Assembly (NCBI GenBank): GCA_009783775.1
Contig: WRCT01000001.1
Coordinates: forward strand, 1-48,567
Length of the DNA: 48,567 nucleotides
DNA from: Clostridiales bacterium
GTDB lineage: Bacteria > Bacillota > Clostridia > Christensenellales > CAG-138
Reading direction: 5' to 3'
Part shown: positions 1 to 48,567 of the stretch, in pieces
How the letters are laid out: each line of letters opens with the position of its first letter
Position numbering within the stretch: the first letter of the stretch is position 1
Made by a program: the position numbers and the translations under genes
Notes under the pieces: model-generated
What the model saw: the letters and a program-made list of their open reading frames with translations, nothing else
Told to the model about the DNA's origin: nothing
Databases searched by the model: none

Positions 1-75
1 CCTCCCCTCCAAGACTATGGCGGAGGGGGAAAAAATATAAATTGGGTTTTTTTTTCTGTTGTTTGTTTGTGGGTT

Positions 76-95
76 GGGGGGGGGGGGGGGGGGGG
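76..95. repeat. G20 homopolymer in low-complexity window edge
   Basis: 20 consecutive G after a T/G-rich stretch. No ORF or motif context. Lies at the extreme window edge. Confidence 0.9.
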
Positions 96-120
96 AACAA
101 GTTGCGCCTTGATCAATTGC

Positions 121-154
121 AAAAATCCCCCGACATACATCGGAGGATTTTTTG
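121..154 (-). terminator. intrinsic terminator (bidirectional shape) after the 169-771 CDS
   Basis: AAAAA-TCCCCCGA-cataca-TCGGAGGA-TTTTTT. 8-bp stem with one mismatch, flanked by an A-run and a T-run. 15 nt beyond the stop codon. Confidence 0.7.
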
Positions 155-168
155 TTGCCGCAGTTTTG

Positions 169-771
169 CTAAAGGGTCTCTATTATTGCAATCACTTCCG
201 TGATGGTTGAACAAACCTGATTGTCCGCCAGCCCGCCCACAAAGTTGTTTAAGCGGAAGGTTTCGTTGTAGTAGTTGCGCACATCGCTTTTGTAGAGGAT
301 CATTCGCTTTTGCAGGCCGTAGGCCAGGCCGATCTCCGCAGCCGTGCCCGAATCAATTTCTATGCCGTTGCAGTTGGCAAGCAGCACATCACATTCTTTG
401 ATGGCTTTTAAGTCCATATAGAAACAGGCGGCCTTCACCAGGTTGCTGCTGTCCTTGGTGATCACCACTTCCTGCGGCAAAAACGTGGTGTAACCCAGCG
501 CGCGCAGGGCGTCGGAATTGATTTGGTTGGTGTAGCGGTCGCCCTCATTAAACAGCGGCCCCGCCATATAGACTTTGCGTTTGCCCGCGCTGTAGGGTTG
601 CATATACTTATCCAGCGCCTCGATGGTTTGCGCGTCCTCGATCGCCCGCATTTCGGGGTCGTAAGCAATCGCCTTTTCTCCGTACTTCTCCACAAAGACA
701 GGATAACAGCAGCCGTCCTTGGAATAAACGGCAAAAATCTCGTCCCCTTCGTTTCCCAAATAGTATTTCAT
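169..771 (-). CDS. nucleoside 2-deoxyribosyltransferase-like protein
   Basis: Start moved to ATG 771 (MKYYLG), which has GAAAGGAG upstream. The C-terminal half has the KVYMAGPLFNEGDR ... EIDSGTAAEIG pattern typical of the deoxyribosyltransferase fold. Confidence 0.6.
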   Translation of the reverse strand: MKYYLGNEGDEIFAVYSKDGCCYPVFVEKYGEKAIAYDPEMRAIEDAQTIEALDKYMQPYSAGKRKVYMAGPLFNEGDRYTNQINSDALRALGYTTFLPQEVVITKDSSNLVKAACFYMDLKAIKECDVLLANCNGIEIDSGTAAEIGLAYGLQKRMILYKSDVRNYYNETFRLNNFVGGLADNQVCSTITEVIAIIETL

Positions 772-831
772 GTGCGCGCTCCTTTCGGTATTTGCACTCA
801 TTATAACGTGGGATTTTCCCTGGGTCAATCG

Positions 832-1467
832 TTACCGCAGGACGCGGTCAAAGACCCGTGCGGCAGGAAAGGAGAGCACCAGGCAGAGCAGGATCTCCGC
901 ACCCATGTAGCTGCCGTTGTAGAGGAAGGCGTACCACCAGGGGCTCATGCTCTCCGGCGCGAAGGTCGCAAAGAACACCGCGCCCGAGAGAAAGTGGAAG
1001 AAAAAGCGTCCGACGCCGCCGAAAAGGACGCCCAGTTGCAGGTTCTTGACTGAGCCTGCCAGGCCGAGCGCGGCAAAGGCGAGCGGATAGTCCAGCAGGA
1101 TTTGCAGGGGGTGGTAGATCTCGGGCTTTTGAATGAATTGCAGCAGGCCGTAGGCCAGGCCGCAGAGCAGGCCATTGCGCAAGCCGAAACGGTTGGCATA
1201 CAAAAAGATGGGCAGCATGGAGGCCAGCGTGATACTACCGCCCATCGGCATGGAAAAGAGCTTGATATAGGACAGCACAAAGGCCAGCGCCATGCACATC
1301 GCGCCGTAGAGAAGGGTGCGCAGGTCTTTTTTCCTTTCGGGCTGCTCCTGTTTTTTCAGCCAAACCAACAGCACAACCAGCGCGACAGCGACCAAGGCCG
1401 CGCCGCCGACCCACAGCCAGTCGGTCAGGGTCATCTTGGCCAGCTTGGACCAGAGTGTGAATTTCAT
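832..1467 (-). CDS. thiT: thiamine ECF-transporter S component ThiT
   Basis: Polytopic membrane protein. FFFHFLSGAVFF and the C-terminal segment resemble ThiT. GGGAGGA RBS. Sits directly behind a THI-box riboswitch. Confidence 0.75.
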   Translation of the reverse strand: MKFTLWSKLAKMTLTDWLWVGGAALVAVALVVLLVWLKKQEQPERKKDLRTLLYGAMCMALAFVLSYIKLFSMPMGGSITLASMLPIFLYANRFGLRNGLLCGLAYGLLQFIQKPEIYHPLQILLDYPLAFAALGLAGSVKNLQLGVLFGGVGRFFFHFLSGAVFFATFAPESMSPWWYAFLYNGSYMGAEILLCLVLSFPAARVFDRVLR

Positions 1468-1528
1468 TTCATTCCTCCCAAATTAGATTCTTCGCTTCGC
1501 TCAGAATGACAGGCAAAGCACGCCCAAA

Positions 1529-1645
1529 TAAAAAAGCAGCCTCTTCGCGCTGCATATAAAAGCCTCTTATAACCGCTTTCCTACGCTGGCATTACCCAAC
1601 AGGTTCCAAGGGTGCTTCTCAGTCTTGTGCCAACCACAGAAGATG
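1529..1645 (-). promoter_or_regulatory. TPP (THI-box) riboswitch with terminator-type expression platform
   Basis: The minus strand reads GGCACAAGACTGAGAAGCACCCTTGGAACCTGTTGGGTAATGCCAGCGTAGGAAAGC. This carries the CTGAGA, ACCTG and TAATGCCAGCGTAGG boxes. It is followed by GCAGC-gcgaagag-GCTGC-TTTTTT. Confidence 0.85.
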
Positions 1646-1677
1646 GAGTTGGCAACGCGACGCCCCCGCGCAGGAAT

Positions 1678-1706
1678 ACTGTATCATGATTTGGGCGTGG
1701 AGTCAA
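1678..1706 (-). promoter_or_regulatory. sigma-A type promoter for the riboswitch-thiT unit
   Basis: Minus strand: TTGACT, 17-nt spacer, TACAGT. About 30 nt upstream of the aptamer. Confidence 0.55.
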
Positions 1707-1723
1707 CCGTTCACGCGGGATTG

Positions 1724-2329
1724 TTAAGAAAAAGAAAATCGCTCCAGTTTTTTTTTGGCGCGCTGGATCGCATTGTCCACGGATTTGGGCGGGCGGGACA
1801 GCAGCTCGGCAATGGAGGGGTAGGAATGGCCCTGCAAATAGAGGGAAAAGGCCTGCTTTTCCAGCGCGGACAGGTGCTGGCTGACATAACGCGCCGCCGC
1901 CTCATAGCTCTCCTTGCCGATCAGCAGTTCCTCGGGGTCGCAGACCCGCACATTGGCGAGCAGGTCCAACAGCGTGCGCTCGTTGTCCTGCTCGAAAACG
2001 GGCTGATTGAGGGATACATAGGTGTTCAATGGCGCGTGCTTTTTGCGGGTCGCGCTCTTGATCGCGGTCAGGATCTGGCGCGTGATACACAGGTCCGCGA
2101 AACTGTGAAAGCTGGCCGCCTTGTCCTTATCATACTCGCACACGGCCTTGTACAGTCCGATCATGCCCTCCTGCATGAGATCCTCATGATCCGCGCCGAC
2201 CAAAAAATAGGTCCGCGCGCGCGCGCGCACCACGGGCTTGTAACGCTCGTACAACGCCCGCTCGGCGTCCTCGTCGCCTTGGCGTAACTGTTCAATTAAG
2301 GTTTCATCATGTAGATTTTCCATCATCAC
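1724..2329 (-). CDS. sigH: RNA polymerase sporulation sigma factor SigH
   Basis: FLVGADHEDLMQEGMIGLYKAV ... SFHSFADLCITRQILTAIKSATRKKHAPLN is close to Bacillus SigH. Sits in the classic position downstream of rlmB. Confidence 0.85.
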   Translation of the reverse strand: MMMENLHDETLIEQLRQGDEDAERALYERYKPVVRARARTYFLVGADHEDLMQEGMIGLYKAVCEYDKDKAASFHSFADLCITRQILTAIKSATRKKHAPLNTYVSLNQPVFEQDNERTLLDLLANVRVCDPEELLIGKESYEAAARYVSQHLSALEKQAFSLYLQGHSYPSIAELLSRPPKSVDNAIQRAKKKLERFSFS

Positions 2330-2339
2330 AGATTACGCA

Positions 2340-3311
2340 TTACGAATTGTCCTGCCGTCTTTTTTCGAATAGCAGCACCGCCGCGGCCACGCCCGCGTTG
2401 AGCGAGCCGATGTGCCCTTCCATGGGAATGGACACGAGAAAGTCGCAGTTGTCCTTAACCAGCTTGGAGAGCCCCGCGCCCTCGCCGCCGATGACCAGCG
2501 CCAACGGCCCGTTTAGGCCCTGCTCGTACATGGGTCGGCCCGCCATATCCGCGCCCGCGATCCACAGGCCCGCGCGTTTGAGTTCGATGATCGCGGCGGA
2601 GACGTTCACGACCCGCGCGACCTTGACGTGTTCCGTCGCGCCCGCGCTGGCTTTGACGGCGGCGGCGGTGACCTGTGCGCTCCGGCGTTTGCCGATGACC
2701 ACCCCGTGCACCCCCGCGCAGTCCGCGCTGCGGATAATCGAGCCCAGGTTGTGCGGGTCCTCGATTCCGTCCAGTACCACCACAAAAGGCGCCTGCCCCC
2801 GCTCTTTGGCGACGGCCAAAATGTCCGCCACATCGCAATAGGACACGCCGGCGGCGTAGGCTACGATGCCCTGGTGGTTGGCGGGCTTGCCGCCGTGGCC
2901 GAAGGGCAGGGTCAGCTCGTCTAATTTGCGCCGGTCGACCTCGCGGATTACCAGCTTGCTGTCACGCGCCAGGGAGACGATCTCACGCAGGGAGCCGTCC
3001 GGATCGGTCTGGACCAGAATCCGGTCAATGCTGCGGCCCGCGCGCACCGCCTCGCGCACCGCGTTGCGCCCGATGATCAGGAAGGGCAGCTCGTCCGCCC
3101 GCGTCTCGGGCGGCGGGGTCGGTTCGGGCGGCGGCACGGCCTCCCTCTTTGGTTTGCCGTAGCCTTCCCGCTTGCCATAGGTCTCGCGCGGACCGGCGGA
3201 TTCCCGTCGCTGCTCGTATTTTCCCCGCTGCGACTGCGGCTTGTTCTCTTTCCCCTTGTATGGGGGCTTGCTCTCTTTCCCCTTGTATGGGGGCTTTTTG
3301 CTGTATGCCAT
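2340..3311 (-). CDS. rlmB: 23S rRNA 2-prime-O-methyltransferase RlmB (SpoU/TrmH family)
   Basis: SpoU motifs: LDGIEDPHNLGSIIRSA, LVIGGEGAGLS and IPMEGHIGSLNAGVAAAVLLFE. N-terminal K/P-rich extension with a duplicated KPPYKGKE unit. AGGAG RBS. Confidence 0.85.
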   Translation of the reverse strand: MAYSKKPPYKGKESKPPYKGKENKPQSQRGKYEQRRESAGPRETYGKREGYGKPKREAVPPPEPTPPPETRADELPFLIIGRNAVREAVRAGRSIDRILVQTDPDGSLREIVSLARDSKLVIREVDRRKLDELTLPFGHGGKPANHQGIVAYAAGVSYCDVADILAVAKERGQAPFVVVLDGIEDPHNLGSIIRSADCAGVHGVVIGKRRSAQVTAAAVKASAGATEHVKVARVVNVSAAIIELKRAGLWIAGADMAGRPMYEQGLNGPLALVIGGEGAGLSKLVKDNCDFLVSIPMEGHIGSLNAGVAAAVLLFEKRRQDNS

Positions 3312-3331
3312 AACTAACTCCTTATCTATAG

Positions 3332-3426
3332 CGTCATTGCGGGTCTTACCGTCATTGCGGGTTTGACCCGCAATCTCCCGTGTTTTTGCGAAGAACGAGA
3401 TTGCGGCTCGGCGGCCGCAATGACGG
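3332..3426. repeat. REP/BIME-like cluster (CGTCATTGCGG hairpin family)
   Basis: Half unit at 3332-3344. Unit CGTCATTGCGGGT-ttg-ACCCGCAATCTC at 3350-3377. Inverted unit GAGATTGCGG-ctcggcgg-CCGCAATGACGG at 3397-3426. Lies between rlmB and mrnC. Confidence 0.85.
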
Positions 3427-3843
3427 TTAGGTGGGTAACGCCTTGCCCATCAGCTCGTCCAGCCGCGCGTCCGCGCCGGAAAGATACAAATGCCCCAGCA
3501 GGGCCTCCAAGCCAGTGGCGATACGGTACTCCGTCACGCTGGCGTTTTTCGGCACGGTGCCGCCGTGCGCGTTGCGCCCGCGCTTGAATACGGCCAGCTC
3601 TTCCTGTGTCAGCAGCGGTTCGAGCCGAAAATACGCCTCCGCCTGCCCATGCGCGCAGACCAGTTTTGCGGCCTCCAGGTGCAGCGCGTGCACGTCCGCG
3701 TCCCGCTCGTGCAACAGTTTGGTGCGCACAAAAAGATCATAGACCGTGTCGCCGACATAGGCCAATGTCAGCACCGACAGGGTTTGCGGCGCTTGCGGTT
3801 TTTCGATGTGCAGCGCGGTTGTAATGCGGTCGTGCGCATTCAT
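3427..3843 (-). CDS. mrnC: mini-ribonuclease 3 (MrnC)
   Basis: Start taken at the internal ATG 3843 (MNAHDR). LAYVGDTVYDLFVRT ... EYRIATGLEALLGHLYL is RNase III-like. ATGA overlap with the ridA stop. The Arg-rich 5-prime extension of the long ORF was discarded. Confidence 0.8.
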   Translation of the reverse strand: MNAHDRITTALHIEKPQAPQTLSVLTLAYVGDTVYDLFVRTKLLHERDADVHALHLEAAKLVCAHGQAEAYFRLEPLLTQEELAVFKRGRNAHGGTVPKNASVTEYRIATGLEALLGHLYLSGADARLDELMGKALPT

Positions 3844-4220
3844 ACCAGTGCGATCGCGTCGATCTCCACCAGCGCGTCCTTGGGCAGGCGGCAAACCTGC
3901 ACGCAGGCGCGGGCGGGATAGGGCGCGGGGAAATAGGTGGCGTAGACCGCGTTCACGGCGGCGAAGTCGTCCATGTCCTTGAGATAGACCGTGGTGCGCG
4001 TGACGTGTTCCGGACCCGCGCCGGAGGCGGCCAGAATGGCCATCACGTTCTTCAGGCATTGGTGCGCCTGAGCCGCGGCGTCCACGCCGACCAAAACCAT
4101 GGTCTCGGGATCCAAGGGTGTCTGGCCCGAGACGAAGAGCCATTCGCCGCTGCCACGCGTGCCTTGGCTGTACGGGCCAAGCGCCTGCGGCGCTTGGGAA
4201 GTCTTGATTTCGCTTTTCAT
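3840..4220 (-). CDS. ridA: RidA/YjgF-family reactive-intermediate deaminase
   Basis: 126 aa. APQALGPYSQG ... FVSGQ ... ARACVQVCRLPKDALVEIDAIA is the canonical YjgF pattern. AAGGA RBS. Confidence 0.8.
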   Translation of the reverse strand: MKSEIKTSQAPQALGPYSQGTRGSGEWLFVSGQTPLDPETMVLVGVDAAAQAHQCLKNVMAILAASGAGPEHVTRTTVYLKDMDDFAAVNAVYATYFPAPYPARACVQVCRLPKDALVEIDAIALV

Positions 4221-4235
4221 ACTACATCCTTTCGT

Positions 4236-4385
4236 AAGTAATAAGGAATGGGGAATAAGTAATAATGTATGTGAAAACAGCTCCGCTGTTTTTTCATTTT
4301 ATATACAGGCAACCCATCATTTGTGCGCCAGCACACCTCCATTATTACTTATTCCTTATTACTTATTCCTTATTATTTATTCCTT
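4236..4385. repeat. heptad-armed hairpin element, copy 1
   Basis: Left arm AAGTAAT AAGGAAT GGGGAAT AAGTAAT (4236-4263). Hairpin GAAAACAGC-tcc-GCTGTTTTTTC (4273-4295). Box TGTGCgccaGCACA. Right arm ATTACTT ATTCCTT, 6 units (4344-4385). Confidence 0.9.
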
Positions 4386-4850
4386 CAGTCGGCAGACGTC
4401 CACCCACCCCGCCACATTCTCAGCCAGGGATTCGAGTTCGGCGAGGGTCAGGCGCACGCAGCTGTTGCCGCTGCCGCAGGCGGGGTAGACACTGTCAAAG
4501 CGGGTCAGGGACTGGTCCAGCCAGACCGCAACCTCGGGCAAGATTGCAAAGGGGCAGACGCCGCCCACCGCGTGGCCGATGTGCTGTTCCACCTCAGGCG
4601 CCGAGAGCATGGTCGCCTTGCAGGCGAAGGTGTCGCGGAATTTCCGGTTGTCCACCCGCGCGTCTCCCGCTGCCACGACAAGGATTGGTTTGCCTCCGAC
4701 CCAAAAGGACAGGGACTTGGCAATGCGCGCGGGCGCAACGCCCAGCGCCTCCGCCGCCAACGCGACGGTCTGGGTAGGTTTTTCAAATTCAACAATTTGG
4801 GGCGCTACTTCCCGGGTCAGAAAGTAAGCGCGCACTTTGTCTATTGACAT
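4377..4850 (-). CDS. YbaK/EbsC/ProX-family aminoacyl-tRNA editing (deacylase) protein
   Basis: 157 aa. KSLSFWV ... ILVVAAGDARVDNRKF ... GHAVGGVCPF pattern. GGAGGA RBS. The last codons and the TAA lie inside the heptad arm. Confidence 0.7.
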   Translation of the reverse strand: MSIDKVRAYFLTREVAPQIVEFEKPTQTVALAAEALGVAPARIAKSLSFWVGGKPILVVAAGDARVDNRKFRDTFACKATMLSAPEVEQHIGHAVGGVCPFAILPEVAVWLDQSLTRFDSVYPACGSGNSCVRLTLAELESLAENVAGWVDVCRLKE

Positions 4851-4861
4851 ATATCCTCCAA

Positions 4862-4970
4862 ACTACAACCTACAATTGAGGAGACGGGCGCTTGGCGCCA
4901 CCCGTTTTTTATCATATCAAATGATAGAAAACTGTAGAGCAGTTTTTTCTTTCATTGTACATTGTACATT
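4862..4970. repeat. heptad-armed hairpin element
   Basis: ACTACAA CCTACAA arm. GC hairpin with a T-run (4883-4910). The box ATCAAATGATAGAAAAC runs into the hairpin AAAACTG-tagag-CAGTTTT (4928-4950). TTGTACA x2 arm (4955-4968). Confidence 0.85.
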
Positions 4971-5408
4971 CACGATCTCCCCCAGCTCCCGAACCGCGTT
5001 CAAAAAGGGCGTGTCGCGGTCCTTTAAGGCGGCCAGCACGCGGTAGGGCCCTTGCAAGACTTCCAGCACGCGAGCTTGAAAGGCAAGGGCGTCGGATTCC
5101 AAAATGCCCAGCTCGTCCATCAGCACCAGCGCGCCCGACGGGATATCCGAAAGCAGGGCCAGACCCAGGCCGTCGAACACCTCGGGGTGGGGACGGGCCA
5201 GGCGTTTTTCCGTGGAGATCAGATCGCCGATTCGATTTGTCTCCCCCATTTGCCGCTCTTTGTCACCGGCGGCGTAGAGATAGATATGGCCGTCGTCCTC
5301 CTTGCGCGTGACAAAGCCGTAAACCGGCCCGCCAATCTCTCCGGCCAGCTTTTGGATATAGGTGCTTTTGCCGCTGCCGCTCGGGCCGCAGACGAGGATG
5401 GGTTTCAT
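4917..5408 (-). CDS. THEP1-like nucleoside-triphosphatase (P-loop)
   Basis: Walker A GPSGSGKST and Walker B LVLMDELG. About 160 aa. No SD; leaderless-type promoter. The C-terminal ~18 aa are encoded by the repeat element. Confidence 0.55.
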   Translation of the reverse strand: MKPILVCGPSGSGKSTYIQKLAGEIGGPVYGFVTRKEDDGHIYLYAAGDKERQMGETNRIGDLISTEKRLARPHPEVFDGLGLALLSDIPSGALVLMDELGILESDALAFQARVLEVLQGPYRVLAALKDRDTPFLNAVRELGEIVNVQCTMKEKTALQFSII

Positions 5409-5415
5409 GTCGGCA

Positions 5416-5424
5416 ATTATATCA
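5416..5424 (-). promoter_or_regulatory. extended -10 promoter giving a leaderless mRNA
   Basis: Minus strand: TGaTATAAT, then 7 nt, then ATG at 5408. No Shine-Dalgarno in between. Confidence 0.5.
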
Positions 5425-5431
5425 CAAATAA

Positions 5432-5459
5432 TTGCCAGACGCCAGATTCCAGTTGCCAG
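5432..5459. repeat. heptad array (TTGCCAG ACGCCAG ATTCCAG TTGCCAG)
   Basis: Four exact-period 7-bp units, directly abutting the terminator hairpin at 5460-5484. Confidence 0.85.
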
Positions 5460-5484
5460 AAAAAAAGGGACGCATGAACGTCCC
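5460..5484 (-). terminator. intrinsic terminator of the SurA-like lipoprotein gene
   Basis: Minus strand: GGGACG-ttcatg-CGTCCC followed by TTTTTTT. Confidence 0.7.
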
Positions 5485-5531
5485 TTGATACTATATCCCG
5501 CGTGAGCGGTCCGGAATCCGGTGTCCGGAAG

Positions 5532-6884
5532 CTATCTCCCGACCATTGCGTAATTCTCGGGGTAGTACACGACGACCTTTTGGGCCTCCTCCAGCCAGTC
5601 GCTTTGACGCTGGCCCCAGACGACGTCCTGACGCTCGAGCAGGGCGGCGGCCGTCGCCGCTTCCAGTACGTCTTTGAGCGGCACGGGGCCGGCGGGCAGG
5701 ATTTCAATGAGCTTGACGATGTAGAAGGTGCCTTCGATTTCGATGATATCGGAGAAGGCGCCCGCCTCCAGTTCCGCCGCCGCGCTCCACACCGCCTCCG
5801 GCACGGAGGGGTCGGTCTCGGTCAGGTAGAGATAGCGAATGTCTTTTGCCTCGTCCTTGTTGTACTTACCCATAATCGCGTCAAAGTCCGCGCCTTCCTC
5901 GGCCAGCTCCGCCGCGGCCGCGTCGGCCTTGGCTTTGGGGCCTTCGGCGAAGGTCTCATACAGCGCGTCCGTGTCAGCCTTGAGCTGCGCGTACTCGTCG
6001 CGAATCTCCTTGAGACGATCCGCGTCCGCGCCGCCCGCGAGCATGAGCTTGCCGTATTCGGCCTCCAGCTTGGCCATCGTTTCCTTGCCCGTGGTATAGG
6101 ACTCGTCGACCTCTTCCTCGGACGCAATGGTGATCAGCGCGATTTTGGCGAAACCCTCGGGCACGGTCAGCGCGGGCAGGGTGGAAAAGCCTTGCTCGAA
6201 CTGCTGCATATAGGCCTTAAAGTCAACGGGCGCTTCGGCGAAAGCCTCCTCATGCGCTTTGAGCTCGCCCTCGTACCAGGCCTTGACGTCCTCGTCGGAG
6301 ACGGTCACGTCCAGGGCGACCTTGCCCTGCACCGCCTCGGTGAGCACCTGGTTGATCATGTCCTTTTTATAGTCTTCCAGATACTTGTCCAATGACATCT
6401 CGTCACCGTAATATCCCTTGATCTCCTCGTCGATCAAGGCCAGCGCGGCCTCTTCCAGCTCGGCGGGGTCGGTTGTTTCCTCGCCGACCAGGGTCATGTA
6501 ATAGTCGATGATATCCTGCCGCTCGCCGGCGATGATATCGTCGATCTCAGCCAGCTGCACGTTGGTGAGGGTCACGCCCATTTCCTCCGCCTTCCAGAGA
6601 ATGGCGTAGTTGGCGAGCATTTGGTCGAGCGCCATCTGCACATACTCCGCGATCTCCGCCTCGTCGGTGGGCGCGGGCATACCGTACTGCTGCATATAGC
6701 CGATGAACCCGTTATAGGCCGCTTCCAGCTCGCCGACCGTGGCGACAAGGTCGCCCAGCTTAAACGCGGGCGCGTCGGGATCTAATTTGGGTTTGTCCGC
6801 GTCCTTGTTCTTGTTGCAGGCCAGCAGGCCAACGACCAATACGGCCGCCAGGCAGAGAATGCAAATTTGCTTAAAAGTCTTCAT
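5532..6884 (-). CDS. SurA N-terminal domain / PrsA-like foldase lipoprotein
   Basis: Start at ATG 6884 (MKTFKQ, AAGGAAAA upstream). Lipobox LLAC. Acidic, helical SurA-like body. The conserved position downstream of mfd in Clostridia was recalled from memory. Confidence 0.6.
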   Translation of the reverse strand: MKTFKQICILCLAAVLVVGLLACNKNKDADKPKLDPDAPAFKLGDLVATVGELEAAYNGFIGYMQQYGMPAPTDEAEIAEYVQMALDQMLANYAILWKAEEMGVTLTNVQLAEIDDIIAGERQDIIDYYMTLVGEETTDPAELEEAALALIDEEIKGYYGDEMSLDKYLEDYKKDMINQVLTEAVQGKVALDVTVSDEDVKAWYEGELKAHEEAFAEAPVDFKAYMQQFEQGFSTLPALTVPEGFAKIALITIASEEEVDESYTTGKETMAKLEAEYGKLMLAGGADADRLKEIRDEYAQLKADTDALYETFAEGPKAKADAAAAELAEEGADFDAIMGKYNKDEAKDIRYLYLTETDPSVPEAVWSAAAELEAGAFSDIIEIEGTFYIVKLIEILPAGPVPLKDVLEAATAAALLERQDVVWGQRQSDWLEEAQKVVVYYPENYAMVGR

Positions 6885-6931
6885 GTTTTGTTTTCCTTTC
6901 GGGCGCACAGTTTAGGCGCACATTGCGGGTC

Positions 6932-7076
6932 TCCCTTTAAAAGCGTTAGGAGATTGGTGAGGATTTTTTGTCGCAGGCGCGGAGCAGGCGTGATACGTAG
7001 CAGGCGGCCTACGTTGAACGACGGCGACAATGTCGGCGGCAAAAAAGACCGCCAAGGTGCAACGCTTTTAAAGGGA
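6932..7076 (+). mobile_element. 145-bp TIR (MITE-like) element, copy A
   Basis: Perfect 16-bp terminal inverted repeat, TCCCTTTAAAAGCGTT / AACGCTTTTAAAGGGA. About 85 percent identical, by eye, to the reverse complement of 11138-11284. Confidence 0.8.
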
Positions 7077-7100
7077 AACCCGCATAAGACACCAATTACA

Positions 7101-10100
7101 TTATACTGGATAATTCTCCATATCGCAAGAGATAAAACTGTGAAGATATTGTGGCAGTTTTTTGAGAATTTCGAGCGCGTTTTGCTCAGCCGTGTGGATC
7201 TCAATGGCGGGCGGGTCCGTGGCGAGCAGGCGCAGGTTTGCGTCGCGCGCAAGGATCGCGAGCAATTTGCCCCCGTCGGGCTGCGCAGACGCGTCATAGG
7301 TGAGCTTGACCAGCCCCGGCCGCACGCGCACCTCAGCCATTCTCGCCCTGCCCGCCAGCGCGCGCACCAGCGCGCCCAGCATAAGCGCCAGCGCGGGGTC
7401 CGGCGGGTCGCCGTAGCGGTCGATGAACTCACAGAGCAGGTCGTCATAACTCTCCTGCCCGTCGATACCCGCGATCCGCTTGTACATGGCCAGCCGCAGC
7501 AGCTCACTGCCGAAGATCTCGCGGGGCAGGTAGGCATCCGTTTCGATGTCGAGCGTGCTTTCCACGGGCGCGATTTCCTCTTCGCCCTTGGCCTCGCGTA
7601 CCGCCTCGCGCATGAGTTTGACATAGTAGTCATAGCCGATATCCGCGATATGCCCGTGCTGTTCCGCGCCTAAAAGGCTGCCCGCGCCGCGGATCTCCAG
7701 GTCGCGCATAGCCAGCGCAAACCCCGCGCCGAACTGCGTGAACTCACGAATGGCCTGCAGGCGTTTGTTGGCCTGCTCAGACAGGACCCGCGCCTCCTGC
7801 ACCGTGAAATACGCGTAACCCAAACGGTCGCCGCGCCCCACGCGCCCGCGCAGCTGATAGAGCTGGGCCAGGCCCATTTTGTCCGCCTCGAGCACGATCA
7901 GCGTGTTCGCGTTGGGGATATCCACCCCGCTTTCGATGATGGTGGAGGTGAGCAGCACGTCCGTCTCGCGGCCCAAAAAACCAAGCATGGCCTTCTCCAG
8001 CTGCCGTTCATGCATTTGCCCGTGCGCCATGTCGATCCGCGCCTCGGGCACAAGTTTTTTGAGGCGCGCGAGGGTCAGCTCCATGCCCTGCACGCGGTTG
8101 GAGACGACAAAGGCCTGGCCGCCTCTGCCCAGCTCCCGTCGCAGGGCGGTGACCAGGAGTGCGTCGTTGTACTCGGTGACAAAGGTCTGCACCGGATAGC
8201 GCTTGGGCGGCGGCGTCTCCATGAGCGAGATGTCTCGAATGCCCGTCATGGACAGGTTGAGCGTGCGCGGAATCGGCGTGGCGGTCAGTGTCAGCACGTC
8301 CACCGTTTCGCGCAGGGCCTTGATCCGCTCCTTGTGGTTCACGCCGAAACGGTGTTCCTCGTCGATGATCAGCAGACCCAGGTCCTTGAAGTGAATGTGT
8401 TTGCCGAGCAGCGCGTGCGTGCCGATGACCAGGTCCAGCGCGCCGGTCTTGAGCTTGCCCGCCACTTCCTCGCGCTCCTTGGGCGAGAGAAAACGCGACA
8501 ACAGGCCAATCCGAATGGGGAAGTCAGAAAAACGTTCGGTCAGCGTGTTGAAATGCTGCTGCGCCAGAATCGTCGTGGGCACGAGGAAAGCCGCCTGCTT
8601 GCTGTCCTGCACCGCCTTGAACACGGCGCGCAGCGCGACTTCGGTCTTGCCGTAACCCACGTCGCCGCAGAGCAAGCGGTCCATGGGGCGCGGGCTTTCC
8701 ATATCCGCCTTGACGTCGATAATCGCCTGCTTTTGGTCGGGCGTCTCCTCGTAGGGGAAACGCGCCTCAAGCTCACGCTGCCAGTCGTTGTCGGAGGAGA
8801 AGGGAAAACTCTGCCGGCCCGCGCGGGCCGCGTAGAGAGCGGACAGGTCCACGGCCAGTTTTTTGGCCGCCCCGCGCGCGCGGTTCACGCGGCTCTGCCA
8901 CTCGCCCCCGCCCAGCTTGGAAAGCTGGGGTTCGACACCCTCTCCCCCGCCGATGTATTTTTGGACGCGGCTCAACTGGTCGGTGGGGATATACAGCTTA
9001 TCCGTGCCGCGATAGGCCAAAAGCAGATAGTCGCGGCTGGCGCCCAAAGCCGTAACCTGCTCGATGCCCACAAAGCGGCCGATACCGTGCGCCTCGTGCA
9101 CGACAAAGTCGCCCGGTGTCAGATCGGCCACGCGCGTCCCGCCCGTTTTTTTGGCGGTCGGTTTGGTGAATTTTTTATAGAAGAGTTCCGCTTGCGTGAG
9201 CACGGTCAGGCGGGTCTCGGGAAAGACAAAACCGCAGGGCAGGTTCTGACCCAGCACCAGAATCTCGCCGCGCACGGGCGGACGGGTCAGCGTCTCGGCC
9301 CAGCCGTGGGGCACATCTTCCATGGCGAACAAGTCGCGGATACGTCCCGCAGCCTCGCCCGCATAGATCACCACGGCGTCGCCATGCGCCTTGCTCCGGT
9401 GCGCCTCATTTGCCAGCGCGGTCAGATCGCCCAGGTGCTGCGGCGCGGCGTGGGCGTCGAAACGCACCTGCGTCGGGTGGGAGAATGCGGGGCTGGCGCG
9501 AAAGAGGGAATAGAGCGCGGCGGCGGTTTTCCCGCCCAGCGCGGGGGCAATATCCGACCCGTCCCCCAGCAGTTCGGCCTGGGCAGGGTGTCCCTCGCCC
9601 CGCTCCAACATGGACGCCACAGTCTCGAGAAAGAGCGTTGCGGCGGTCGCGGCCTCGTCCAGTACGCGCTGCGGCTCGGCGCAGAGCAGGAAGGTCTCGT
9701 CGGGCAGGTAGGAGAACAGGGAATCGGTTTTTGCATACAGCAGTGGCAGCAGCACATCCGCGCCCACGCTGGGAAGGCCCTGCTCCCAGGCCTCGCGCTG
9801 GAAGGCGAAGCCCTCCGCCTCGCCAAGTGCGGCAAGGGCGCGGTCTATGGCCTCTCTTGGCTGCGGGGTTTCAAAAGCGGGCGGCAACAGGACCGCGTCC
9901 GACACCGCCACGGCGCGCTGGGTTTGGGGGTCAAAGCTGCGGATTTGGTCAATCTCGTCCCCGAAGAATTCCAGGCGGACGGGCAGGCTTTCCTGCGGCG
10001 GGAAGATATCCAGAATATCGCCGCGCATGGCGCATTGTCCGCGCCCCTCGACCAGCGCCACGCGCTCGTAACCCGCCGCGATCAATTGGGCCAGCAGGGC

Positions 10101-10568
10101 GCGGGGGTCCTGCGTCTGGCCCAAGCGCGCGCTTTGCTGCATGGCCAGGAACGCGTCCTTGGGCGCCAGCCGTTCGGGCAGAGCAGCCGCGCAGGTGACA
10201 AACAGGGTGGGGATCGAAAGCGCCAGCCGCGACAGGGTCGAGAGCCGCGCGGCCCGACGCTCGGCGGACACGGCCGCCACATGAGTTAAAGGCAGATCGC
10301 GCGGCAGAAAAAGCTGCGCCTCGGGCACATAGGCCAGCAGCTCCTCGTGGATACGGGCCGCCTCGCGCTCGGTGGGGGTGATGTACACCAAAGAGTGGAC
10401 AGTAGGGCGGGGGCTTGCTCCCGCCGTTTCATACAAAGCTGCCAGCACCGGCGCGCGGGCGGGCTCGGGCAGGCCGAATACAGCCGTCGGGCCGCGCTGA
10501 TTGCGCAGCGCGTCCAGCAGCCCGCGATAGGCGGAGTCGGAGGTAATGCCGTGTAATATGGGGTTCAT
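7101..10568 (-). CDS. mfd: transcription-repair coupling factor Mfd
   Basis: 1155 aa. Motifs: [31 protein letters not shown] and QLRGRVGR. Overlaps the pth stop. Confidence 0.95.
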
Positions 10569-11125
10569 TTGCTGTTGAATTTGGCCTGGGCGGCGTCCAG
10601 CTTGCCCGCGAGAATCAGGGTCACGGCCTCGGCCGCGCGATCATAGGTCGTGGCGAGAATCTTTTGCTCGTCCTTGCCGGGGCGTTTTAAGACATAGTCG
10701 CGCAGCTGCAGGGAGGTATCCTGCCCGACGCCGATGCGCACGCGCGGGAAGTTCTCCGTGCCCAGGTGGGCCAGAATACTGCGCATACCGTTGTGTGAGC
10801 CGCCGGAGCCATGGCCGCGCACGCGCAGCGCGCCCACGGGCAGGGCCACGTCGTCATAGAGCACGATCAGATTTTCCGGCGGAATCTGATAGTAGCGCAG
10901 GGCCTGGCCGACCGCGTCGCCGCTGAGGTTCATATAGGTTTGGGGCTTGAGCAACAGCACCTTTTTTCCGTCGACGGTGCCCTCGCCCGTTAAGGAAGAA
11001 AACTGTTTTTTCTTTATGGAGATACGCGCCAACTCCGCGAGTTTGTCCAACGCCAAAAAACCCGCGTTGTGGCGGGTTTTGCGATAAGAGAGGCCGGGGT
11101 TGCCAAGTCCAACAATGAGATACAT
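10565..11125 (-). CDS. pth: peptidyl-tRNA hydrolase
   Basis: MYLIVGLGNPG ... TRHNAGF ... GHGSGGSHNGMRSI is canonical Pth. Confidence 0.95.
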   Translation of the reverse strand: MYLIVGLGNPGLSYRKTRHNAGFLALDKLAELARISIKKKQFSSLTGEGTVDGKKVLLLKPQTYMNLSGDAVGQALRYYQIPPENLIVLYDDVALPVGALRVRGHGSGGSHNGMRSILAHLGTENFPRVRIGVGQDTSLQLRDYVLKRPGKDEQKILATTYDRAAEAVTLILAGKLDAAQAKFNSK

Positions 11126-11137
11126 TTATAATACTAA

Positions 11138-11284
11138 TCCCCCATTAAAACATTGTATCTTGGCGGCCTTTTTTGCCGCCAGCTTTGTCGCCGTCGTTCA
11201 ACGTAGGCCGCCTGCTACGTATCGCTCCTGCTCCGTGCTGGCGGCAAAAAATCCTCACCAATCTCCTAATGCCTTAATGGGAGA
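11138..11284 (-). mobile_element. 145-bp TIR (MITE-like) element, copy B (inverted relative to copy A)
   Basis: The reverse complement aligns with 6932-7076 along its whole length. Its own TIR is CCCATTAAAACATT / AATGCCTTAATGGG. Confidence 0.8.
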
Positions 11285-11291
11285 CTAGTAT

Positions 11292-11774
11292 TCAATGCTC
11301 CATGCGCCGCATTTGGCGGTAGCGTCTGCGCTCCGCCATACGCAAGGCGGTGTCCTCGGGGTTCTCGCCCAGGTAGGTGAGCATATCCTCCACCTGCATG
11401 AGCTTGGAGGCGATTCGGGCGTTGCGGGAAATGGAAATGACATAGATCGCCAGTGCCACCAGCCCGAACAGGAGGGTGACGACGATCATCAGCTCGAAGA
11501 AGGTGGGCGGCCGGTCGCTCATGGTGATACCCGAGATGACGGAGAGCAGGGTATTCGTTTCGGCGTCGGTAACGGATTTTGTCAGCGCCATGGCAAAACC
11601 CATCATCACGCCCCAGAGCAACAAAATGCCGAAGGCGTAGAGGGAGACGCGGTCGCGCCGCTTTTGCCGCGTCTTGTTTTGGCGCGCCAGTTTCTGCCGC
11701 AGCTCAAAACGCTGCTGCTTTAGATACAACTCCCGCTCTTTTTCGTCCAGTTGTTCGTAATGGGCTTTGTTCAA
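11292..11774 (-). CDS. hypothetical membrane protein (basic coiled N-terminus, 2-3 TM)
   Basis: 160 aa. TTG start with GGAGGA 5 nt upstream. Has its own promoter. No family recognised. Confidence 0.5.
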   Translation of the reverse strand: MNKAHYEQLDEKERELYLKQQRFELRQKLARQNKTRQKRRDRVSLYAFGILLLWGVMMGFAMALTKSVTDAETNTLLSVISGITMSDRPPTFFELMIVVTLLFGLVALAIYVISISRNARIASKLMQVEDMLTYLGENPEDTALRMAERRRYRQMRRMEH

Positions 11775-11832
11775 ACAAATCCTCCGCGGAGATTTTCATT
11801 GGCAGCCAATAGTATATCCCCGCACTTTTTCC

Positions 11833-11861
11833 AGTATAACAGCGCCGCGCGCAAAGGTCAA
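11833..11861 (-). promoter_or_regulatory. sigma-A type promoter
   Basis: Minus strand: TTGACC, 17-nt spacer, TATACT. About 60 nt upstream of the 11774 start. Confidence 0.55.
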
Positions 11862-11909
11862 TAACGGTCAGCCCATGAGAGTGGTCAATGTGCGTTGTTT
11901 ATACCCATA

Positions 11910-12108
11910 CGTCATTGCGGACTTGATCCGCAATCTCAGTTAGTATTGGGATTGCGGGTCAAGCCCGCAATGGGAATCGCTGATTAACGCAATTCCCGCG
12001 TAGGGGCGGCTATTAGCCGCCCGCGAAACCGCCTGTTTACGCACGTTATGCGGGCGATTGATAATCGCCCCTACGCGAACGGGTACTTAATCAGCGATTC
12101 CAATGACG
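11910..12108. repeat. 199-bp nested composite palindrome built from REP-like and GTAGGGGCG units
   Basis: Outer pair CGTCATTG / CAATGACG. 15-bp inverted repeat GGAATCGCTGATTAA (11973-11987) / TTAATCAGCGATTCC (12087-12101). REP units at 11910-11937 and 11948-11974. GTAGGGGCG units at 12000-12022 and 12052-12074. Confidence 0.85.
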
Positions 12109-12141
12109 AAAACAACGCAATTTGTCCACTCCCTCAGCCCA

Positions 12142-12390
12142 TCACGCGAGAAAAGCGAGCCAGCCCAATATCGTCTGGGCAAACGCGCCGATCAGGCAGG
12201 CGCCGGCCACGGCCAAGATCAGGGTCATCCAAAGCATGGCGCGGCCATAGTTGCGCTTGCTTTTCGTCTGCGCGCCGAACGCCCAAACGAAGAGCATGAT
12301 GATGTTCACAACGGGAATCAGCGTCAGAAAAAACGTGCCAATCCAATTGCCTACGGATACCGCTTTTTCACTTTCATAATATTCAGCCAT
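12142..12390 (-). CDS. hypothetical small membrane protein (2 TM)
   Basis: 82 aa. GGAGGA RBS 7 nt upstream of the ATG. Two hydrophobic spans. Confidence 0.5.
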   Translation of the reverse strand: MAEYYESEKAVSVGNWIGTFFLTLIPVVNIIMLFVWAFGAQTKSKRNYGRAMLWMTLILAVAGACLIGAFAQTILGWLAFLA

Positions 12391-12430
12391 GATAGTTCCT
12401 CCTGTTTTTTATGTTGCGCTCTCCTTCCGT

Positions 12431-12458
12431 GAGATTGCGGATCAAGTCCGCAATGACG
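12431..12458. repeat. REP-like hairpin unit
   Basis: GAGATTGCGGA-tcaag-TCCGCAATGACG, between two minus-strand genes. Confidence 0.85.
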
Positions 12459-12466
12459 TCAGCGCG

Positions 12467-15400
12467 TTATTGTGGTTTGTCGTCGGTGTAGATGCCCGTT
12501 AAGGCGGACTTGGGCACATAGCCGATTTGGCTGGTCTCCAGCACGCGGACCTTGTACCAGTCGCCCGTTTCGGCAATGATGCCCACGTTTTGCCCGACGG
12601 TCAGCAGGCAGAGGCTCGCGCTGCCGGCGGAGGCCGTAGCGCGCAGGACGGCAAAGTTCGTCTGCACCGCGCCGTAGGCGACAATGCGGTCGCCCGCCAG
12701 GGTGATCAGATTGTGGAACACATAACCCGTCTGGCCCTTGTCCGCGCCCGAAGTTACGGTGACGCGGTACCAATCGCCGATCTTTTCATGGACGTCCAGC
12801 TCGGTCCGCCGCTCCAGGCTGGCCAGGGCGGCGCCTTGGGTCGAGGGCCCGGGGCGCAGGTTGACATAGGACGCGGGAATCGTGGCCGTGGTGGTTAACC
12901 CCTCCGGCCACGGTTTGCCCGTGGGCGCGGGCGCGCCCAGGCCCGTTAAGGCGTCGGCGGGCACAAAGCCCTCCCAGCCCAGGGACAGCACGCGGATTTT
13001 ACAATAGCCGCCCGTGGTGGACAGCACGCCCACCTGCGTGCCCGCGGCAAGACTTAAAGCCGCGCCGTTATGGAGCAGCGCGGGGAAGTTCTGCCCCGCT
13101 CCGCTGCGCACCGTCACCGTGCTTGCCGTGGTGGCAAAGAGCACGACGGGCGTATTCGTCAATGAAATGACGGAGTTTTGCACAAAGCCGGTCAGGCCCG
13201 CGTACGCGCCGGACATACCCTGCACCTTGTGCCAGCCGGCCGGCGTGTTCATTTCCAGCACATAGAGCGGGATATCCCGCCCCATCTTGACGATGAGCGC
13301 GGAGGTGGTCGAGGCCGTGGTGTAGAGATTGGAGGAAGAGCTTGTCGTGACCGCTTGGGCGCGCACGCCTTCCGGCACGGGCACGACCGCCTGGGCGGGT
13401 GCGCTCGGCGCGGTGTCCACGTTGTACAGAAGGTTGATATACTCTTTGAGGATAAAGCCCTCCAGCCCGTTGCTGTACAGGCGGACCTTGTACCAGTCGC
13501 CGCTTTGCGACAGGATCCCGACCAGCTCGTAGCGTGTATTCAGCGTAGCCAGCAGCGTCGCGCTGTGCGCGGCCGTCGCGCGCAGGGGCGCGGGCGCGGG
13601 GTTGATCTCGCCGAAGGCCGCCAGGCGCGTGTTCGTCAGGGTGACGCCGGACGCCAGGCAATAGCCGATGACCGGCGGGGTGGTTTGGGTCTGCACCCTG
13701 TACCAGATCGTGCTGCCCTCCGTCACCTTTTCAAAGACGAAGAGCGCTTGATTGCGGGTCAATGTGCTGAGGATATTGTGCGTCGCGGCGGTGGGAGAGG
13801 TCCCCACCACGAGCGGCGCGCTGCGCAGATAGACCGTCGCGGCGTTCACCGAGCCCAGGGCCGTGGTAAAGTCGGGCGCGGTCTGGACACCGGGCGCGGG
13901 TGTTGCGCCGGGGACGAGCGTGGCGCCGGGGACGGGCGGCGGCGTGGCGCCCGGCAGGTAGGGAGAGACGTCCGCGTCCACGGCGACGAGGGAGGCCGCG
14001 TCAAAGAAAATCTTTTGAACATACCCGACCGTCGCCGCGCTTGACAGCAGACGCACCTTGTACCAGTCGCCGCTTTGGGCCAGGATCCCGACCTTTGTGC
14101 CGGCGGGGATCAACACCAGCTCCGTGCCGGTCGCCGAGGCGGTCGGCATAAGCGGCGCGGCGATTAAAATATCCGACCGGATCGTGCCGTAATAGGTCAG
14201 GCGGTCTGTTCCCATGGTGACGTAGGAGGGGGAATCGGAGATCCAGCCCCGCTCGCCGGTGGTCTTGACCTGCACATAGTACCAGTTGTTGTAGCGCACA
14301 AAGAGATAGACCACCGTGCCCTTGGTCAGCGGTTTGATGATCTTGTGCTGTGTGCCGGGTCCCTCACGCAGATTTAAGATGCTCGCGTTGATGGTGCCCC
14401 AGGCGGTCATGCCGTCCGCGCCCGTAGGTTCCGCCGGAGGCGCGGGCGTGGCCGTCGGCGCGGGGGTCGGCGTGGCCGTCACTGCGGGGATCGGCGTGGG
14501 CGTGGCGGCGCCGGTGCGCGTCACATAGGGGTCCGAAACCCAGCCCTGCTTGCCAGTGGACAGCACGATAACATAGTTCCAGACGCCGGTCTTGCGCGAT
14601 TCATAGATGCCCACCTGGGTATTCTTGGCCAGTTTGGCCATGCTGGTATAGTTGGTGCCGGGCCCCTCGCGGAAGTTTACGTCCGTCGCGTTGATGAAAC
14701 CGTACGCGCTGAAGACCGGCTCCGGCGTGGACGCGGGTGTCGGCGTCGGCGTGGCCGTCGGCGTGGGAGAAGGGGTCATACCCGTAGGCGTCGGCGTGGC
14801 CGTGGGCCTGGGCGTGGCGTTCGGGTCCGGCGTTGCGGGCGGCAGGGTGTCAATATCGACCAAAAAGCGCAGGATAGCCGCCGCGTCCGCCGCGGAGACG
14901 GGGGCCGTGCCTCTTGTCACCTTGGCGTTGACCAGGGGCAGGCCGCCCAAATCACTCAGCTGCACCAGCCAGCGCAGAATCAGCGCGGCGTCCGCCGCCG
15001 TAACCCTTCCGTCGCAGTTGACGTCGCCCAAAAGCGACGGGCTGCCGTCCGGACGGACCGTGGGAAAGGGCGTGGGCGTCGGGGTGGGGGACGGGCTGGG
15101 ACTGGGCGTCGGGCTGGCCGTGGGAACCGGACTGGCCGTCAGGGTCGGGCTGGGGGTCGGGCTGGCCGTGGGGACAGACGTCGGGCCGGGCGTCGAGGGC
15201 GTGCCGGTATAGGAGGCGGTTTTTATGCCGTTCCAGGTTGCGCCGCCGACCGGCCAATGGGCTGCCTGGCTTGAAAGAAAATACAGGGTCAGGTCGGGAC
15301 TGGTGCCGGTAAGCGCAAGGAAACCCAGCGTGGGCGGCCTGCCTTCAAAATAAATCGCGTAAAGATTTTCGCAGTAATAAAACGCATATTCATCAAAGCG

Positions 15401-15733
15401 GATGGTGGTGCTTTGAATGGTTACGACGGACAGATTTGCGCAGCCATTAAACGCCCGATCTCCAATGGTTGTCACAGTGCCGGGAATCGTCACGCCGGTC
15501 AATTCGGGTTTGCCGGAAAACACGTCGTTCCCAATGGCGGTCACAGGGCTGCCGCCGAGTGTAGCGGGTATCGTTACCTGCGCCGCGGTGCCGGTGTATT
15601 TTGTGATGGTAGCCGCGCCGGAGTTTACGACATACTCAAAGTCTCCGCTTGTCGCGGCCAGGGCCAGAGCGGGCAGGATCGCCAAACACATGACAATCGC
15701 CAAAGCCAATGCTAAAATTCGTTTCATTTTCAA
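12467..15733 (-). CDS. large secreted surface protein: BspA-type LRR + dockerin-like module + nine SH3b-like repeats
   Basis: Signal peptide ending ALALA. LRR_5-like N-terminus. DVNCDGRVTAADAALILRWLV is a calcium-loop motif. P/T-rich linkers. Nine repeats with the pattern G.INA..(V/L)N.R.GP ... W(Y)KV ... GYV. Confidence 0.8.
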   Translation of the reverse strand: MKMKRILALALAIVMCLAILPALALAATSGDFEYVVNSGAATITKYTGTAAQVTIPATLGGSPVTAIGNDVFSGKPELTGVTIPGTVTTIGDRAFNGCANLSVVTIQSTTIRFDEYAFYYCENLYAIYFEGRPPTLGFLALTGTSPDLTLYFLSSQAAHWPVGGATWNGIKTASYTGTPSTPGPTSVPTASPTPSPTLTASPVPTASPTPSPSPSPTPTPTPFPTVRPDGSPSLLGDVNCDGRVTAADAALILRWLVQLSDLGGLPLVNAKVTRGTAPVSAADAAAILRFLVDIDTLPPATPDPNATPRPTATPTPTGMTPSPTPTATPTPTPASTPEPVFSAYGFINATDVNFREGPGTNYTSMAKLAKNTQVGIYESRKTGVWNYVIVLSTGKQGWVSDPYVTRTGAATPTPIPAVTATPTPAPTATPAPPAEPTGADGMTAWGTINASILNLREGPGTQHKIIKPLTKGTVVYLFVRYNNWYYVQVKTTGERGWISDSPSYVTMGTDRLTYYGTIRSDILIAAPLMPTASATGTELVLIPAGTKVGILAQSGDWYKVRLLSSAATVGYVQKIFFDAASLVAVDADVSPYLPGATPPPVPGATLVPGATPAPGVQTAPDFTTALGSVNAATVYLRSAPLVVGTSPTAATHNILSTLTRNQALFVFEKVTEGSTIWYRVQTQTTPPVIGYCLASGVTLTNTRLAAFGEINPAPAPLRATAAHSATLLATLNTRYELVGILSQSGDWYKVRLYSNGLEGFILKEYINLLYNVDTAPSAPAQAVVPVPEGVRAQAVTTSSSSNLYTTASTTSALIVKMGRDIPLYVLEMNTPAGWHKVQGMSGAYAGLTGFVQNSVISLTNTPVVLFATTASTVTVRSGAGQNFPALLHNGAALSLAAGTQVGVLSTTGGYCKIRVLSLGWEGFVPADALTGLGAPAPTGKPWPEGLTTTATIPASYVNLRPGPSTQGAALASLERRTELDVHEKIGDWYRVTVTSGADKGQTGYVFHNLITLAGDRIVAYGAVQTNFAVLRATASAGSASLCLLTVGQNVGIIAETGDWYKVRVLETSQIGYVPKSALTGIYTDDKPQ

Positions 15734-15831
15734 AAGTCTCCTAAATTATTTTCAGGTCACTTGGAAAGTATGTATGTTCACAGTATTATGTAATTGTATA
15801 TTTTAATACAAAAGATGGTTGATTGTCAATA

Positions 15832-15860
15832 TTGTCAACAGGATTTGCTTGTGGTAAACT
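15832..15860 (+). promoter_or_regulatory. promoter giving a near-leaderless mRNA
   Basis: TTGTCA, 17-nt spacer, TAAACT. The ATG at 15870 is 9 nt after the -10. No SD. Confidence 0.45.
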
Positions 15861-15869
15861 GTTTTTAAT

Positions 15870-17180
15870 ATGTCGAAACAAGTCAATAAAAGAAAAAGAA
15901 TCAAGGGAAAGCGACTGCCCGCGAAACCGCTGCGCCCGCTTTTGGAGAGCATACTGGTCTTTTGGCGCGGTAAGCTGAGGACAAAATACGGTCTGACGGT
16001 GGACCGCGAGGCCCTGCGCGGCGTGAAACCGCCCTTTATTGTGGTGTTCAACCATGTGGGCGATGACGACCAGTTTGTCGCGGGCACCGCGCTGCACCCC
16101 GTTATGCCCAACTACATGATGTCCAACTGGGCGGAGCACAGCTTTCCGCTGGCGCCGCTGTCGAAAGTGGCCGGCGCGATCCACAAGATCCGTTTCGTGC
16201 CGGACGTGCGCGCGGTCATGGCGGCCAAGCGCGTGCTCAAGGAACGCGGCGGCGTGGTCGGCGTCGCGCCCGCAGCCAGCTATTCCATCGACGGCACGCC
16301 CAGCTATTTCGACTACGGCATCGCAAAGTTCTGCAAGATGTTCAAGGTGCCCGTGTTCGCCCTGCGCATGGACGGGCTGTATTTCTTCCACAACCGCTTT
16401 TCGGGGCGGCAGCTCTGCAGGCTGCACGGCGCGGTGACCCGCGTGTTTGACGGGCCGGAACTTAAGGACATGGCGACCGAAGAGGTTTACAAACGCCTGT
16501 ACGAGGCCTGCGATTTCAACGACTTTCAATACCAGCGCCGCGTGATGGCGCCCGTGATCGCCAAAGACGACAACCTGGCCGAGGGCATGGAGTATGTGGC
16601 CTATCGCTGCCTGCGCTGCGGGGCCGAGTTCCAAACCGAGGGCAAGGGCAATGTTTTAACTTGCTCAGCCTGCGGCAACGCCCTGCGCGTGAACCGATAT
16701 TATTTCTTCGAGCCCCATTCCTCGCCCTGCGCCTGGGTGGAGGAGCTGAACCAATGGACGCAGTTCCAGCGGCAGCTGGTGGCCGAAGAGATCGAAAAAG
16801 AGGATTTTCATATCAGCTGCGACTGCGCGCTCTATCGGTTTACCGAGGGCAAGAAATACGGCGTGACGCGTTACGGGCGGGGCAGACTGCGCCTGGACGC
16901 CTCGGGCTTTACCTATACCGGCACGGACAAGGACGCGGGCGTAACCTATCATCACCCTCTGGCGGACACCTATTATGTGGGCAACGACACCCGCGTGTAT
17001 CTGAGCGTGGACACGCCCAAGCGCAGCTATCAGTACCGGCTGGACAATATGAAGATGGGCGCGAAATACCTGCTGGCCCTAACCGCGCTGCGGGAGAAAT
17101 ACCATCCCTACTTCCCCGACGAGGCGGAGTGGCGGCGGGGGCTGGTTACGAATACCGAATTTACAATTCATAATTCATAA
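15870..17180 (+). CDS. PlsC/LPLAT-family acyltransferase-like protein with C-terminal zinc-ribbon region
   Basis: Motif FNHVGDDD (HX4D block). GVAPAASYSIDG block. CLRCG..CSACG pair. The stop TAA lies in the heptads ATAATTC ATAATTT. Confidence 0.6.
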   Translation: MSKQVNKRKRIKGKRLPAKPLRPLLESILVFWRGKLRTKYGLTVDREALRGVKPPFIVVFNHVGDDDQFVAGTALHPVMPNYMMSNWAEHSFPLAPLSKVAGAIHKIRFVPDVRAVMAAKRVLKERGGVVGVAPAASYSIDGTPSYFDYGIAKFCKMFKVPVFALRMDGLYFFHNRFSGRQLCRLHGAVTRVFDGPELKDMATEEVYKRLYEACDFNDFQYQRRVMAPVIAKDDNLAEGMEYVAYRCLRCGAEFQTEGKGNVLTCSACGNALRVNRYYFFEPHSSPCAWVEELNQWTQFQRQLVAEEIEKEDFHISCDCALYRFTEGKKYGVTRYGRGRLRLDASGFTYTGTDKDAGVTYHHPLADTYYVGNDTRVYLSVDTPKRSYQYRLDNMKMGAKYLLALTALREKYHPYFPDEAEWRRGLVTNTEFTIHNS

Positions 17181-17183
17181 TTT
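17163..17183. repeat. heptad array (ACAATTC ATAATTC ATAATTT)
   Basis: Three 7-bp units overlapping the last codons and stop of the acyltransferase gene, followed by an A/T-tract hairpin. Confidence 0.7.
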
Positions 17184-17192
17184 GGTGACAAG

Positions 17193-17221
17193 AAAAAACT
17201 GCCCACAGCGGGCAGTTTTTT
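17193..17221. terminator. bidirectional intrinsic terminator
   Basis: AAAAAA-CTGCCC-acagc-GGGCAG-TTTTTT, between convergent genes. Confidence 0.85.
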
Positions 17222-17224
17222 CGC

Positions 17225-17272
17225 GGGCGGCTATTAGCCGCCCCTACGCGTAGGGGCGATTATCAATCGCCC
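17225..17272. repeat. pair of GTAGGGGCG-family hairpins (inverted pair)
   Basis: GGGCGGC-tatta-GCCGCCCCTAC, then cg, then GTAGGGGCGAT-tatca-ATCGCCC. The same two stems recur at 12000-12074. Confidence 0.85.
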
Positions 17273-17280
17273 GCTATCAT

Positions 17281-17766
17281 CTAAAATCCCCAAAAGCGTA
17301 TCACATTCAGCATGGGCTCAAAACCGTCATAGATATTGTCCAGCCAGTCGGGGGTGGGCGGGTATACCGGACCGCTGAAGGATTCGGCAAGAACCAACCC
17401 CAAAATAAGAACCACAACATAGAGCAGCCAAAACCCGGCGGCGACCGCGCCGCAGGCGATGCCCGCAGTGGCGAAACCGTTGCCGCCCTCACCCGTTTGC
17501 TTGATCCGCTTCTTCGCGACAATGCCCAGGATAAGGCCGACAATGCCCGACACGCCGCAGCAAATAAAGCCGCAGATGCCGCAGATCATGGACGCGACCG
17601 CCATGCCGTTCGGTTTGCCTGCCGGTGTGGGTTGCGCGGTGGCATAGTCCGCGCTCGGCGCGGGTGCGGGCGCGGCGGGCTGGGCCCCCAAAATGGTGTT
17701 CGAACCGCAGCCGTGGCAGATCAGCGCATTGTTTTCCAGTTCTTTTCCGCAGTAGTTACAAAACAT
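17281..17766 (-). CDS. zinc-ribbon + DUF4190-like membrane protein
   Basis: N-terminal CNYCG..CHGCG. P/A linker. G-rich TM hairpin GLILGIVAKK. AGGAGG RBS. Confidence 0.6.
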   Translation of the reverse strand: MFCNYCGKELENNALICHGCGSNTILGAQPAAPAPAPSADYATAQPTPAGKPNGMAVASMICGICGFICCGVSGIVGLILGIVAKKRIKQTGEGGNGFATAGIACGAVAAGFWLLYVVVLILGLVLAESFSGPVYPPTPDWLDNIYDGFEPMLNVIRFWGF

Positions 17767-18568
17767 TTTCTTGTCCTCCTCTATTTTTCCTTACGATATA
17801 CAGTATAACCCCGATTCCGAAAAGAAACAAGGCCAGCGAGACATATTGCGAGGTGGAGAGGCCCGCGTATACGCCGCGCACCGCGTCGCCGCGAAAGAAC
17901 TCCAGCACAAAACGCCAGACCGAATAGGCCAGCAGGTACACGGCGACGGTCAGTCCGCGCTGTCGGGCCCGCACAAACAGCAGCGCCAGCGCGATGGCCA
18001 GGATGACCAGGAATACGGCCTCCAGCAACGGCACCGCCAGCAGCGGCACATTGGGCGGCGCGCCCAAGGAGACCTCGGGATAGACAATGGCAAAGGGGTG
18101 CGCGGCGCAGACCTCCTGCCCGTAGCAGCAGCCGCCCATCAGACAGCCGATCCGGCCGAGGGCATGGCCCAAAGCCAACGGCGCGGCGGCGACGTCCAGC
18201 ATGGGCAACAGGGGAATATGAAACTTGCGGCAGAAAAAGAGAATGCCCAGAAAACCGCCGATCACGCCGCCGTAAAAGACCATCTCGCCGAAGAGATAAT
18301 ACACCAGCGCCTCGGCTGTCCAGTGCTTGGCGGCGTTCCAGTGAATGGCGACCTCGACGATCTTGGTCAAGGGCCGAAACAAAAACGCGCCCGCCAGCGC
18401 CGCGCCGATGGCGATCAAGAAAATGTAAGAGAAGTTTTCACGGACCAGCGCGTCGCCTTTTTTGCGGGCCAGAAAAACGCCCAGTCCATATGCTGCCAGC
18501 GCGCCAAAAATCAAGGACAGGCCGTAGGCGGGAAGTTCCAAACCAAAGACATAAAAAATGGGGTGCAT
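17756..18568 (-). CDS. lgt: prolipoprotein diacylglyceryl transferase
   Basis: 270 aa polytopic protein. GRIGCLMGGCCYG motif. FLARKKG loop. Confidence 0.85.
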   Translation of the reverse strand: MHPIFYVFGLELPAYGLSLIFGALAAYGLGVFLARKKGDALVRENFSYIFLIAIGAALAGAFLFRPLTKIVEVAIHWNAAKHWTAEALVYYLFGEMVFYGGVIGGFLGILFFCRKFHIPLLPMLDVAAAPLALGHALGRIGCLMGGCCYGQEVCAAHPFAIVYPEVSLGAPPNVPLLAVPLLEAVFLVILAIALALLFVRARQRGLTVAVYLLAYSVWRFVLEFFRGDAVRGVYAGLSTSQYVSLALFLFGIGVILYIVRKNRGGQENVL

Positions 18569-18583
18569 GGGGTTACCTCATTG

Positions 18584-18620
18584 AAAAAAATGCAACACCC
18601 GAAAGACTCGGATGTTGCAT
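18584..18620 (-). terminator. intrinsic terminator after the 18636-18956 CDS
   Basis: Minus strand: ATGCAACA-(21 nt, with an inner CCGAG..CGG stem)-TGTTGCAT followed by TTTTTTT. Confidence 0.65.
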
Positions 18621-18635
18621 CTCGTTGGGAAACGC

Positions 18636-18956
18636 TTAATACGAATAGTACTCCCAGGGGATCTCGTTCAGGGCGCGGCAGGCGATGCAGACGATGCAGG
18701 TGGTGATCAGCACCGAAACCGCCAGGCCGATGATGGAGCAAATGATGCCCGCCGTGGCCATGCCGTGGGGCGCGCCTTGCTCCTTCAGCTGCTTTTTGGA
18801 CACGAGGCCCAAAATCAGACCGACGATCGCGCAGGCCCAGCCCGCGTAGGGAATGCAGCCGAGAATGCCGAGGACCATCGAGGCGATGGACAGACCCTTG
18901 CCTTTAGGCGCCGGGGGTTGCGGTTGATACATTGGGGGTTGTTGTTGATACTCCAT
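18636..18956 (-). CDS. DUF4190-like small membrane protein (P/Q-rich N-terminus)
   Basis: 106 aa. GLILGLVSKK and MATAGIICSIIG resemble the paralog at 17281-17766. AGGAGGG RBS. Confidence 0.6.
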   Translation of the reverse strand: MEYQQQPPMYQPQPPAPKGKGLSIASMVLGILGCIPYAGWACAIVGLILGLVSKKQLKEQGAPHGMATAGIICSIIGLAVSVLITTCIVCIACRALNEIPWEYYSY

Positions 18957-19156
18957 TAAGAAATCCCTCCTAAAATTTTTTCATTGGGTTGTCTTTCGAT
19001 ACCCGACTACAGTATATGCAGGGACGCCGCTTTTGTCAAGTTCTTTTGGACGGTCGAGCGGATTTTCGGCTATCGCTCATATTTCTTAAAAACCCCTTGA
19101 CGAATCAATCAGAAGTGGTATTCTTATTGTATAAATATGGGAGAGGGGGCTTGTTT

Positions 19157-19759
19157 ATGGACAATCGCGCGTTTCATTCGATCAGCTACGGGCTGTTTCT
19201 GCTGACGGTCCGCGACGGCGAGAAGGACACGGGCTGCGTGGTCAATACCTTTATGCAGCTGACTTCTTCACCGGGCCGCGTGGCGCTGGGGCTTTCCAAG
19301 GCCAACTACACGCACGAGGCGCTGACGCGCACCGGCAAGTGTAATGTCACGGTTTTGGCGGGCAATACGCCCTTTGCCACCTTTGAGCGGTTCGGCTTTG
19401 CCAGCGGCAAAAGCGTGGACAAGTTCGCGGGACTGACGCCCGCCCGCACTGAAAACGGGATCGCCTACTTGCCCGAGACCGCCTGCGCGGTGTTCTCCTG
19501 CGCGGTGGTTTCCGCCGCCGACTGGGGCACGCACACCCTGTTTGTGCTGGACGTGACGGACGCGCAAGGCTTGAATAAGCTGGCGCCTTTGACCTACGCG
19601 GACTATCACAAAAACGTCAAGCCCAAGCCCGAGGCGCAAGTCAAAACAGGCTGGCGCTGCCGGATCTGCGGCTGGGTCTATGAGGGCGAAGACCTGCCGC
19701 CGGACATCATCTGCCCCATCTGCAAGCACGGAGCGGTGGATTTTGAGAAAATAGTATAA
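19157..19759 (+). CDS. flavin reductase-like domain fused to rubredoxin
   Basis: Start at ATG 19157 (GGGAGAGGGGG upstream). The C-terminal [12 protein letters not shown] ... CPICKHG is rubredoxin. Confidence 0.75.
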
Positions 19760-19779
19760 ATAAGAGAGGAGAAACAATC

Positions 19780-20319
19780 ATGGATTTGAAAGGGAGCAAA
19801 ACGGAACAGAACCTGATGACGGCCTTTGCGGGCGAGTCTCAGGCGCGCAACAAGTACACCTACTATGCCTCGGCCGCACGGAAAGAGGGCTTTGTGCAGA
19901 TCGGCGATCTCTTTGAGGAGACGGCAAACAACGAAAAGGAACACGCGAAGATTTGGTTCAAGCACCTGCACGGCGGCAGCGTACCGAACACGGCCGCGAA
20001 TCTGGCGGACGCGGCGGCGGGCGAGAACTATGAGTGGACCGAGATGTACGCGGGCTTTGCCAAAGAAGCGCGGGCGGAGGGATTTGATCAGATCGCGGCC
20101 CAGTTTGAGATGGTCGCCAAGATCGAAAAAGAGCACGAGGCGCGCTACCGCAAGCTGCTGGCGAACGTCGAGGGCGGCGAGGTCTTTATAAAAGGCGATG
20201 TGCAGATTTGGGAATGTTCCAACTGCGGCCACCTGCACGTGGGCGACCGCGCGCCGGAGAAGTGTCCGGTTTGCGCGCACCCGCAGGCGTACTTTATGAT
20301 CCGGCCCGTCAATTATTGA
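19780..20319 (+). CDS. rbr: rubrerythrin
   Basis: [19 protein letters not shown] ... EKEHAKIW diiron site, plus C-terminal CSNCGH..CPVCAH. Confidence 0.9.
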
Positions 20320-20324
20320 CGGAA

Positions 20325-20569
20325 TGTACAATGTACAAACTACAAACTACAATTGTGGTAACGGGGCATTCTGCCCCGTTTCTTATTTGATAAATTTTAC
20401 AAATTTTGTGCAACCTTTTTTCACAATATGTGGTATTATGTATATGTTGTATGGCTATAATTTGTGTGTAATGCTAAAAATAAAGAAAAACACAGAGTGT
20501 TTTTTTCCTCAATTGTAGTTTGTAGTTTGTACATTGTAGTTTTTTGTATTGTAGTTTGTAGTTTGGAGA
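20325..20569. repeat. TIR-bounded heptad element with AT-rich core
   Basis: Left arm TGTACAA x2 ACTACAA x2 (20325-20352). Right arm TTGTAGT/TTGTACA units (20513-20569). The innermost ~32 nt of each side, including the CAATTG[A/T]GG junction, are reverse complements of each other. The core holds a GC hairpin, ~95 bp of AT-rich DNA and the hairpin AAAAACAC-aga-GTGTTTTT. Confidence 0.85.
20361..20389 (+). terminator. intrinsic terminator after rubrerythrin
   Basis: ACGGGGC-attct-GCCCCGT followed by TTCTTATTT. Confidence 0.65.
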
Positions 20570-20573
20570 AAAT

Positions 20574-21266
20574 ATGGAACAAAGCCCTGCCGGCCCATTC
20601 ATCGACATTCGCGGCGTGACAAAGGTCTACCATGTGGGGGACGTGGATGTGCACGCCCTGCGCGGCGTGGATTTGCAGATCAAAAAAGGCGAGCTTTGCT
20701 GCATTGTCGGGCGCAGTGGCTCGGGCAAGTCCACCCTCTTGAATGTGCTGGCGGGTTTGGAGCGCGTGACCGCGGGCGAGATCACCATCGCGGGCCAGCG
20801 TTTGGACAAAATGTCCGAGGCCGAGATGATTTTGTTTCGGCAGAAATATGTGGGGTTTGTGTTCCAGTCCTTTAACCTCATGCCCTACTACACCGCGCTG
20901 GAGAATGTGGCCTTTCCCCTGTCGTTTCGCGGTATGCCGCAAAAGGAGCGCAACGCGCAGGCGTTGGATATCCTGACGCAAATGGGTTTGGAGACGCACC
21001 AGCGCCACAAGCCGGCGCAGCTCTCCGGCGGACAGCAGCAGCGGGTGGGGATCGCGCGCGCGCTGGTGGGGCGGCCCGAGCTGGTCTTTGCGGACGAGCC
21101 CACGGGCAACCTGGACTTTGCCACAAGCGATGAAGTCATGCACAGCATTCGGGATATCTGTAGAGCGCAGAACAAGACGCTGATCATGGTCACGCACGAT
21201 CAGCATATCGCGGAGTTTGCGGACCGGACGATTCAGTTGTTGGACGGGAGAGTAGTGGACAGTTGA
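20574..21266 (+). CDS. ABC transporter ATP-binding protein (MacB/LolD/FtsE-like)
   Basis: Walker [10 protein letters not shown]. Signature LSGGQQQRV. Walker B LVFADEPT. The RBS GGAGA is a degenerate heptad. The stop TGA lies inside the GACAGTT array. Confidence 0.9.
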
Positions 21267-21389
21267 CAGGGGACAGTTGACAGTTGAGGAAAAAACAGCT
21301 CTGCTGTTTTCTATCATTTGATAAAATTAAAAACGGGCGGCGCAGGCGACCGTTACCACAATTGTAGTTTGTACATTGTAGTTTGTAGT
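21258..21389. repeat. intercistronic heptad-armed hairpin element
   Basis: Arm GACAGTT GACAGGG GACAGTT GACAGTT. Hairpin AAAAAACAGC-tct-GCTGTTTT. The box GTTTTCTATCATTTGAT starts in the hairpin's 3-prime arm. A second GC hairpin. Arm TTGTAGT TTGTACA TTGTAGT TTGTAGT. Confidence 0.9.
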
Positions 21390-21410
21390 TTGAAATAACG
21401 GGAGGATGTT

Positions 21411-22805
21411 ATGAAAAAATATTTCGTGTTTTTACTGGCGATGCTGTTGCTGTTGGCGCCGGCGGCGCTGGCGGCGGAGGGGGATACGCCGATGTTTACC
21501 TCCGGCGCGCTGACCTGGCCCATCGGGATCGACGTGGCGGCGGCGGGCGGGATAGGCGCGCCCAAAGGGGAACGCAACAAGTCGCTGACGATTGAGTTGC
21601 CGCTCACCAACCTGGGCAACAAGCCGCTGTATTTTGTGTCCATCACGCCCGAGGTCACCATCAATCTCGAAACCTTTCCGTTCGAGATCAAACAGCTGGA
21701 CTACACGACGAAATACAACGGGACCCTGGGCCAGGGCGCGCCCTGGTTTGTGAGCTATACCTTCACCGTGGCCAACTATGCCACGCGCGGGATCAAGCAG
21801 GTGAACTTTATCCTCTCCTACCGCGAGGAAGACTCGCTGAAGGTCGAGCCCCAGACCATTATCCTGCCCGTCTTTGTGAACATCACGCGCGGATACTCGC
21901 CGGGCGGGGGCGGCGGCACGGTACGGCCCATGCCCAAGCTGATCGTGGAGAAGTTTTCCTTGAGCGAGGACAGGCTGTTTGCGGGCGAGAACTTTACGCT
22001 GACCATGTATCTGCGCAACACCTCGACCACGGAGGGCATTCGCAACCTGGAGATCAACATCGGCGACCCGAGCGGCACGATCCTGCCCGGCGGGTCAGGC
22101 TCGGGCACCATGTTTGTTGACGCCATCGGCAAAGATGAAACCATCGCGCAGGAGATCAAACTCCAGTCCGCGCCGGACGCGGACGCGAAGGCCTATACGC
22201 TGTCCCTCTCCTTCGGTTATGACGGGGCGACAAGCCGCCAGCCGTTCACGGCGGAGACCACGATCACCCTGCGCATTTCCCAGCGGCTGCGCGTTAAGGC
22301 GGACGACCCCGTCTCCTTCGGCGAGCCCTGGGTCGGCCAGCCCTATGACCTGTATATGAACGTCTATAACATGGGCAAGTCCATCGTCTACAACTGCGCG
22401 ATCTCGGTCGAGGGGCCGGGTATGTCCATGTTAGAGCCCTTCTTCGGCGGCAACCTTGCGCCGGGCGGCACCCTGGGCGCGGACTTTGCGCTGATGTTCG
22501 AGCAGGGCGGTTTTTTGCAGGGCGAGATGGTCGTGTCCTATGAGGACGTGTACGGCGAGCTGTTCGAGCAGCGCATTCCGTTCGAGCGTTTTGTCAATGA
22601 GGAATTTTACAATCCCGATGGGGATTTCGGTATCGACGGGCCGGCCTTCCCCGACATCGGAATGCCCGATATGCCCACGCGTCCGGTGAGGCGGACCGGC
22701 AATCTCACGCTCTGGCTGCTCATCGGCGGCGGCGCGGTGGTGCTGGTCGGAGGCGGACTGACGGCGTTCTTTTTGATCCGCAAGAAACGGAAGGGGAACG
22801 GATAG
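21411..22805 (+). CDS. exported Ig-like multi-domain protein with C-terminal TM anchor (COG1361/CARDB-like)
   Basis: Signal peptide ending ALAAEG. Three beta-rich repeats. C-terminal TM plus RKKRKG. Embedded between the ABC ATPase and the FtsX permease. Confidence 0.6.
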   Translation: MKKYFVFLLAMLLLLAPAALAAEGDTPMFTSGALTWPIGIDVAAAGGIGAPKGERNKSLTIELPLTNLGNKPLYFVSITPEVTINLETFPFEIKQLDYTTKYNGTLGQGAPWFVSYTFTVANYATRGIKQVNFILSYREEDSLKVEPQTIILPVFVNITRGYSPGGGGGTVRPMPKLIVEKFSLSEDRLFAGENFTLTMYLRNTSTTEGIRNLEINIGDPSGTILPGGSGSGTMFVDAIGKDETIAQEIKLQSAPDADAKAYTLSLSFGYDGATSRQPFTAETTITLRISQRLRVKADDPVSFGEPWVGQPYDLYMNVYNMGKSIVYNCAISVEGPGMSMLEPFFGGNLAPGGTLGADFALMFEQGGFLQGEMVVSYEDVYGELFEQRIPFERFVNEEFYNPDGDFGIDGPAFPDIGMPDMPTRPVRRTGNLTLWLLIGGGAVVLVGGGLTAFFLIRKKRKGNG

Positions 22806-22812
22806 GAAACGA

Positions 22813-22947
22813 AACCGCGAAACACGCAAGCGGTAGCGGTATCCGTCATTGCGGGCCCCGACCCGCAATCTCTCTGCTTTATTTGCTCAGAGATTGCGGA
22901 TCAAGTCCGCAATGACATAAAAAGAGGCTTTCGTGTTTTTCGCGGTT
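22813..22947. repeat. composite BIME-like element: outer ~19-21-nt imperfect inverted repeat enclosing two inverted REP units
   Basis: AACCGCGAAACACGCAAGC / GCTTTCGTGTTTTTCGCGGTT enclose CGTCATTGCGGG..CCCGCAATCTC (22844-22872) and GAGATTGCGGA..TCCGCAATGACA (22890-22917). Confidence 0.85.
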
Positions 22948-22984
22948 AAATAAATCGTAACATTTTTATGGAGGATTGATATTA

Positions 22985-24289
22985 GTGCGTCCCTTTGACC
23001 TGCTGCGTGTCGCGTTTTTGAATCTGTGGCGGCGCAAGCTCCGCGCGTTTTTGACCGTGCTGGGGCTCGTCATCGGCATCACGGCGATCGTCGTCATGGT
23101 GTCGCTTGGCATTGGCATTGAGCAGGCGACGATGGATCTTTTCGCGGGCACGGGCAGCCTGCTGATCATTGAGGTCTCGCCCTGGCGCTGGATCGAGACG
23201 CCGGGCGGCGGCGGCACGGGCACGGAGACCAAATTAGACGAAAAGAGCGTGGAGGCCTTCCGGCAGATACCGGGCGTGCGGTCCGTCATGCCGCTGGTGG
23301 AGGCCTGGGGCATGATCACCACAAGCCGCTTTACCACCAGCGTCAGCATTTTAGGCGTCGACGAGGAGACCGCCGTGGATTTCGGCTTTGACCTGGCCGA
23401 GGGGCGGCTGCCCACGCACCAGCGCGGCTCGCGCAATTTTGAGATGGTGTTCGGCAACTGGGTGTTGGACAGTTTTTACAACCCGAAAAACGGCAATCCG
23501 GCGATCGACCGCGAAGGCAATTCCATGATCAAGATGACCAACCGCTTTCGCATGACCTTCGACTGGATGAACATCTACGACACGGGCGGTATGCCCCCGC
23601 CGGAGAATTACTCGCCGGGCCGGTTTTATAACATTACGCCCGTGGGGCGCATGGATCAGATGAGCAACCGGTTTTCGTTTTACAGCCTGATGGACGTAAA
23701 CGCGTTGGAACAACTGATTCGCGAGAACCGTGATTTTATCGGCCAGCAGCCGGGCGGCGGCTACAATCAGGTGCTGGTCAAGTGCGACGACTTAAACAGC
23801 GTGGCCTCGGTAAAGATGGCGATCGACGCGATGGAATACGGCACGTTCAGTATGCTGGACGCGGTGAACGCGGCCCTGGCGCAGACGCGTCAACAGCGTA
23901 TGCTGCTGGGCGCGATCGGCGGCGTGGCGCTGCTCGTGGCGGCCATCGGCATTATGAACACCATGATGATGAGTATTTATGAGCGCACGCGGGAGATCGG
24001 GATCATCAAGGTCCTGGGCTGCCGCATGGGCAATATCGTCACCCTCTTTTTGGCGGAGGCCATGCTGATCGGCCTGGCAGGCGGCGTATTGGGGTTGGGG
24101 CTTTCTTATCTCGTGTCTTTCGTGTTGAATGTGTTTCGGGAGGCGGGCTCAAATATCCTCAGCATCATTCCGACCTATCTGGCCTTCGGCGCGGTGGCGT
24201 TCTCTGTTTTTGTGGCCATGCTGTTCGGGCTCTATCCCGCCATTCGGGCCATGCGCCTGTCCGCGCTGGCCGCGATTCGCAACGAATAG
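22985..24289 (+). CDS. ABC transporter permease, FtsX/MacB family
   Basis: GTG 22985 preferred (GGAGGA 9 nt upstream). N-terminal TM, large extracytoplasmic domain, and the C-terminal FtsX block YERTREIGIIKVLG. Confidence 0.85.
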   Translation: MRPFDLLRVAFLNLWRRKLRAFLTVLGLVIGITAIVVMVSLGIGIEQATMDLFAGTGSLLIIEVSPWRWIETPGGGGTGTETKLDEKSVEAFRQIPGVRSVMPLVEAWGMITTSRFTTSVSILGVDEETAVDFGFDLAEGRLPTHQRGSRNFEMVFGNWVLDSFYNPKNGNPAIDREGNSMIKMTNRFRMTFDWMNIYDTGGMPPPENYSPGRFYNITPVGRMDQMSNRFSFYSLMDVNALEQLIRENRDFIGQQPGGGYNQVLVKCDDLNSVASVKMAIDAMEYGTFSMLDAVNAALAQTRQQRMLLGAIGGVALLVAAIGIMNTMMMSIYERTREIGIIKVLGCRMGNIVTLFLAEAMLIGLAGGVLGLGLSYLVSFVLNVFREAGSNILSIIPTYLAFGAVAFSVFVAMLFGLYPAIRAMRLSALAAIRNE

Positions 24290-24313
24290 ACGTCATAGTT
24301 GTTATGGGAGTGT

Positions 24314-24346
24314 AAACAAACCCTGCGCGGGGTTTGTTTTTTTGCG
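24314..24346 (+). terminator. intrinsic terminator after the ABC operon
   Basis: AAACAAACCC-tgcgcg-GGGTTTGTTT followed by TTTT. Confidence 0.8.
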
Positions 24347-24367
24347 CGTGTATGTTATATGTAGAAT

Positions 24368-26230
24368 ATGAAACGTTTGCAGGCGCTGTGTTTTGCTATA
24401 CTTTTTGTCTTGTCCGCGCTGGCCGTGCCGCAGCGCGCGGTCGGCGAGAGCAACCCCGTCGTGCGCGTGCTGCTGTCCGCCGGCACGCCCGCGAGCTTGA
24501 CCGTTACGCTGTCCGGCAACTATACCGTGGAGAAAACAAAGGTGACGGGCGGGACGCTCACGGCCACTTATACAGGCGGAAAAATCAAGGTCACACACTC
24601 GGAGGCCGGCGATATTGTCACGTCCGACATGATACAGATTGTGCGGGAGGCGGGCGCGCCGAATACCACGAACGCGCGGTTGCGGCACTTAAGCGGCTCG
24701 GAGCGCGCCTATTTGGGCGACCTTGTGCTACGGCCCTCGGGCGCCGGTGTGCAGGCGATCAACCATGTGCCCATGCGCGAGTATCTTTACGGCGTGGTGC
24801 GGGCCGAGGTGGGCGAAAGCGCCCATGCCGAACTGCTAAAGGCCCAGACTATTATCAGCCGTTGCTTTGCCCTGGGCGAAATGGCGGCCCGCACGCGGCA
24901 GACCTATGACGTGACGGACACCACCAGCACCCAGGTTTATATGGGTTATCCCCCGTCCATCCCGCGCATTACCGCCGCGGTCGACGCCCACTATCAGCAC
25001 ACTCTGCGTTACGGCACGCATATTGTCAAAACACATTACGGCCAGGCCAACGGCGGCGTGGTCCTAACGCCCAAAACGCGCTGGGGCGGCACAACGGCCT
25101 ATGAAAACGCCTACCAACTGCGTTACGATCCCTTTGACCTGCGGTCGAACGCGAACAATCTGACGCTCGCCATTGACGGCCGCGCGCCGGAGGCGATGAA
25201 CCGAACGCTGTATGAGTATCTGCTCTCCCTCGCCACCGCCGCCGTCTCGGGCACGGCGACAAGGATTGTGTCCGTCTCGGCCATACAGGGTCTGGACAGC
25301 GCGGGCAAGGAGATGGGGCTGCCCACCACCTCCCCGCTGCAGGACCAGGCCGCCATGAAGGTCACTTTGATCGCGGCGCGCAGCAGCGGCGGCAATGTGA
25401 CGGCTACGGTGACGGTCAACTACGCGGCGCTGATCGGGCGCGGGCTGTCCATGCCCGGCGACCGCAACCGCCATTTTGTCACACAGACGGGCGACCAGAA
25501 GTGGTGCCTTGCCTTTGGCCTGTCCAGCGGGCCGCGCGTGGGGCTGTCGCACCGGGGCGCGCAGCAGATGGCCGCGCTGGGGTACTCTTATGTAGACATC
25601 TTGAAATTTTACTACCCCGGCGCCACACTCTATGACGAAGCGGGCAAGACCGTCGCGCCGCAAAAGGATACCTCCTTAAGCGGCGTAATGACCGCGCTGG
25701 GCTTGGGCGGCGGGCCCACACCCACGCCCACGCCTTCTTCCACGCCCGAACCGATTATCACCGCCTATGGCCAAATCAACGCGTCCGGCGTGAATTTCCG
25801 CAGCGGGCCCTCCACCGACGACCCCAGCATGGGCCTTTTGAGCCGAAACACGCAGGTGGGAATCTATGGCACGGTGAAAAACAGCAAGGGCGAGACCTGG
25901 TATTATCTGATCCTGCCGGCCACCGGACAGAAGGGTTATGTGCGCAGCGATTTTATCACCGTCACGGCTGCGGTCACGCCCAGCCCAGATCCCACGCCCC
26001 GCCCGCTGCCGACGCCCAACCCCGATATCGTGCCCAAGCGGGTGGGCGATGTAAACGGCGACGGCGAGATCACCGCCGTGGACGCGTCCCTGATCCTGCG
26101 CTGGCTGGTACAGCTGGTTGCCCTCAACCCCGCCCAGCTCACGGCGGCGGACGTGAACGGCGACGGTTCGGTCACCGCCCGGGACGCGTCAAAAATCCTG
26201 CGCTATCTTGTCGAACTGGATACACTTTAG
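24368..26230 (+). CDS. SpoIID/LytB-domain protein with SH3b and C-terminal dockerin-like module
   Basis: Signal peptide. YLYGVVRAEVGESAHAELLKAQTIISR ... TSTQVYMGY (SpoIID pattern). P/T linker. One SH3b. DVNGDGEITAVD and DVNGDGSVTARD loops. Confidence 0.75.
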   Translation: MKRLQALCFAILFVLSALAVPQRAVGESNPVVRVLLSAGTPASLTVTLSGNYTVEKTKVTGGTLTATYTGGKIKVTHSEAGDIVTSDMIQIVREAGAPNTTNARLRHLSGSERAYLGDLVLRPSGAGVQAINHVPMREYLYGVVRAEVGESAHAELLKAQTIISRCFALGEMAARTRQTYDVTDTTSTQVYMGYPPSIPRITAAVDAHYQHTLRYGTHIVKTHYGQANGGVVLTPKTRWGGTTAYENAYQLRYDPFDLRSNANNLTLAIDGRAPEAMNRTLYEYLLSLATAAVSGTATRIVSVSAIQGLDSAGKEMGLPTTSPLQDQAAMKVTLIAARSSGGNVTATVTVNYAALIGRGLSMPGDRNRHFVTQTGDQKWCLAFGLSSGPRVGLSHRGAQQMAALGYSYVDILKFYYPGATLYDEAGKTVAPQKDTSLSGVMTALGLGGGPTPTPTPSSTPEPIITAYGQINASGVNFRSGPSTDDPSMGLLSRNTQVGIYGTVKNSKGETWYYLILPATGQKGYVRSDFITVTAAVTPSPDPTPRPLPTPNPDIVPKRVGDVNGDGEITAVDASLILRWLVQLVALNPAQLTAADVNGDGSVTARDASKILRYLVELDTL

Positions 26231-26410
26231 GGGATTGGTTTTTGCGCCCATTATTGTATTTTTGTCCCAGTCAATATATTCCAAATAACAGAATTTTGAT
26301 TTGATTTTGCAGTTTTCATGCATTTTGTTTACCCTTGTTTCACAACTATATCACGCTTTCCATAGTAAAATATACTATGTCAAGCTATCAAGTTAAAGGG
26401 GGTTTTCGGT

Positions 26411-28108
26411 TTGGAACAAGAGGGAAAAACCACGACACAAGATAATAATGACACAGGCAAGCCCGCCCGCGCAAGGCGCAAGGCCTTCGTTTGGGCCGGT
26501 ATCGGCCTGTTTTTGGCAGCGGTCACGGCGCTCGGGCTTTGGGCAAATCCGGACAGCGGCAAGCAGCTTTTGATTGCCCTGGGCCTGGCCCAGCCCACGC
26601 CGCCGACAGAACTGACCTTTGTACAGGCGCGTGTCTTTGCCGAGACCCCGCCGCCCGAGGCGGTCCCAACGCCGACGCCTGCGCCCACGCCCGTGCCCAC
26701 GCCCACGCCGCCGCCGCACCCCGCGCGCGGCGATGTGATCGAGGTCGACACGGAATCCCCTGTGGTGCGCGACATTCATATTCAGCTGATGGCTTTGGAG
26801 TATTTGGGCTTTGACGAGGTGGAGGAAGTGTTCACCGAGGGGCTGGCCGACGCGATTTTGTTCTTCCAGCGGCGCAATGACCTGCCCGCCACGGGTCTGG
26901 TGGACGAGGCCACCTTTGCCGCGCTCAACGCCCCCGAGGCTTTGGCCTACGCAATCGCGCCGGGCATGACGGGCGAGGAGGTGTTTCTCGTCACCGAACG
27001 GTTGGTGGAGCTGGGGTACTTGAACGGTGAGCCAAGCGAAGTCTATGACGAGGAGACGGCCGAGGCGGTGAGCCGCTTTCGGCGCAAGAATAAACTCTCC
27101 GCGGGCGACGAGATCGACGCGGAGGCCTTTGAGATCCTGCTTGGCGAGGACACGGTCTCCAATTTCTTCGGCCAGGGCGACAAGAGTCCGGAGGTAGAGG
27201 AATATCAGAAAATACTTTATACGCTGGGTTATCTCGTCACCGAGCCGGACAGCGTTTACGGGCGGTTGACCGCCGCCGCCGTGCGCAGGTTTCAGGAGAA
27301 GAACGGTCTGATCACGGACGGCTGTTTGGGCCGCACGACGCTCGAGGCCTTAACGCAAGGCAAACCGCCCGCCTTCACCTTTGACAAGGGCATGGAGGGC
27401 GACGACATCAAGCACATTCAGGGACGGCTGGCCAAGTTCGGCTATCTCGGGGAGGCGCAGACCACGGGCTACTACGGGGACAAGACCGCGCTGGCCGTGC
27501 TCTCGTTCCAGAACCGGAACGGGCTTGCCAAGACGGGTGCGGTGGATCACAAGACCCTGCTCAAATTAAACAACGACAAGTCCAAACGGGCCGTCGCGGA
27601 TACGCCCAAAAATAACGGCGGCGGCAGCTCGTCCTCCGGCGGCGGTTCCTCCGGCGGCGCAAAGAATACCACCGGCAACAGTGGCGACAGTAAGGCCAAG
27701 CCGGGCGGCTCGCCCATCGACTACGGAGAGGGCATCGACGCCTTCATCGCCGTGGCGCAGTCCAAGTTAGGCAGCAAGTATGTGCGCGGCGCGAAGGGCC
27801 CGAACAGCTTTGACTGCAGCGGGTTCGTCTACTGGTGCTTAAACCAGGTCGGCGTGAACCAGGGATATCTGACCAGCATTGGCTGGCGCACGGTGGGTAA
27901 GTATGAGCGCGTCGTCAGCATGAGCGAGCTAAAGCGCGGCGACGTGCTGGTGTTCTCCGGCTCGTCCTCGGGCACGGGGCACGTGGGCATTTATATCGGC
28001 GGCGGCAGAATGATCGACGCCGGCAGCTCCCGGGGCCGCGTGGTCGAACGCAGCATTGAGACGAATTACTGGCGTTCGCACTTCCTTATGGCGTACCACA
28101 TTTGGTAA
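26411..28108 (+). CDS. peptidoglycan-binding (PG_binding_1 repeats) NlpC/P60 endopeptidase
   Basis: TTG start after AAAGGGGG. TM anchor. Four or five LGY..G..DG.(Y/F)..T..AV..FQ repeats. C-terminal FDCSGFVYWCL ... GHVGIYIGGGRMIDA catalytic pattern. Confidence 0.85.
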   Translation: MEQEGKTTTQDNNDTGKPARARRKAFVWAGIGLFLAAVTALGLWANPDSGKQLLIALGLAQPTPPTELTFVQARVFAETPPPEAVPTPTPAPTPVPTPTPPPHPARGDVIEVDTESPVVRDIHIQLMALEYLGFDEVEEVFTEGLADAILFFQRRNDLPATGLVDEATFAALNAPEALAYAIAPGMTGEEVFLVTERLVELGYLNGEPSEVYDEETAEAVSRFRRKNKLSAGDEIDAEAFEILLGEDTVSNFFGQGDKSPEVEEYQKILYTLGYLVTEPDSVYGRLTAAAVRRFQEKNGLITDGCLGRTTLEALTQGKPPAFTFDKGMEGDDIKHIQGRLAKFGYLGEAQTTGYYGDKTALAVLSFQNRNGLAKTGAVDHKTLLKLNNDKSKRAVADTPKNNGGGSSSSGGGSSGGAKNTTGNSGDSKAKPGGSPIDYGEGIDAFIAVAQSKLGSKYVRGAKGPNSFDCSGFVYWCLNQVGVNQGYLTSIGWRTVGKYERVVSMSELKRGDVLVFSGSSSGTGHVGIYIGGGRMIDAGSSRGRVVERSIETNYWRSHFLMAYHIW

Positions 28109-28217
28109 TAGAGTGGAGTGTTGAGAGTTGAGAGTTGAGCGAAGGAAATAACGGCTCCGCCGTTATAATTGTAGGGGCGGCCTGTGGTCGCCCATCCTTA
28201 ACTCCACTCTCAACACT
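28108..28217. repeat. heptad-armed hairpin element with embedded GTAGGGGCG unit
   Basis: Arm ATAGAGT GGAGTGT TGAGAGT TGAGAGT TGAGCGA. Hairpin ACGGC-tcc-GCCGT. GTAGGGGCG-gcctgtggt-CGCCC (28171-28193). Arm ACTCCAC TCTCAAC. Confidence 0.8.
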
Positions 28218-28220
28218 TTC

Positions 28221-28249
28221 TTGATATTTTCCCAAACATCGAGTATAAT
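28221..28249 (+). promoter_or_regulatory. sigma-A type promoter for the L,D-transpeptidase gene
   Basis: TTGATA, 17-nt spacer, TATAAT. 26 nt upstream of the ATG, which has an AGGAG RBS. Confidence 0.65.
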
Positions 28250-28275
28250 AAGAAAAACACTTAACAGGAGAACAT

Positions 28276-29340
28276 ATGAAGCGGCTGACGATTGGATTTT
28301 TGATTGCGATTTTGATATTGGGCCTTTGCCCCGCAGTAGCGAGCGCAAAAGATGAATTGAAGAACACGGACCCCGACCGGTTCTTTTTGGTGCTGGACCT
28401 GAACAACCAGGTGGTGACCGTATACCAGCGGGACGAAAACGGGGAGTATACCGATATCGTGCGGCGGTTCGTTTGCTCCTCGGGCAAACCCACCGCGCCG
28501 GACGCCCCCGCTGACGCAAAGACCTATGACACGCCCACCGGCATTTGGAAACTCGGCGGACGGCGGCGCATGGGCACCTTTGCCGCGTTTGGCGACTGGG
28601 CCCGCTATTGGGTGCAGATCGTGGGCGACAACATCTTTCATTCCGTGCTGTTTCGGGACGAAAAGGTAACCTCCATCAAATCCTACAACGAGCTGGGCGC
28701 GCGGCCCGCCTCCCACGGCTGCGTGCGGCTTGCCGTAGAGGACGCCAAGTGGCTGTATTATTATGCCTGCCCGGGCACGACCATCGAGGTCACCAACCGG
28801 ATCAAAAAGAACGCCAAGTATACGGAATCCATCCGCGCGGCCACGGTGGGGCGGGTGAAGTTTGCCGAGTATAAGGTGCTGCAGGCGAATTTTTATGACA
28901 CCGAGGAGCTGCCCAACGACAAGTGCTGGGTCAGCGTGGAGGGCGCGCGTATCTTCAAAAGCAACGATAAGGTGGGGACCCTGGTCGGCAGGCCCGCCGT
29001 CGGCACAGAGCTGGAAGTTCTGATGGAAAGCCCCGCCTTTTACATGGTGCGGTTTGAGAAAAAGATCGGCTACATTCTGCGCGGGTACATCACCCTGACC
29101 GAAGGCGTGGTGGACACGGTCGAGAACGCGACGCTGATGGGCAACACGACCATGTGGATGTACACGGAGCCGGACGATAAGTCGGAGCGCATCTGCAAGG
29201 TGCCCAAATTTTCCGGCGTGAAACTCATTGAAAAGGGTGAGAAGTTTTCTTTGATCCAGTATTATGATGAAATCGGCTATGTGACCAACAAAAGCCTGAT
29301 CACCGACTGGGGACTGGCGTTTGACACGGCAACCGAATGA
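28276..29340 (+). CDS. L,D-transpeptidase (YkuD domain) with two SH3b-like repeats
   Basis: Signal peptide. HSVLF ... SHGCVRL catalytic motif. C-terminal SH3b-like repeats. Confidence 0.8.
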   Translation: MKRLTIGFLIAILILGLCPAVASAKDELKNTDPDRFFLVLDLNNQVVTVYQRDENGEYTDIVRRFVCSSGKPTAPDAPADAKTYDTPTGIWKLGGRRRMGTFAAFGDWARYWVQIVGDNIFHSVLFRDEKVTSIKSYNELGARPASHGCVRLAVEDAKWLYYYACPGTTIEVTNRIKKNAKYTESIRAATVGRVKFAEYKVLQANFYDTEELPNDKCWVSVEGARIFKSNDKVGTLVGRPAVGTELEVLMESPAFYMVRFEKKIGYILRGYITLTEGVVDTVENATLMGNTTMWMYTEPDDKSERICKVPKFSGVKLIEKGEKFSLIQYYDEIGYVTNKSLITDWGLAFDTATE

Positions 29341-29358
29341 ACTGCGGTTCATTCGGTT
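29331..29358 (+). repeat. perfect 12-bp hairpin with TGCG tetraloop
   Basis: AACCGAATGAAC-tgcg-GTTCATTCGGTT. Includes the ldt stop codon. Confidence 0.9.
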
Positions 29359-29374
29359 GGAACGCGGGTGGGAC

Positions 29375-29418
29375 CATCACTTCCTGAAATTCTGCGGAAT
29401 TTCCGGGCGGAAGTGATG
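29375..29418 (+). repeat. nested hairpin with TGCG tetraloop
   Basis: Outer stem CATCACTTCC / GGAAGTGATG. Inner hairpin GAAATTC-tgcg-GAATTTC. Confidence 0.9.
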
Positions 29419-29472
29419 TAAGGAGTGGGCTAGCGGCCGCGCAGGTCGCCCTTGCCCACGGATTATTGTGGG

Positions 29473-29496
29473 ATCAAGGGGTTGCGACCCCTTGAT
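29473..29496 (+). repeat. 10-bp hairpin with TGCG tetraloop
   Basis: ATCAAGGGGT-tgcg-ACCCCTTGAT, nested inside CCCACGG (29454-29460) / CCGTGGG (29524-29530). Confidence 0.9.
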
Positions 29497-29541
29497 AATC
29501 CCCTTTTGGATTTTCGTGCATTTGCCGTGGGCGTTTGAGGA

Positions 29542-29569
29542 TTGACAAATAATGATTATCCATTACAAT
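29542..29569 (+). promoter_or_regulatory. promoter giving a leaderless MFS mRNA
   Basis: TTGACA, 16-nt spacer, TACAAT. Exactly 7 nt to the ATG at 29577, with no SD. The spacer contains the palindrome ATAATgATTAT. Confidence 0.6.
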
Positions 29570-29576
29570 AATTGAT

Positions 29577-30746
29577 ATGGATAATGCAAAAACAAACAAA
29601 ACCGACACAAGGATAAGGATCGCCATCTTATCCTTGTGTTTTATCGTGGTGGTTTATCTGGTTCCGGCCGTGGCGATGAACGGGATCTTGGCCGCCTTCC
29701 CCGGCGTTTCGGAAAACACCGTCATGCTCATGCTGTCCCTGCCGAATCTGACGGGGCTGGCGGGCATACTCATCGTGCCGGCCGTACAAAAATGGCTGAC
29801 CTATAAGGCGCAGAGCCTGCTGGCGATGGGGCTGCTGCTGGTCAGCGGGACCCTGTCCCTTGCGCTGGCGGACAGCCTGCCCCTGCTGATAACCATGGCC
29901 GGACTGCTGGGTTTTGCCTACGGGGTGCTGGCGACGACCTATCCGCTGCTGGTCGGGCTGCATTTTTCGGGCACGGCGCGCGCCTTTATGATGGGCGTGG
30001 CGGCGGGAGTGCTGCAGCTGGGGCGGCTGGTGATTGCGCTGCTGGCCGGATTTTTGGCGGATATCCGCTGGAATTATATTTACTTCACCTTTGTCTTTGT
30101 GGCGGCCGCCTTTGTAATCGTGCTGCTTCTGCTGCCGAACGCGCGGGCGCTGCCGCCGGTCAAAACCGAGAAGAAACGCGCGCCGCTGTGGAAAAACGGG
30201 GAACTGGTCCGGCTCTGCCTGCTGGGGCTGCTGTTCACCGTTCTTTACTATCTGACCGTCACGCATATCTCGCTCTATGTGGAGGGCGGCGGTTTGGGCA
30301 CGGCGGCCACCACGGGCATGGCAAACGGCGTGGGATTGGTCGCCGGCGTGGCGATGTCGTTTTTGTTTTCCAAGCTCTTTCGTTTTACGGGCAAGGCCAC
30401 GCTTGCCGTCGCGTTCGGGTTGCTGGGGCTGGGTTATCTCTGCTGCGGCTTTTTCGTGAACCTGCCCGCCCTGCTGGTGGGATTGATCTTTGCCAACCTG
30501 GGCATGGGCCTGGCCGCCCCATATTTTATGCTGCGCGGCGGCTTGGTCGCGCCGGGCGCGGAGGGGCCGGCGATGGCCGTGCTGCTGGTCTTTATCAACT
30601 TCGGCTACTTTTGCTCGCCCTATATCTCTACCCTGCTGTCCGGCGGCGCGCCCTTGGCTTTTCTGTATTTTGGGCTCGTGGCAGGAGTGGTTGGCGCAAT
30701 TCTGGCGGCAAGCCGAATTGCACAAGGAATAAGTAAGAAGGAATAA
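29577..30746 (+). CDS. MFS transporter
   Basis: 389 aa, about 12 TM. The stop TAA and the last codons (ISKKE) are encoded by the AAGGAAT/AAGTAAG heptads. Confidence 0.75.
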   Translation: MDNAKTNKTDTRIRIAILSLCFIVVVYLVPAVAMNGILAAFPGVSENTVMLMLSLPNLTGLAGILIVPAVQKWLTYKAQSLLAMGLLLVSGTLSLALADSLPLLITMAGLLGFAYGVLATTYPLLVGLHFSGTARAFMMGVAAGVLQLGRLVIALLAGFLADIRWNYIYFTFVFVAAAFVIVLLLLPNARALPPVKTEKKRAPLWKNGELVRLCLLGLLFTVLYYLTVTHISLYVEGGGLGTAATTGMANGVGLVAGVAMSFLFSKLFRFTGKATLAVAFGLLGLGYLCCGFFVNLPALLVGLIFANLGMGLAAPYFMLRGGLVAPGAEGPAMAVLLVFINFGYFCSPYISTLLSGGAPLAFLYFGLVAGVVGAILAASRIAQGISKKE

Positions 30747-30860
30747 GTAATGGTGGAGGTGTGCTGGCGCACAATGAATACGCCGCCAAATCATATAAAA
30801 GAAACTGCCGTTGGGCAGTTTTTTCATTCACTATTACTTATTCCCCATTCCTTATTACTT
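30724..30860. repeat. heptad-armed hairpin element, copy 2 (core inverted relative to copy 1)
   Basis: Arm AAGGAAT AAGTAAG AAGGAAT AAGTAAT. Box GGAGGTGTGCTGGCGCACAATGA. Hairpin AAACTGCC-gttg-GGCAGTTT. Arm ATTACTT ATTCCCC ATTCCTT ATTACTT, abutting the proS stop. Confidence 0.9.
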
Positions 30861-32600
30861 TCATATGCTCTCGGGAACTTCCCGCTCAATCTCTGCGGTC
30901 AACTCTGCAATCAGTTCGCGCACGCGAGAAAGGGCGTCGGCGATGGCTACGTCCTCTTTGACGCGCTTGTCGCGGGTGACGAGCTCGAAAGCGCCGCGCG
31001 CTAAAGTTTTGGGGCTGACAACGAGCCGGATCGGCACGCCCAACAGGTCCGCGTCCGAGAACATAAAGCCGGGCGACACGGCGCGGTCGTCGAACAGAAC
31101 CTCTATGCCCTGCGCCTGCAAAGCGATATACAGCGCGTCGGCCTCGCGGCGGACATTCTCGTCGTCCACGCGCAGGGCGCAGATATGCACCTGCCAGGGC
31201 GCGATGGAAATGGGCCAGATCGGGCCGTAATCGTCGTGTTTCGCCTCGCAGACCGAGGCCATCAACCGTCCCACGCCGATCCCGTAGCAGCCCATGATGG
31301 GGTGGACACGGTTGCCCAGCGCGTCGTCGAAGGTCATGTCCATGGATTCGGTGTATTTTGTGCCCAGCTGGAAGATATTGCCCACCTCAATGCCGTGCGA
31401 AATGCGCAGGGCCGGCTCGCCGCAATTGGGGCAGGGGCCGCCGGAAAAGGCTTGTCCGACATTGACGTAGGGGACGGCGCCCCCGACGTCCCGCGAAGGG
31501 GTAAAGCCTGTGTAGTGATACCCTTCTTTGTTCGCTCCGCAAACCAAATTCGTGGCTCCCATAAGGGATTGGTCATAGATGACGTCGGCCTTGGCGTTCA
31601 GGTTGACCGGTCCGCAGCAGCCCGCCACCAGCCCGCAGCTCTCCAGCTCCTGCGCGGGATGGATTTCTGCTTTCAAGTAGTTGCGCAGCTTGGTCTCGCT
31701 GATGTCGATATCGCCCCGGCAGAAGACCACGACAAAGCTGTCGTCCGCGTTGCGCTGATAGACCACGGCCTTGCAGGACTTGGCGGGGTCCGTGCCCAAA
31801 AAGCCGCAGACCTCCTCGATGGTTTTGTTCTCGCCGGTATCGACCAAGGTGAGGGGGTCGAGGACTTCATCCGTTTCATTGCTTGTGATGCACTCCGCCG
31901 CCTCGATATTGGCGCGGTAGCCGCAGGCGTCGCAGAGTACAAGCGTGTCCTCGCCGATGTCGGCCAGCAGCATGAACTCGTGGCTGATCTTGCCGCCCAT
32001 CATGCCCGAGTCGGACTGCACCGAGATGACCTCCGGCACGCCCGCGCGGGCAAAGATACGCTCATAGGCGCGGTAGCAGCGTTCGTAGTAGGCCTCCAGA
32101 TCCTCCTGGCTCGTGTGGAAGGAGTAGCCGTCCTTCATGGTGAACTCGCGCACGCGGATCAGGCCGCCCCGGGCGCGCGGCTCGTCACGGAATTTGGTTT
32201 GGATCTGATAGATCATGAAGGGATATTTCTGATACGTGCCCGCGACGTGCATGGCCAGGTGCACCGCCGGTTCCTCGTGCGTCATGCCCAGGACCATGGG
32301 CGAGCCGGAGCGGTCCGAAAAGCGCACGAGCTCGCTGCCGACGCTGGTATAACGCCCCGACAGCTCCCACAGCGAGGCGGGGATCGCGACGGGGAAGAGC
32401 ACTTCCTGCCCGCCGAGCGCGTCCATTTCCTCGCGCAGGATCGCCTCGATCTTGTTTACGATACGTTTGGCGGGCGGGAACAGGGAATAAATGCCGTTGC
32501 CGACCTGTTTGATGTAGCCGCCGCGCGTCATCAGGTTTTGGCTCGCAATATCAAAGGCGCGCTCCTTAAACCGCTCGCCCAGCAATTGACTCATTTTCAT
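30861..32600 (-). CDS. proS: proline--tRNA ligase (bacterial type with INS editing domain)
   Basis: 579 aa. The FRDEPRARGGLIRVREF motif (class II aminoacyl-tRNA synthetase), an INS editing-domain insertion, and a C-terminal anticodon-binding domain. Confidence 0.95.
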   Translation of the reverse strand: MKMSQLLGERFKERAFDIASQNLMTRGGYIKQVGNGIYSLFPPAKRIVNKIEAILREEMDALGGQEVLFPVAIPASLWELSGRYTSVGSELVRFSDRSGSPMVLGMTHEEPAVHLAMHVAGTYQKYPFMIYQIQTKFRDEPRARGGLIRVREFTMKDGYSFHTSQEDLEAYYERCYRAYERIFARAGVPEVISVQSDSGMMGGKISHEFMLLADIGEDTLVLCDACGYRANIEAAECITSNETDEVLDPLTLVDTGENKTIEEVCGFLGTDPAKSCKAVVYQRNADDSFVVVFCRGDIDISETKLRNYLKAEIHPAQELESCGLVAGCCGPVNLNAKADVIYDQSLMGATNLVCGANKEGYHYTGFTPSRDVGGAVPYVNVGQAFSGGPCPNCGEPALRISHGIEVGNIFQLGTKYTESMDMTFDDALGNRVHPIMGCYGIGVGRLMASVCEAKHDDYGPIWPISIAPWQVHICALRVDDENVRREADALYIALQAQGIEVLFDDRAVSPGFMFSDADLLGVPIRLVVSPKTLARGAFELVTRDKRVKEDVAIADALSRVRELIAELTAEIEREVPESI

Positions 32601-32625
32601 GGGGATACGCTCCTGTGAATTCTTT

Positions 32626-33330
32626 TTAACGGTATTTCAGCCTGCGGAACCAGTTGAGGGACAGGTGTTTGAGTTGGGTTCTGCTGCCGCCAAAGTATTG
32701 CCGGTTCAAATCGCGGGACAAGAGCCCCACCCAAACGATGGTCGCCATGATCAAAAAGATCGCGGCAAGCGCCTTGCCCAGCAGCACGGCGGCAAATACA
32801 TATCTGCCGTCAATGATTGTGAACGTGAAGTAAGGCCCTTCGTTGATGATGGCGCCCAGGAAAATATAAATCGCCAAACCCCAGGAACCGTAGATGAAAT
32901 ACCGCCGTTCCTTTAATCTCTCCGACACTGTCAAGAAAAGGAACACGGAGAGGGCAATGCTGACACCAACATAGATGACGGCCAGCACCTTATAGCCACC
33001 CAGGTTGGACAGAATCATATAGGCGCTGTACAGGGAAAGCCCCCAAAAGGGCATGGCGCCGAAATAGGGCCAGATCTGCGAAAGATAGGCGCAGGCGATA
33101 AAGCCCAGGCACAACATCAGCTCGGGACTGATCAGCTGATGGAAGAACAGCGTAAAGAACTGCGAAAGACCGGCGGCGCTGAAAAACGGGGCGAGGGAGA
33201 AACTGCCCGTCAGACAGTTCAGGCGAAGGCCCAAAAGCGCGCAGGCGGCGCCCACGGCGGCCAAAACAATCGCTCTCTTCAAGGTGAAGGATTTGAGCGG
33301 TATCCTCAGTTTTACTTCCTGAACTTCCAT
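32626..33330 (-). CDS. hypothetical polytopic membrane protein
   Basis: Start taken at ATG 33330 (AGGAGG upstream). About 6 TM. Lower GC than its neighbours in hand counts (47 and 55 percent in two 60-nt lines). No family recognised. Confidence 0.5.
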   Translation of the reverse strand: MEVQEVKLRIPLKSFTLKRAIVLAAVGAACALLGLRLNCLTGSFSLAPFFSAAGLSQFFTLFFHQLISPELMLCLGFIACAYLSQIWPYFGAMPFWGLSLYSAYMILSNLGGYKVLAVIYVGVSIALSVFLFLTVSERLKERRYFIYGSWGLAIYIFLGAIINEGPYFTFTIIDGRYVFAAVLLGKALAAIFLIMATIVWVGLLSRDLNRQYFGGSRTQLKHLSLNWFRRLKYR

Positions 33331-33423
33331 AGCGCCTCCTGTTCCGATAACAATATGATTCTCTAGTATATGGGATAATCCTTTTCCTGTCAACCGCAAG
33401 AAAATAAAACAGAATGTTATAAA

Positions 33424-35886
33424 TTACTCCAAAATGCGGCACGCCTGGGTCACCTCGTCGTCCAGCACGACGGGCACGAGCATGGTCCCTTTTCCCGCGC
33501 GCGCTTCGATGTGGATTTGCTCCGTGCCCAGCGTCGTCTGCGTGCCGTGGCGCTGGCTGATTTGGATCGAAAATGGCGTGGTGACGACGGCGGCGTAGAC
33601 CAGCCGCGTGCCGTTTAAGCCGTTTTTCTTAAAGTCAAAGGCCTTGAGCCCCTTGCCGTTGCGCCCCTGCAGCTCAAAATCAAAGAGGAAGGAGCGCTTG
33701 CCGAACCCACGGTCGGTCAAGCAAAGCAGTTCGCCCTCGTCCCCCGCCTGCGCCGCGAACAGGACCTTGTCGCCCGCGTCCAGTTTCATACCGTGCACGC
33801 CCGCCGCCGTTCTGCCGGTCGCCGGTACGGTCGCCGCGTCGAAACGAATGCCCATGCCCTTTTGCGTAAGCAGCAAAATAGGCGCGTCTGAGGCCGGAAT
33901 CATGGCGATCAGCTCGTCCTTGTCCTTGAGGGTCAGGGCGGCCGTGCGTTTGGCGCGCACGGAAAACTCCGCGGCGGCCGTGCGTTTGACCATGCCGTTC
34001 GCGGTGAATTGCAGATATTCTTCCGCTTTGCCCCCCTCTCCGAGGGAGGAAGGCAGCGAAGCTGACAGGGGGGCGCTTTCAGCAAATACCGCAACAACAC
34101 GCTCGTTCTTTTGGAACTCCACCAGCGACATCAGATTGGCGGCGCGGGCCGTGCTGCGTGTTTCGGGAATGTCGGAGACCTTCAGGCTCAGCATTTCGCC
34201 CAGATTCGTCACCAACCGCAGCTGGGCGTCGCTTTTGACGTGTAAGAGCTGCCAAGGCCCGTCCGCGCGCACCTGCGAGAGGTTCCACAGCCGCTCGGGG
34301 CAGCGGCGGACTTTATTGTCCGCACAGAGCGCGACGACCACGTCCTCCGCGAGCTCCCCTTCCTCGCGCGGCGTTTCGATATCTTTGTCTCCCGCCACCA
34401 GTTGCGTGCGGCGGGGCGTGGGGAACATCTCGCGAATCTCTAAAAGCTCGCGCCGGATGAGATTGAACAGCTTGCGTTCCGAGGCCAGAATCGCGGTCAG
34501 GTCGGCGATGCGTTTGACGACCTCGGCATACTCGCGCTCGATGGAGAGCAACTCTAAATTGGTCAGCCGCTGCAGGCGCAGATCGAGAATGGCCTGGGCC
34601 TGGATCTCGGACAGTTCAAACGTCTGACAGAGCCGCGCGCGCGCCTCCTTGGGCGAACGGCTGGCGCGGATCAAACGAATCACCTGGTCCACATGGTCGA
34701 CCGCGACCATAAGGCCCTCTAAAATATGCTCACGCCGCCGCGCGGTCTCCAGCTCGTATTGCGTGCGGCGCGTGACGACCTCGCGCTGGAAGGCGATGTA
34801 GGTCTTGAGGATTTGTTTGAGCGACAGCTGCTGCGGCCGCCCGCCCGCGATGGCGACATAGTTCGCGCCGAAGGTGCATTGCAGGTCGGAATACTTGAAC
34901 AGGTATTGCAGGATCTTCTCCGGATCGCCGTCCTTTTTCACCTCGATCACCGCGCGCATACCGTTGCGGTCGGACTCGTCCCGAATGTCCGCCACACCCG
35001 CGAAGAAGGCCTTTTTCTCCTGCGTGACGGCCAGAATATTTTCGAGCAGCCGCGCCTTGTTGACCTGATAGGGCAGCTCGGTGATCACGATCCGCGTCTT
35101 GCCGTTTTTCATCTCCTCGAAATGCGTGCGCGCGCGCATGGTCAGCTTGCCGCGGCCCGTCTCGTAGGACTTTTGGATCTCCTCCGACGCCAGCAGATAG
35201 CCGCCCGTGGGAAAGTCCGGCGCGGGCAAAATGGCCATGAGCTCGGAAAGTTTGATCTTCGGGTTTTCGATCATGGCGATGACCGCGTCGATCGCCTCGG
35301 TGGGATTGTGCGGCGGGATATTCGTCGCCAGGCCCACGGCAATGCCGCTCGCGCCGTTGACCAGCAGGTTGGGGAACCGCCCGGGCAGCACTTCGGGCTC
35401 CTTGAGCGTATCGTCAAAATTCCAGCCGAAGGGCACGGTGTCCTTGTCCAGATCGCGCAGCAGCAGCATGGCGGCAGGCGTCATGCGTGCCTCGGTATAA
35501 CGCATGGCGGCGGCGGTATCGCCGTCCATCGAGCCGAAGTTGCCGTGGCCGTCCACAAGCGGCAGGCTCATATTAAAGGGCTGCGCCATACGCACCATCG
35601 CGTCGTACACGGACGAATCGCCGTGCGGGTGATACTTGCCCAAACAGTCGCCCACAATGCGCGCGCTCTTGCGGTGGGGCTTGTCGGGCGTCAAGCCCAG
35701 CTCCAGCATGGAGAAGAGAATGCGCCGCTGCACGGGCTTTAACCCGTCCTCGACCCGCGGCAGCGCCCTTTCCAAAATAACATACTCCGCATAGGGCATG
35801 ACGGAGTTGTGCATCACCTCGTCCAAGCTCTTGAAGATGATGTTTTCGGTTAATGGCGTGTGATAGTTATTTGTGTTTCTCGGCAT
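33424..35886 (-). CDS. parC: type IIA topoisomerase subunit A (ParC-like; GyrA family)
   Basis: [14 protein letters not shown] ... [22 protein letters not shown] ... [10 protein letters not shown]. The PVQRR and GDSS signatures resemble ParC/GrlA more than GyrA. No GyrA box was seen at the start of the C-terminal domain. Confidence 0.8.
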
Positions 35887-35911
35887 GGTTTACTCCAAAC
35901 TACATTGTTAT

Positions 35912-35938
35912 CGTCATTGCGGACTTGATCCGCAATCT
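35912..35938. repeat. REP-like hairpin unit
   Basis: CGTCATTGCGGA-cttga-TCCGCAATCT, between the inserted ORF and parC. Confidence 0.85.
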
Positions 35939-37496
35939 AATATAATCTCTCGTTTCGTCGTTTCGCTCTGTATATGATGAAGAGCCACAACACGCAAAAG
36001 ATAAGGGCGAAACCCAGGCCGCCGCTGTAACAAATTTTAATAATGAAAGGATCTAAAAGTATATCCAAATAAGGCTCACCCGCAAGGACACTGCCAAGGG
36101 CAGACATCGCGACCCAAAATACAGTTGCCCACACAAGTCCCATAGCAAGAAATGTCAACGCAAGTTTCCAGGCGTTCTTCCACGCGTTGCTTTTGAGACC
36201 GTATTGCGCCTTGTACTCCTTTGTCAACTGCTGTCCCGACAAAAGGCGATAGGCTTGCGCCAAATGCGGTTCAACCCCGGCTTTTGCGGTTTCGGCGGCC
36301 TCGGCGTACGCCTCCTTCGAATCTTGGGGACAGATTTCATAGGCGGGGTTTTTCACGCCGCACACCATGATATAATTCGCTCTGTGTTTTCCGATATGCT
36401 GACAGTCATAGGCCGTTAGCTCTTGAAACGGTATGCCCTGCACGGATTGATCTATATCTATCTCAATGGTACCGACGATAAGCCAAGCGGCAAACCGATA
36501 AAAGGAATTCTCCGCAAAGCTCAGAAGCTGCCCCGTGTTTTTTTCTGTCATTCGCCTGAAATGGGGATAGTCTCCCGAAAACCCATCTATGCGCAAGCGT
36601 TCCGTTACAAAGCTGCGAAAGTCGGAAATCAAGGCATCGATTTTCTCGCTGTCTGCCGGTTTGCGTGAATATTCACTGCACGCCTGCTCGAATTGGGAAA
36701 GCAGCCAATGCAAAACATATCTTCCTTCAAAGGTGGTGAGTTCCAACCTCGCGCGCCGCAAAGCGGAAAGGGTTTTCCGTGCATTGCCGTTTGTTTTATT
36801 GTCTTGATATCTGGATAGAGCGGAAAAGAACTTGTGTAGGAATTTGTCCCTGCCTTCTGTTTTCAGCCTTTGCGCCCATTCGTCAAGCTGTTCGGGGGAG
36901 ACCGCCATCTTTTCCGCATAACTCTTTACGGATATAATGGATTTATAAGAATATGCATTGTGAAGTTGACTGAGGCTTTGCGCGGCGGGGAAAAGCTGTT
37001 GTTCCTTTCCGTTTAGCGCGGCTGCCCCCATCATCTGCTGTTTTTCCATAAGCACCGCCGCCAACCAACTGACCGCTTGTAAGTTGGCTCTGTCCGCCGG
37101 AAATCGGTTGATGACACAATGGGTATAGTAATCGAACGGCGTGAATTGATAATCAACGCCGCGAAAGCGGACTTCCTGCTGTATGGTTGCCCGATCCTCT
37201 CCCTGTTCCCAACGGAGAAAGGATAGCTTGAATCCTTCCGGCAAGAGAGATAGCGCCGCGTCGCCAAGCCAATCCTCTTGCTCTCCCTCTATCGCCGGCT
37301 CACATTGTATGCCCAGTAGATTTAACTTGAGTTGTCCCCAAGTAAAATCACAAATAAGGGACGCCTCACCACTTTTGGGAAAAATGATTTTTGCTTCTGC
37401 GGCAAACAGAGGCCAATGCGCCCTTACCTCCGCAGGAAAGCGTTCAATCGCCCTTTGCTCGTCCTCTTGATGGGTTGACAGTATCGGGCTGCTCAT
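35937..37496 (-). CDS. hypothetical protein: ~430-aa soluble domain + three C-terminal TM helices, inserted between the topoisomerase subunit genes
   Basis: 519-aa ORF. Its ATG overlaps the parE TGA (ATGA). Hand-counted GC is about 40-57 percent per 60-nt line, against 67 percent in one neighbouring line. No family recognised. Confidence 0.7.
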   Translation of the reverse strand: MSSPILSTHQEDEQRAIERFPAEVRAHWPLFAAEAKIIFPKSGEASLICDFTWGQLKLNLLGIQCEPAIEGEQEDWLGDAALSLLPEGFKLSFLRWEQGEDRATIQQEVRFRGVDYQFTPFDYYTHCVINRFPADRANLQAVSWLAAVLMEKQQMMGAAALNGKEQQLFPAAQSLSQLHNAYSYKSIISVKSYAEKMAVSPEQLDEWAQRLKTEGRDKFLHKFFSALSRYQDNKTNGNARKTLSALRRARLELTTFEGRYVLHWLLSQFEQACSEYSRKPADSEKIDALISDFRSFVTERLRIDGFSGDYPHFRRMTEKNTGQLLSFAENSFYRFAAWLIVGTIEIDIDQSVQGIPFQELTAYDCQHIGKHRANYIMVCGVKNPAYEICPQDSKEAYAEAAETAKAGVEPHLAQAYRLLSGQQLTKEYKAQYGLKSNAWKNAWKLALTFLAMGLVWATVFWVAMSALGSVLAGEPYLDILLDPFIIKICYSGGLGFALIFCVLWLFIIYRAKRRNERLY

Positions 37497-39460
37497 CGAC
37501 TCATTTCCCCGTTTATGTCATCAAAAACCGTGTTCTCACGATTAAAGTTCGCGTATTCAAAGATGTACTCCTTGCGCGACTGGACCTTATCGCCCATTAA
37601 AACGGTCACGAGATATTCCACGTCCGCCGCGTCCTCGATGGTCACGCGGATCAGGCGCCGGTTTTCGGGGCTCATGGTCGTGTCCCAGAGCTGCTGCGGG
37701 CTCATCTCGCCCAGGCCCTTGAACCGCTGCAAATGGTAGTTCTTGCTCGCGCCGCGCATGGCCTTGGCCAGCGTTTTGTCGTCATAGCAATAGACGGGCT
37801 CGGCGCCGGATTTCGTGAACTTATACAGCGGCGCCATGCCGATATAGACATGACCTTCCGTGATGAGCGGCCGCATATAGCGGTAGAAGAAGGTAAGCAA
37901 AATCGCGCGGATATGCGCGCCGTCCTGGTCCGCGTCGGAGAGAATGATGATCTTGTCGTACTTGAGCGATCGGCTGTCAAAGTCCTCGCCGATGCCCGTG
38001 CCGACCGCCGTGATGATGGAACGGAACTCCTCGTTTTGCAGGACCTGCTCCAACCGCTTTTTCTCCACATTGAGCGGCTTGCCCCGCAGTGGCAGAATGG
38101 CCTGAAACCGCCGGTCGCGGCCCTGTTTCGCGCTGCCGCCCGCGCTGTCGCCCTCGACCAGGAACAGCTCGTTGACCGAGGCGTCCCGACCCGTGCAGCT
38201 GGAGAGCTTTCCCACCAGCGGCGCGTTTTCGAGCTTGTTTTTCTCGCGCGCCGTCTCGCGCGCCTTGCGTGCCGCCGCGCGTACCTTGGCGGCCTTGACC
38301 GCCTTTTCCGCGATCTTGTTGGCGATGTCCGCGTGGCGCAGGTCCTCCCAATAGGGGATGAGGGTCTGCTGTATCACCGCCTCCACAGCGGGGCGGGCCT
38401 CGGTGTTGCCCAGCTTGGTCTTGGTCTGACCCTCGAACTGCACATTGCGCATTTTGAGCGAGAGAATAGCGGTCATGCCCTCGCGGAAGTCCTCGCCCGC
38501 CAGCGACGCGTCCTTGTCTTTGAGTGCGCCCGCCTTGCGGCAGTAGTCGTTCATCACCTTGGTAAAGGCAGCCTTAAAGCCCGTCTCATGCGTGCCGCCC
38601 TCGGAGGTGGGCACGTTGTTCACATAGGAGAAAAGGTTGTCCGTATAGCTGTCGTTGTGCTGGAATGCGACCTCGACCTGTATGTCGCCGCTCGCGCCTT
38701 TCAGATAAATCGGCGGGTCGTAGAGGGCTGTGTTTTCGCCGCCCAAAAAGCGGACAAAGTCAGAGAGCCCGCCCTCGAAACGGTACTCGACGCGCTTGCC
38801 GTTCCCCCGCGCGCGGTTGTCTTCCAGCACCATTTTTACACCACGGTTGAGATAGGCCAGCTCGCGCAGGCGGCGGGAGATGGTGTCAAAATGCATTTCC
38901 AGCGTCTCGAACACGCGATCGTCGGGCAGGAAGGTCACGACCGTGCCCTGCTTGCGGCAGCGGCCCAGTTCGGTCAGCGGGCCCTTGGGCTGGCCCGCGT
39001 GGATCTTGCCGTCCGCGTCCTCCACGCTTTCAAATTCCTGGCGATAGGTGCGGTTTTCGTGATAGACCTCGACCGAGAGCCGGCGCGAGAGCGCGTTGAC
39101 CACGGACGCGCCGACGCCATGCAGGCCGCCCGAGTAGCCATAGGCCTCGTTGCCGAACTTGCCGCCCGCGTGCAGCTGGGTGAACACGACCTCCACGCCC
39201 GACACGCCGAGTTTTTCGTGAATGCCGACGGGAATGCCGCGCCCGTTGTCGGTGACCGTGACGGAGTTGTCGCGGTTTAAGGTGACGAGAATCTCATTCG
39301 CATAGCCGTTGGCGGCCTCGTCGATCGCGTTGTCGACGATCTCCCAAAGCAAATGGTGCAGGCCGCGCGGCCCGACCGAGCCAATGTACATACCGGGCCT
39401 GCGGCGAACGGCCTCAAGGCCCTCCATGACGGTGATATCTTTGACAGTGTAGTTGGACAT
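37493..39460 (-). CDS. parE: type IIA topoisomerase subunit B (ParE-like; GyrB family)
   Basis: GLEAVRRRPGMYIGS ... LHHLLWEIVDNAIDE ... GGLHGVGASVVNALS ... LVEGDSAGGSAKQGRDR ... PLRGK. 655 aa. Confidence 0.8.
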   Translation of the reverse strand: MSNYTVKDITVMEGLEAVRRRPGMYIGSVGPRGLHHLLWEIVDNAIDEAANGYANEILVTLNRDNSVTVTDNGRGIPVGIHEKLGVSGVEVVFTQLHAGGKFGNEAYGYSGGLHGVGASVVNALSRRLSVEVYHENRTYRQEFESVEDADGKIHAGQPKGPLTELGRCRKQGTVVTFLPDDRVFETLEMHFDTISRRLRELAYLNRGVKMVLEDNRARGNGKRVEYRFEGGLSDFVRFLGGENTALYDPPIYLKGASGDIQVEVAFQHNDSYTDNLFSYVNNVPTSEGGTHETGFKAAFTKVMNDYCRKAGALKDKDASLAGEDFREGMTAILSLKMRNVQFEGQTKTKLGNTEARPAVEAVIQQTLIPYWEDLRHADIANKIAEKAVKAAKVRAAARKARETAREKNKLENAPLVGKLSSCTGRDASVNELFLVEGDSAGGSAKQGRDRRFQAILPLRGKPLNVEKKRLEQVLQNEEFRSIITAVGTGIGEDFDSRSLKYDKIIILSDADQDGAHIRAILLTFFYRYMRPLITEGHVYIGMAPLYKFTKSGAEPVYCYDDKTLAKAMRGASKNYHLQRFKGLGEMSPQQLWDTTMSPENRRLIRVTIEDAADVEYLVTVLMGDKVQSRKEYIFEYANFNRENTVFDDINGEMSR

Positions 39461-39484
39461 TCTTTTTCTCCGAAGTTTTCAGCT

Positions 39485-39540
39485 GTAGGGCGGGGGCGGG
39501 CGTTCGCCGTTTGCCGCGTAGGGGCGAACTGTGTTCGCCC
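39485..39540. repeat. two GTAGGG(G)CG-family hairpins in direct orientation
   Basis: GTAGGGCGGGGGCG..CGCC and GTAGGGGCGAAC-tgtg-TTCGCCC, in the parE 5-prime region. Confidence 0.8.
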
Positions 39541-39732
39541 GCTTATTCCGGATAGATTATACCACAAGATGTAGTGTTTGCGTCCCTGCGTTGAGCCAGA
39601 TTTACTAATTGTTTACAAGGGGGGAAGACTGTCCTGAGCCGGACAGGGAATGAAGCGCAAAGATTTCAATATTTTAATCAGCAGTTAGTATGCACCTACT
39701 ACTTGAGCACATGCGGTTGTTGTTGCTTGACA

Positions 39733-39760
39733 ACAAAAGACCCGCGTGGCGCGGGTCTTC
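39733..39760 (-). terminator. intrinsic terminator after lysC
   Basis: Minus strand: AAGACCCGCG-cca-CGCGGGTCTT followed by TTTGTTGT. Confidence 0.75.
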
Positions 39761-39822
39761 AAAATCAAAACGCTTAAATTCTACAGCTCTTCCAGCTCCA
39801 CCAGCGCGCGCCGAATCCCTGG

Positions 39823-41136
39823 TTACGCGAAGGCCTTATAAATCGCCCGAATGGCGGTTTCAAAGTCCTTATCCTCTACGCCCACGATGATGTTCATCTC
39901 GGACGAGCCCTGGTCGATCACGCGGATGTTCACGTCGGCCCCATACAGCGCGGAAAACAGTCGGGCCGCGACGCCCTTGCTGCGGACCATGCCTTTGCCC
40001 ACTGTGGCGATCAGGGCCACGCCGGTCGAGATCTCGATCGGGCGGCGCACGTCGCACTCGCGCCGGATCTGATCTAAGACGGTTTCTAACTTGCCCTCCA
40101 GCTGGGCGTTGTGCACCACGAGCGACATGGTGTCAATGCCCGAGGGCACGTGCTCGAAGGTGATGTTGTTGCGCGCGATCACGCGCAGCAGGCGGTAGCC
40201 GAACCCGATCTCGTTGTGCATATTGTCCTTCGTGACGGTCAGGATCGTGAACCCTTTGCGTCCGGCGACACCGGTCAGCGGCCGCGTGTTCGTTTTGTCC
40301 GCTCTGGCGTCCGGCACGATCATGGTGCCGGCGACCTCGGGCTCGTTTGTGTTGCGCACCTGAATGGGGATCTTCGCTTTGCGCACGGGGAAGATCGCGT
40401 CCTCGTGCAGCACGGTCGCGCCCATGTAGCTCAGCTCGCGCAGCTCGGAATAGGTGACGGTGTCGATCACGCGCGGATTCTCCACAATGCGCGGGTCGGC
40501 CATCAAAAAACCCGACACGTCCGTCCAGTTCTCATACACGTCCGCGCGCACGGCCCGCGCGATGATCGCGCCCGTGATGTCGCTGCCGCCGCGGGAGAAG
40601 GTGCGGATCGAACCGTCGCGCTTGCGGCCATAAAAACCGGGCACCACGACGCCGCTGCGCCCCTCGAGCACGCTCGACCAAAGCTGCGTGGTCTCGTCGT
40701 CATAGGTGCCGTCGTCGTGGAAACAAATCAGCTCGTTCGCGTCCATGAAGGTCCAGCCCAAGAAGGCCGCGAGCAGAATGCCGTTCAGATACTCGCCCCG
40801 ACTGGCGGCGTAGTCCGCGCTGGCGTTGTTTTCAATGGCGCGGGCGATGGCGGTCAATTCCCGATCCATGCCGCAGCTGAGGCCCAAATCAGACTCGATC
40901 TCCAGATACCGCTCGCGGATCAAGTCAAAGGTCGGGCCAAAGTCCTCACCCGCCTGCCGTTTGCTTTGGCAGAGATACAACAGGTCGGTAATCTTCTCGT
41001 CGGCCGAAAACCGCTTGCCGGGCGCGCTGGGCACCACAAATTGGCGGCTCTTGTCCGCCTCGAGAATGGCCTTTACTTTATGAAATTGGTTGGCGTCGGC
41101 CAGTGAGCTTCCGCCGAATTTGGTCATGCGTAACAT
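39823..41136 (-). CDS. lysC: aspartate kinase
   Basis: TKFGGSSLAD ... VVPSAPGK ... FSRGGSDITGA, plus C-terminal ACT repeats. GGAG RBS. Confidence 0.9.
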   Translation of the reverse strand: MLRMTKFGGSSLADANQFHKVKAILEADKSRQFVVPSAPGKRFSADEKITDLLYLCQSKRQAGEDFGPTFDLIRERYLEIESDLGLSCGMDRELTAIARAIENNASADYAASRGEYLNGILLAAFLGWTFMDANELICFHDDGTYDDETTQLWSSVLEGRSGVVVPGFYGRKRDGSIRTFSRGGSDITGAIIARAVRADVYENWTDVSGFLMADPRIVENPRVIDTVTYSELRELSYMGATVLHEDAIFPVRKAKIPIQVRNTNEPEVAGTMIVPDARADKTNTRPLTGVAGRKGFTILTVTKDNMHNEIGFGYRLLRVIARNNITFEHVPSGIDTMSLVVHNAQLEGKLETVLDQIRRECDVRRPIEISTGVALIATVGKGMVRSKGVAARLFSALYGADVNIRVIDQGSSEMNIIVGVEDKDFETAIRAIYKAFA

Positions 41137-41181
41137 AAATTTCTACTCCAAAGGGATATAGCTATACCCCCCACTTTCTAT

Positions 41182-41210
41182 ATTCTACGCCAATCATTAA
41201 CAAATGTCAA
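41182..41210 (-). promoter_or_regulatory. sigma-A type promoter for lysC
   Basis: Minus strand: TTGACA, 17-nt spacer, TAGAAT. The leader is too short for an L-box. Confidence 0.7.
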
Positions 41211-41270
41211 CACTTTTTTGAAAAATAATTTTTTTGAACATTTGTAAGGTCGCGTGAACGGTTGTAATAC

Positions 41271-42584
41271 TTATCCTTCAATCGAACGGCACTCCAGGTA
41301 ATAGCGTTTCTCGTTCGCTTCGCCCATGGAGAAGGTCTTGCGCGGCAGTGCGCCGTCGACCACCACGGTGCGGAAGAACTCGTCCTTGCGCATGGCGGGC
41401 AAGGTGAACCCGATCGCCCCGCCGCGCGCGGCCAGCTTTTCCACCACATCCGCGCCGTGGATATAGTCCACCTCACTGCCCGACAGCTCGGGCAGCAGCG
41501 CGTCGATCGCGTTCTGCAAGGTGCCGACCGCCAATTGCTGCGTTGGCGCCGTTACAACGAACGCGCCGGATTCTTTATCCGTTACAAACGGCAGGACGTG
41601 ACTGTAGGGGCCGACGCCCCCGGCGGCCCGTTGGATTTCGCAACCGCCATTTTGTTCCGCTAATTTTGCCTGTAAGCGGGGGACGATGTCGTCGGTGTTT
41701 ACCCCAAAGAGCACACGGTGAATGGGCTCGAACACAATGCCCTTATCGTGCACGTTTTCGACTTCGACCAGCGCCCAGCGGGCGGGGTGCGTTTCGCGCT
41801 GCTCGGCGGACAGTCCCTGCTTGATCTGTTCCCAGTTGGCCTTTGCCGTGGCGAAACTGTGGTTGCCGTCGCCCATCGCAAAGAGCATGGGCGGCCGGTC
41901 GCCGTATTTTTCGGCGAAGGCGGCGGGGTCGTCAAGCGCGGTCAATGCGTCCAGCACGTTTTGAATCTTCGCGGGATCGTCCACCAGCCAGCCGGTCACG
42001 TGCCCGCCGTCCATCATCAGGTCGGCGTCATACAGCTGAGACAGGTCGGCCGCGTCCGCGTAAAGCGGCTCGATCACGGTCCGGTCCGGATCGTCGATCA
42101 ATACCAATATATGCGGCAGCTCGACGGTCGCGCCTGCGCGGATACGCAGTCGGGGCGGAATGCGGTCGACGATCGTGCCCTCGGTGGCGCGGATTAAAGT
42201 CGTCGACCCCTTGCTGTAGTCGTATTCCTCCAGGTCCAGCGCCAACACCAGGCCCAAGCGAGTATTGCCCGCCGCCTCGCGCCGCACCAGCACAAAGCCC
42301 TGCGGCTGCTTGCAAAGCACGCCGTTTGCCACAAAGCCGCGCATATTGGCGCGGATCGCCGCAATCCGTTCGTCCTCGTCGGGTTTGCCCAAATAGGCCT
42401 CGGGCAGGAAGATGTCCAGCGTGGAAGGGGAGTCGCCGATGAACGCGCGCGCCGCCTCCCAGTACTCGGGCTCTGCGGTGAACTGGTCGCAAGCGACGAC
42501 GGCCCATTTGGAAACGTCGATCTCGGGCGCGGGCAGCAGCACTTCGGGCACCAGCACGCCGACACGATTGGAATAAGAATTCAT
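41271..42584 (-). CDS. DUF1015-family protein
   Basis: 437 aa. WAVVACDQFT ... LIRATEGTIVDRIPPRLRIR ... resembles the DUF1015/COG4198 pattern (from memory). Confidence 0.7.
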   Translation of the reverse strand: MNSYSNRVGVLVPEVLLPAPEIDVSKWAVVACDQFTAEPEYWEAARAFIGDSPSTLDIFLPEAYLGKPDEDERIAAIRANMRGFVANGVLCKQPQGFVLVRREAAGNTRLGLVLALDLEEYDYSKGSTTLIRATEGTIVDRIPPRLRIRAGATVELPHILVLIDDPDRTVIEPLYADAADLSQLYDADLMMDGGHVTGWLVDDPAKIQNVLDALTALDDPAAFAEKYGDRPPMLFAMGDGNHSFATAKANWEQIKQGLSAEQRETHPARWALVEVENVHDKGIVFEPIHRVLFGVNTDDIVPRLQAKLAEQNGGCEIQRAAGGVGPYSHVLPFVTDKESGAFVVTAPTQQLAVGTLQNAIDALLPELSGSEVDYIHGADVVEKLAARGGAIGFTLPAMRKDEFFRTVVVDGALPRKTFSMGEANEKRYYLECRSIEG

Positions 42585-42632
42585 TTAACACCTACTTATG
42601 CAGCATTTATACATTGTATATATATTTGAAAC

Positions 42633-42661
42633 ATTATAGAGGAGTCTTCCCATAAAAGCAA
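42633..42661 (-). promoter_or_regulatory. sigma-A type promoter for the DUF1015 gene
   Basis: Minus strand: TTGCTT, 17-nt spacer, TATAAT. Confidence 0.6.
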
Positions 42662-42718
42662 TAGGAAGTTCAGATAATTTACAGTTTTTATCACTGAATA
42701 TTTTTTCAGCAGTTCGTA

Positions 42719-44536
42719 TCAAGTAATTCGGACGCCGTAAATCTTCTGCCCGCGCGTGCCGACGACGATCATATCGCCAAAGGCGGCGGGTGTGGATTCG
42801 ATCGCTTTCTCGCCCAGGCGGATCTTATCGAGCAGCACGCCCGTCTTGCCGTCTAAGAGATACATCCAGCCGTTCGTATTGCATTGGATCAGATAGGCCG
42901 TGCCGTCCTCCGTATAGATCGCGGCCGTGGAGGACCAGGTGAACCCGCCCAAGTCAAAGTTCCATACCTCGCGGCCCGTCTGTTTGTCCAGCGCGACGAG
43001 CAGGCCCGTGCCCTTGCCCGGCGTGCGCGCCAGCGGCATGATGACCAAATCGGAGATGTTTCCCTGCCCCACCAGCGCGGTGGCCTGCGACCCGCCCGAA
43101 ATGCCCTCCGCCGTGTAGCAGGTGTAGTCCGTGCGCCAGATCACCTCGCCCGTCGAGGCATCGATCTTCCAGATCGGGATCGGCGCGGTCTTGTCCATCG
43201 CCGCCCGCCAGCCGCCGTGGAAGGAGGTCGAGATATACAGATAGCCCCGCCCGTCCGGTTCGATCTCCAGCACGGGCGTGCTGTTCGTGTCGTCCAACGT
43301 GTCCTGCACCCAAACGACCTGCATGGTGTTCAGATCCACGCACATCAGGTGCCCGCCGTTGTCCGCGACATATAGAAAGTGTTTCCAGATCACGCTGCTG
43401 CTCTCAATGCCCAGCCAAAACTTCTTAATCCCGTGCTTGCGCGAGCGCTCCGTCGTATAGGCCATCTGCACCATATCGGAGGGCGCGATGCTCACCGTGC
43501 CCGCAGCGGGATCGTAGTGGCTGTTTAGTTTGACGGTATAGATCACGCCGTCCTCGCCGCAGGTGATCAGCGTGTCGGTGCCCGTGTCGACGAGCGGCGC
43601 GCAGTCCCAGCCCGTCCAGTTGCGGAAGGCAAACTTGTTCTTGCGTCCGAACTCATAGAGCAGCTGCTGGTCGATTAAGGAATAGATACAAAAGCGGGAG
43701 TCCGCCTTCTTGCCCGGCGTGTCGTCGCCGCCCGAGCCGACATACAGCAACGGATAGCCGCGCGAATCCACGGTAAAGCCGCCCATATGGTCGCGGTCAT
43801 AGTTGTTGCCCCGACTTTGGTAGACGTCGATCTTCAGCTTGGGGCGGGTCGGCTTGCCGTCGGCCAGATCCAAGAAGTAGGCGTAGCCGTCCATCAGCGC
43901 GTAGATGACTTCGACCAGCCCGTCCTTGTTTTTCTTATCGGGTTCCAGGTTCATTTGCCGCCGCGTCTCCTCCGGCCACTGTACCAGGATCGGCTGGCCC
44001 GTCCAGCCGCTGCCCGTCCAGCGCGCCATGCCCGAGGTATTGGTCTCCCAAACCAGGCTCAGCTTTTTCTGCGTGACCTCGACTGTGCCGAAAGAGGACA
44101 TATTGCGGTAGTTATTGCCGCGAAAAGTCGTAACCCCCGCCAGGGCCGTATAACCGTCCGGCGCGCCGAAATGAATGCTCTCCGGACGGGTGTAGGCCCC
44201 AACCTCTGCCCCGTCCACACTGATCTTGGTCTCAAACCCGAAGTCGCTGGGCCGCGTGCCGTCGATCGGCGCGGGCAGCGGCATTTCTGTCTCGGGCGTC
44301 GGTTCCGGCGTGGGCAGGGCGGACGGCGCGGTTTGCGCCTGCGGGGAATCCTGCGACGGGCGCGTCTCGATCCCGACCCGCTCCGCCGGTCGCGCGGTGG
44401 CCTGCGTTTCGGGTACTTCCGGCTTGGGTTCGCCCAAAAGACTTATCGCAAGAAGGCCCAATCCAACCCCAACCGCCAGCGAAAGCGCGATAAGAAAGAA
44501 CCCCGGGACACGTTGTTGTTTTTTTCTGTTTCTCAT
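42719..44536 (-). CDS. membrane-anchored PQQ-like beta-propeller repeat protein
   Basis: N-terminal TM. P/E/T linker. Repeated (G).V.W motifs: MQVVWVQD, GEVIWRTD, GREVWNFD. Confidence 0.6.
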   Translation of the reverse strand: MRNRKKQQRVPGFFLIALSLAVGVGLGLLAISLLGEPKPEVPETQATARPAERVGIETRPSQDSPQAQTAPSALPTPEPTPETEMPLPAPIDGTRPSDFGFETKISVDGAEVGAYTRPESIHFGAPDGYTALAGVTTFRGNNYRNMSSFGTVEVTQKKLSLVWETNTSGMARWTGSGWTGQPILVQWPEETRRQMNLEPDKKNKDGLVEVIYALMDGYAYFLDLADGKPTRPKLKIDVYQSRGNNYDRDHMGGFTVDSRGYPLLYVGSGGDDTPGKKADSRFCIYSLIDQQLLYEFGRKNKFAFRNWTGWDCAPLVDTGTDTLITCGEDGVIYTVKLNSHYDPAAGTVSIAPSDMVQMAYTTERSRKHGIKKFWLGIESSSVIWKHFLYVADNGGHLMCVDLNTMQVVWVQDTLDDTNSTPVLEIEPDGRGYLYISTSFHGGWRAAMDKTAPIPIWKIDASTGEVIWRTDYTCYTAEGISGGSQATALVGQGNISDLVIMPLARTPGKGTGLLVALDKQTGREVWNFDLGGFTWSSTAAIYTEDGTAYLIQCNTNGWMYLLDGKTGVLLDKIRLGEKAIESTPAAFGDMIVVGTRGQKIYGVRIT

Positions 44537-44587
44537 AAAAACCCTCTAATGTGTTATTCTATCACACTATTGACATAATGTATAAGG

Positions 44588-44654
44588 AAAATACAGCCTG
44601 TTTTTATCTTATCCACACACTGCCCACTGTCCACTGTCCACTGTCCACTGCTCA
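44588..44654. repeat. degenerate A/T hairpin + heptad array (CTGCCCA CTGTCCA x3 CTGCTCA)
   Basis: AAAATACAG-c-CTGTTTTTA, followed by exact period-7 units at 44620-44654. In the spo0A upstream region. Confidence 0.8.
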
Positions 44655-44704
44655 CATTCGCTCTTATTCGAGAAAAACGCACTCTAACGGATTTGCCCCG
44701 CCGA

Positions 44705-44713
44705 TGTTATACT
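44705..44713 (+). promoter_or_regulatory. candidate extended -10 promoter for spo0A
   Basis: TGtTATACT about 48 nt upstream of the ATG. A 0A-box-like TTCGAGA (TCTCGAA on the other strand) lies at 44667-44673. Confidence 0.35.
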
Positions 44714-44760
44714 GTGCCCAGGTTGAAAGTGCGCCGGGGGCGTGATGGAGGAAGAGATAA

Positions 44761-45540
44761 ATGCAGAAATATAAAGTATTGCTGGTGGACGACAACGCGC
44801 CCTATGCCGAGATGATGAGAGGCTATTTGATTTCACAGGAACAGATCGCGGAGGTCGATATGGCCGCGGACGGCAAGGAGGCCATCGCGCGTTTGCGGGA
44901 CAAGCAGTACGATGTCATGACCCTGGATCTGATCATGCCGAACATGGACGGGCTGTCCGTGTTGGAGCAGGTCCCCCTGCTCTGCGGCGCGGCCGCGCCC
45001 GCCGTGGTCGTCATCTCCGCGCTGCGCAACGAGACGATGGTCCGCCGCTGCTGCGCGATGGGCGCGCGCTATTATATGGTCAAGCCGGTGGAGCCGGATA
45101 TGCTCTACCAGCGTTTGGTGCAAATGCTCGACAACGAGCAAATAAAGGGCGGGGTCCTGCCCTATGCACAGGCGCCCAAGTCCTTCGACGAGAAGGTGAC
45201 CGCCATCTTTTTGGTCGCGGGTATTCCGGCGCATATCAAGGGCTATCACTACCTGCGCGAGGGGATCAAAATGGTCTACCGCGACTGCGAGCTGATCAAC
45301 CGGATCACCAAGGAGCTGTACCCGGGCATTGCCAAGCGGTTCAACACCAGCGCCAGCAAGGTCGAGCGCGCCATCCGCCACGCCATCGAGGTCGCCTGGA
45401 CGCGCGGCAAGATCGAAAACCTCAACGCGCTCTTTGGCTACAACATCTACGGCAAGAACGACAAGCCGACCAACGGCGAGTTCATCGCCCTGGTCGCGGA
45501 CAAGCTGCTGATGGAGGAACAGGCGCGCAAGGCAGGATAG
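44761..45540 (+). CDS. spo0A: sporulation master regulator Spo0A
   Basis: Receiver domain (VLLVDDN ... [14 protein letters not shown]). Spo0A-specific C-terminus: [16 protein letters not shown] ... [15 protein letters not shown]. Confidence 0.95.
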
Positions 45541-45725
45541 ATTCCAGACGCCAGATTCCAGACGCCAGATTCCAGACGCCAGATTCCAGACTCCAGATTC
45601 CAGACTCCAGATTCCAGACTCCAGATTCCAGATTCCAGATTCCAGATTCCAGGCTGTAAGGAAAAAACAGCAGAGCTGTTTTCACAATAATTGTACATTG
45701 TACATTGTAATTTGTACATTGCACA
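45541..45725. repeat. largest heptad-armed hairpin element: 16-unit array + hairpin + 5-unit array
   Basis: (ATTCCAG ACGCCAG)x3 (ATTCCAG ACTCCAG)x3 ATTCCAG x4, at 45541-45652. Hairpin AAAAAACAGC-aga-GCTGTTTT. TTGTACA TTGTACA TTGTAAT TTGTACA TTGCACA, at 45691-45725. Confidence 0.95.
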
Positions 45726-45780
45726 AAAGGCTTGCGGGGGAAGCCCCGTCCCCCGCAGGAATGCCCCAACCTCATAATCC

Positions 45781-45822
45781 GCGAAACGCCGTCATTGGAG
45801 TCCCCCGATGACGGTGTTTCGC
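45781..45822 (+). repeat. long imperfect hairpin related to the REP flank motif
   Basis: GCGAAACgCCGTCAT-(12 nt)-ATGACGGtGTTTCGC. Confidence 0.8.
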
Positions 45823-45838
45823 GTCCGGCGCTTCGCTT

Positions 45839-45866
45839 CGTCAAAATGACTGCGGTCATTTTGACG
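45839..45866 (+). repeat. perfect 12-bp hairpin with TGCG tetraloop
   Basis: CGTCAAAATGAC-tgcg-GTCATTTTGACG. Confidence 0.9.
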
Positions 45867-46054
45867 GTTGGCTTTGCGGCATTTTCTTGTCTCGCACCCA
45901 GGCCGTACACTGGGCGCGGGACGGCCAGAAAATACCGAGAGGTGTGGACTGCGACCGCGCCCGGGCCCCGACACAGCAATCCAGTATACGGTCTGGGATG
46001 CTGGGTTGGGTGGTCTGTCGCTCTTGTCCACGGATTATTTTGGGTTTTGGTATC

Positions 46055-46103
46055 GTAGGGCGGGGGCTTGCTCTCGCCGCGTAGGGGCGATTATCAATCG
46101 CCC
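46055..46103. repeat. two GTAGGG(G)CG-family hairpins in direct orientation
   Basis: GTAGGGCGGGGGC..CGCC and GTAGGGGCGAT-tatca-ATCGCCC. The second stem is identical to those at 17250-17272 and 12052-12074. Confidence 0.85.
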
Positions 46104-46110
46104 GCCAATA

Positions 46111-46326
46111 TCAAATCTTTTCCGCGCTGTTTTTATCCAGAAAGATAACGTCAAACTCACAAATCTTCGCGAGCCGCTCTACCACATCATAATTGGGCAT
46201 ACTGTAGCCCGTTTCATATCCGCTTAAGGTAGTTTGCGCGATCCCCAGCCTTGCAGCGAGTTCGGCCTGACTGAAACCGGCAGCGATCCGCATTTGTTTT
46301 ATCCGTTTTCCAAGCAAAGCAATCAC
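46111..46326 (-). CDS. XRE-family helix-turn-helix regulator
   Basis: 71 aa. LGKRIKQMRIAAGFSQAELAARLGIAQTTLSGYETG. The GTG start overlaps the upstream stop (GTGA). Confidence 0.7.
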   Translation of the reverse strand: MIALLGKRIKQMRIAAGFSQAELAARLGIAQTTLSGYETGYSMPNYDVVERLAKICEFDVIFLDKNSAEKI

Positions 46327-46565
46327 TTCACTTCCTGCTCCAGAGCGTCAAACGCGGGGGTATTAAAAAACTCGCCCAGCGTGATCCCAAACCCGTCGCA
46401 GAGTTTTTTGATCGTAGCAACGCCCGGGTTTTTACTTCTTTTGTAAAATATCCCCTTTATCGTGGAATTGGAAACGCCCGCAATATAACTTAACCCATTG
46501 ATGGTAATGCCGCGCTCCTTGCACAACGCCTCAATTCTATTTGCCACAGCCTGCCTTGTATCCAT
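46323..46565 (-). CDS. XRE-family helix-turn-helix regulator
   Basis: Start at ATG 46565 (GAGGTG 5 nt upstream). ANRIEALCKERGITINGLSYIAGVSNSTIKGI. Confidence 0.7.
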   Translation of the reverse strand: MDTRQAVANRIEALCKERGITINGLSYIAGVSNSTIKGIFYKRSKNPGVATIKKLCDGFGITLGEFFNTPAFDALEQEVK

Positions 46566-46590
46566 GTCCGCACCTCTTTTCTTCAACAGC

Positions 46591-46671
46591 TTGCTATATA
46601 TCGCAAATTATTGTTTGGTATATGTGGCAAAAAGCAAAAAGATGTGATACAATGTTTGCAATATATGGCAA
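46591..46671. promoter_or_regulatory. divergent control region with three 16-bp operator-like palindromes
   Basis: TTGCTATATATCGCAA (46591-46606). TTGGTATATGTGGCAA (46615-46630). TTGCAATATATGGCAA (46656-46671). An extended -10, TGaTACAAT (46645-46653), lies between O2 and O3. Confidence 0.6.
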
Positions 46672-46684
46672 ATGGGAGGCAGAT

Positions 46685-46849
46685 ATGGCGGACTATAAAG
46701 AAATGTATTATGAACTTTTCGTAGAGGTAGCGAACGTAATCGAACGTTTGCAGAAAGTACAGCAGAAAACGGAGATGATGTACGCAACTGCGGACGGTGG
46801 AGACCTGGTTTTTGGTCCGAATGTTGACGAACAGGAGGGTGACGAGTAA
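46685..46849 (+). CDS. hypothetical small acidic protein (54 aa)
   Basis: ATG with GGGAGG 5 nt upstream. Divergent from the XRE pair. No family recognised. Confidence 0.35.
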   Translation: MADYKEMYYELFVEVANVIERLQKVQQKTEMMYATADGGDLVFGPNVDEQEGDE

Positions 46850-46980
46850 GCGGATACCAAAAACCCATCATTCAAAAGGCGCGCCCGTCCGGCATGCCTT
46901 CCTTTCTATTGCCCCCGGCGCCCGGATAGACGCCGGACACTGGTTTTTTTATCCTGTTTTGTAAACAATACGGGTTTTTC

Positions 46981-47010
46981 TTGTCAGTTCTGTGGGAGAT
47001 GTGCTAAAAT
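46981..47010 (+). promoter_or_regulatory. sigma-A type promoter for the amylase gene
   Basis: TTGTCA, 18-nt spacer, TGcTAAAAT (extended -10). Confidence 0.55.
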
Positions 47011-47040
47011 AAAAAAGAATAAACTGGGGAGGTAGCTGGA

Positions 47041-48567
47041 ATGAAGAAAAAGCTCATATCCGCACTACTGATTTTTGCGTTGCTGGTGGCCTTTGTGCCA
47101 TACGGTTTGCCCACCGCCCAAGCGGCGGGCAGTCCCTCCGACTTTTCCTGGGACAACGCCACTGTGTACTTTTTGTTGACCGACCGTTTCTATAACGGCA
47201 ATCCGGCCAACGACCATTCCTACGGGCGCGGGCTGGACCAAAGCGGAAAGGTCGTGCAGGGCATAGATCCCAGCGCCACCTTCCACGGCGGCGACTTTGC
47301 AGGCATTACCAAGAAAATCGAGGAAGGTTACTTCACCGATCTGGGCGTGAACGCGATCTGGCTCTCCGCGCCCTATGAGCAGATCCACGGCTATGTGCCG
47401 GGCTGGGGCGGAGATTGTTTCCCGCACTTCGGCTATCATGGCTACTATGCCTTGGATTACACGCAGCCCGACGCCAACTTCGGCACCAAGGCGGAATTCA
47501 AGACCATGGTCGACACGGCGCATGAGTACGGCATCCGTATCGTGCTGGACGTCGTGATGAACCACGCGGGCTACGTCACCCTAAAGGACATGGATGAATA
47601 CGGCTTCGGCTCCTTTAACGGCAGCTGGCAATCCCATTATTATTCCTACAAGCCAAACTTGAACACCTATACCAACCATATCAATTACTCCACCGACACG
47701 GGCTGGAGCAACTGGTGGGGCAGGGATTGGGTGCGCGTCAGCGGCGCGGATGACGGCCGCAAGCCGCCCAGTTATGACGGGCCGGGCAGCACGGACGAGA
47801 CGATGTGCCTGTCCAACCTTCCCGACTTCAAAACGGAGACGACCAATACGGTCAGCGTGCCGGTCCTGCTGCAGAACAAGTGGACCAAGGAAGGGCGGCT
47901 GACCCAGGAAACGGATAAGCTGAACGCATTCTTTACCCGCACCGGACGGCCCAAAACGGTGACGAACCACCTCGTCGCCTGGCTCTCCGAATGGGTGCGG
48001 GAATACGGCATCGACGGTTTCCGCTGTGACACGGCCAAGCATATCGAAATGGCGGCCTGGAAAGCGTTAAAGGACGAGTGCGTGGAAGCACTGCGGTACT
48101 GGAAGGGCCAAAATCCCACCAAGAAGCTGGACGATCTGGATTTCTGGATGACGGGCGAGACTTGGAATTGGAACATCGGCTCGGGCAAGGACCGCCACTT
48201 CACGCAGGGCGGCTTTGACTCCATGATCAACTTTGAGACGCAGGGCGCGGGCCTCTTGTCCGCGAGCAATGTCGCCGGCACGCACGCGCGCTACGCCACC
48301 AGCATCAATACTACGGCCGGCTTTAACGTGCTGTCCTATGTCTCCTCTCACGATACCGTCCGCGCATCCGGCGACCGCATCGCCATCGGCTCGGGACTGC
48401 TGCTGCTGCCCGGCGCGGTGCAGATTTATTACGGCGACGAGACGGGGCTCCCGCTGGACAGCGCTGCCTGGCCGGGCAGCGACCACCGGCTGCGCGGCGA
48501 TATGAACTGGAATTCTATGGACGGCGCCGCTTTGGAGCATTGGCAGCTTGTCGGCACCTTCAGGGGC
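47041..48567 (+). CDS. secreted GH13 alpha-amylase (3-prime end outside the window)
   Basis: Translated by hand, because the ORF is open-ended and absent from the ORF track. Signal peptide ending AQAAG. Region I DVVMNHAGY. Region II GIDGFRCDTAKHI. Region III FWMTGETW. Region IV YVSSHDT. No stop through 48567. Confidence 0.9.
   Translation, partial: MKKKLISALLIFALLVAFVPYGLPTAQAAGSPSDFSWDNATVYFLLTDRFYNGNPANDHSYGRGLDQSGKVVQGIDPSATFHGGDFAGITKKIEEGYFTDLGVNAIWLSAPYEQIHGYVPGWGGDCFPHFGYHGYYALDYTQPDANFGTKAEFKTMVDTAHEYGIRIVLDVVMNHAGYVTLKDMDEYGFGSFNGSWQSHYYSYKPNLNTYTNHINYSTDTGWSNWWGRDWVRVSGADDGRKPPSYDGPGSTDETMCLSNLPDFKTETTNTVSVPVLLQNKWTKEGRLTQETDKLNAFFTRTGRPKTVTNHLVAWLSEWVREYGIDGFRCDTAKHIEMAAWKALKDECVEALRYWKGQNPTKKLDDLDFWMTGETWNWNIGSGKDRHFTQGGFDSMINFETQGAGLLSASNVAGTHARYATSINTTAGFNVLSYVSSHDTVRASGDRIAIGSGLLLLPGAVQIYYGDETGLPLDSAAWPGSDHRLRGDMNWNSMDGAALEHWQLVGTFRG

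Follow-up and report, generated by a model that had tools for sequence, protein, structure and literature searches.

Heptanucleotide tandem arrays flanking intrinsic terminators in the intergenic regions of an uncultured Clostridiales genome

Intergenic regions of this Clostridiales genome carry tandem arrays with a period of seven nucleotides, which occupy the free space on both sides of ordinary A-tract/U-tract intrinsic terminators. In the window, the 48.6-kb stretch of a short-read MAG contig that was sampled from the genome, 10 of the roughly 30 intergenic regions hold 17 such arrays between them (Table 1). The presence and placement of the arrays, their inverted symmetry and the homology between loci are directly observed. 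They probably reflect a lineage-specific bloom of heptanucleotide arrays in unconstrained intergenic gaps flanking terminators, produced by slippage and copying of modules and possibly having consequences for the RNA. Slippage combined with module copying is the mechanism best supported by the sequence comparisons.

Distribution and placement of the arrays

An initial annotation had grouped ten loci as a family of intergenic elements, and the family is real: Tandem Repeats Finder calls period-7 arrays at all ten, the array at 30724–30750 being scored as period 14 and that at 44618 being called as 44618–44650, and period 7 is in large excess over chance. A lag-autocorrelation scan of the window (21 nt, at least 17 matches required) recovered nine genuine period-7 segments and one poly-G run; shuffling in 100-nt blocks left a mean of 0.01 period-7 arrays. 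Periods from 4 to 13 otherwise gave 0–3 segments each, and the six segments at period 14 represent alternation of two words. The repeats, earlier described as exact, are inexact: Tandem Repeats Finder matches range from 71 to 100%, and in most arrays two or three variants of the word alternate. Array length reaches 114 nt, and three arrays (4859, 4953 and 17165) have only 2.6–2.9 units. The words in the 48.6 kb fall into at least six unrelated families, each with four to five constant and two to three variable positions; read as its reverse complement, the CTGTCCA array at 44618 belongs with the GACAGTG/GACAGTT family at 21258, a relation missed earlier. The arrays are not CRISPR, as the annotation had concluded, because spacers and repeats of 25–40 nt are absent.

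All arrays are intergenic or overlap genes only in the last codons. Nine begin between −23 and +3 nt from a stop codon or inside the last codons of an ORF, and five end 8–24 nt before a start codon. The annotated NTPase ORF reads through both the array at 4953–4970 and a hairpin. Of 108 arrays at 44 unrelated metagenome loci, 24 start −30 to +10 nt from a facing stop, compared with 8 of 110 random intergenic placements. Arrays co-occur with A/T-tract hairpins in 7 of 8 hairpin regions versus 3 of the 22 others (Fisher p = 4e-4).

Table 1. Positions of arrays, hairpins and boxes in the window
Position	Strand	Feature	Context
4235–4265	plus-strand reading	Family A array, TAAGTAAT AAGGAAT GGGGAAT AAGTAAT, 4.4 units	3′ arm of element R1 in minus (gene) strand reading; ends 14 nt before ridA start (ridA 3840–4220, minus strand)
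4273–4293		A-tract/T-tract terminator hairpin, GAAAACAGC-TCC-GCTGTTTTT	Between ybaK and ridA
4321–4340		Internal box, TTGTGCGCCAGCACACCTCC	Reverse complement GGAGGTGTGCTGGCGCACAA also at 30755–30774
4342–4385	plus-strand reading	Family A array, ATTACTT/ATTCCTT, 6.3 units	5′ arm of R1 (minus strand); 9-nt overlap with ybaK stop codon
4859–4878		Short family B array, CAAACTACAACCTACAATTG; minus-strand reading TTGTAGG TTGTAGT	Ends 8 nt before ybaK start, directly at RBS
4884–4910	+	Hairpin, ACGGGCGCTTGGCGCCACCCGTTTTTT	Homologous to 21329–21354
4911–4949		Box ATCATATCAAATGATA, then hairpin GAAAACTGTAGAGCAGTTTTTTC	Extended −10-like TGATATGAT on minus strand; promoter-like site 4938–4911, minus strand
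4953–4970		Family B array, CATTGTACATTGTACATT, 2.6 units	Inside last codons of annotated NTPase ORF (4917–5408, minus strand)
5433–5460		Family C array, TGCCAG ACGCCAG ATTCCAG TTGCCAG, 4 units	Ends 24 nt upstream of NTPase start
5465–5486	−	Intrinsic terminator, AAGGGACGTTCATGCGTCCCTT, then T-run	
17165–17182		Family F array, AATTCAT x2.6	Overlaps stop codon of 15870–17180 gene
17192–17222		Bidirectional terminator, GAAAAAACTGCCCACAGCGGGCAGTTTTTTC	Two REP-2 hairpins come next (17219–17274)
20323–20353		Family B array, TGTACAA x2, ACTACAA x2	5′ arm of R5; starts 3 nt past rubrerythrin stop codon
20360–20388	+	Terminator, AACGGGGCATTCTGCCCCGTT, then T-rich tail	
20486–20507		Hairpin, GAAAAACACAGAGTGTTTTTTTC	Immediately before right arm of R5
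20513–20565		Family B′ array, TTGTAGT/TTGTACA, 7.4 units	3′ arm of R5; ends 8 nt before ABC-ATPase start, at RBS
21254–21287		Family D array, GGACAGT TGACAGG GGACAGT TGACAGT	Contains ABC-ATPase stop codon (13-nt overlap)
21288–21360		Module: terminator GGAAAAAACAGCTCTGCTGTTTTC, box TATCATTTGATA with extended −10-like TGATAAAAT, hairpin AAAAACGGGCGGCGCAGGCGACCGTT	Homologous to 4884–4949, opposite orientation
21361–21392		Family B′ array, TTGTAGT/TTGTACA, 4.6 units	Ends 18 nt before start of 21411 gene
28110–28139		Family E array, AGAGTGG AGTGTTG AGAGTTG AGAGTTG	5′ arm of R8; starts 1 nt past NlpC/P60 stop codon
28148–28193		Hairpin ATAACGGCTCCGCCGTTAT, then REP-2-like hairpin GTAGGGGCGGCCTGTGGTCGCCC	Both enclosed by E arms
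28195–28217		Family E′ arm, TCCTTAACTCCACTCTCAACACT	Upstream of TTGATA-17-TATAAT promoter-like site, YkuD gene
30724–30751		Family A array, AAGGAAT AAGTAAG AAGGAAT AAGTAAT	Coding: last 7 codons and stop of MFS gene
30755–30825		Box GGAGGTGTGCTGGCGCACAA, then bidirectional terminator AGAAACTGCCGTTGGGCAGTTTTTTC	Between convergent MFS and proS genes
30833–30860		Family A′ array, ATTACTT ATTCCCC ATTCCTT ATTACTT	Ends exactly at proS stop codon
44586–44608		Weak A/T hairpin, GGAAAATACAGCCTGTTTTTATC	Not recovered by strict scan
44618–44655		Family D′ array, CACTGCC CACTGTC x3 CACTGCT	GACAGTG when reverse-complemented; separates the divergent PQQ-repeat gene and spo0A, immediately before conserved spo0A promoter block
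45539–45652		Family C array, 16.3 units	Starts inside spo0A stop codon
45660–45684		Terminator, GGAAAAAACAGCAGAGCTGTTTTC	Near-identical to hairpins at 4273 and 21288
45690–45725		Family B′ array, TTGTACA x4–5	Directly upstream of conserved structured RNA-like motif (45727–45826)

Proposed growth and observed persistence of arrays

The longest C array consists of homogeneous blocks, (ATTCCAG ACGCCAG)x3, (ATTCCAG ACTCCAG)x3 and (ATTCCAG)x4; this (ab)3 (ac)3 a4 order of its 16 units is a signature of slippage. An array may begin as a seed of two units and expand or contract by slipped-strand mispairing in steps of 7 and 14 nt, its growth stopping at a constrained element, be it the stop codon of a gene, the stem of a terminator, a promoter or an RBS. 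Homogenisation of the word within an array would constitute concerted evolution, so that orthologous arrays can differ in word. In L203 (84% nucleotide identity in spo0A) the orthologous array is kept and reads TTGTCAA where the window has TTGTACA; its persistence at this site hints at selection.

No unit-number polymorphism was seen between the window and L081, L203 and L204, or L098 and L159. L081 matches the window without any difference, only 2 SNPs and no indel separate L203 from L204, and L098 and L159 have the same 29-nt array in flanks that are only 87% identical. The arrays therefore look less hypermutable than pure slippage predicts, and they may be under constraint.

Period-7 arrays are absent from the spo0A loci (6–21 kb each) of L001–L013, whose Spo0A proteins are 70–81% identical, the species at 76–81% included; a relative with 86% protein identity has none downstream of its ABC-ATPase gene. 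In L001, L003 and L006 the spo0A stop codon is followed after 30–110 nt by a conserved RNA-like motif; in the window, 185 nt made up of a C array, a terminator and a B′ array are interposed between the two. Judged by this comparison, the cassette downstream of spo0A is an insertion relative to the other species.

Inverted arms and predicted RNA structure

A feature overlooked in the initial annotation is that the left and right arms of an element, X and Y, are usually reverse complements (inverted-repeat hits I1, I2, I5 and I13), so that a cassette amounts to a long palindrome by which the stem of the terminator is lengthened. Arms are complementary in five of the seven two-armed elements, with words that differ among loci; the C/B′ (45539/45690) and D/B′ (21254/21361) pairs lack complementarity, and three arrays stand alone. 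In R5 the inverted-repeat hit (I2) covers 35 nt at 94% complementarity. Predicted arm helices place 24–37 long-range pairs around the terminator, with z scores from −5.9 to −9.2: −46.9 kcal/mol for R1 (4228–4390, minus strand; z −5.9), −85.9 kcal/mol for R5 (20318–20572; z −9.2, 37 long-range pairs, up to 29 of them uninterrupted), −56.5 kcal/mol for R8 (z −6.7), and z −6.9 for the element at 30724–30860. A transcript reading through the terminator would form a near-perfect duplex from X and Y. By analogy with the heptamer hairpin of Haemophilus hmw, which is cut by RNase III, such a duplex would be a likely RNase III substrate, and cleavage of this type would uncouple or destabilise the read-through RNA.

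It is possible, though doubtful, that the long stem is itself a selected RNA structure tuned by copy number, as heptamer copy number tunes function in the H. influenzae hmw 5′-UTR; it might act as a 3′-end stabiliser, a reinforced terminator, or a processing or insulation site separating transcription units. The experimental hmw precedent, the stability of the folds, the complementarity retained despite locus-specific words, the persistence of the L203 array and the unchanged L098/L159 array despite 13% flank divergence all point in this direction, as does R8, whose arms surround two hairpins and have a U-rich tract behind them, ahead of the next promoter. However, some arms are non-complementary or partnerless, and close relatives have the same genes without arrays. 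The helix of R5 includes a promoter-like region, so that the main transcripts would each carry one arm only. No consistent G:U asymmetry distinguishes sense from antisense folds (no strand bias of G:U versus A:C), and therefore neither RNA-level nor DNA-level pairing is favoured; palindromic DNA, moreover, yields equal fold scores regardless of function.

Proposed copying of modules between loci

Alignments between loci confirm that array-plus-hairpin modules are repeated, and the sharing extends far past the 17-nt box first noticed. The box itself is exact, with two occurrences and none expected by chance; its positions had been given one base off and are 4916–4932 on the plus strand and 21306–21322 on the minus strand. 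The A′ arm at 30832–30860 matches 4236–4264 at 29 of 29 positions as its reverse complement; arms of one A locus are only 81–85% complementary to each other. Internally the two A elements share 51 nt at 94% identity (4321–4371 versus 30774–30724), and these near-identical copies lie in opposite orientation at unrelated loci. Elements R2 and R7 can be aligned over about 100 nt, a module that includes 4911–4949 and is common with 21288–21360 (52 nt, 86.5%), while their left arrays differ (B versus D). The unit of B array, TTG(T/A)GG and ACGG-hairpin is present in three copies and both orientations, and the C arrays at 5435 and 45544 have an 18-nt two-word string in common.

We infer that, when an array moves to another locus, hairpin and promoter-like modules go with it. 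An array and its adjacent module would be copied from one intergenic region to another, with no independent birth at each site. The products would be mosaic cassettes in which array X and a terminator are followed by array Y, with or without a box/extended −10 and a second hairpin in between, and their halves would be exchangeable at the shared hairpin core.

A tentative alternative, rather improbable, is that the cassettes are mobile but non-autonomous, like MITEs, REPINs or Correia elements, with heptad-array termini and a transposase elsewhere in the genome. Their size (about 140–250 bp), inverted termini and intergenic location are in keeping with such elements, as are the oppositely oriented A copies and the modules found in both orientations. 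The genome also has two REP-like hairpin families, and the rsmA gene of another organism contains an in-frame heptad inverted pair, resembling the palindromic elements of Rickettsia, which are also in frame. The sequence reveals no target-site duplication flanking the two A elements, however, and the 48.6-kb window holds neither a transposase or RAYT nor any other candidate for the enzyme that would do the copying. Arms that vary in length and word and recombine freely would be unexpected if a transposase recognised defined ends.

Arrays as possible protein-binding sites

It is unlikely that the arrays are multivalent protein-binding sites, either in DNA (for a nucleoid or promoter factor) or in RNA (for an S1-, Csp- or CsrA-type regulator). 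Several words do resemble a −35 hexamer (TTGACA in family D; TTGTCA, TTGCCA and TTGTAC elsewhere), and word families with their pattern of constant and variable positions recur at several loci. Three genes have a B′ array that ends directly at their RBS, a placement also reported for heptamers in Nostoc and for the TAACTGA repeats of Beggiatoaceae, the latter a proposed target of an S1-, Csp- or CsrA-type translational regulator. Yet so many unrelated word families would require many factors or one very degenerate factor, and no candidate binding protein was identified. The orthologous array of L203 has changed its word, and species with the same flanking genes have no arrays.

Terminator hairpins

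The core hairpin of A-tract, stem and T-tract that had been ascribed to every locus is present in the window: a strict scan yields ten such hairpins, seven next to arrays and three (11061, 24319 and 45847) without them. Some loci deviate: the hairpin at 28148 lacks A/T tracts, that at 5465 has its U-tract solely on the minus strand, and that at 44586 is weak. A pattern scan finds the same type in array-less relatives at 0.79 per 10 kb. Most of the hairpins are generic intrinsic terminators, different ones aligned on their A and T tracts.

The argument from covariation to selection on the stem is weak. In the hairpin alignment 93.8% of cells are paired, and none of 500 shuffles reaches its covariation score of 0.46. 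The test is largely circular, because the hairpins were chosen by eye for being hairpins, and most are unrelated. Of the copies that are truly homologous, three (4270–4295, 21292–21310 and 45661–45686) are near-identical, and the single real compensatory pair seen, U:A to A:U, distinguishes 4930–4944 in R2 from 21294–21308 in R7. That all loci represent one conserved structured RNA or DNA element, with a covarying core hairpin under selection and variable heptad arms, is highly improbable; Rfam has no family that matches it. Rather, the arrays are heptanucleotide simple-sequence arrays and the hairpins ordinary terminators.

An assembly or sequencing artefact is scarcely credible: the source is a short-read contig with 20 G residues at 76–95, close to its end, but a second assembly record agrees with it at every base over 6.66 kb, two arrays included, even the longest array is shorter than a read pair, the six word families have ordered variants, and the same architecture occurs in many independent assemblies.

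Relation to known repeats

The arrays had not been recognised as a described repeat class. Intergenic tandem heptamers are in fact catalogued, and the arrays belong to the known heptameric LSSR/STRR-like class, of which they are a new example from an uncultured Clostridia genome. Cyanobacterial STRRs are a further example of heptamer arrays, one report concerning Calothrix. According to the summary in PMC4679880, Mrazek 2007 found intergenic tandem heptamers to be the most abundant long simple-sequence repeat; the literature describes heptameric intergenic tandem repeats as the commonest of their kind in prokaryotes, with no known function. A precedent is offered by the GGGAATC heptamer arrays of Xanthomonas, which form 70–75 convergent inverted pairs.

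Heptamer arrays and their siting

By gene content the window is core chromosome of a spore former. Its genes include spo0A, gyrase/topoisomerase subunits, mfd, pth, lgt, proS, ybaK and ridA, and it also encodes an ABC transporter, cell-wall proteins and SH3-repeat proteins; its G+C content is about 59%, the intergenic DNA being AT-rich. The nearest species representatives are uncultured rumen and gut Clostridia with Spo0A 76–81% identical. Curation gave 17 period-7 arrays, each of 2.6–16.3 units, in 10 of the approximately 30 intergenic regions. Overlap with coding sequence is limited to terminal codons, and otherwise no array lies within any gene. The initial annotation had described tandem arrays at ten loci; Tandem Repeats Finder reports every one, and the sequences read as described. 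Enrichment of the period is also borne out, since a lag-autocorrelation scan of the window finds nine genuine period-7 segments against a mean of 0.01 in block shuffles. Other periods from 4 to 13 give zero to three segments, and the six found at period 14 reflect alternation of two words.

The repeats are less exact than was first supposed: in the majority, two or three variants of the same word alternate, and three of the arrays have fewer than three units. Six word families share the 48.6 kb, A (AAGKAAT), B (TGTACAA/ACTACAA), C (AYKCCAG), D (GACAGKK), E (TGAGAGT) and F (AATTCAT). Families A to E are found in both orientations, a prime denoting the reverse complement, and family F occurs once (17165). 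The idea that they form no described repeat class has to be abandoned, because intergenic heptamer arrays are catalogued (heptameric LSSR) and the loci display the features that define the class: head-to-tail 7-nt units beyond chance length, as in LSSRs and STRRs, and confinement to non-coding DNA.

Siting is precise. Nine arrays start from 23 nt inside to 3 nt past a stop codon or occupy the last codons of an ORF, five end 8–24 nt upstream of a start codon, at the ribosome-binding site, and the remainder are found either between divergent promoters or with a terminator on one side and a promoter-like site on the other. Because they are placed between stop codons, terminators, promoter-like sites and ribosome-binding sites, the arrays take up just those stretches that can vary freely. 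The D array contains the stop codon of the ABC ATPase, which makes this protein two residues longer than its 86%-identical homologue. A similar bias was seen in 44 unrelated metagenome loci, where a facing stop codon marks the start of 24 of 108 arrays, compared with 8 of 110 random intergenic placements. The genes beside arrays are housekeeping genes (ybaK, ridA, proS, spo0A, ABC ATPase, rubrerythrin). Some heptad words resemble –35 hexamers.

Several roles for the words themselves were considered. Provision of stop codons in all three frames was rejected, families B and C containing no stop codon. That the arrays are protein-binding sites is considered improbable. CsrA-type GGA motifs, which family B lacks although A, C', D and E have them, were rejected. 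TGTACAA resembles the Spo0A 0A-box TGTCGAA without its central CG, a likeness judged to be coincidence.

Inverted arms around terminators

A property that escaped the initial annotation is that the arms of an element are usually inverted repeats of each other (see the table). The arms are 23–39 nt long and 81–94% complementary, which gives the elements the terminal inverted repeats expected of MITEs. Words obey an orientation rule, running one way 5' of the hairpin and as the complement 3' of it. The GACAG family at 21258 and the word CTGTCCA at 44618 are reverse complements. As single strands, whole elements are predicted to form helices of 24–37 long-range pairs around the terminator hairpin or hairpins, with fold z-scores of –5.9, –9.2, –6.9 and –6.7 for four elements. 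A less probable reading is that the inverted heptad arms are selected RNA insulator or processing hairpins, and the strength of the predicted folds is consistent with this. Sense and antisense strands fold about equally well, however, with inconsistent asymmetry, so that sequence alone cannot place the role of the palindrome at the DNA or the RNA level.

Judged by sequence, the core hairpins are ordinary A-tract/stem/U-tract terminators, built of an A-tract, a short G+C-containing stem, a 3–6-nt loop and a T-tract. Those recovered by terminator scans all follow stop codons or lie between convergent genes, and they have the sequence features of Rho-independent terminators. Under strict criteria a scan of the window yields ten, of which seven adjoin arrays, and the same hairpin type occurs at 0.79 per 10 kb in array-free relatives. 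Within the intergenic regions of the window, arrays and hairpins co-occur significantly (Fisher p = 4e-4). From bidirectional Rho-independent terminators the hairpins of the window differ solely in their array neighbors; for independent terminators, the three near-identical copies are unusual.

Changes in the stems had been read as covariation of one structured element under selection. The hairpins do pair well, and the covariation score exceeds that of shuffles, but the test is circular because the sequences were picked for being hairpins and are mostly non-homologous. Of the copies that are homologous proper, three are near-identical, and one homologous pair shows a single compensatory change (U:A to A:U). 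The initial observation of heptad arrays beside hairpins stands, and its interpretation holds in part: the repeat class is a known one, the hairpins are generic, and a single structured element is highly improbable.

Coordinates of features in the window
Feature	Position	Strand	Detail
Complementary arms	4235-4273/4334-4372		Inverted-repeat search
Complementary arms	20327-20361/20504-20538		94% over 35 nt
Complementary arms	30724-30755/30829-30860		Inverted-repeat search
Complementary arms	28124-28146/28195-28217		Inverted-repeat search
Complementary arms, short pair	4859/4953
Hairpins recovered by terminator scans	4273, 4930, 5465, 17197, 20487, 21294, 30803, 45668
Further repeat units named for the arrays			TTGTAGT, AAGGAATAAGTAAT, ATTCCAG
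REP-like hairpin family 1	3350-3377, 3397-3426, 11910-11938, 11950-11972, 12431-12458, 22843-22872, 22890-22916, 35912-35938		GTCATTGCGG-(loop)-CCGCAATGAC/CTC
REP-like hairpin family 2	11997-12028, 12050-12077, 17219-17274, 28171-28193, 39513-39527, 46078-46105		CGCGTAGGGGCG-(loop)-CGCCCGC
111-nt repeat, inverted	6946-7056 and 11159-11269		91% identical; two intergenic regions
Structured RNA-like motif downstream of spo0A	45727-45826	plus	Same strand as spo0A; also L203 1726-1825 and L001-L007
Probable TPP riboswitch	1560-1677	minus	45.8 bits against an Rfam gathering score of 54.3; E 7e-6
Two long ORFs overlapping in different frames	3427-4220	minus
Run of 20 G	76-95		Near contig start
27-nt tandem repeat	3238-3296		2.2 copies, 96% matches; near start of SpoU methylase gene

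Dispersal between loci

Several elements share homologous sequence. The A element at 4236-4385 is a reverse-orientation copy of 30724-30860, with one arm identical at 29 of 29 positions and an internal 51 nt that is 94% identical; within each A copy the arms are only 81–85% complementary. Likewise, the minus strand of 4852-4975 aligns to 21250-21400 over approximately 100 nt. The common part comprises a terminator, a TATCA-TTTGATA box carrying an extended –10-like TGATAnnAT, a second hairpin and a B' array; the left arrays of these copies differ, one being B and the other D. A unit consisting of a B array, TTG(T/A)GG and an ACGG hairpin is present in three copies and both orientations, and both C arrays contain the same 18-nt two-word string. 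The 17-nt box reported to be shared by two copies is exact and occurs twice, one base from the position first assigned to it. From these alignments it appears that the arrays did not arise separately at each locus. Blocks of the form (ab)3(ac)3a4 make up the 16-unit C array, the pattern expected of slippage in 7-nt and 14-nt steps.

Dispersal, palindromic form and terminal inverted repeats might also be explained by a MITE- or REPIN-like mobile element. The assignment to MITEs fails because no target-site duplication is present at the two A copies (flanks CTG/ACG and CAC/TCA), and no associated transposase was found in the window. The 48.6 kb sampled holds two A copies and two copies of the type of elements R2 (~4859-4970) and R7 (21254-21392), with arms exchanged between copies. 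The view that the elements are not classic REPs is upheld: they have no conserved palindromic unit, and the window encodes no RAYT (Y1_Tnp) domain. CRISPR was correctly dismissed as well, the units being 7 nt without spacers and the window lacking Cas domains.

Relatives and other genomes

Period-7 arrays are absent from the spo0A loci (6–21 kb each) of the species L001-L013, among them those with Spo0A 76–81% identical, and from locus L202. They are present in L203/L204, the closer relative by spo0A (84% nucleotide identity), in locus L022 and in many unrelated metagenome contigs, a sporadic and lineage-specific distribution. A conserved structured motif lies 30–110 nt beyond spo0A in L001, L003 and L006; the window has 185 nt placed between gene and motif, made up of the C array, a terminator and the B' array. 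L203/L204 is without the C and D' arrays. At the B' site, directly before the conserved motif, it has an array of the word TTGTCAA where the window has TTGTACA, and it contains a further stop-array-terminator unit with the word GAAAGNN. Farther afield, Firmicutes bacterium ADurb.Bin248 has an inverted ATTGACA/TTGTCAA pair around a terminator, and Paenibacillus sacheonensis has one stop-array-terminator unit. The family B pattern recurs in at least 120 metagenome contigs from unrelated organisms (G+C 0.31–0.69 among the matches listed), many of which also hold several other heptamer words; on these listed contigs about 18% of arrays have an inverted partner within 400 nt. An artefact would be hard to reconcile with arrays in so many genomes, and a second assembly record (L081) is base-for-base identical to the end of the window, perhaps from the same sample.

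Evidence on the stability of arrays comes from few sequences. Unit numbers are identical in all three sequence pairs compared, none of which includes a true sister strain of the window. Exact-cluster searches with ten further proteins of the window found no second contig for any of them, and at 90% or above only Spo0A gave a relative, L203/L204. Two gut-metagenome contigs carry an identical 29-nt array, TTGTACTTTGTACATTGTAAATTGTAAAT (L098 1019-1047 and L159 8364-8392), directly upstream of the start codon of a gene that is PurF-like by eye (N-terminus MEELKHECGVA). The flanks are only 87% identical, and the comparison suggests that this array is constrained.

Heptad inverted pairs were also listed at L121 7953-8155 and 9876-10035 and at L126 ~1640-1740 (WNFU01064603.1, G+C 0.68). 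The L126 pair lies in frame inside rsmA/ksgA, where it inserts approximately 32 extra residues (LGARDWGLGASTNSQAPSPWPLAPGPWPLAPG) directly ahead of the conserved motif YKVVANLPYAITS. Heptad palindromes can thus sit inside protein-coding genes, as Rickettsia palindromic elements likewise do.

Origin and possible function

We think it probable, with some reservation, that the arrays reflect a lineage-specific bloom. Slippage-prone heptamer arrays would have multiplied in one lineage and filled unconstrained intergenic gaps; they would have spread from locus to locus along with neighboring hairpin and promoter modules, while words were homogenised within each array. Complementary arms would extend a terminator into a long palindrome, which in read-through RNA could be a double-stranded target for RNase III-type cleavage. 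Against a purely neutral version of this scheme are the constancy of copy number in the few pairs compared, the conservation of one array across 13% flank divergence and the persistence of an array at an orthologous site.

A more ambitious proposal, which we consider improbable, is that the elements are portable cassettes consisting of a terminator and sometimes a promoter and 5' hairpin. Their arms would be made and matched by a hypothetical dedicated, lineage-specific activity, and would serve as programmable complementary tags marking read-through RNA as double-stranded for cleavage. If true, this would amount to genome-wide transcriptional insulation, and it would explain mechanistically, for the first time, why 7-nt repeats are in excess across prokaryotes.

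On its own the finding leaves existing knowledge unchanged. The window adds a terminator-centered cassette architecture to a known, unexplained repeat class, extends the phenomenon to uncultured Clostridia and documents its association with terminators. The contig is a compact and unusually legible case, with six families, exact siting and arrays that move with hairpin modules. The contrast between array-rich and array-free genomes opens a search for genes that co-occur with arrays, and permits a direct test of complementary arrays as RNase III-type processing sites, as at the Haemophilus locus.

Other features of the window

The motif that lies downstream of spo0A in uncultured Clostridia of one clade consists of two hairpins, which flank an invariant single-stranded stretch of 21 nt, AAUGCCCCAACCUCAUAAUCC. 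In nine sequences, 12 of its 29 predicted pairs show compensatory changes; it has no Rfam match and may be an undescribed small RNA or 3'-UTR element with a C-rich, anti-Shine-Dalgarno-like motif. The window as a whole has no Rfam match at the gathering score, and at E ≤ 1 only chance microRNA-precursor matches to long hairpins and the probable TPP riboswitch, which lies upstream of a ThiT/YuaJ thiamine transporter gene (832-1467). No tRNA or tmRNA gene was found in the window.

Several copies of REP-like family 1 are 100% identical over 27–30 nt. Inverted doublets are frequent in family 2, one copy of which lies inside heptad element R8 (28110-28217). The 111-nt repeat may be a MITE or a small RNA; its copy at 6946-7056 is bordered by a 24-nt inverted repeat (6924-6947/7061-7084). 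Of the overlapping ORFs, 3840-4220 is a Rid-family gene (157 bits), and 3427-4143 has a Ribonuclease_3 domain in its C-terminal half only, the real gene probably being a shorter Mini-III-like ORF that ends at 3427. Autoregulation of RNase III through the A element was rejected, as the adjoining gene is ridA and the Mini-III-like ORF lies further downstream.

Comparison with known repeat systems

Heptamers are reported to be the commonest intergenic tandem repeat in prokaryotes, and both the reason for period 7 and the role of the arrays are unexplained. Our literature search found no report of heptamer arrays in Firmicutes/Clostridia or beside terminators. Cyanobacterial STRR (short tandemly repeated repetitive) heptamers were reportedly described by Mazel et al. 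in 1990. STRRs comprise several heptamer words per genome, are intergenic and genome-wide, and have no known function; they differ from the window arrays in phylum and in words. A Calothrix STRR report is mentioned by Rehm et al. (2015; PMC4692102). In outline, heptanucleotide LSSRs (Mrazek et al. 2007; SPADE survey, Mori et al. 2018) are of unknown function, with polymerase slippage proposed. The window arrays resemble LSSRs in being imperfect tandem 7-nt units that are strongly intergenic, sporadic and lineage-specific. Unlike LSSRs, they crowd many word families into a short region, form inverted pairs around terminators in most cases, and have been copied from locus to locus together with modules of hairpin and promoter-like type.

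Terminators or promoters may be part of MITEs, REPINs, BIMEs, Correia elements and Rickettsia palindromic elements, all of which can also form RNase III substrates. The window elements are similarly small, non-coding, palindromic, dispersed in intergenic DNA and mosaic in their modules. In contrast to this whole group, they have no fixed consensus ends, their arms being tandem arrays of variable word and length.

Heptameric repeats of Xanthomonas (GGGAATC) and Nostoc (GGGGAYT) are described by Rehm et al. (2015; PMC4692102). The Xanthomonas word forms approximately 185 intergenic arrays of 2–26 units, near start or stop codons and differing in length between species, and convergent pairs capable of forming stem-loops or cruciforms number 70–75 in each of two genomes (PMC4692102). 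That family has one G-rich, G-quadruplex-capable word, whereas the window words, of which there are at least six kinds, are rich in A+T and unable to form G4; the paper makes no mention of terminators, which the window arrays flank. Arrays of TAACTGA, patchily distributed among marine Beggiatoaceae, Cyanobacteria and Bacteroidetes, lie within a few nucleotides upstream of start codons (MacGregor 2015; PMC4679880). The window B' arrays at 4859, 20513 and 21361 have the same position, but TAACTGA is a single word with one inverted set among 169 and no tie to stop codons or terminators.

The (ATCTTTC)n array in the hmw 5'-UTR of Haemophilus influenzae is transcribed as one arm of a long RNA hairpin, which is cleaved by RNase III and is required for change in repeat number (PMC12721329). 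It is a lone contingency locus at which phase variation by copy number has been proven, and the right arm is a G-rich segment that is not a repeat. In the window, by contrast, the loci are many and adjoin housekeeping genes, arrays form both arms, and the pairs compared showed no polymorphism, so that the elements do not resemble phase-variable contingency loci of the hmw type. The hmw locus is nevertheless the only experimentally worked-out mechanism for the pairing of a heptamer array with a complementary arm.

Follow-up and report, generated by a model that had tools for sequence, protein, structure and literature searches.

In the window, meaning the whole stretch of DNA analysed here (48,567 nucleotides), several genes stop inside or directly beside tandem arrays of seven-nucleotide units. 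This raises the question of whether such heptad arrays are devices that supply stop codons and C-termini to the flanking genes, as an initial annotation proposed. We consider it probable, though well short of certain, that they are instead the inverted arms of dispersed, lineage-specific cassettes, and that the stops and tails are a passive by-product.

Heptad arrays and the cassettes they bound

We found 16 TRF arrays with a period of 7, 14 or 21 in the window, against 0.8 +/- 0.9 expected from 60 shuffles keeping local composition. Fourteen of the 16 are intergenic, and intergenic DNA makes up 11.5% of the window (p=7e-12). The array density is 3.3 per 10 kb in the window, 11.4 per 10 kb in close relatives and 0.16-0.39 per 10 kb elsewhere in about 1.5 Mb from relatives. 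The arrays are lineage-specific and far above chance, and none contains G-tracts or a G4 motif. From the background density, about 1-2 arrays per window would arise by chance, and the (AATTCAT) array at the acyltransferase, the weakest, has a mere 2.6 copies, but chance or an assembly artefact is rejected for the set as a whole and has a negligible probability in view of the excess over the shuffles, the identical sequence in L087, L297 and L298 (ENA ERZ27257304) and in L088 (Logan SRR10512951), and the homologous cassettes in further samples.

The arrays form the inverted ends, or arms, of about ten small intergenic cassettes whose cores are terminator-like hairpins. The features are as follows.

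4228-4386 (-): E1, core family 1, YbaK/RidA gap; terminator-like hairpin 4273-4293
4340-4386 (-): E1 YbaK-side arm (AAGGAAT/AAGTAAT)n; YbaK stop 4377-4379 inside
4266-4344 (-): E1 core, including the hairpin
4232-4265 (-): E1 RidA-side arm
4851-4975 (-): E2, core family 2, THEP1-like/YbaK gap; hairpins ~4925-4946 and ~4882-4905
4950-4975 (-): E2 5' arm GAATGTACAATGTACAATG
4858-4881 (-): E2 3' arm CAATTGTAGGTTGTAGTTT, leading directly into the YbaK SD
5433-5534 (-): E3, PpiC-like/THEP1 gap; hairpin 5465-5486
5505-5531 (-): E3 arm CTTCCGGACACCGGATTCCGGACC, immediately after the PpiC stop 5532-5534
5433-5460 (-): E3 arm (TCTGGNN)4, then an extended -10, TGTGATATAAT
17158-17222 (+): acyltransferase-end region; strong bidirectional terminator-like hairpin 17192-17222, then REP-B copies
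17165-17182 (+): single short arm (AATTCAT), holding the acyltransferase stop 17178-17180
20323-20569 (+): E4, rubrerythrin/ABC ATPase gap; hairpin 20360-20380, second hairpin ~20487-20507
20323-20354 (+): E4 5' arm (AATGTAC)2(AAACTAC)2, beginning 3 nt past the rubrerythrin stop
20380-20470 (+): E4 promoter-like region
20511-20569 (+): E4 3' arm (TTGTAGT/TTGTACA)n, terminating at an SD
21254-21396 (+): E7, core family 2, ABC ATPase/permease gap; hairpin 21292-21310, then TATCATTTGATA and a second hairpin
21254-21287 (+): E7 5' arm (GACAGTT/GACAGGG), including the ABC stop 21264-21266
21361-21396 (+): E7 3' arm (TTGTAGT/TTGTACA)
28109-28226 (+): E6, after NlpC/P60; hairpin ~28148-28165, REP-B copy 28171-28198
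28109-28142 (+): E6 arm TAGAGTGGAGTGTTGAGAGTTGAGAGTTGAG, beginning 1 nt past the stop 28106-28108
28203-28226 (+): E6 inverted arm AACTCCACTCTCAACACT
30724-30863 (unstranded): E5, core family 1, convergent MFS/proS gap; core 30751-30829
30724-30750: E5 MFS-side arm; MFS stop 30744-30746 within
30833-30860: E5 proS-side arm, adjoining the proS stop 30861-30863
44618-44655 (+): solitary (CACTGTC)n array in a divergent region 5' of spo0A; no stop in sense orientation
45538-45725 (+): E8, after spo0A; family-2-like hairpin ~45664-45682
45539-45655 (+): E8 16-copy array (AGATTCC/AGACGCC/AGACTCC), first unit overlapped by the spo0A TAG 45538-45540
45688-45725 (+): E8 arm (TTGTACA)n

REP-like families, distinct from the heptad cassettes, also occur in the window.

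In brief, each core consists of one or two terminator-like hairpins made up of an A-tract, a short GC stem and a U-tract. The core hairpins have predicted folding energies of -4.7 to -20.5 kcal/mol, and several were flagged as terminator-like. There are two core families in the window, both confined to the source lineage. The same core is found with differing 5' arms, and the same arm word with differing cores, so that the cassette is a set of modules and not one fixed unit.

Dispersal of the cassettes

Copies of the whole cassette, with its arms, lie at unrelated loci. E1 and E5 are 74% identical over arms and core, and share even an odd GGGGAAT unit. Arms and core of family 1 align across five copies from four loci in three genomes, and an nhmmer search of about 2.4 Mb with the family-1 core gave matches only in those three genomes. 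In family 2, E2 and E7 can be aligned over both hairpins as well as the 3' arm. Two copies from a single genome are more alike than copies at the same junction in different genomes (74% and 60% identity within a genome, against 55% at orthologous positions).

Orthologous junctions differ in whether they hold a cassette. The YbaK-RidA site of L292 is empty, with an 18-nt spacer lacking both arms and hairpins; that of L294 is filled, with the core inverted and the unit words changed in parallel on both arms. The lineage tree, examined for gain versus loss at this site, is star-like. The THEP1-YbaK junction of L169 lacks E2. Cassettes are also found in a divergent region without a gene end (L170, 2040-2420).

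Based on these observations, we suggest that whole cassettes spread by transposition or gene conversion, and that the arms change in situ through unit slippage and arm-to-arm recombination. Some findings count against this view: we looked for target-site duplications of the cassettes and for a transposase or RAYT gene and found none, the arms of E7 and E8 are not complementary, solitary arrays exist (44618 and 17165), and cores and arm words combine in different ways.

Growth in place alone, by slipped-strand mispairing at each gene end beside pre-existing terminators, would require no mobility and would make the stops copies of the native stop region. The words do vary from locus to locus, the (TCTGGNN)4 array is kept in place in the window and L169, and among long SSRs the heptanucleotide class is the most frequent in many bacteria, as PMC4679880 and PMC4692102 state in citing Mrazek 2007. 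The MFS gene stops at the same aligned codon as its array-free ortholog, whose native tail is likewise A-rich, which would also fit array growth over that tail. We nevertheless regard this explanation as unlikely, since it does not account for the arms and core shared by E1 and E5, the two-hairpin core common to E2 and E7, the empty site in L292 or the cassettes in the divergent region.

We hold it still less probable that the arms are RNA or DNA recognition arrays regulating the flanking genes, either through duplex processing, for example by RNase III, or through an oligomeric protein on a 7-nt motif. HutP recognizes UAG-N4 spaced repeats, and a HutP-like protein could read such repeats in (UUGUAGU)n. 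Strong duplexes are predicted (arm-arm pairing of -17 to -44 kcal/mol in E1, E3, E4, E5 and E6), 3' arms adjoin SD sequences, and RNase III processing of a Coxiella MITE stem has been proposed (PMC5896051). Against this, the diversity of words argues against one sequence-specific binder, the duplex energy is not consistently better on the transcribed strand (E1 is better antisense), L169 retains one arm without its partner, and the arms of E7 and E8 are not complementary. The complementarity kept between the window and L294 through parallel word changes can be explained by arm-to-arm recombination, as seen in the core inversion, so selection is not needed.

Gene ends and stop codons at the arrays

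Stop coordinates were read directly off the sequence. Pfam confirmed the gene identities except that of the acyltransferase, for which it gave no hit. The initial annotation had listed stops inside arms for YbaK (-, TAA 4377-4379, in AAGGAAT-AA), MFS (TAA 30744-30746, tail ISKKE), the ABC ATPase (TGA 21264-21266) and the acyltransferase (TAA 17178-17180), and stops at arm boundaries for NlpC/P60 (TAA 28106-28108), spo0A (TAG 45538-45540) and proS (-, TGA 30861-30863). All of these are correct. The rubrerythrin gene lies 5 nt before its arm, as claimed, if the arm is phased as TGTACAA; by the TRF array start, the gene end at 20319 is 3 nt away. The element-encoded tail of the THEP1-like ORF (4917-5408, -) was also borne out: the ORF ends ...VNVQCTMKEKTALQFSII, crossing the arm and the first hairpin to a TGA (4917-4919) within the conserved TATCATTTGATA motif. 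A tenth gene end was added, the PpiC-like gene (5532-6908, -), whose stop directly adjoins an arm.

The observation that stops coincide with arrays is thus real; its interpretation, that arrays supply stops and C-termini, is partly supported. It holds for YbaK, MFS, the ABC ATPase, the acyltransferase and THEP1. Alignment with orthologs, proposed earlier as a check on replaced or truncated tails, gave differing tails for YbaK and THEP1, but in spo0A, proS, PpiC and NlpC/P60 the C-terminus and the stop position match those of array-free orthologs, and the arm begins right at the stop. The genes that end inside an arm (YbaK, MFS, ABC ATPase and acyltransferase) do so only in a variable tail past the last conserved residue. 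The conserved YbaK core ends at L155 of 157, and the protein ends CRL-KE* in the window, but CRL-RDLEP* and CRL-PETEA* in L292 and L293, two relatives that lack the cassette; the orthologous cassette in L294 encodes an 11-residue tail, PSEELGMRSEE*, with a 7-residue periodicity. The ABC domain reaches approximately residue 228 of 230. THEP1 tails diverge directly after ...GEI in all three close lineages, and in two of these, the window and L169, they are read from heptad arrays. The suggestion of element insertion at gene ends is correct at least in part, because whole cassettes recur at unrelated loci.

We propose that a cassette fills the entire space from the last constrained codon of the upstream gene to the SD or promoter of the next. 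Where a dispensable tail and the native stop were replaced, translation ends at the first in-frame stop of the arm, as for YbaK, MFS, the ABC ATPase and the acyltransferase; where the arm offers no stop in frame, termination falls in the core, as for THEP1; and where the tail is constrained, as in spo0A, proS, PpiC and NlpC/P60, the arm begins exactly at the native stop.

It had also been claimed that any heptad with a stop closes all three frames. This is arithmetic, known already for TAACTGA repeats (PMC4679880), and is realised in three of the ten arms adjoining gene 3' ends (YbaK, NlpC and MFS); in the ABC, acyltransferase and proS arms one frame stays open, and in the PpiC, rubrerythrin and spo0A arms all three do.

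Stop-bearing words were further said to face the incoming gene. The bias exists: among the clade arms at gene 3' ends, 11 of 16 close more frames in sense than in antisense orientation, with 1-2 reversed. However, a strand-symmetric purine-to-pyrimidine polarity of the arm pairs accounts for it without any need to invoke selection for stops. Of 10 arm pairs in the clade, 9 have a purine-rich 5' arm; across phyla, adjacent inverted pairs divide 29 to 6 in the same sense (24 to 3 when counted per locus, p=5e-5). As this is true on both strands, genes incoming from either side meet words of T and purines, which often contain TAA, TGA or TAG. In the cross-phylum tally, for which crude gene calls were made (long ORFs filtered on GC3-GC2 difference), 54 of 109 arrays near coding-like ORF ends overlap the stop or begin no more than 5 nt from it; 41 of these are purine-rich and 12 pyrimidine-rich in sense orientation.

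A selected barrier, stopping in-frame, frameshifted and read-through ribosomes ahead of the terminator hairpin and so protecting termination or preventing aberrant extensions, would fit the orientation bias and the three arms closed in every frame. We judge it very unlikely. Three of the ten arms carry no stop whatever and another three close just two frames, THEP1 reads through arm and hairpin, and grouping the arms by family (6 versus 1, p=0.125) removes the independent evidence. Purine polarity predicts the bias and extends to words without a stop, CCAGANN for example, and any stop-overlapping array holds a sense stop by construction. Nothing in this analysis pointed to selection for a frame-independent stop function. 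The purine-rich arms and the replacement of dispensable tails only thus point to stop and tail supply as a passive by-product of the cassettes rather than a dedicated stop device.

Relation to known repeats

Such a passive side effect at gene ends has precedents in similar repeats of other bacteria; stop overlap, inverted pairing and three-frame stops have already been described for Xanthomonas GGGAATC repeats, Beggiatoa TAACTGA repeats and Coxiella MITEs. The intergenic heptameric repeats GGGAATC of Xanthomonas and GGGGA(T/C)T of Nostoc form tandem arrays of 2 to >20 copies that are over-represented in non-coding DNA; a Xanthomonas genome holds 70-75 pairs in inverted ('convergent') arrangement (Rehm et al. 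2015, PMC4692102). They are strongly biased to lie 0-50 bp from a stop or to overlap the ORF, with the purine-rich (G-rich) strand as coding strand; ahead of starts it is the non-coding strand that is purine-rich, and between divergent genes the repeats are under-represented (PMC4692102). The window cassettes share the positional rule at stops and the inverted pairing, but have many mostly A/T-rich words per genome rather than one G-rich word, lack G-tracts and G4 motifs, have arms on either side of conserved terminator-like cores, dispersed repeats in their own right, and belong to an uncultured Clostridia lineage.

The TAACTGA direct repeats of marine Beggiatoaceae, cyanobacteria and Bacteroidetes carry stops in all three frames when forward, hence overlap ORF ends by at most 18 nt; they overlap the stop of 13 listed ORFs, and are also found directly 5' of start codons (MacGregor 2015, PMC4679880). 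They are likewise intergenic heptamers overlapping gene stops. However, they consist of a single word, which is not repeated in the window, and are mostly direct rather than inverted, with no hairpin core.

The Coxiella elements QMITE1 and QMITE2 are small, non-coding and dispersed, have terminal inverted repeats, and share 1-50 bp with the C-terminal ends of functional genes; in EnhC a MITE supplies 33 C-terminal residues and the stop (PMC5896051). The window cassettes are similarly dispersed, inverted-ended and overlapping with gene 3' ends. They differ in that their terminal repeats are tandem heptad arrays that vary between copies, and in the lack of any target-site duplication or transposase found.

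REP/BIME elements are intergenic, hairpin-forming and dispersed in many copies, located at gene ends and inside operons, and thought to punctuate transcripts. The window cassettes are also intergenic, hairpin-forming and dispersed, with similar locations at gene ends and within operons, but lack the GTAG-palindrome unit. Any function of the cassettes would most likely be of the REP/BIME kind, with termination in both directions and punctuation of mRNAs between genes.

The words of the cyanobacterial STRR elements are reportedly CCCCAGT, TTGGTCA and CAACAGT; these are absent here. We know of no report of an inverted-arm and terminator-core architecture for STRR. Where PMC4692102 cites Mazel et al. 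1990, STRR are described as several tandem heptamer words per genome, intergenic in location, and the window is like them in having several different intergenic words of this kind.

Cassette arms at the ends of genes

Ten gene 3' ends in the window overlap a heptad arm or lie no more than 5 nt from one. Direct reading of the sequence showed all coordinates of the initial annotation to be correct and added a tenth case, the PpiC-like gene. The gene names were confirmed by Pfam, with the acyltransferase having no Pfam match.

Gene ends in the window and their position relative to the heptad arms
4377-4379 (-), TAA of YbaK, inside AAGGAAT-AA; protein ends ...CRLKE
4917-5408 (-), THEP1-like NTPase; the ORF crosses a TGTACAA arm and the hairpin
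5532-6908 (-), PpiC-like gene; stop directly against the arm CTTCCGGACACCGGATTCCGGA
17178-17180, TAA of the "acyltransferase" (436 residues); protein ends ...FTIHNS
21264-21266, TGA of the ABC ATPase; protein ends ...RVVDS
28106-28108, stop of NlpC/P60, at an arm boundary
30744-30746, TAA of the MFS gene; protein ends ...GISKKE
30861-30863 (-), stop of proS, at an arm boundary
45538-45540, stop of spo0A, at an arm boundary
Rubrerythrin gene end, 3-5 nt ahead of an arm

It had been proposed that the arrays supply the stops and C-termini of flanking genes. Alignment with orthologs supports this for the THEP1-like protein and for the tails overlapped by an arm, which vary beyond the last constrained residue, whereas spo0A, proS, PpiC and NlpC/P60 have constrained ends and keep them at the native stop.

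Among the overlapped genes, the conserved core of YbaK ends in WVDVC[KR]L, after which some 40 homologs have a variable stretch of 0-12 residues. The similarity of the ABC ATPase to solved nucleotide-binding domains reaches residue 227-228 of 230, and the alignment of the acyltransferase with its best homolog (55% identity) extends as far as residue 427 of 436, with homolog tails of 3-27 residues. The nearest ortholog of the MFS protein (70% identity) is array-free and ends at the same aligned position, with the tail SRKNKNQ against QGISKKE in the window. The THEP1-like proteins of the window and of two close lineages, P0002 and P0003, part ways right after ...RELGEI; the window tail, ...VNVQCTMKEKTALQFSII, is array-encoded and the P0002 tail, FTVGSVSFAVGS..., is also read from a heptad array. 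Distant THEP1 homologs have about 35 further homologous residues, missing in all three close lineages of this clade. In the related locus L294, YbaK has an array-encoded tail, PSEELGMRSEE*, with a 7-residue period.

For the constrained ends, ten array-free relatives terminate spo0A with ...KKAG* at the same codon, the PpiC ortholog in the related locus L169 stops at the same residue, and proS homologs of approximately 70% identity align to residue 579 of 579. NlpC/P60 ends YHIWG* in the related locus L296 and YHIW* in the window; the L296 stop is also immediately followed by an array, of words different from those of the window. Synteny around spo0A and proS is lost in the 160 loci compared, leaving spo0A and proS alone comparable. 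Judged from these alignments, cassette sequence supplies stops and tails, but solely beyond the last constrained residue, and where the tail is constrained the arm goes no further than the native stop codon.

Structure and dispersal of the cassettes

In brief, tandem heptads that follow the stop form the 5' arm of a cassette. One or two terminator-like hairpins (A-tract, short GC stem, U-tract) come next, and a 3' arm then reaches the neighbouring gene at its SD, its promoter or, where the genes converge, its stop. Arm sequence takes up essentially all of the spacer between stop and hairpin, and on the far side it reaches up to the SD, as in GTAGTTTGGAGGATATATG ahead of YbaK and GTAGTTTGGAGAAAATATG ahead of the ABC ATPase. 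Cores of 60-160 nt lie between the inverted arms, the 3' arm usually being the reverse complement of the 5' arm. The hairpins fold at -4.7 to -20.5 kcal/mol (z-scores -2.4 to -6.1), and a consensus terminator scan flags 4273-4293, 5465-5486, 20360-20380 and 21292-21310. With their GC-rich hairpin and U-tract, the cores are predicted intrinsic terminators, and this structure suggests a terminator or punctuation role for the cassettes. The genes of the window are all housekeeping genes, e.g. mfd, pth, gyrA/B, proS, spo0A and lgt.

Two core families were recognised. Family 1 comprises E1 (4228-4386, between YbaK and RidA) and E5 (30724-30863, between the convergent MFS and proS genes), which are 74% identical overall. 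They have both arms in common, including an odd GGGGAAT unit, and a core of about 80 nt consisting of the hairpin GGTGTGC-loop-GCACA, TGGGYTGCC and then the terminator. In addition to these two copies, we found three in relatives, all with related arms:

L294, between YbaK and RidA
L294, between the aconitase and isocitrate dehydrogenase genes
L296, between NlpC and YkuD

All five copies have 3' arms that can be aligned in register, each a variant of the single heptad YAYTCYY. An HMM found no further family-1 core in the approximately 2.4 Mb of sequence searched. Neither family matched GTDB representative genomes or viral contigs, sets from which this lineage is absent (the family-1 search being by exact pattern), and the viral contigs gave no sign of a phage link. 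Small ORFs of the type MEVCWRT..., starting in the family-1 core, were dismissed as spurious, since only the nucleotide sequence is conserved.

In family 2, E2 (THEP1-YbaK) and E7 (ABC ATPase-permease) can be aligned over their two hairpins, the TATCATTTGATA motif and a 3' arm of CAATTG(TAGTTTG)n, and differ in their 5' arms (TGTACAA and GACAGTT, respectively). The window holds up to four copies or partial copies of this family; E2 and E7 are clearly homologous, and E4 (rubrerythrin-ABC ATPase) and E8 (after spo0A) mainly have the 3' arm in common with them. Arms and cores are found mixed between cassettes. The family-2 3' arm leads into a near-identical GTAGTTTGGAGRAWATATG ahead of both YbaK (4851-4872) and the ABC ATPase (20548-20576), so that the SD and start context look cassette-borne. 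The SD of YbaK in L169 differs from that of the window.

Orthologous junctions differ in cassette content. Between YbaK and RidA, the cassette is absent from L292 (YbaK 77% identical, ending CRLRDLEP*, with the RidA SD 18 nt on) and L293 (76%, ending PETEA*), and an orthologous cassette is present in L294 (75%). In L294 the arms pair AATTAGG, AATGAGG and AGTGAGG with units of the CCTAATT type, where the window pairs AATAAGG with CCTTATT, so both arms changed in parallel, and the core of L294 lies inverted with respect to YbaK. Such inversion and parallel change are the expected outcome of recombination between inverted arms. The YbaK tree is star-like, and gain and loss of this cassette are therefore not separable by it. 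At the THEP1-YbaK junction, L169 (80% identical) lacks E2 and has another short array, CAGTGGG/CAGTGTC. Cassettes also occur in a divergent region without any gene end, as a tandem duplicate in L170 (2040-2420). The duplication there (2040-2500) has a unit of approximately 231 nt, which contains a whole cassette and the first 60 nt or so of the THEP1-like gene.

Copies within a genome are 74% and 60% identical, against 55% for same-junction copies in different genomes, which points to recent spread or homogenisation inside each genome. Copy homology and presence or absence at orthologous junctions suggest that the cassettes are mobile. As to machinery, we saw no direct repeats indicative of target-site duplication where the five family-1 copies end, the arrays blurring these ends, and no transposase or parent IS within the window.

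We favour, as somewhat better than an even bet, the view that the cassettes are modular, dispersed and specific to this lineage, with heptad arms around a terminator-like core, and that they fill or overwrite all unconstrained intergenic sequence. The array-encoded stops and tails would then be a passive consequence of overwriting and of arm polarity. The observation behind the initial annotation is confirmed, and its interpretation is supported in part. That the arrays only grew in place is unlikely: a (TCTGGNN)4 array upstream of THEP1 is indeed conserved in place in L169, and beside it stand the homologous cores at different junctions and the absence of E1 and E2 from orthologous ones.

It is quite unlikely that the arrays serve for RNA or protein recognition. 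The arms of E1, E3 (PpiC-THEP1), E4, E5 and E6 (after NlpC/P60) form duplexes of -17 to -44 kcal/mol; those of E7 and E8 do not pair. Neither duplex energies nor G-U counts consistently favoured the transcribed strand, as selection on arm pairing at the RNA level would. Rfam gave no family at the gathering threshold in the whole window and nothing meaningful for the cassettes at E<=1, where the sole match, to a miRNA precursor, was a chance one reflecting a long hairpin. Arrays of (UUGUAGU)n at 20511-20569, 21361-21396 and 4858-4881 place UAG every 7 nt, which we take to be the spacing of HutP sites (UAG-N4 x3) and which would make a periodic RNA-binding protein a candidate.

Two genes downstream of E1 lies a gene (3427-3843, -) for a Mini-III-like protein of 138 residues, which has an RNase III domain but no dsRBD; the nearness of this gene to E1 is probably coincidental. 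Arrays of (AATTGAC)n at L296 1305-1345, L294 4698-4731 and L022 1895-1924 generate TTGACA, the consensus -35 box, once in every 7-nt unit. The L296 array ends in TTGACAATTATAAT immediately 5' of an MFS gene and looks like an array-built promoter.

Stop content, polarity and abundance of the arrays

The initial annotation also suggested that some words close all three frames, with stop-bearing words facing the incoming gene. A frame-by-frame count of stops in the actual arm sequences showed three frames closed by the YbaK, NlpC and MFS arms, two by those of the ABC ATPase, acyltransferase and proS, and none by those of PpiC, rubrerythrin and spo0A. Read in antisense, arms are almost always stop-free. 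Among the 16 clade arms next to gene 3' ends, the sense reading closes more frames than the antisense one in 11, and the reverse holds for 1-2. The arms fall in very few word families, and counted by family the bias is 6 against 1 and not significant (p=0.125).

The orientation bias stems from the purine polarity of the arm pairs. In nine of the ten inverted pairs of the clade, the 5' arm is rich in purines and its partner in pyrimidines. Such a pair keeps its polarity after reverse complementation, so genes from either side always meet a purine-rich arm, and since stops consist of T and purines and their complements are never stops, the bias is structural. A stop barrier maintained by selection is accordingly a very unlikely explanation, even with three arms closed in every frame.

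Chance or assembly artefact can practically be dismissed, as TRF found 16 arrays of period 7, 14 or 21 in the window against 0.8 +/- 0.9 expected from shuffles preserving local composition. Intergenic DNA makes up 11.5% of the window and holds 14 of the 16 (p=7e-12). Density is 3.3 arrays per 10 kb in the window, 11.4 in the closest relatives and 0.16-0.39 in more distant relatives (approximately 1.5 Mb around spo0A and proS). Four contigs encoding identical proteins (L087, L088, L297 and L298) are 100% identical to the window, and there is thus no array-length polymorphism among them. A G20 homopolymer at 76-95, near the window start, may be an assembly or sequencing artefact.

Relation to other repeats

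Repeats that reach into gene ends are a general phenomenon and already described (Rehm et al.; MacGregor 2015, PMC4679880; Coxiella MITEs, PMC5896051). TAACTGA repeats have stops in all three frames, and 13 ORFs are listed whose stop they overlap (MacGregor 2015). In Coxiella, MITEs extend 1-50 bp into the 3' ends of genes, and 33 residues at the C-terminus of EnhC are MITE-encoded (PMC5896051). What sets the window cassettes apart from known heptameric repeats and MITE-like elements at gene ends is their many words, the conserved terminator-like cores and the new host lineage.

Like the intergenic heptameric SSRs of Xanthomonas and Nostoc, the arrays consist of at least two head-to-tail 7-nt units, exceed chance, are in excess in non-coding DNA, often form inverted (convergent) pairs, in the window and in relatives, and lie at or within 50 bp of a stop with the purine-rich strand in sense. 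Unlike those SSRs, they lack G-quadruplex G-tracts (GGGNATC x4): the words are A/T-rich and no array of the window has a G3+ x4 motif, and we therefore reject the G-quadruplex explanation of Rehm et al. Tandem TAACTGA, the direct repeat treated by MacGregor 2015, is not found in the window. As in MITEs, terminal inverted repeats flank a short non-coding core present in multiple dispersed homologous copies.

A GTDB scan for (CCAGANN)x4 gave at least 120 loci in more than 120 genomes of Acidobacteriota, Verrucomicrobiota, Planctomycetota, Clostridia and others. Many of the matches listed are inverted pairs round a short loop, e.g. (ACCAGAA)4-loop-(TTCTGGT)4, and among adjacent inverted pairs in these matches the 5' arm is the purine-rich one in 29 of 35 (29 vs 6; per locus 24 vs 3, p=5e-5). 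With crude gene calls, 109 arrays in the matches listed overlap or lie within 150 nt downstream of coding-like ORF ends; 26 overlap the stop and 28 begin within 5 nt of it, and these 54 are purine-rich in sense in 41 cases and pyrimidine-rich in 12. Examples of such hairpins are found at L189 3066-3144, L196 13-80, L197 1549-1617 and L221 2134-2397, within the set L172-L291, and some loci have several different words side by side.

Inverted heptad arrays abutting stops with the same purine polarity occur in Clostridia, Xanthomonas, Acidobacteriota, Verrucomicrobiota and Planctomycetota. To our knowledge there is no accepted explanation for the 7-nt unit or for the purine polarity. A bolder reading, which we hold to be doubtful, is that the cassettes form a mobile family of "punctuation cassettes" not described before, which overwrite whole short spacers. 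Each would combine a bidirectional terminator with a stop-rich arm, and those of family 2 would also bring the SD and the start context. The family would be part of a far broader class of inverted heptad-array hairpins, so far unrecognised and spanning phyla, with fixed purine-to-pyrimidine polarity and beginning exactly where translation ends. A dedicated or transcription-linked mechanism, e.g. R-loop-promoted slippage in the untranslated 3' spacer, would make them, rather than ordinary replication slippage.

For annotation, gene ends that are partly repeat-encoded make C-terminal tails, and sometimes SD and start contexts, unreliable for orthology and structure prediction in such genomes. 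For evolution, this is a clean case of intergenic repeats expanding to the last constrained codon and exposing dispensable protein tails. With its many words and conserved cores, this lineage is well suited to deciding between terminators, mobile elements and mutational scars as the nature of such arrays.

The heptad cassettes are unlike REP/BIME elements in having no 20-40-nt imperfect palindrome with a GTAG-type tetranucleotide. The window does contain two REP-like families:

Family A, GTCATTGCGG ... CCGCAATGAC, often followed by CCGCAATCTC; intergenic, at 3333-3424, 11911-11990, 12448-12457, 22845-22916 and 35913-35922
Family B, GTAGGGGCG-loop-CGCCC, with GTAG; at 12000-12074, 17239-17258, 28171-28198, 39518-39526 and 46081-46089

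The GTAG tetranucleotide is typical of RAYT-associated REPs; no RAYT gene was found in the window. Family B is separate from the heptad cassettes, and one of its copies sits inside cassette E6.

Follow-up and report, generated by a model that had tools for sequence, protein, structure and literature searches.

As shown in Table 1, an ORF encoding 519 aa lies between the genes of the two subunits of a type IIA topoisomerase, ParE/GyrB-like and ParC/GyrA-like (here parE and parC), in an uncultured Clostridia bacterium. Its position bears out the original prediction. The window, by which we mean the whole 48,567-nucleotide stretch of DNA analysed, also carries the other features collected in the table. 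The B subunit matched the Pfam families HATPase_c, DNA_gyraseB, Toprim and DNA_gyraseB_C, and the A subunit matched DNA_topoisoIV and DNA_gyraseA_C. The two subunits were below the gyr and par equivalog cut-offs alike, the B subunit being below both gyrB and parE, and they passed only the generic NCBIfam models PRK05644 (B subunit, 871 bits) and PRK05561 (A subunit, 783 bits, cut-off 654).

Table 1. Features of the parE-parC locus in order of transcription, and the candidate LexA target of related loci.
Feature	Position	Strand	Remarks
Type IIA topoisomerase B-subunit gene, ParE/GyrB-like	37493..39460	-	655 aa; upstream operon partner
SD-like GGGGA	37506..37510	-	9 nt 5' of insert ATG, within parE tail; read from sequence
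ATGA stop/start overlap of parE and DUF3878 gene	37493..37496	-	Identical in sister contigs L005 and L006
DUF3878-family gene (insert)	35937..37496	-	519 aa; lacks the family's N-terminal region; GC3 0.54
Pfam DUF3878 match region, aa 146-332	36501..37061	-	Helical core with K152/G157/L161/E165 and GFxGxYPHFRR motifs
First membrane helix of C-terminal hairpin, about aa 441-470	36087..36176	-	Hydropathy and charge; AF2 helix 438-472
Second membrane helix, about aa 485-510	35967..36044	-	Followed by basic tail RAKRRNERLY
REP-like palindrome	35916..35936	.	Directly 3' of insert TAG stop
GGAGTAA, relic of ancestral parE end (...K-E-stop)	35890..35896	-	Doubles as parC ribosome-binding site
Type IIA topoisomerase A-subunit gene, ParC/GyrA-like	33424..35886	-	820 aa; GyrA-box motif looked for, absent
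Candidate LexA target sequence, lexA-DUF3878 loci			CAAACAAATGTTTG

The insert ATG (37496-37494) shares bases with the TGA of parE (37495-37493) in the context cgATGAgc. The coupling proposed from this overlap stood, as both the overlap and the SD-like motif are kept in the sister lineage, in which GGAGA is found at the same spacing as GGGGA of the window. No promoter or terminator belonging to the insert was predicted at the locus, and no promoter-like signal for parC was found within or 3' of the insert. The hairpin that was said to separate the insert from parC was confirmed as a repeated palindrome with the structure ATTGCGGA-CTTGA-TCCGCAAT. Six copies sharing a 28-nt conserved core occur in the window against 0.00 expected, and every copy is intergenic, so the label REP-like is a fair one. 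The hairpin has a 9-bp core stem (MFE -16.7 kcal/mol for the 81-nt region). It is not an intrinsic terminator because it has no U-tract, and it is also missing from the list of predicted terminators. A search of positions 32000-40500 against Rfam gave no match.

The insert differs from its surroundings in composition. Its GC content is 0.496 compared with 0.589 for the window (z-score -3.2), and its GC3 is 0.542 compared with 0.825 for parE, 0.812 for parC and 0.819 for proS. The low GC and foreign origin suggested earlier from a few hand-counted lines were thus upheld by computed GC3, and also by absence of the insert from relatives. The survey of parE-parC loci that had been proposed gave a clear pattern. 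In relatives with about 79% identical ParE, the insert is absent and 3 nt separate the B gene from the A gene. A sister lineage (88% ParE identity) shares the insert, its ATGA junction and its shortened N-terminus, and the two insert proteins are 61% identical. The order at the sister junction is the DUF3878 gene, then an AlbA_2/HATPase_c_4 gene, then parC. This second cargo gene is of the Schlafen/AlbA_2 type and is unrelated to DUF3878; both cargo genes are low in GC3 (0.54 and 0.59).

Comparison of the junction with the insert-free genomes L007 and L009 and with the sister L011 revealed the GGAGTAA relic listed in Table 1. After the conserved "...VF" motif, the ParE tail now reads DDINGEMSR* instead of the ancestral EKIKE*; it is four residues longer and ends in NGEMSR*, to which nothing in the ancestral tail corresponds. 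The view that the insertion rebuilt the C-terminus of parE therefore holds to this limited extent. The AT-richness cited for it does not, since the last 64 nt of parE have a GC of 0.41 and those of insert-free relatives 0.39 and 0.48; low GC at this end is not a mark of insertion. Between the window and sister copies of the insert, dN is 0.26 and dS 1.04, and the dN/dS of about 0.25 indicates that the protein has been maintained. Neither lineage has internal stop codons in the insert. We found no bracketing or flanking repeats at the insert borders, no mobility gene between parE and parC, and no relatives on plasmids, phages or viral contigs. On sequence comparison, the insert is supported as a horizontally acquired gene and a true insertion into the parE-parC junction.

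The original prediction assigned the ORF to no family. By Pfam, by the NCBI name and by the matches of its relatives, it belongs to DUF3878 (PF12994). The insert protein itself scored 27.1 bits at a cut-off of 27 (E 3.2e-6, aa 146-332), a tiny margin over the gathering threshold of this family, which Pfam describes as "Domain of unknown function, E. rectale Gene description". NCBI names the protein (MCL2694721.1) "DUF3878 family protein", and DUF3878 was matched by 17 of the 25 aligned relatives, with a best E of 5.6e-22. By hhalign, subfamilies A3 and A4 aligned over 519 columns with a probability of 99.9% (E 1.2e-33), so the insert protein is related along its full length to members that match the model strongly. 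Like other DUF3878 members, the insert has the motifs K..LG..LN..E and GFxGxYPHFRR and a C-terminal membrane hairpin. Most members are 610-650 aa long and have an N-terminal region of about 120 aa which the insert lacks, as do other short relatives (P0147, 518 aa; P0136; P0139). The window copy also departs from the family pattern in that it sits in a topoisomerase operon and has no promoter of its own. From these sequence matches the insert is a member of a catalogued but uncharacterised family, and a functional member without the N-terminal region is the best explanation of it.

The family is rare: a set of 1.84 billion proteins contains just 35 cluster representatives of it. Word-indexed protein searches, whether with the single protein or with a profile of 25 sequences, found no more than 3 relatives, and a reference-genome scan with the subfamily alignment gave no matches. 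No paper mentioning DUF3878 was found in the literature searched.

A first structure model based on 4 sequences was poor (pLDDT 57) and was discarded. In the AF2 model (pLDDT 89.7), the predicted soluble part is mixed alpha/beta, with beta structure at 36-121 and 307-388 and a helical core at 123-303. The soluble domain of about 430 aa described earlier was recovered (about 437 aa), but it is not simply helix-rich. Hydropathy and AF2 found two hydrophobic segments (about 444-470 and 485-510) where three TM helices had been claimed, and the basic flanks and acidic loop predict an N-in/C-in hairpin. A structure search had been suggested for the 519-aa protein; searching PDB and BFVD with Foldseek yielded no significant match (none with E < 0.1). 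Since a high-confidence model has no match, the fold may be new. Weak but repeated matches to sliding clamps had an RMSD of at least 11.4 Å and TM-scores around 0.1 and were regarded as noise. Sequence-profile search of PDB gave nothing meaningful, and no interaction or DNA-binding domain was recognised in the protein by profile search. An HTH_28 match at aa 187-219 (E 0.016) was rejected, being present in 1 of 25 members only, and a weak likeness to the IS481 helix-turn-helix (E 0.067) was treated as noise.

We then consider the genes around other members of the family. In a sample of 16 other loci, no family gene is linked to a topoisomerase gene. In the window's own subfamily the neighbours are scattered and include MarR/fab, napD, rlmH/htrA/yycI, YcxB/DUF2310 and glpA-like genes, and some family members adjoin M23 peptidases. 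At L024, sbcCD are two and three genes away. In four loci (L014, L015, L016 and L026) lexA is directly upstream of the family gene, with a LexA-type operator CAAAC-N4-GTTTG upstream. These four belong to a deep clade different from that of the window, about 20-24% identical to the window protein, and they hint at a family tie to DNA damage.

SOS regulation of the window copy itself was rejected, because canonical and relaxed forms of the operator are both absent near the gene. The canonical Cheo box CGAAC-N4-GTTCG was not found near the window gene or the family genes unlinked to lexA, and RAAC-N4-GTTY was found neither upstream of parE, nor in the insert, nor upstream of those genes. The window has a single RAAC-N4-GTTY site (1.7 expected), at 29339 inside a gene, and has no lexA.

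Like the four lexA-linked genes, yneA of B. subtilis and sosA of S. aureus encode membrane proteins genetically tied to lexA; YneA and SosA are SOS-linked membrane division inhibitors encoded beside lexA. DUF3878 proteins differ from them in being 520-650 aa long and mostly cytoplasmic with a C-terminal hairpin, and the window copy has neither the lexA neighbour nor the operator. Known inhibitors of the YneA/SosA type are small proteins made of one N-terminal helix and an extracellular domain, and their genes diverge from lexA in transcription.

Taken jointly, DUF3878 identity, the insertion history and a status as captured cargo, rather than as a dedicated partner of topoisomerase IV, make up the reading that we consider rather probable. 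The gene would have been acquired horizontally in the common ancestor of the window lineage and one sister lineage, just 5' of the last two codons of parE. It would be co-transcribed with the topoisomerase operon, from which we infer co-expression, and its translation would start at the ATGA overlap by termination-reinitiation. Transcription to parC would pass through the insert and the non-terminating REP hairpin. The predicted product is a cytoplasmic alpha/beta domain held at the membrane by the two-helix hairpin. Its place in the operon would come from capture at a permissive junction. The junction appears permissive because the sister carries extra cargo and because streptococci show the order parE-ant-parC. 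Mitis-group streptococci likewise have an unrelated gene between the topoisomerase IV subunit genes, ant, and the arrangement spreads by horizontal transfer (PMC2727337). The streptococcal ant lies in a 4-6 kb intergenic region (PMC2727337), whereas the window insert is a single membrane-protein gene overlapping the parE stop.

Some observations fit this reading less well. No hallmark of a mobile element accounts for the way in which the insertion arose. The low GC3 has lasted in both lineages without amelioration, which a simple old horizontal transfer does not explain and which counts against captured cargo. The tight ATGA coupling, conserved over a dS of about 0.6-1.0, would be equally in keeping with a genuine stoichiometric tie to ParE. 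Such a tie belongs to the proposal of a dedicated topoisomerase IV partner, a membrane tether or modulator of ParE/ParC that acts, for example, in decatenation at the division site, with the coupling setting its stoichiometry with ParE. It draws on the overlap and SD-like motif conserved in two lineages, on the purifying selection acting on the gene, on the suitable geometry of a large predicted cytoplasmic domain on a membrane anchor, and on the family links to DNA-damage genes such as lexA and sbcCD. However, relatives of ParE at 79% identity work without the insert, an unrelated gene has also been placed at the same junction in the sister, and the protein has no recognisable interaction or DNA-binding domain. 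Because none of the 16 other family loci adjoins a topoisomerase gene, a topoisomerase-specific role, whether as tether, modulator or poison protection as first put forward, is not supported, and we consider a dedicated partner unlikely. A looser link to DNA transactions is possible, since one clade is co-operonic with lexA.

We give about the same low weight to the reading of the junction as a small variable island of defence or accessory genes, in which the insert would have a role outside DNA topology, for example in envelope stress or against phages. The sister's Schlafen-AlbA_2/HATPase_c_4/wHTH gene, which matched a phage "DNA helicase" PHROG and gave partial PADLOC matches, speaks for such an island, and the shared low GC3 of both cargo genes and the scattered neighbourhoods of the family are in keeping with it. 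The DUF3878 protein, in contrast, reached a best PADLOC E of only 0.035 and matched no PHROG, and the lack of mobile relatives, mobility genes and flanking repeats also speaks against it.

More doubtful is a passenger ORF whose protein is dispensable and whose frame is kept open mainly against polar effects on the essential parC. Nonsense mutations could cause Rho-dependent polarity, given that neither the insert nor the sequence 3' of it holds a promoter-like signal for parC. However, the dN/dS value means constraint on the amino-acid sequence beyond an open frame, and both lineages have kept the family-invariant residues K152, E165 and P311 and the G305/G308 motif.

A factor that shields the topoisomerase from poisons such as quinolones or toxins, comparable to the pentapeptide-repeat proteins Qnr/MfpA or to GyrI/SbmC, is very improbable. 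The position between the genes of the target's subunits is all that favours it, and the likeness lies only in the idea of action on a type IIA topoisomerase. Pfam and NCBIfam gave no signal of pentapeptide repeats, of a GyrI-like domain or of another inhibitor family at E up to 1, Foldseek matched no such protein, and the rest of the family is not topoisomerase-linked. The insert is also membrane-anchored, as protection factors are not known to be.

As to what the captured gene does, our best guess, which we infer and hold tentatively, is a membrane scaffold without enzyme activity that acts at the interface between chromosome status and the cell envelope, because the deep clade is co-transcribed with lexA and some members adjoin M23 peptidases. 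A bolder view would make DUF3878 an unrecognised class of membrane-anchored effectors of Clostridia coupling chromosome status (DNA damage, decatenation) to envelope or division, with the deep clade SOS-induced in the lexA operon and the shortened copy here hard-wired to topoisomerase IV expression. We regard this as improbable.

The findings as a whole do not show a role in topoisomerase biology. The locus is a clean, datable case in which an essential operon has captured a foreign gene. The nodes of 79% and 88% ParE identity bracket the insertion, the former gene end has left a scar, and the captured gene would now lie on the transcription path to parC. The annotation of this ORF is corrected from no family to DUF3878. 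Such SOS-linked membrane factors are, to our knowledge, poorly defined in Clostridia, and DUF3878 is for this reason worth testing as one: its co-operonic arrangement with lexA in a single clade of gut-type Clostridia makes the family a concrete candidate.

The 519-aa ORF sits exactly between the genes for the B and A subunits of a type IIA topoisomerase, with the coordinates of the original prediction (see the table). Its ATG (37496-37494) shares bases with the TGA of parE (37495-37493), the junction reading 'cgATGAgc', and an SD-like GGGGA is located 9 nt upstream of the ATG. The hand-counted low GC content was also borne out: the insert has a GC content of 0.496 compared with 0.589 for the whole window, and its GC3 is 0.542 compared with 0.825 for parE, 0.812 for parC and 0.819 for proS. 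The predicted feature is real and was accurately observed, apart from four corrections. The stretch from the parE start to parC had neither a sigma-70-like promoter on the minus strand nor any Rfam element, which suggests that the insert would be expressed from the parE promoter and that transcription would have to read through it to reach parC.

Features in the window, loci of other DUF3878-family members and segments of the AlphaFold2 model
Feature	Position	Strand	Remark
DUF3878 gene, 519 aa	35937..37496	-	ORF between type IIA topoisomerase subunit genes
parE-like B-subunit gene, 655 aa	37493..39460	-	upstream neighbour of insert
parC-like A-subunit gene, 820 aa	33424..35886	-	downstream neighbour of insert
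membrane ORF between parC and proS	32626-33399	-	GC3 0.69
REP-like copies	3354-3374, 11914-11934, 11951-11971, 12434-12454, 22893-22913, 35916-35936		intergenic; last copy 3' of DUF3878 gene
lexA then DUF3878-family gene, L014	5148-7700		same strand
lexA then DUF3878-family gene, L015	1792-4341		same strand
lexA then DUF3878-family gene, L016	4330-7000		same strand
lexA then DUF3878-family gene, L026	4366-6926		same strand
DUF3878/GGDEF/sbcD-sbcC neighbourhood, L024	1-4211 and 5001-6842		
short helices	N-terminus		insert protein
beta segment	aa 36-121		insert protein
helical core	aa 123-303		insert protein
second beta-containing segment, then long helix	aa 307-388 (beta part)		insert protein
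two long helices	aa 438-472, 483-516		insert protein

The insert protein, originally said to be of no recognised family, belongs to DUF3878 (PF12994). Its own Pfam score is marginal (27.1 bits, cut-off 27), and is backed by the matches of its relatives (17 of 25 aligned, best E 5.6e-22) and by an alignment of the profile of the window's subfamily to that of a distant subgroup (probability 99.9%, E 1.2e-33, 519 columns). An identical protein from a Clostridiales MAG is named 'DUF3878 family protein' at NCBI (MCL2694721.1). Among 1.84 billion cluster representatives searched with a profile, only 35 were relatives at E ≤1e-3. The family shares the motifs K..LG..LN..E (K152, G157, L161, E165) and GFxGxYPHFRR (G305, G308, P311) and paired C-terminal hydrophobic helices. 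Members are usually 610-650 aa long; the first ~120 residues are missing from the window protein and from a few others, such as the 518-aa P0147. The family was not mentioned in the literature searched. DUF3878 is catalogued but uncharacterised, and the insert adds a new member to it, in a new genomic setting.

The AlphaFold2 model (25-sequence alignment) had a mean pLDDT of 89.7 and a pTM of 0.85. The soluble part, predicted to be helix-rich, is mixed alpha/beta in this model, and both the model and hydropathy analysis (hydrophobic segments at about aa 444-470 and 485-510) gave two TM helices instead of three. Four K/R residues on each outer flank of the helix pair and a loop with three D/E residues between the helices predict a membrane hairpin with both termini cytoplasmic. 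Confident as the model is, it has no structural neighbour: Foldseek searches of PDB and BFVD gave no match at E <0.1. Weak recurrent matches to sliding clamps were not trusted (RMSD ≥11.4 Å). No conserved catalytic-type residue set is evident in the family (H312 and C365 are variable), which favours a putative non-enzymatic role.

Relatives whose ParE is ~79% identical (L007-L010) have the B and A genes 3 nt apart. The closest relative is a sister lineage (ParE 88% identical), represented by two independent contigs (L005, L006) which have the same ATGA overlap and stop 29 nt past the parE stop; these 29 nt encode MNDPLLSIREE, compared with MSSPILSTHQE in the window. The break falls on the identical base in both assemblies (JGI, ENA; L005 end 6859, L006 end 5802), and may be due to strain heterogeneity or a sharp composition shift. 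A third sister contig from the same metagenome (L011) holds the remainder of the locus, in the order 61%-identical DUF3878 gene, extra gene, parC, and the first ~150 residues of its parC product are 93% identical to the window's. The extra gene (1528-2922, GC3 0.59) encodes Schlafen-AlbA_2, HATPase_c_4 and winged-helix domains and has a strong PHROG match, to a phage 'DNA helicase'. Directly 5' of parC in this contig is a (CACTTTC)x4 tandem repeat (2960-3000).

In insert-free genomes parE ends '...AAG GAG TAA gcc ATG', where GGAGTAA doubles as the parC ribosome binding site. A relic of GGAGTAA remains beside parC, 3' of the cargo, in both the window ('TTTGGAGTAAACCATG') and the sister ('CTAGGAGTAACCATG'). 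After the conserved '...VF', ParE ends DDINGEMSR* in the window and DTISGDANR* in the sister, four residues longer than the insert-free EKIKE*. The C-terminus of ParE was therefore rebuilt, as predicted, in the limited sense of this new tail, but the AT-richness of the tail, taken as a mark of insertion, is ancestral. We conclude from these sequences that the insertion point was immediately 5' of the final two codons of parE in its ancestral form. Since the junction and the shortened N-terminus are common to both lineages, we conclude that there was a single insertion, in their common ancestor. GC3 of the insert is near 0.54 in both despite the old shared insertion (adjoining genes 0.83-0.84). 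No flanking repeats or mobility genes were found to explain the insertion mechanism.

Between window and sister, the DUF3878 gene had dN 0.26 and dS 1.04 (ratio ~0.25) and parE had dN 0.08 and dS 0.62 (ratio ~0.13). The gene contains no internal stops in either lineage and both copies retain the family-invariant residues; judged by these comparisons, it is maintained.

Immediately 3' of the insert TAG stop lies the palindrome ATTGCGGA-CTTGA-TCCGCAAT, with a predicted 9-bp core stem (MFE of the 81-nt region -16.7 kcal/mol). The predicted REP hairpin was confirmed as a REP-like element: the window has six copies with 0 expected, sharing a 28-nt conserved core, CGTCATTGCGGACTTGATCCGCAATCTC, with flanks unrelated to one another. 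Partial additional copies adjoin some of the six. The hairpin has no U-tract and is absent from the terminator-scan list. This copy is a later arrival than the DUF3878 gene, since it is missing from the corresponding site of L011.

The topoisomerase pair scored below the equivalog cut-offs of both gyrase and topoisomerase IV models; the B subunit is named 'DNA gyrase subunit B' at NCBI whereas the A subunit lacks a GyrA box, so the assignment is unsettled. The second membrane ORF of the original prediction, between parC and proS, has no Pfam, NCBIfam, PADLOC or PHROGs match. A near-consensus promoter-like TTGACA-17-TATACT (33393..33365) fits an independent transcript of this ORF with the ATG at 33330. 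Further low-GC stretches occur at 15501-16000 (0.47) and 46001-47000 (0.46-0.49).

The best supported explanation is capture of a foreign DUF3878 gene at an operon junction which is demonstrably permissive: the sister has a second cargo gene, unrelated to the first, at this site. Likewise, mitis-group streptococci have a gene (ant) between parE and parC, in the arrangement parE-ant-parC (PMC2727337). The insert protein has no PADLOC or PHROGs match, and no DUF3878 relatives were found in plasmid, phage or viral-contig collections. The originally proposed topoisomerase IV partner or poison-protection factor would agree with the tight coupling to parE conserved in this lineage, but is not supported by family-wide context, as none of the 16 further family loci surveyed has a topoisomerase gene next to the family member; moreover, the relatives with 79% identical ParE manage without the gene, and the protein carries no known protection-factor signature. 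Neighbours within the window's own subfamily bear no relation to one another (MarR and a fab cluster; napD/Fer4 and a formate/nitrite transporter; rlmH/htrA/yycI; YcxB/DUF2310; a glpA-like operon; a 156-aa ORF of no known identity).

A separate deep clade (22-55% identity among members, 20-24% to the window protein) includes four genes with lexA 18-155 nt upstream on the same strand, from Clostridia MAGs including Eubacteriales, Acutalibacteraceae and Oscillospiraceae. Each of these lexA genes is preceded by a CAAAC-N4-GTTTG-type palindrome (CAAACAAATGTTTG-type), a relaxed Gram-positive LexA box. No LexA-type operator was found 5' of family genes without lexA linkage, or 5' of parE in the window, sister or insert-free relatives. 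A second neighbourhood of the family with DNA-repair genes is found in L024, where the DUF3878 gene is divergent from a GGDEF gene, followed by sbcD-sbcC (two and three genes away). In L018 and L026 an M23 peptidase gene lies 3' of the family member, and neighbours in the remaining loci are a GNAT gene, ABC-2/P-type ATPase genes or genes of no known identity. The lexA operons of the other clade suggest, for the family and not for the window copy, a membrane-anchored factor tied to the DNA-damage response. As far as we can tell this lead is new, and the lexA-linked DUF3878 gene may encode a previously undescribed SOS-operon membrane protein.
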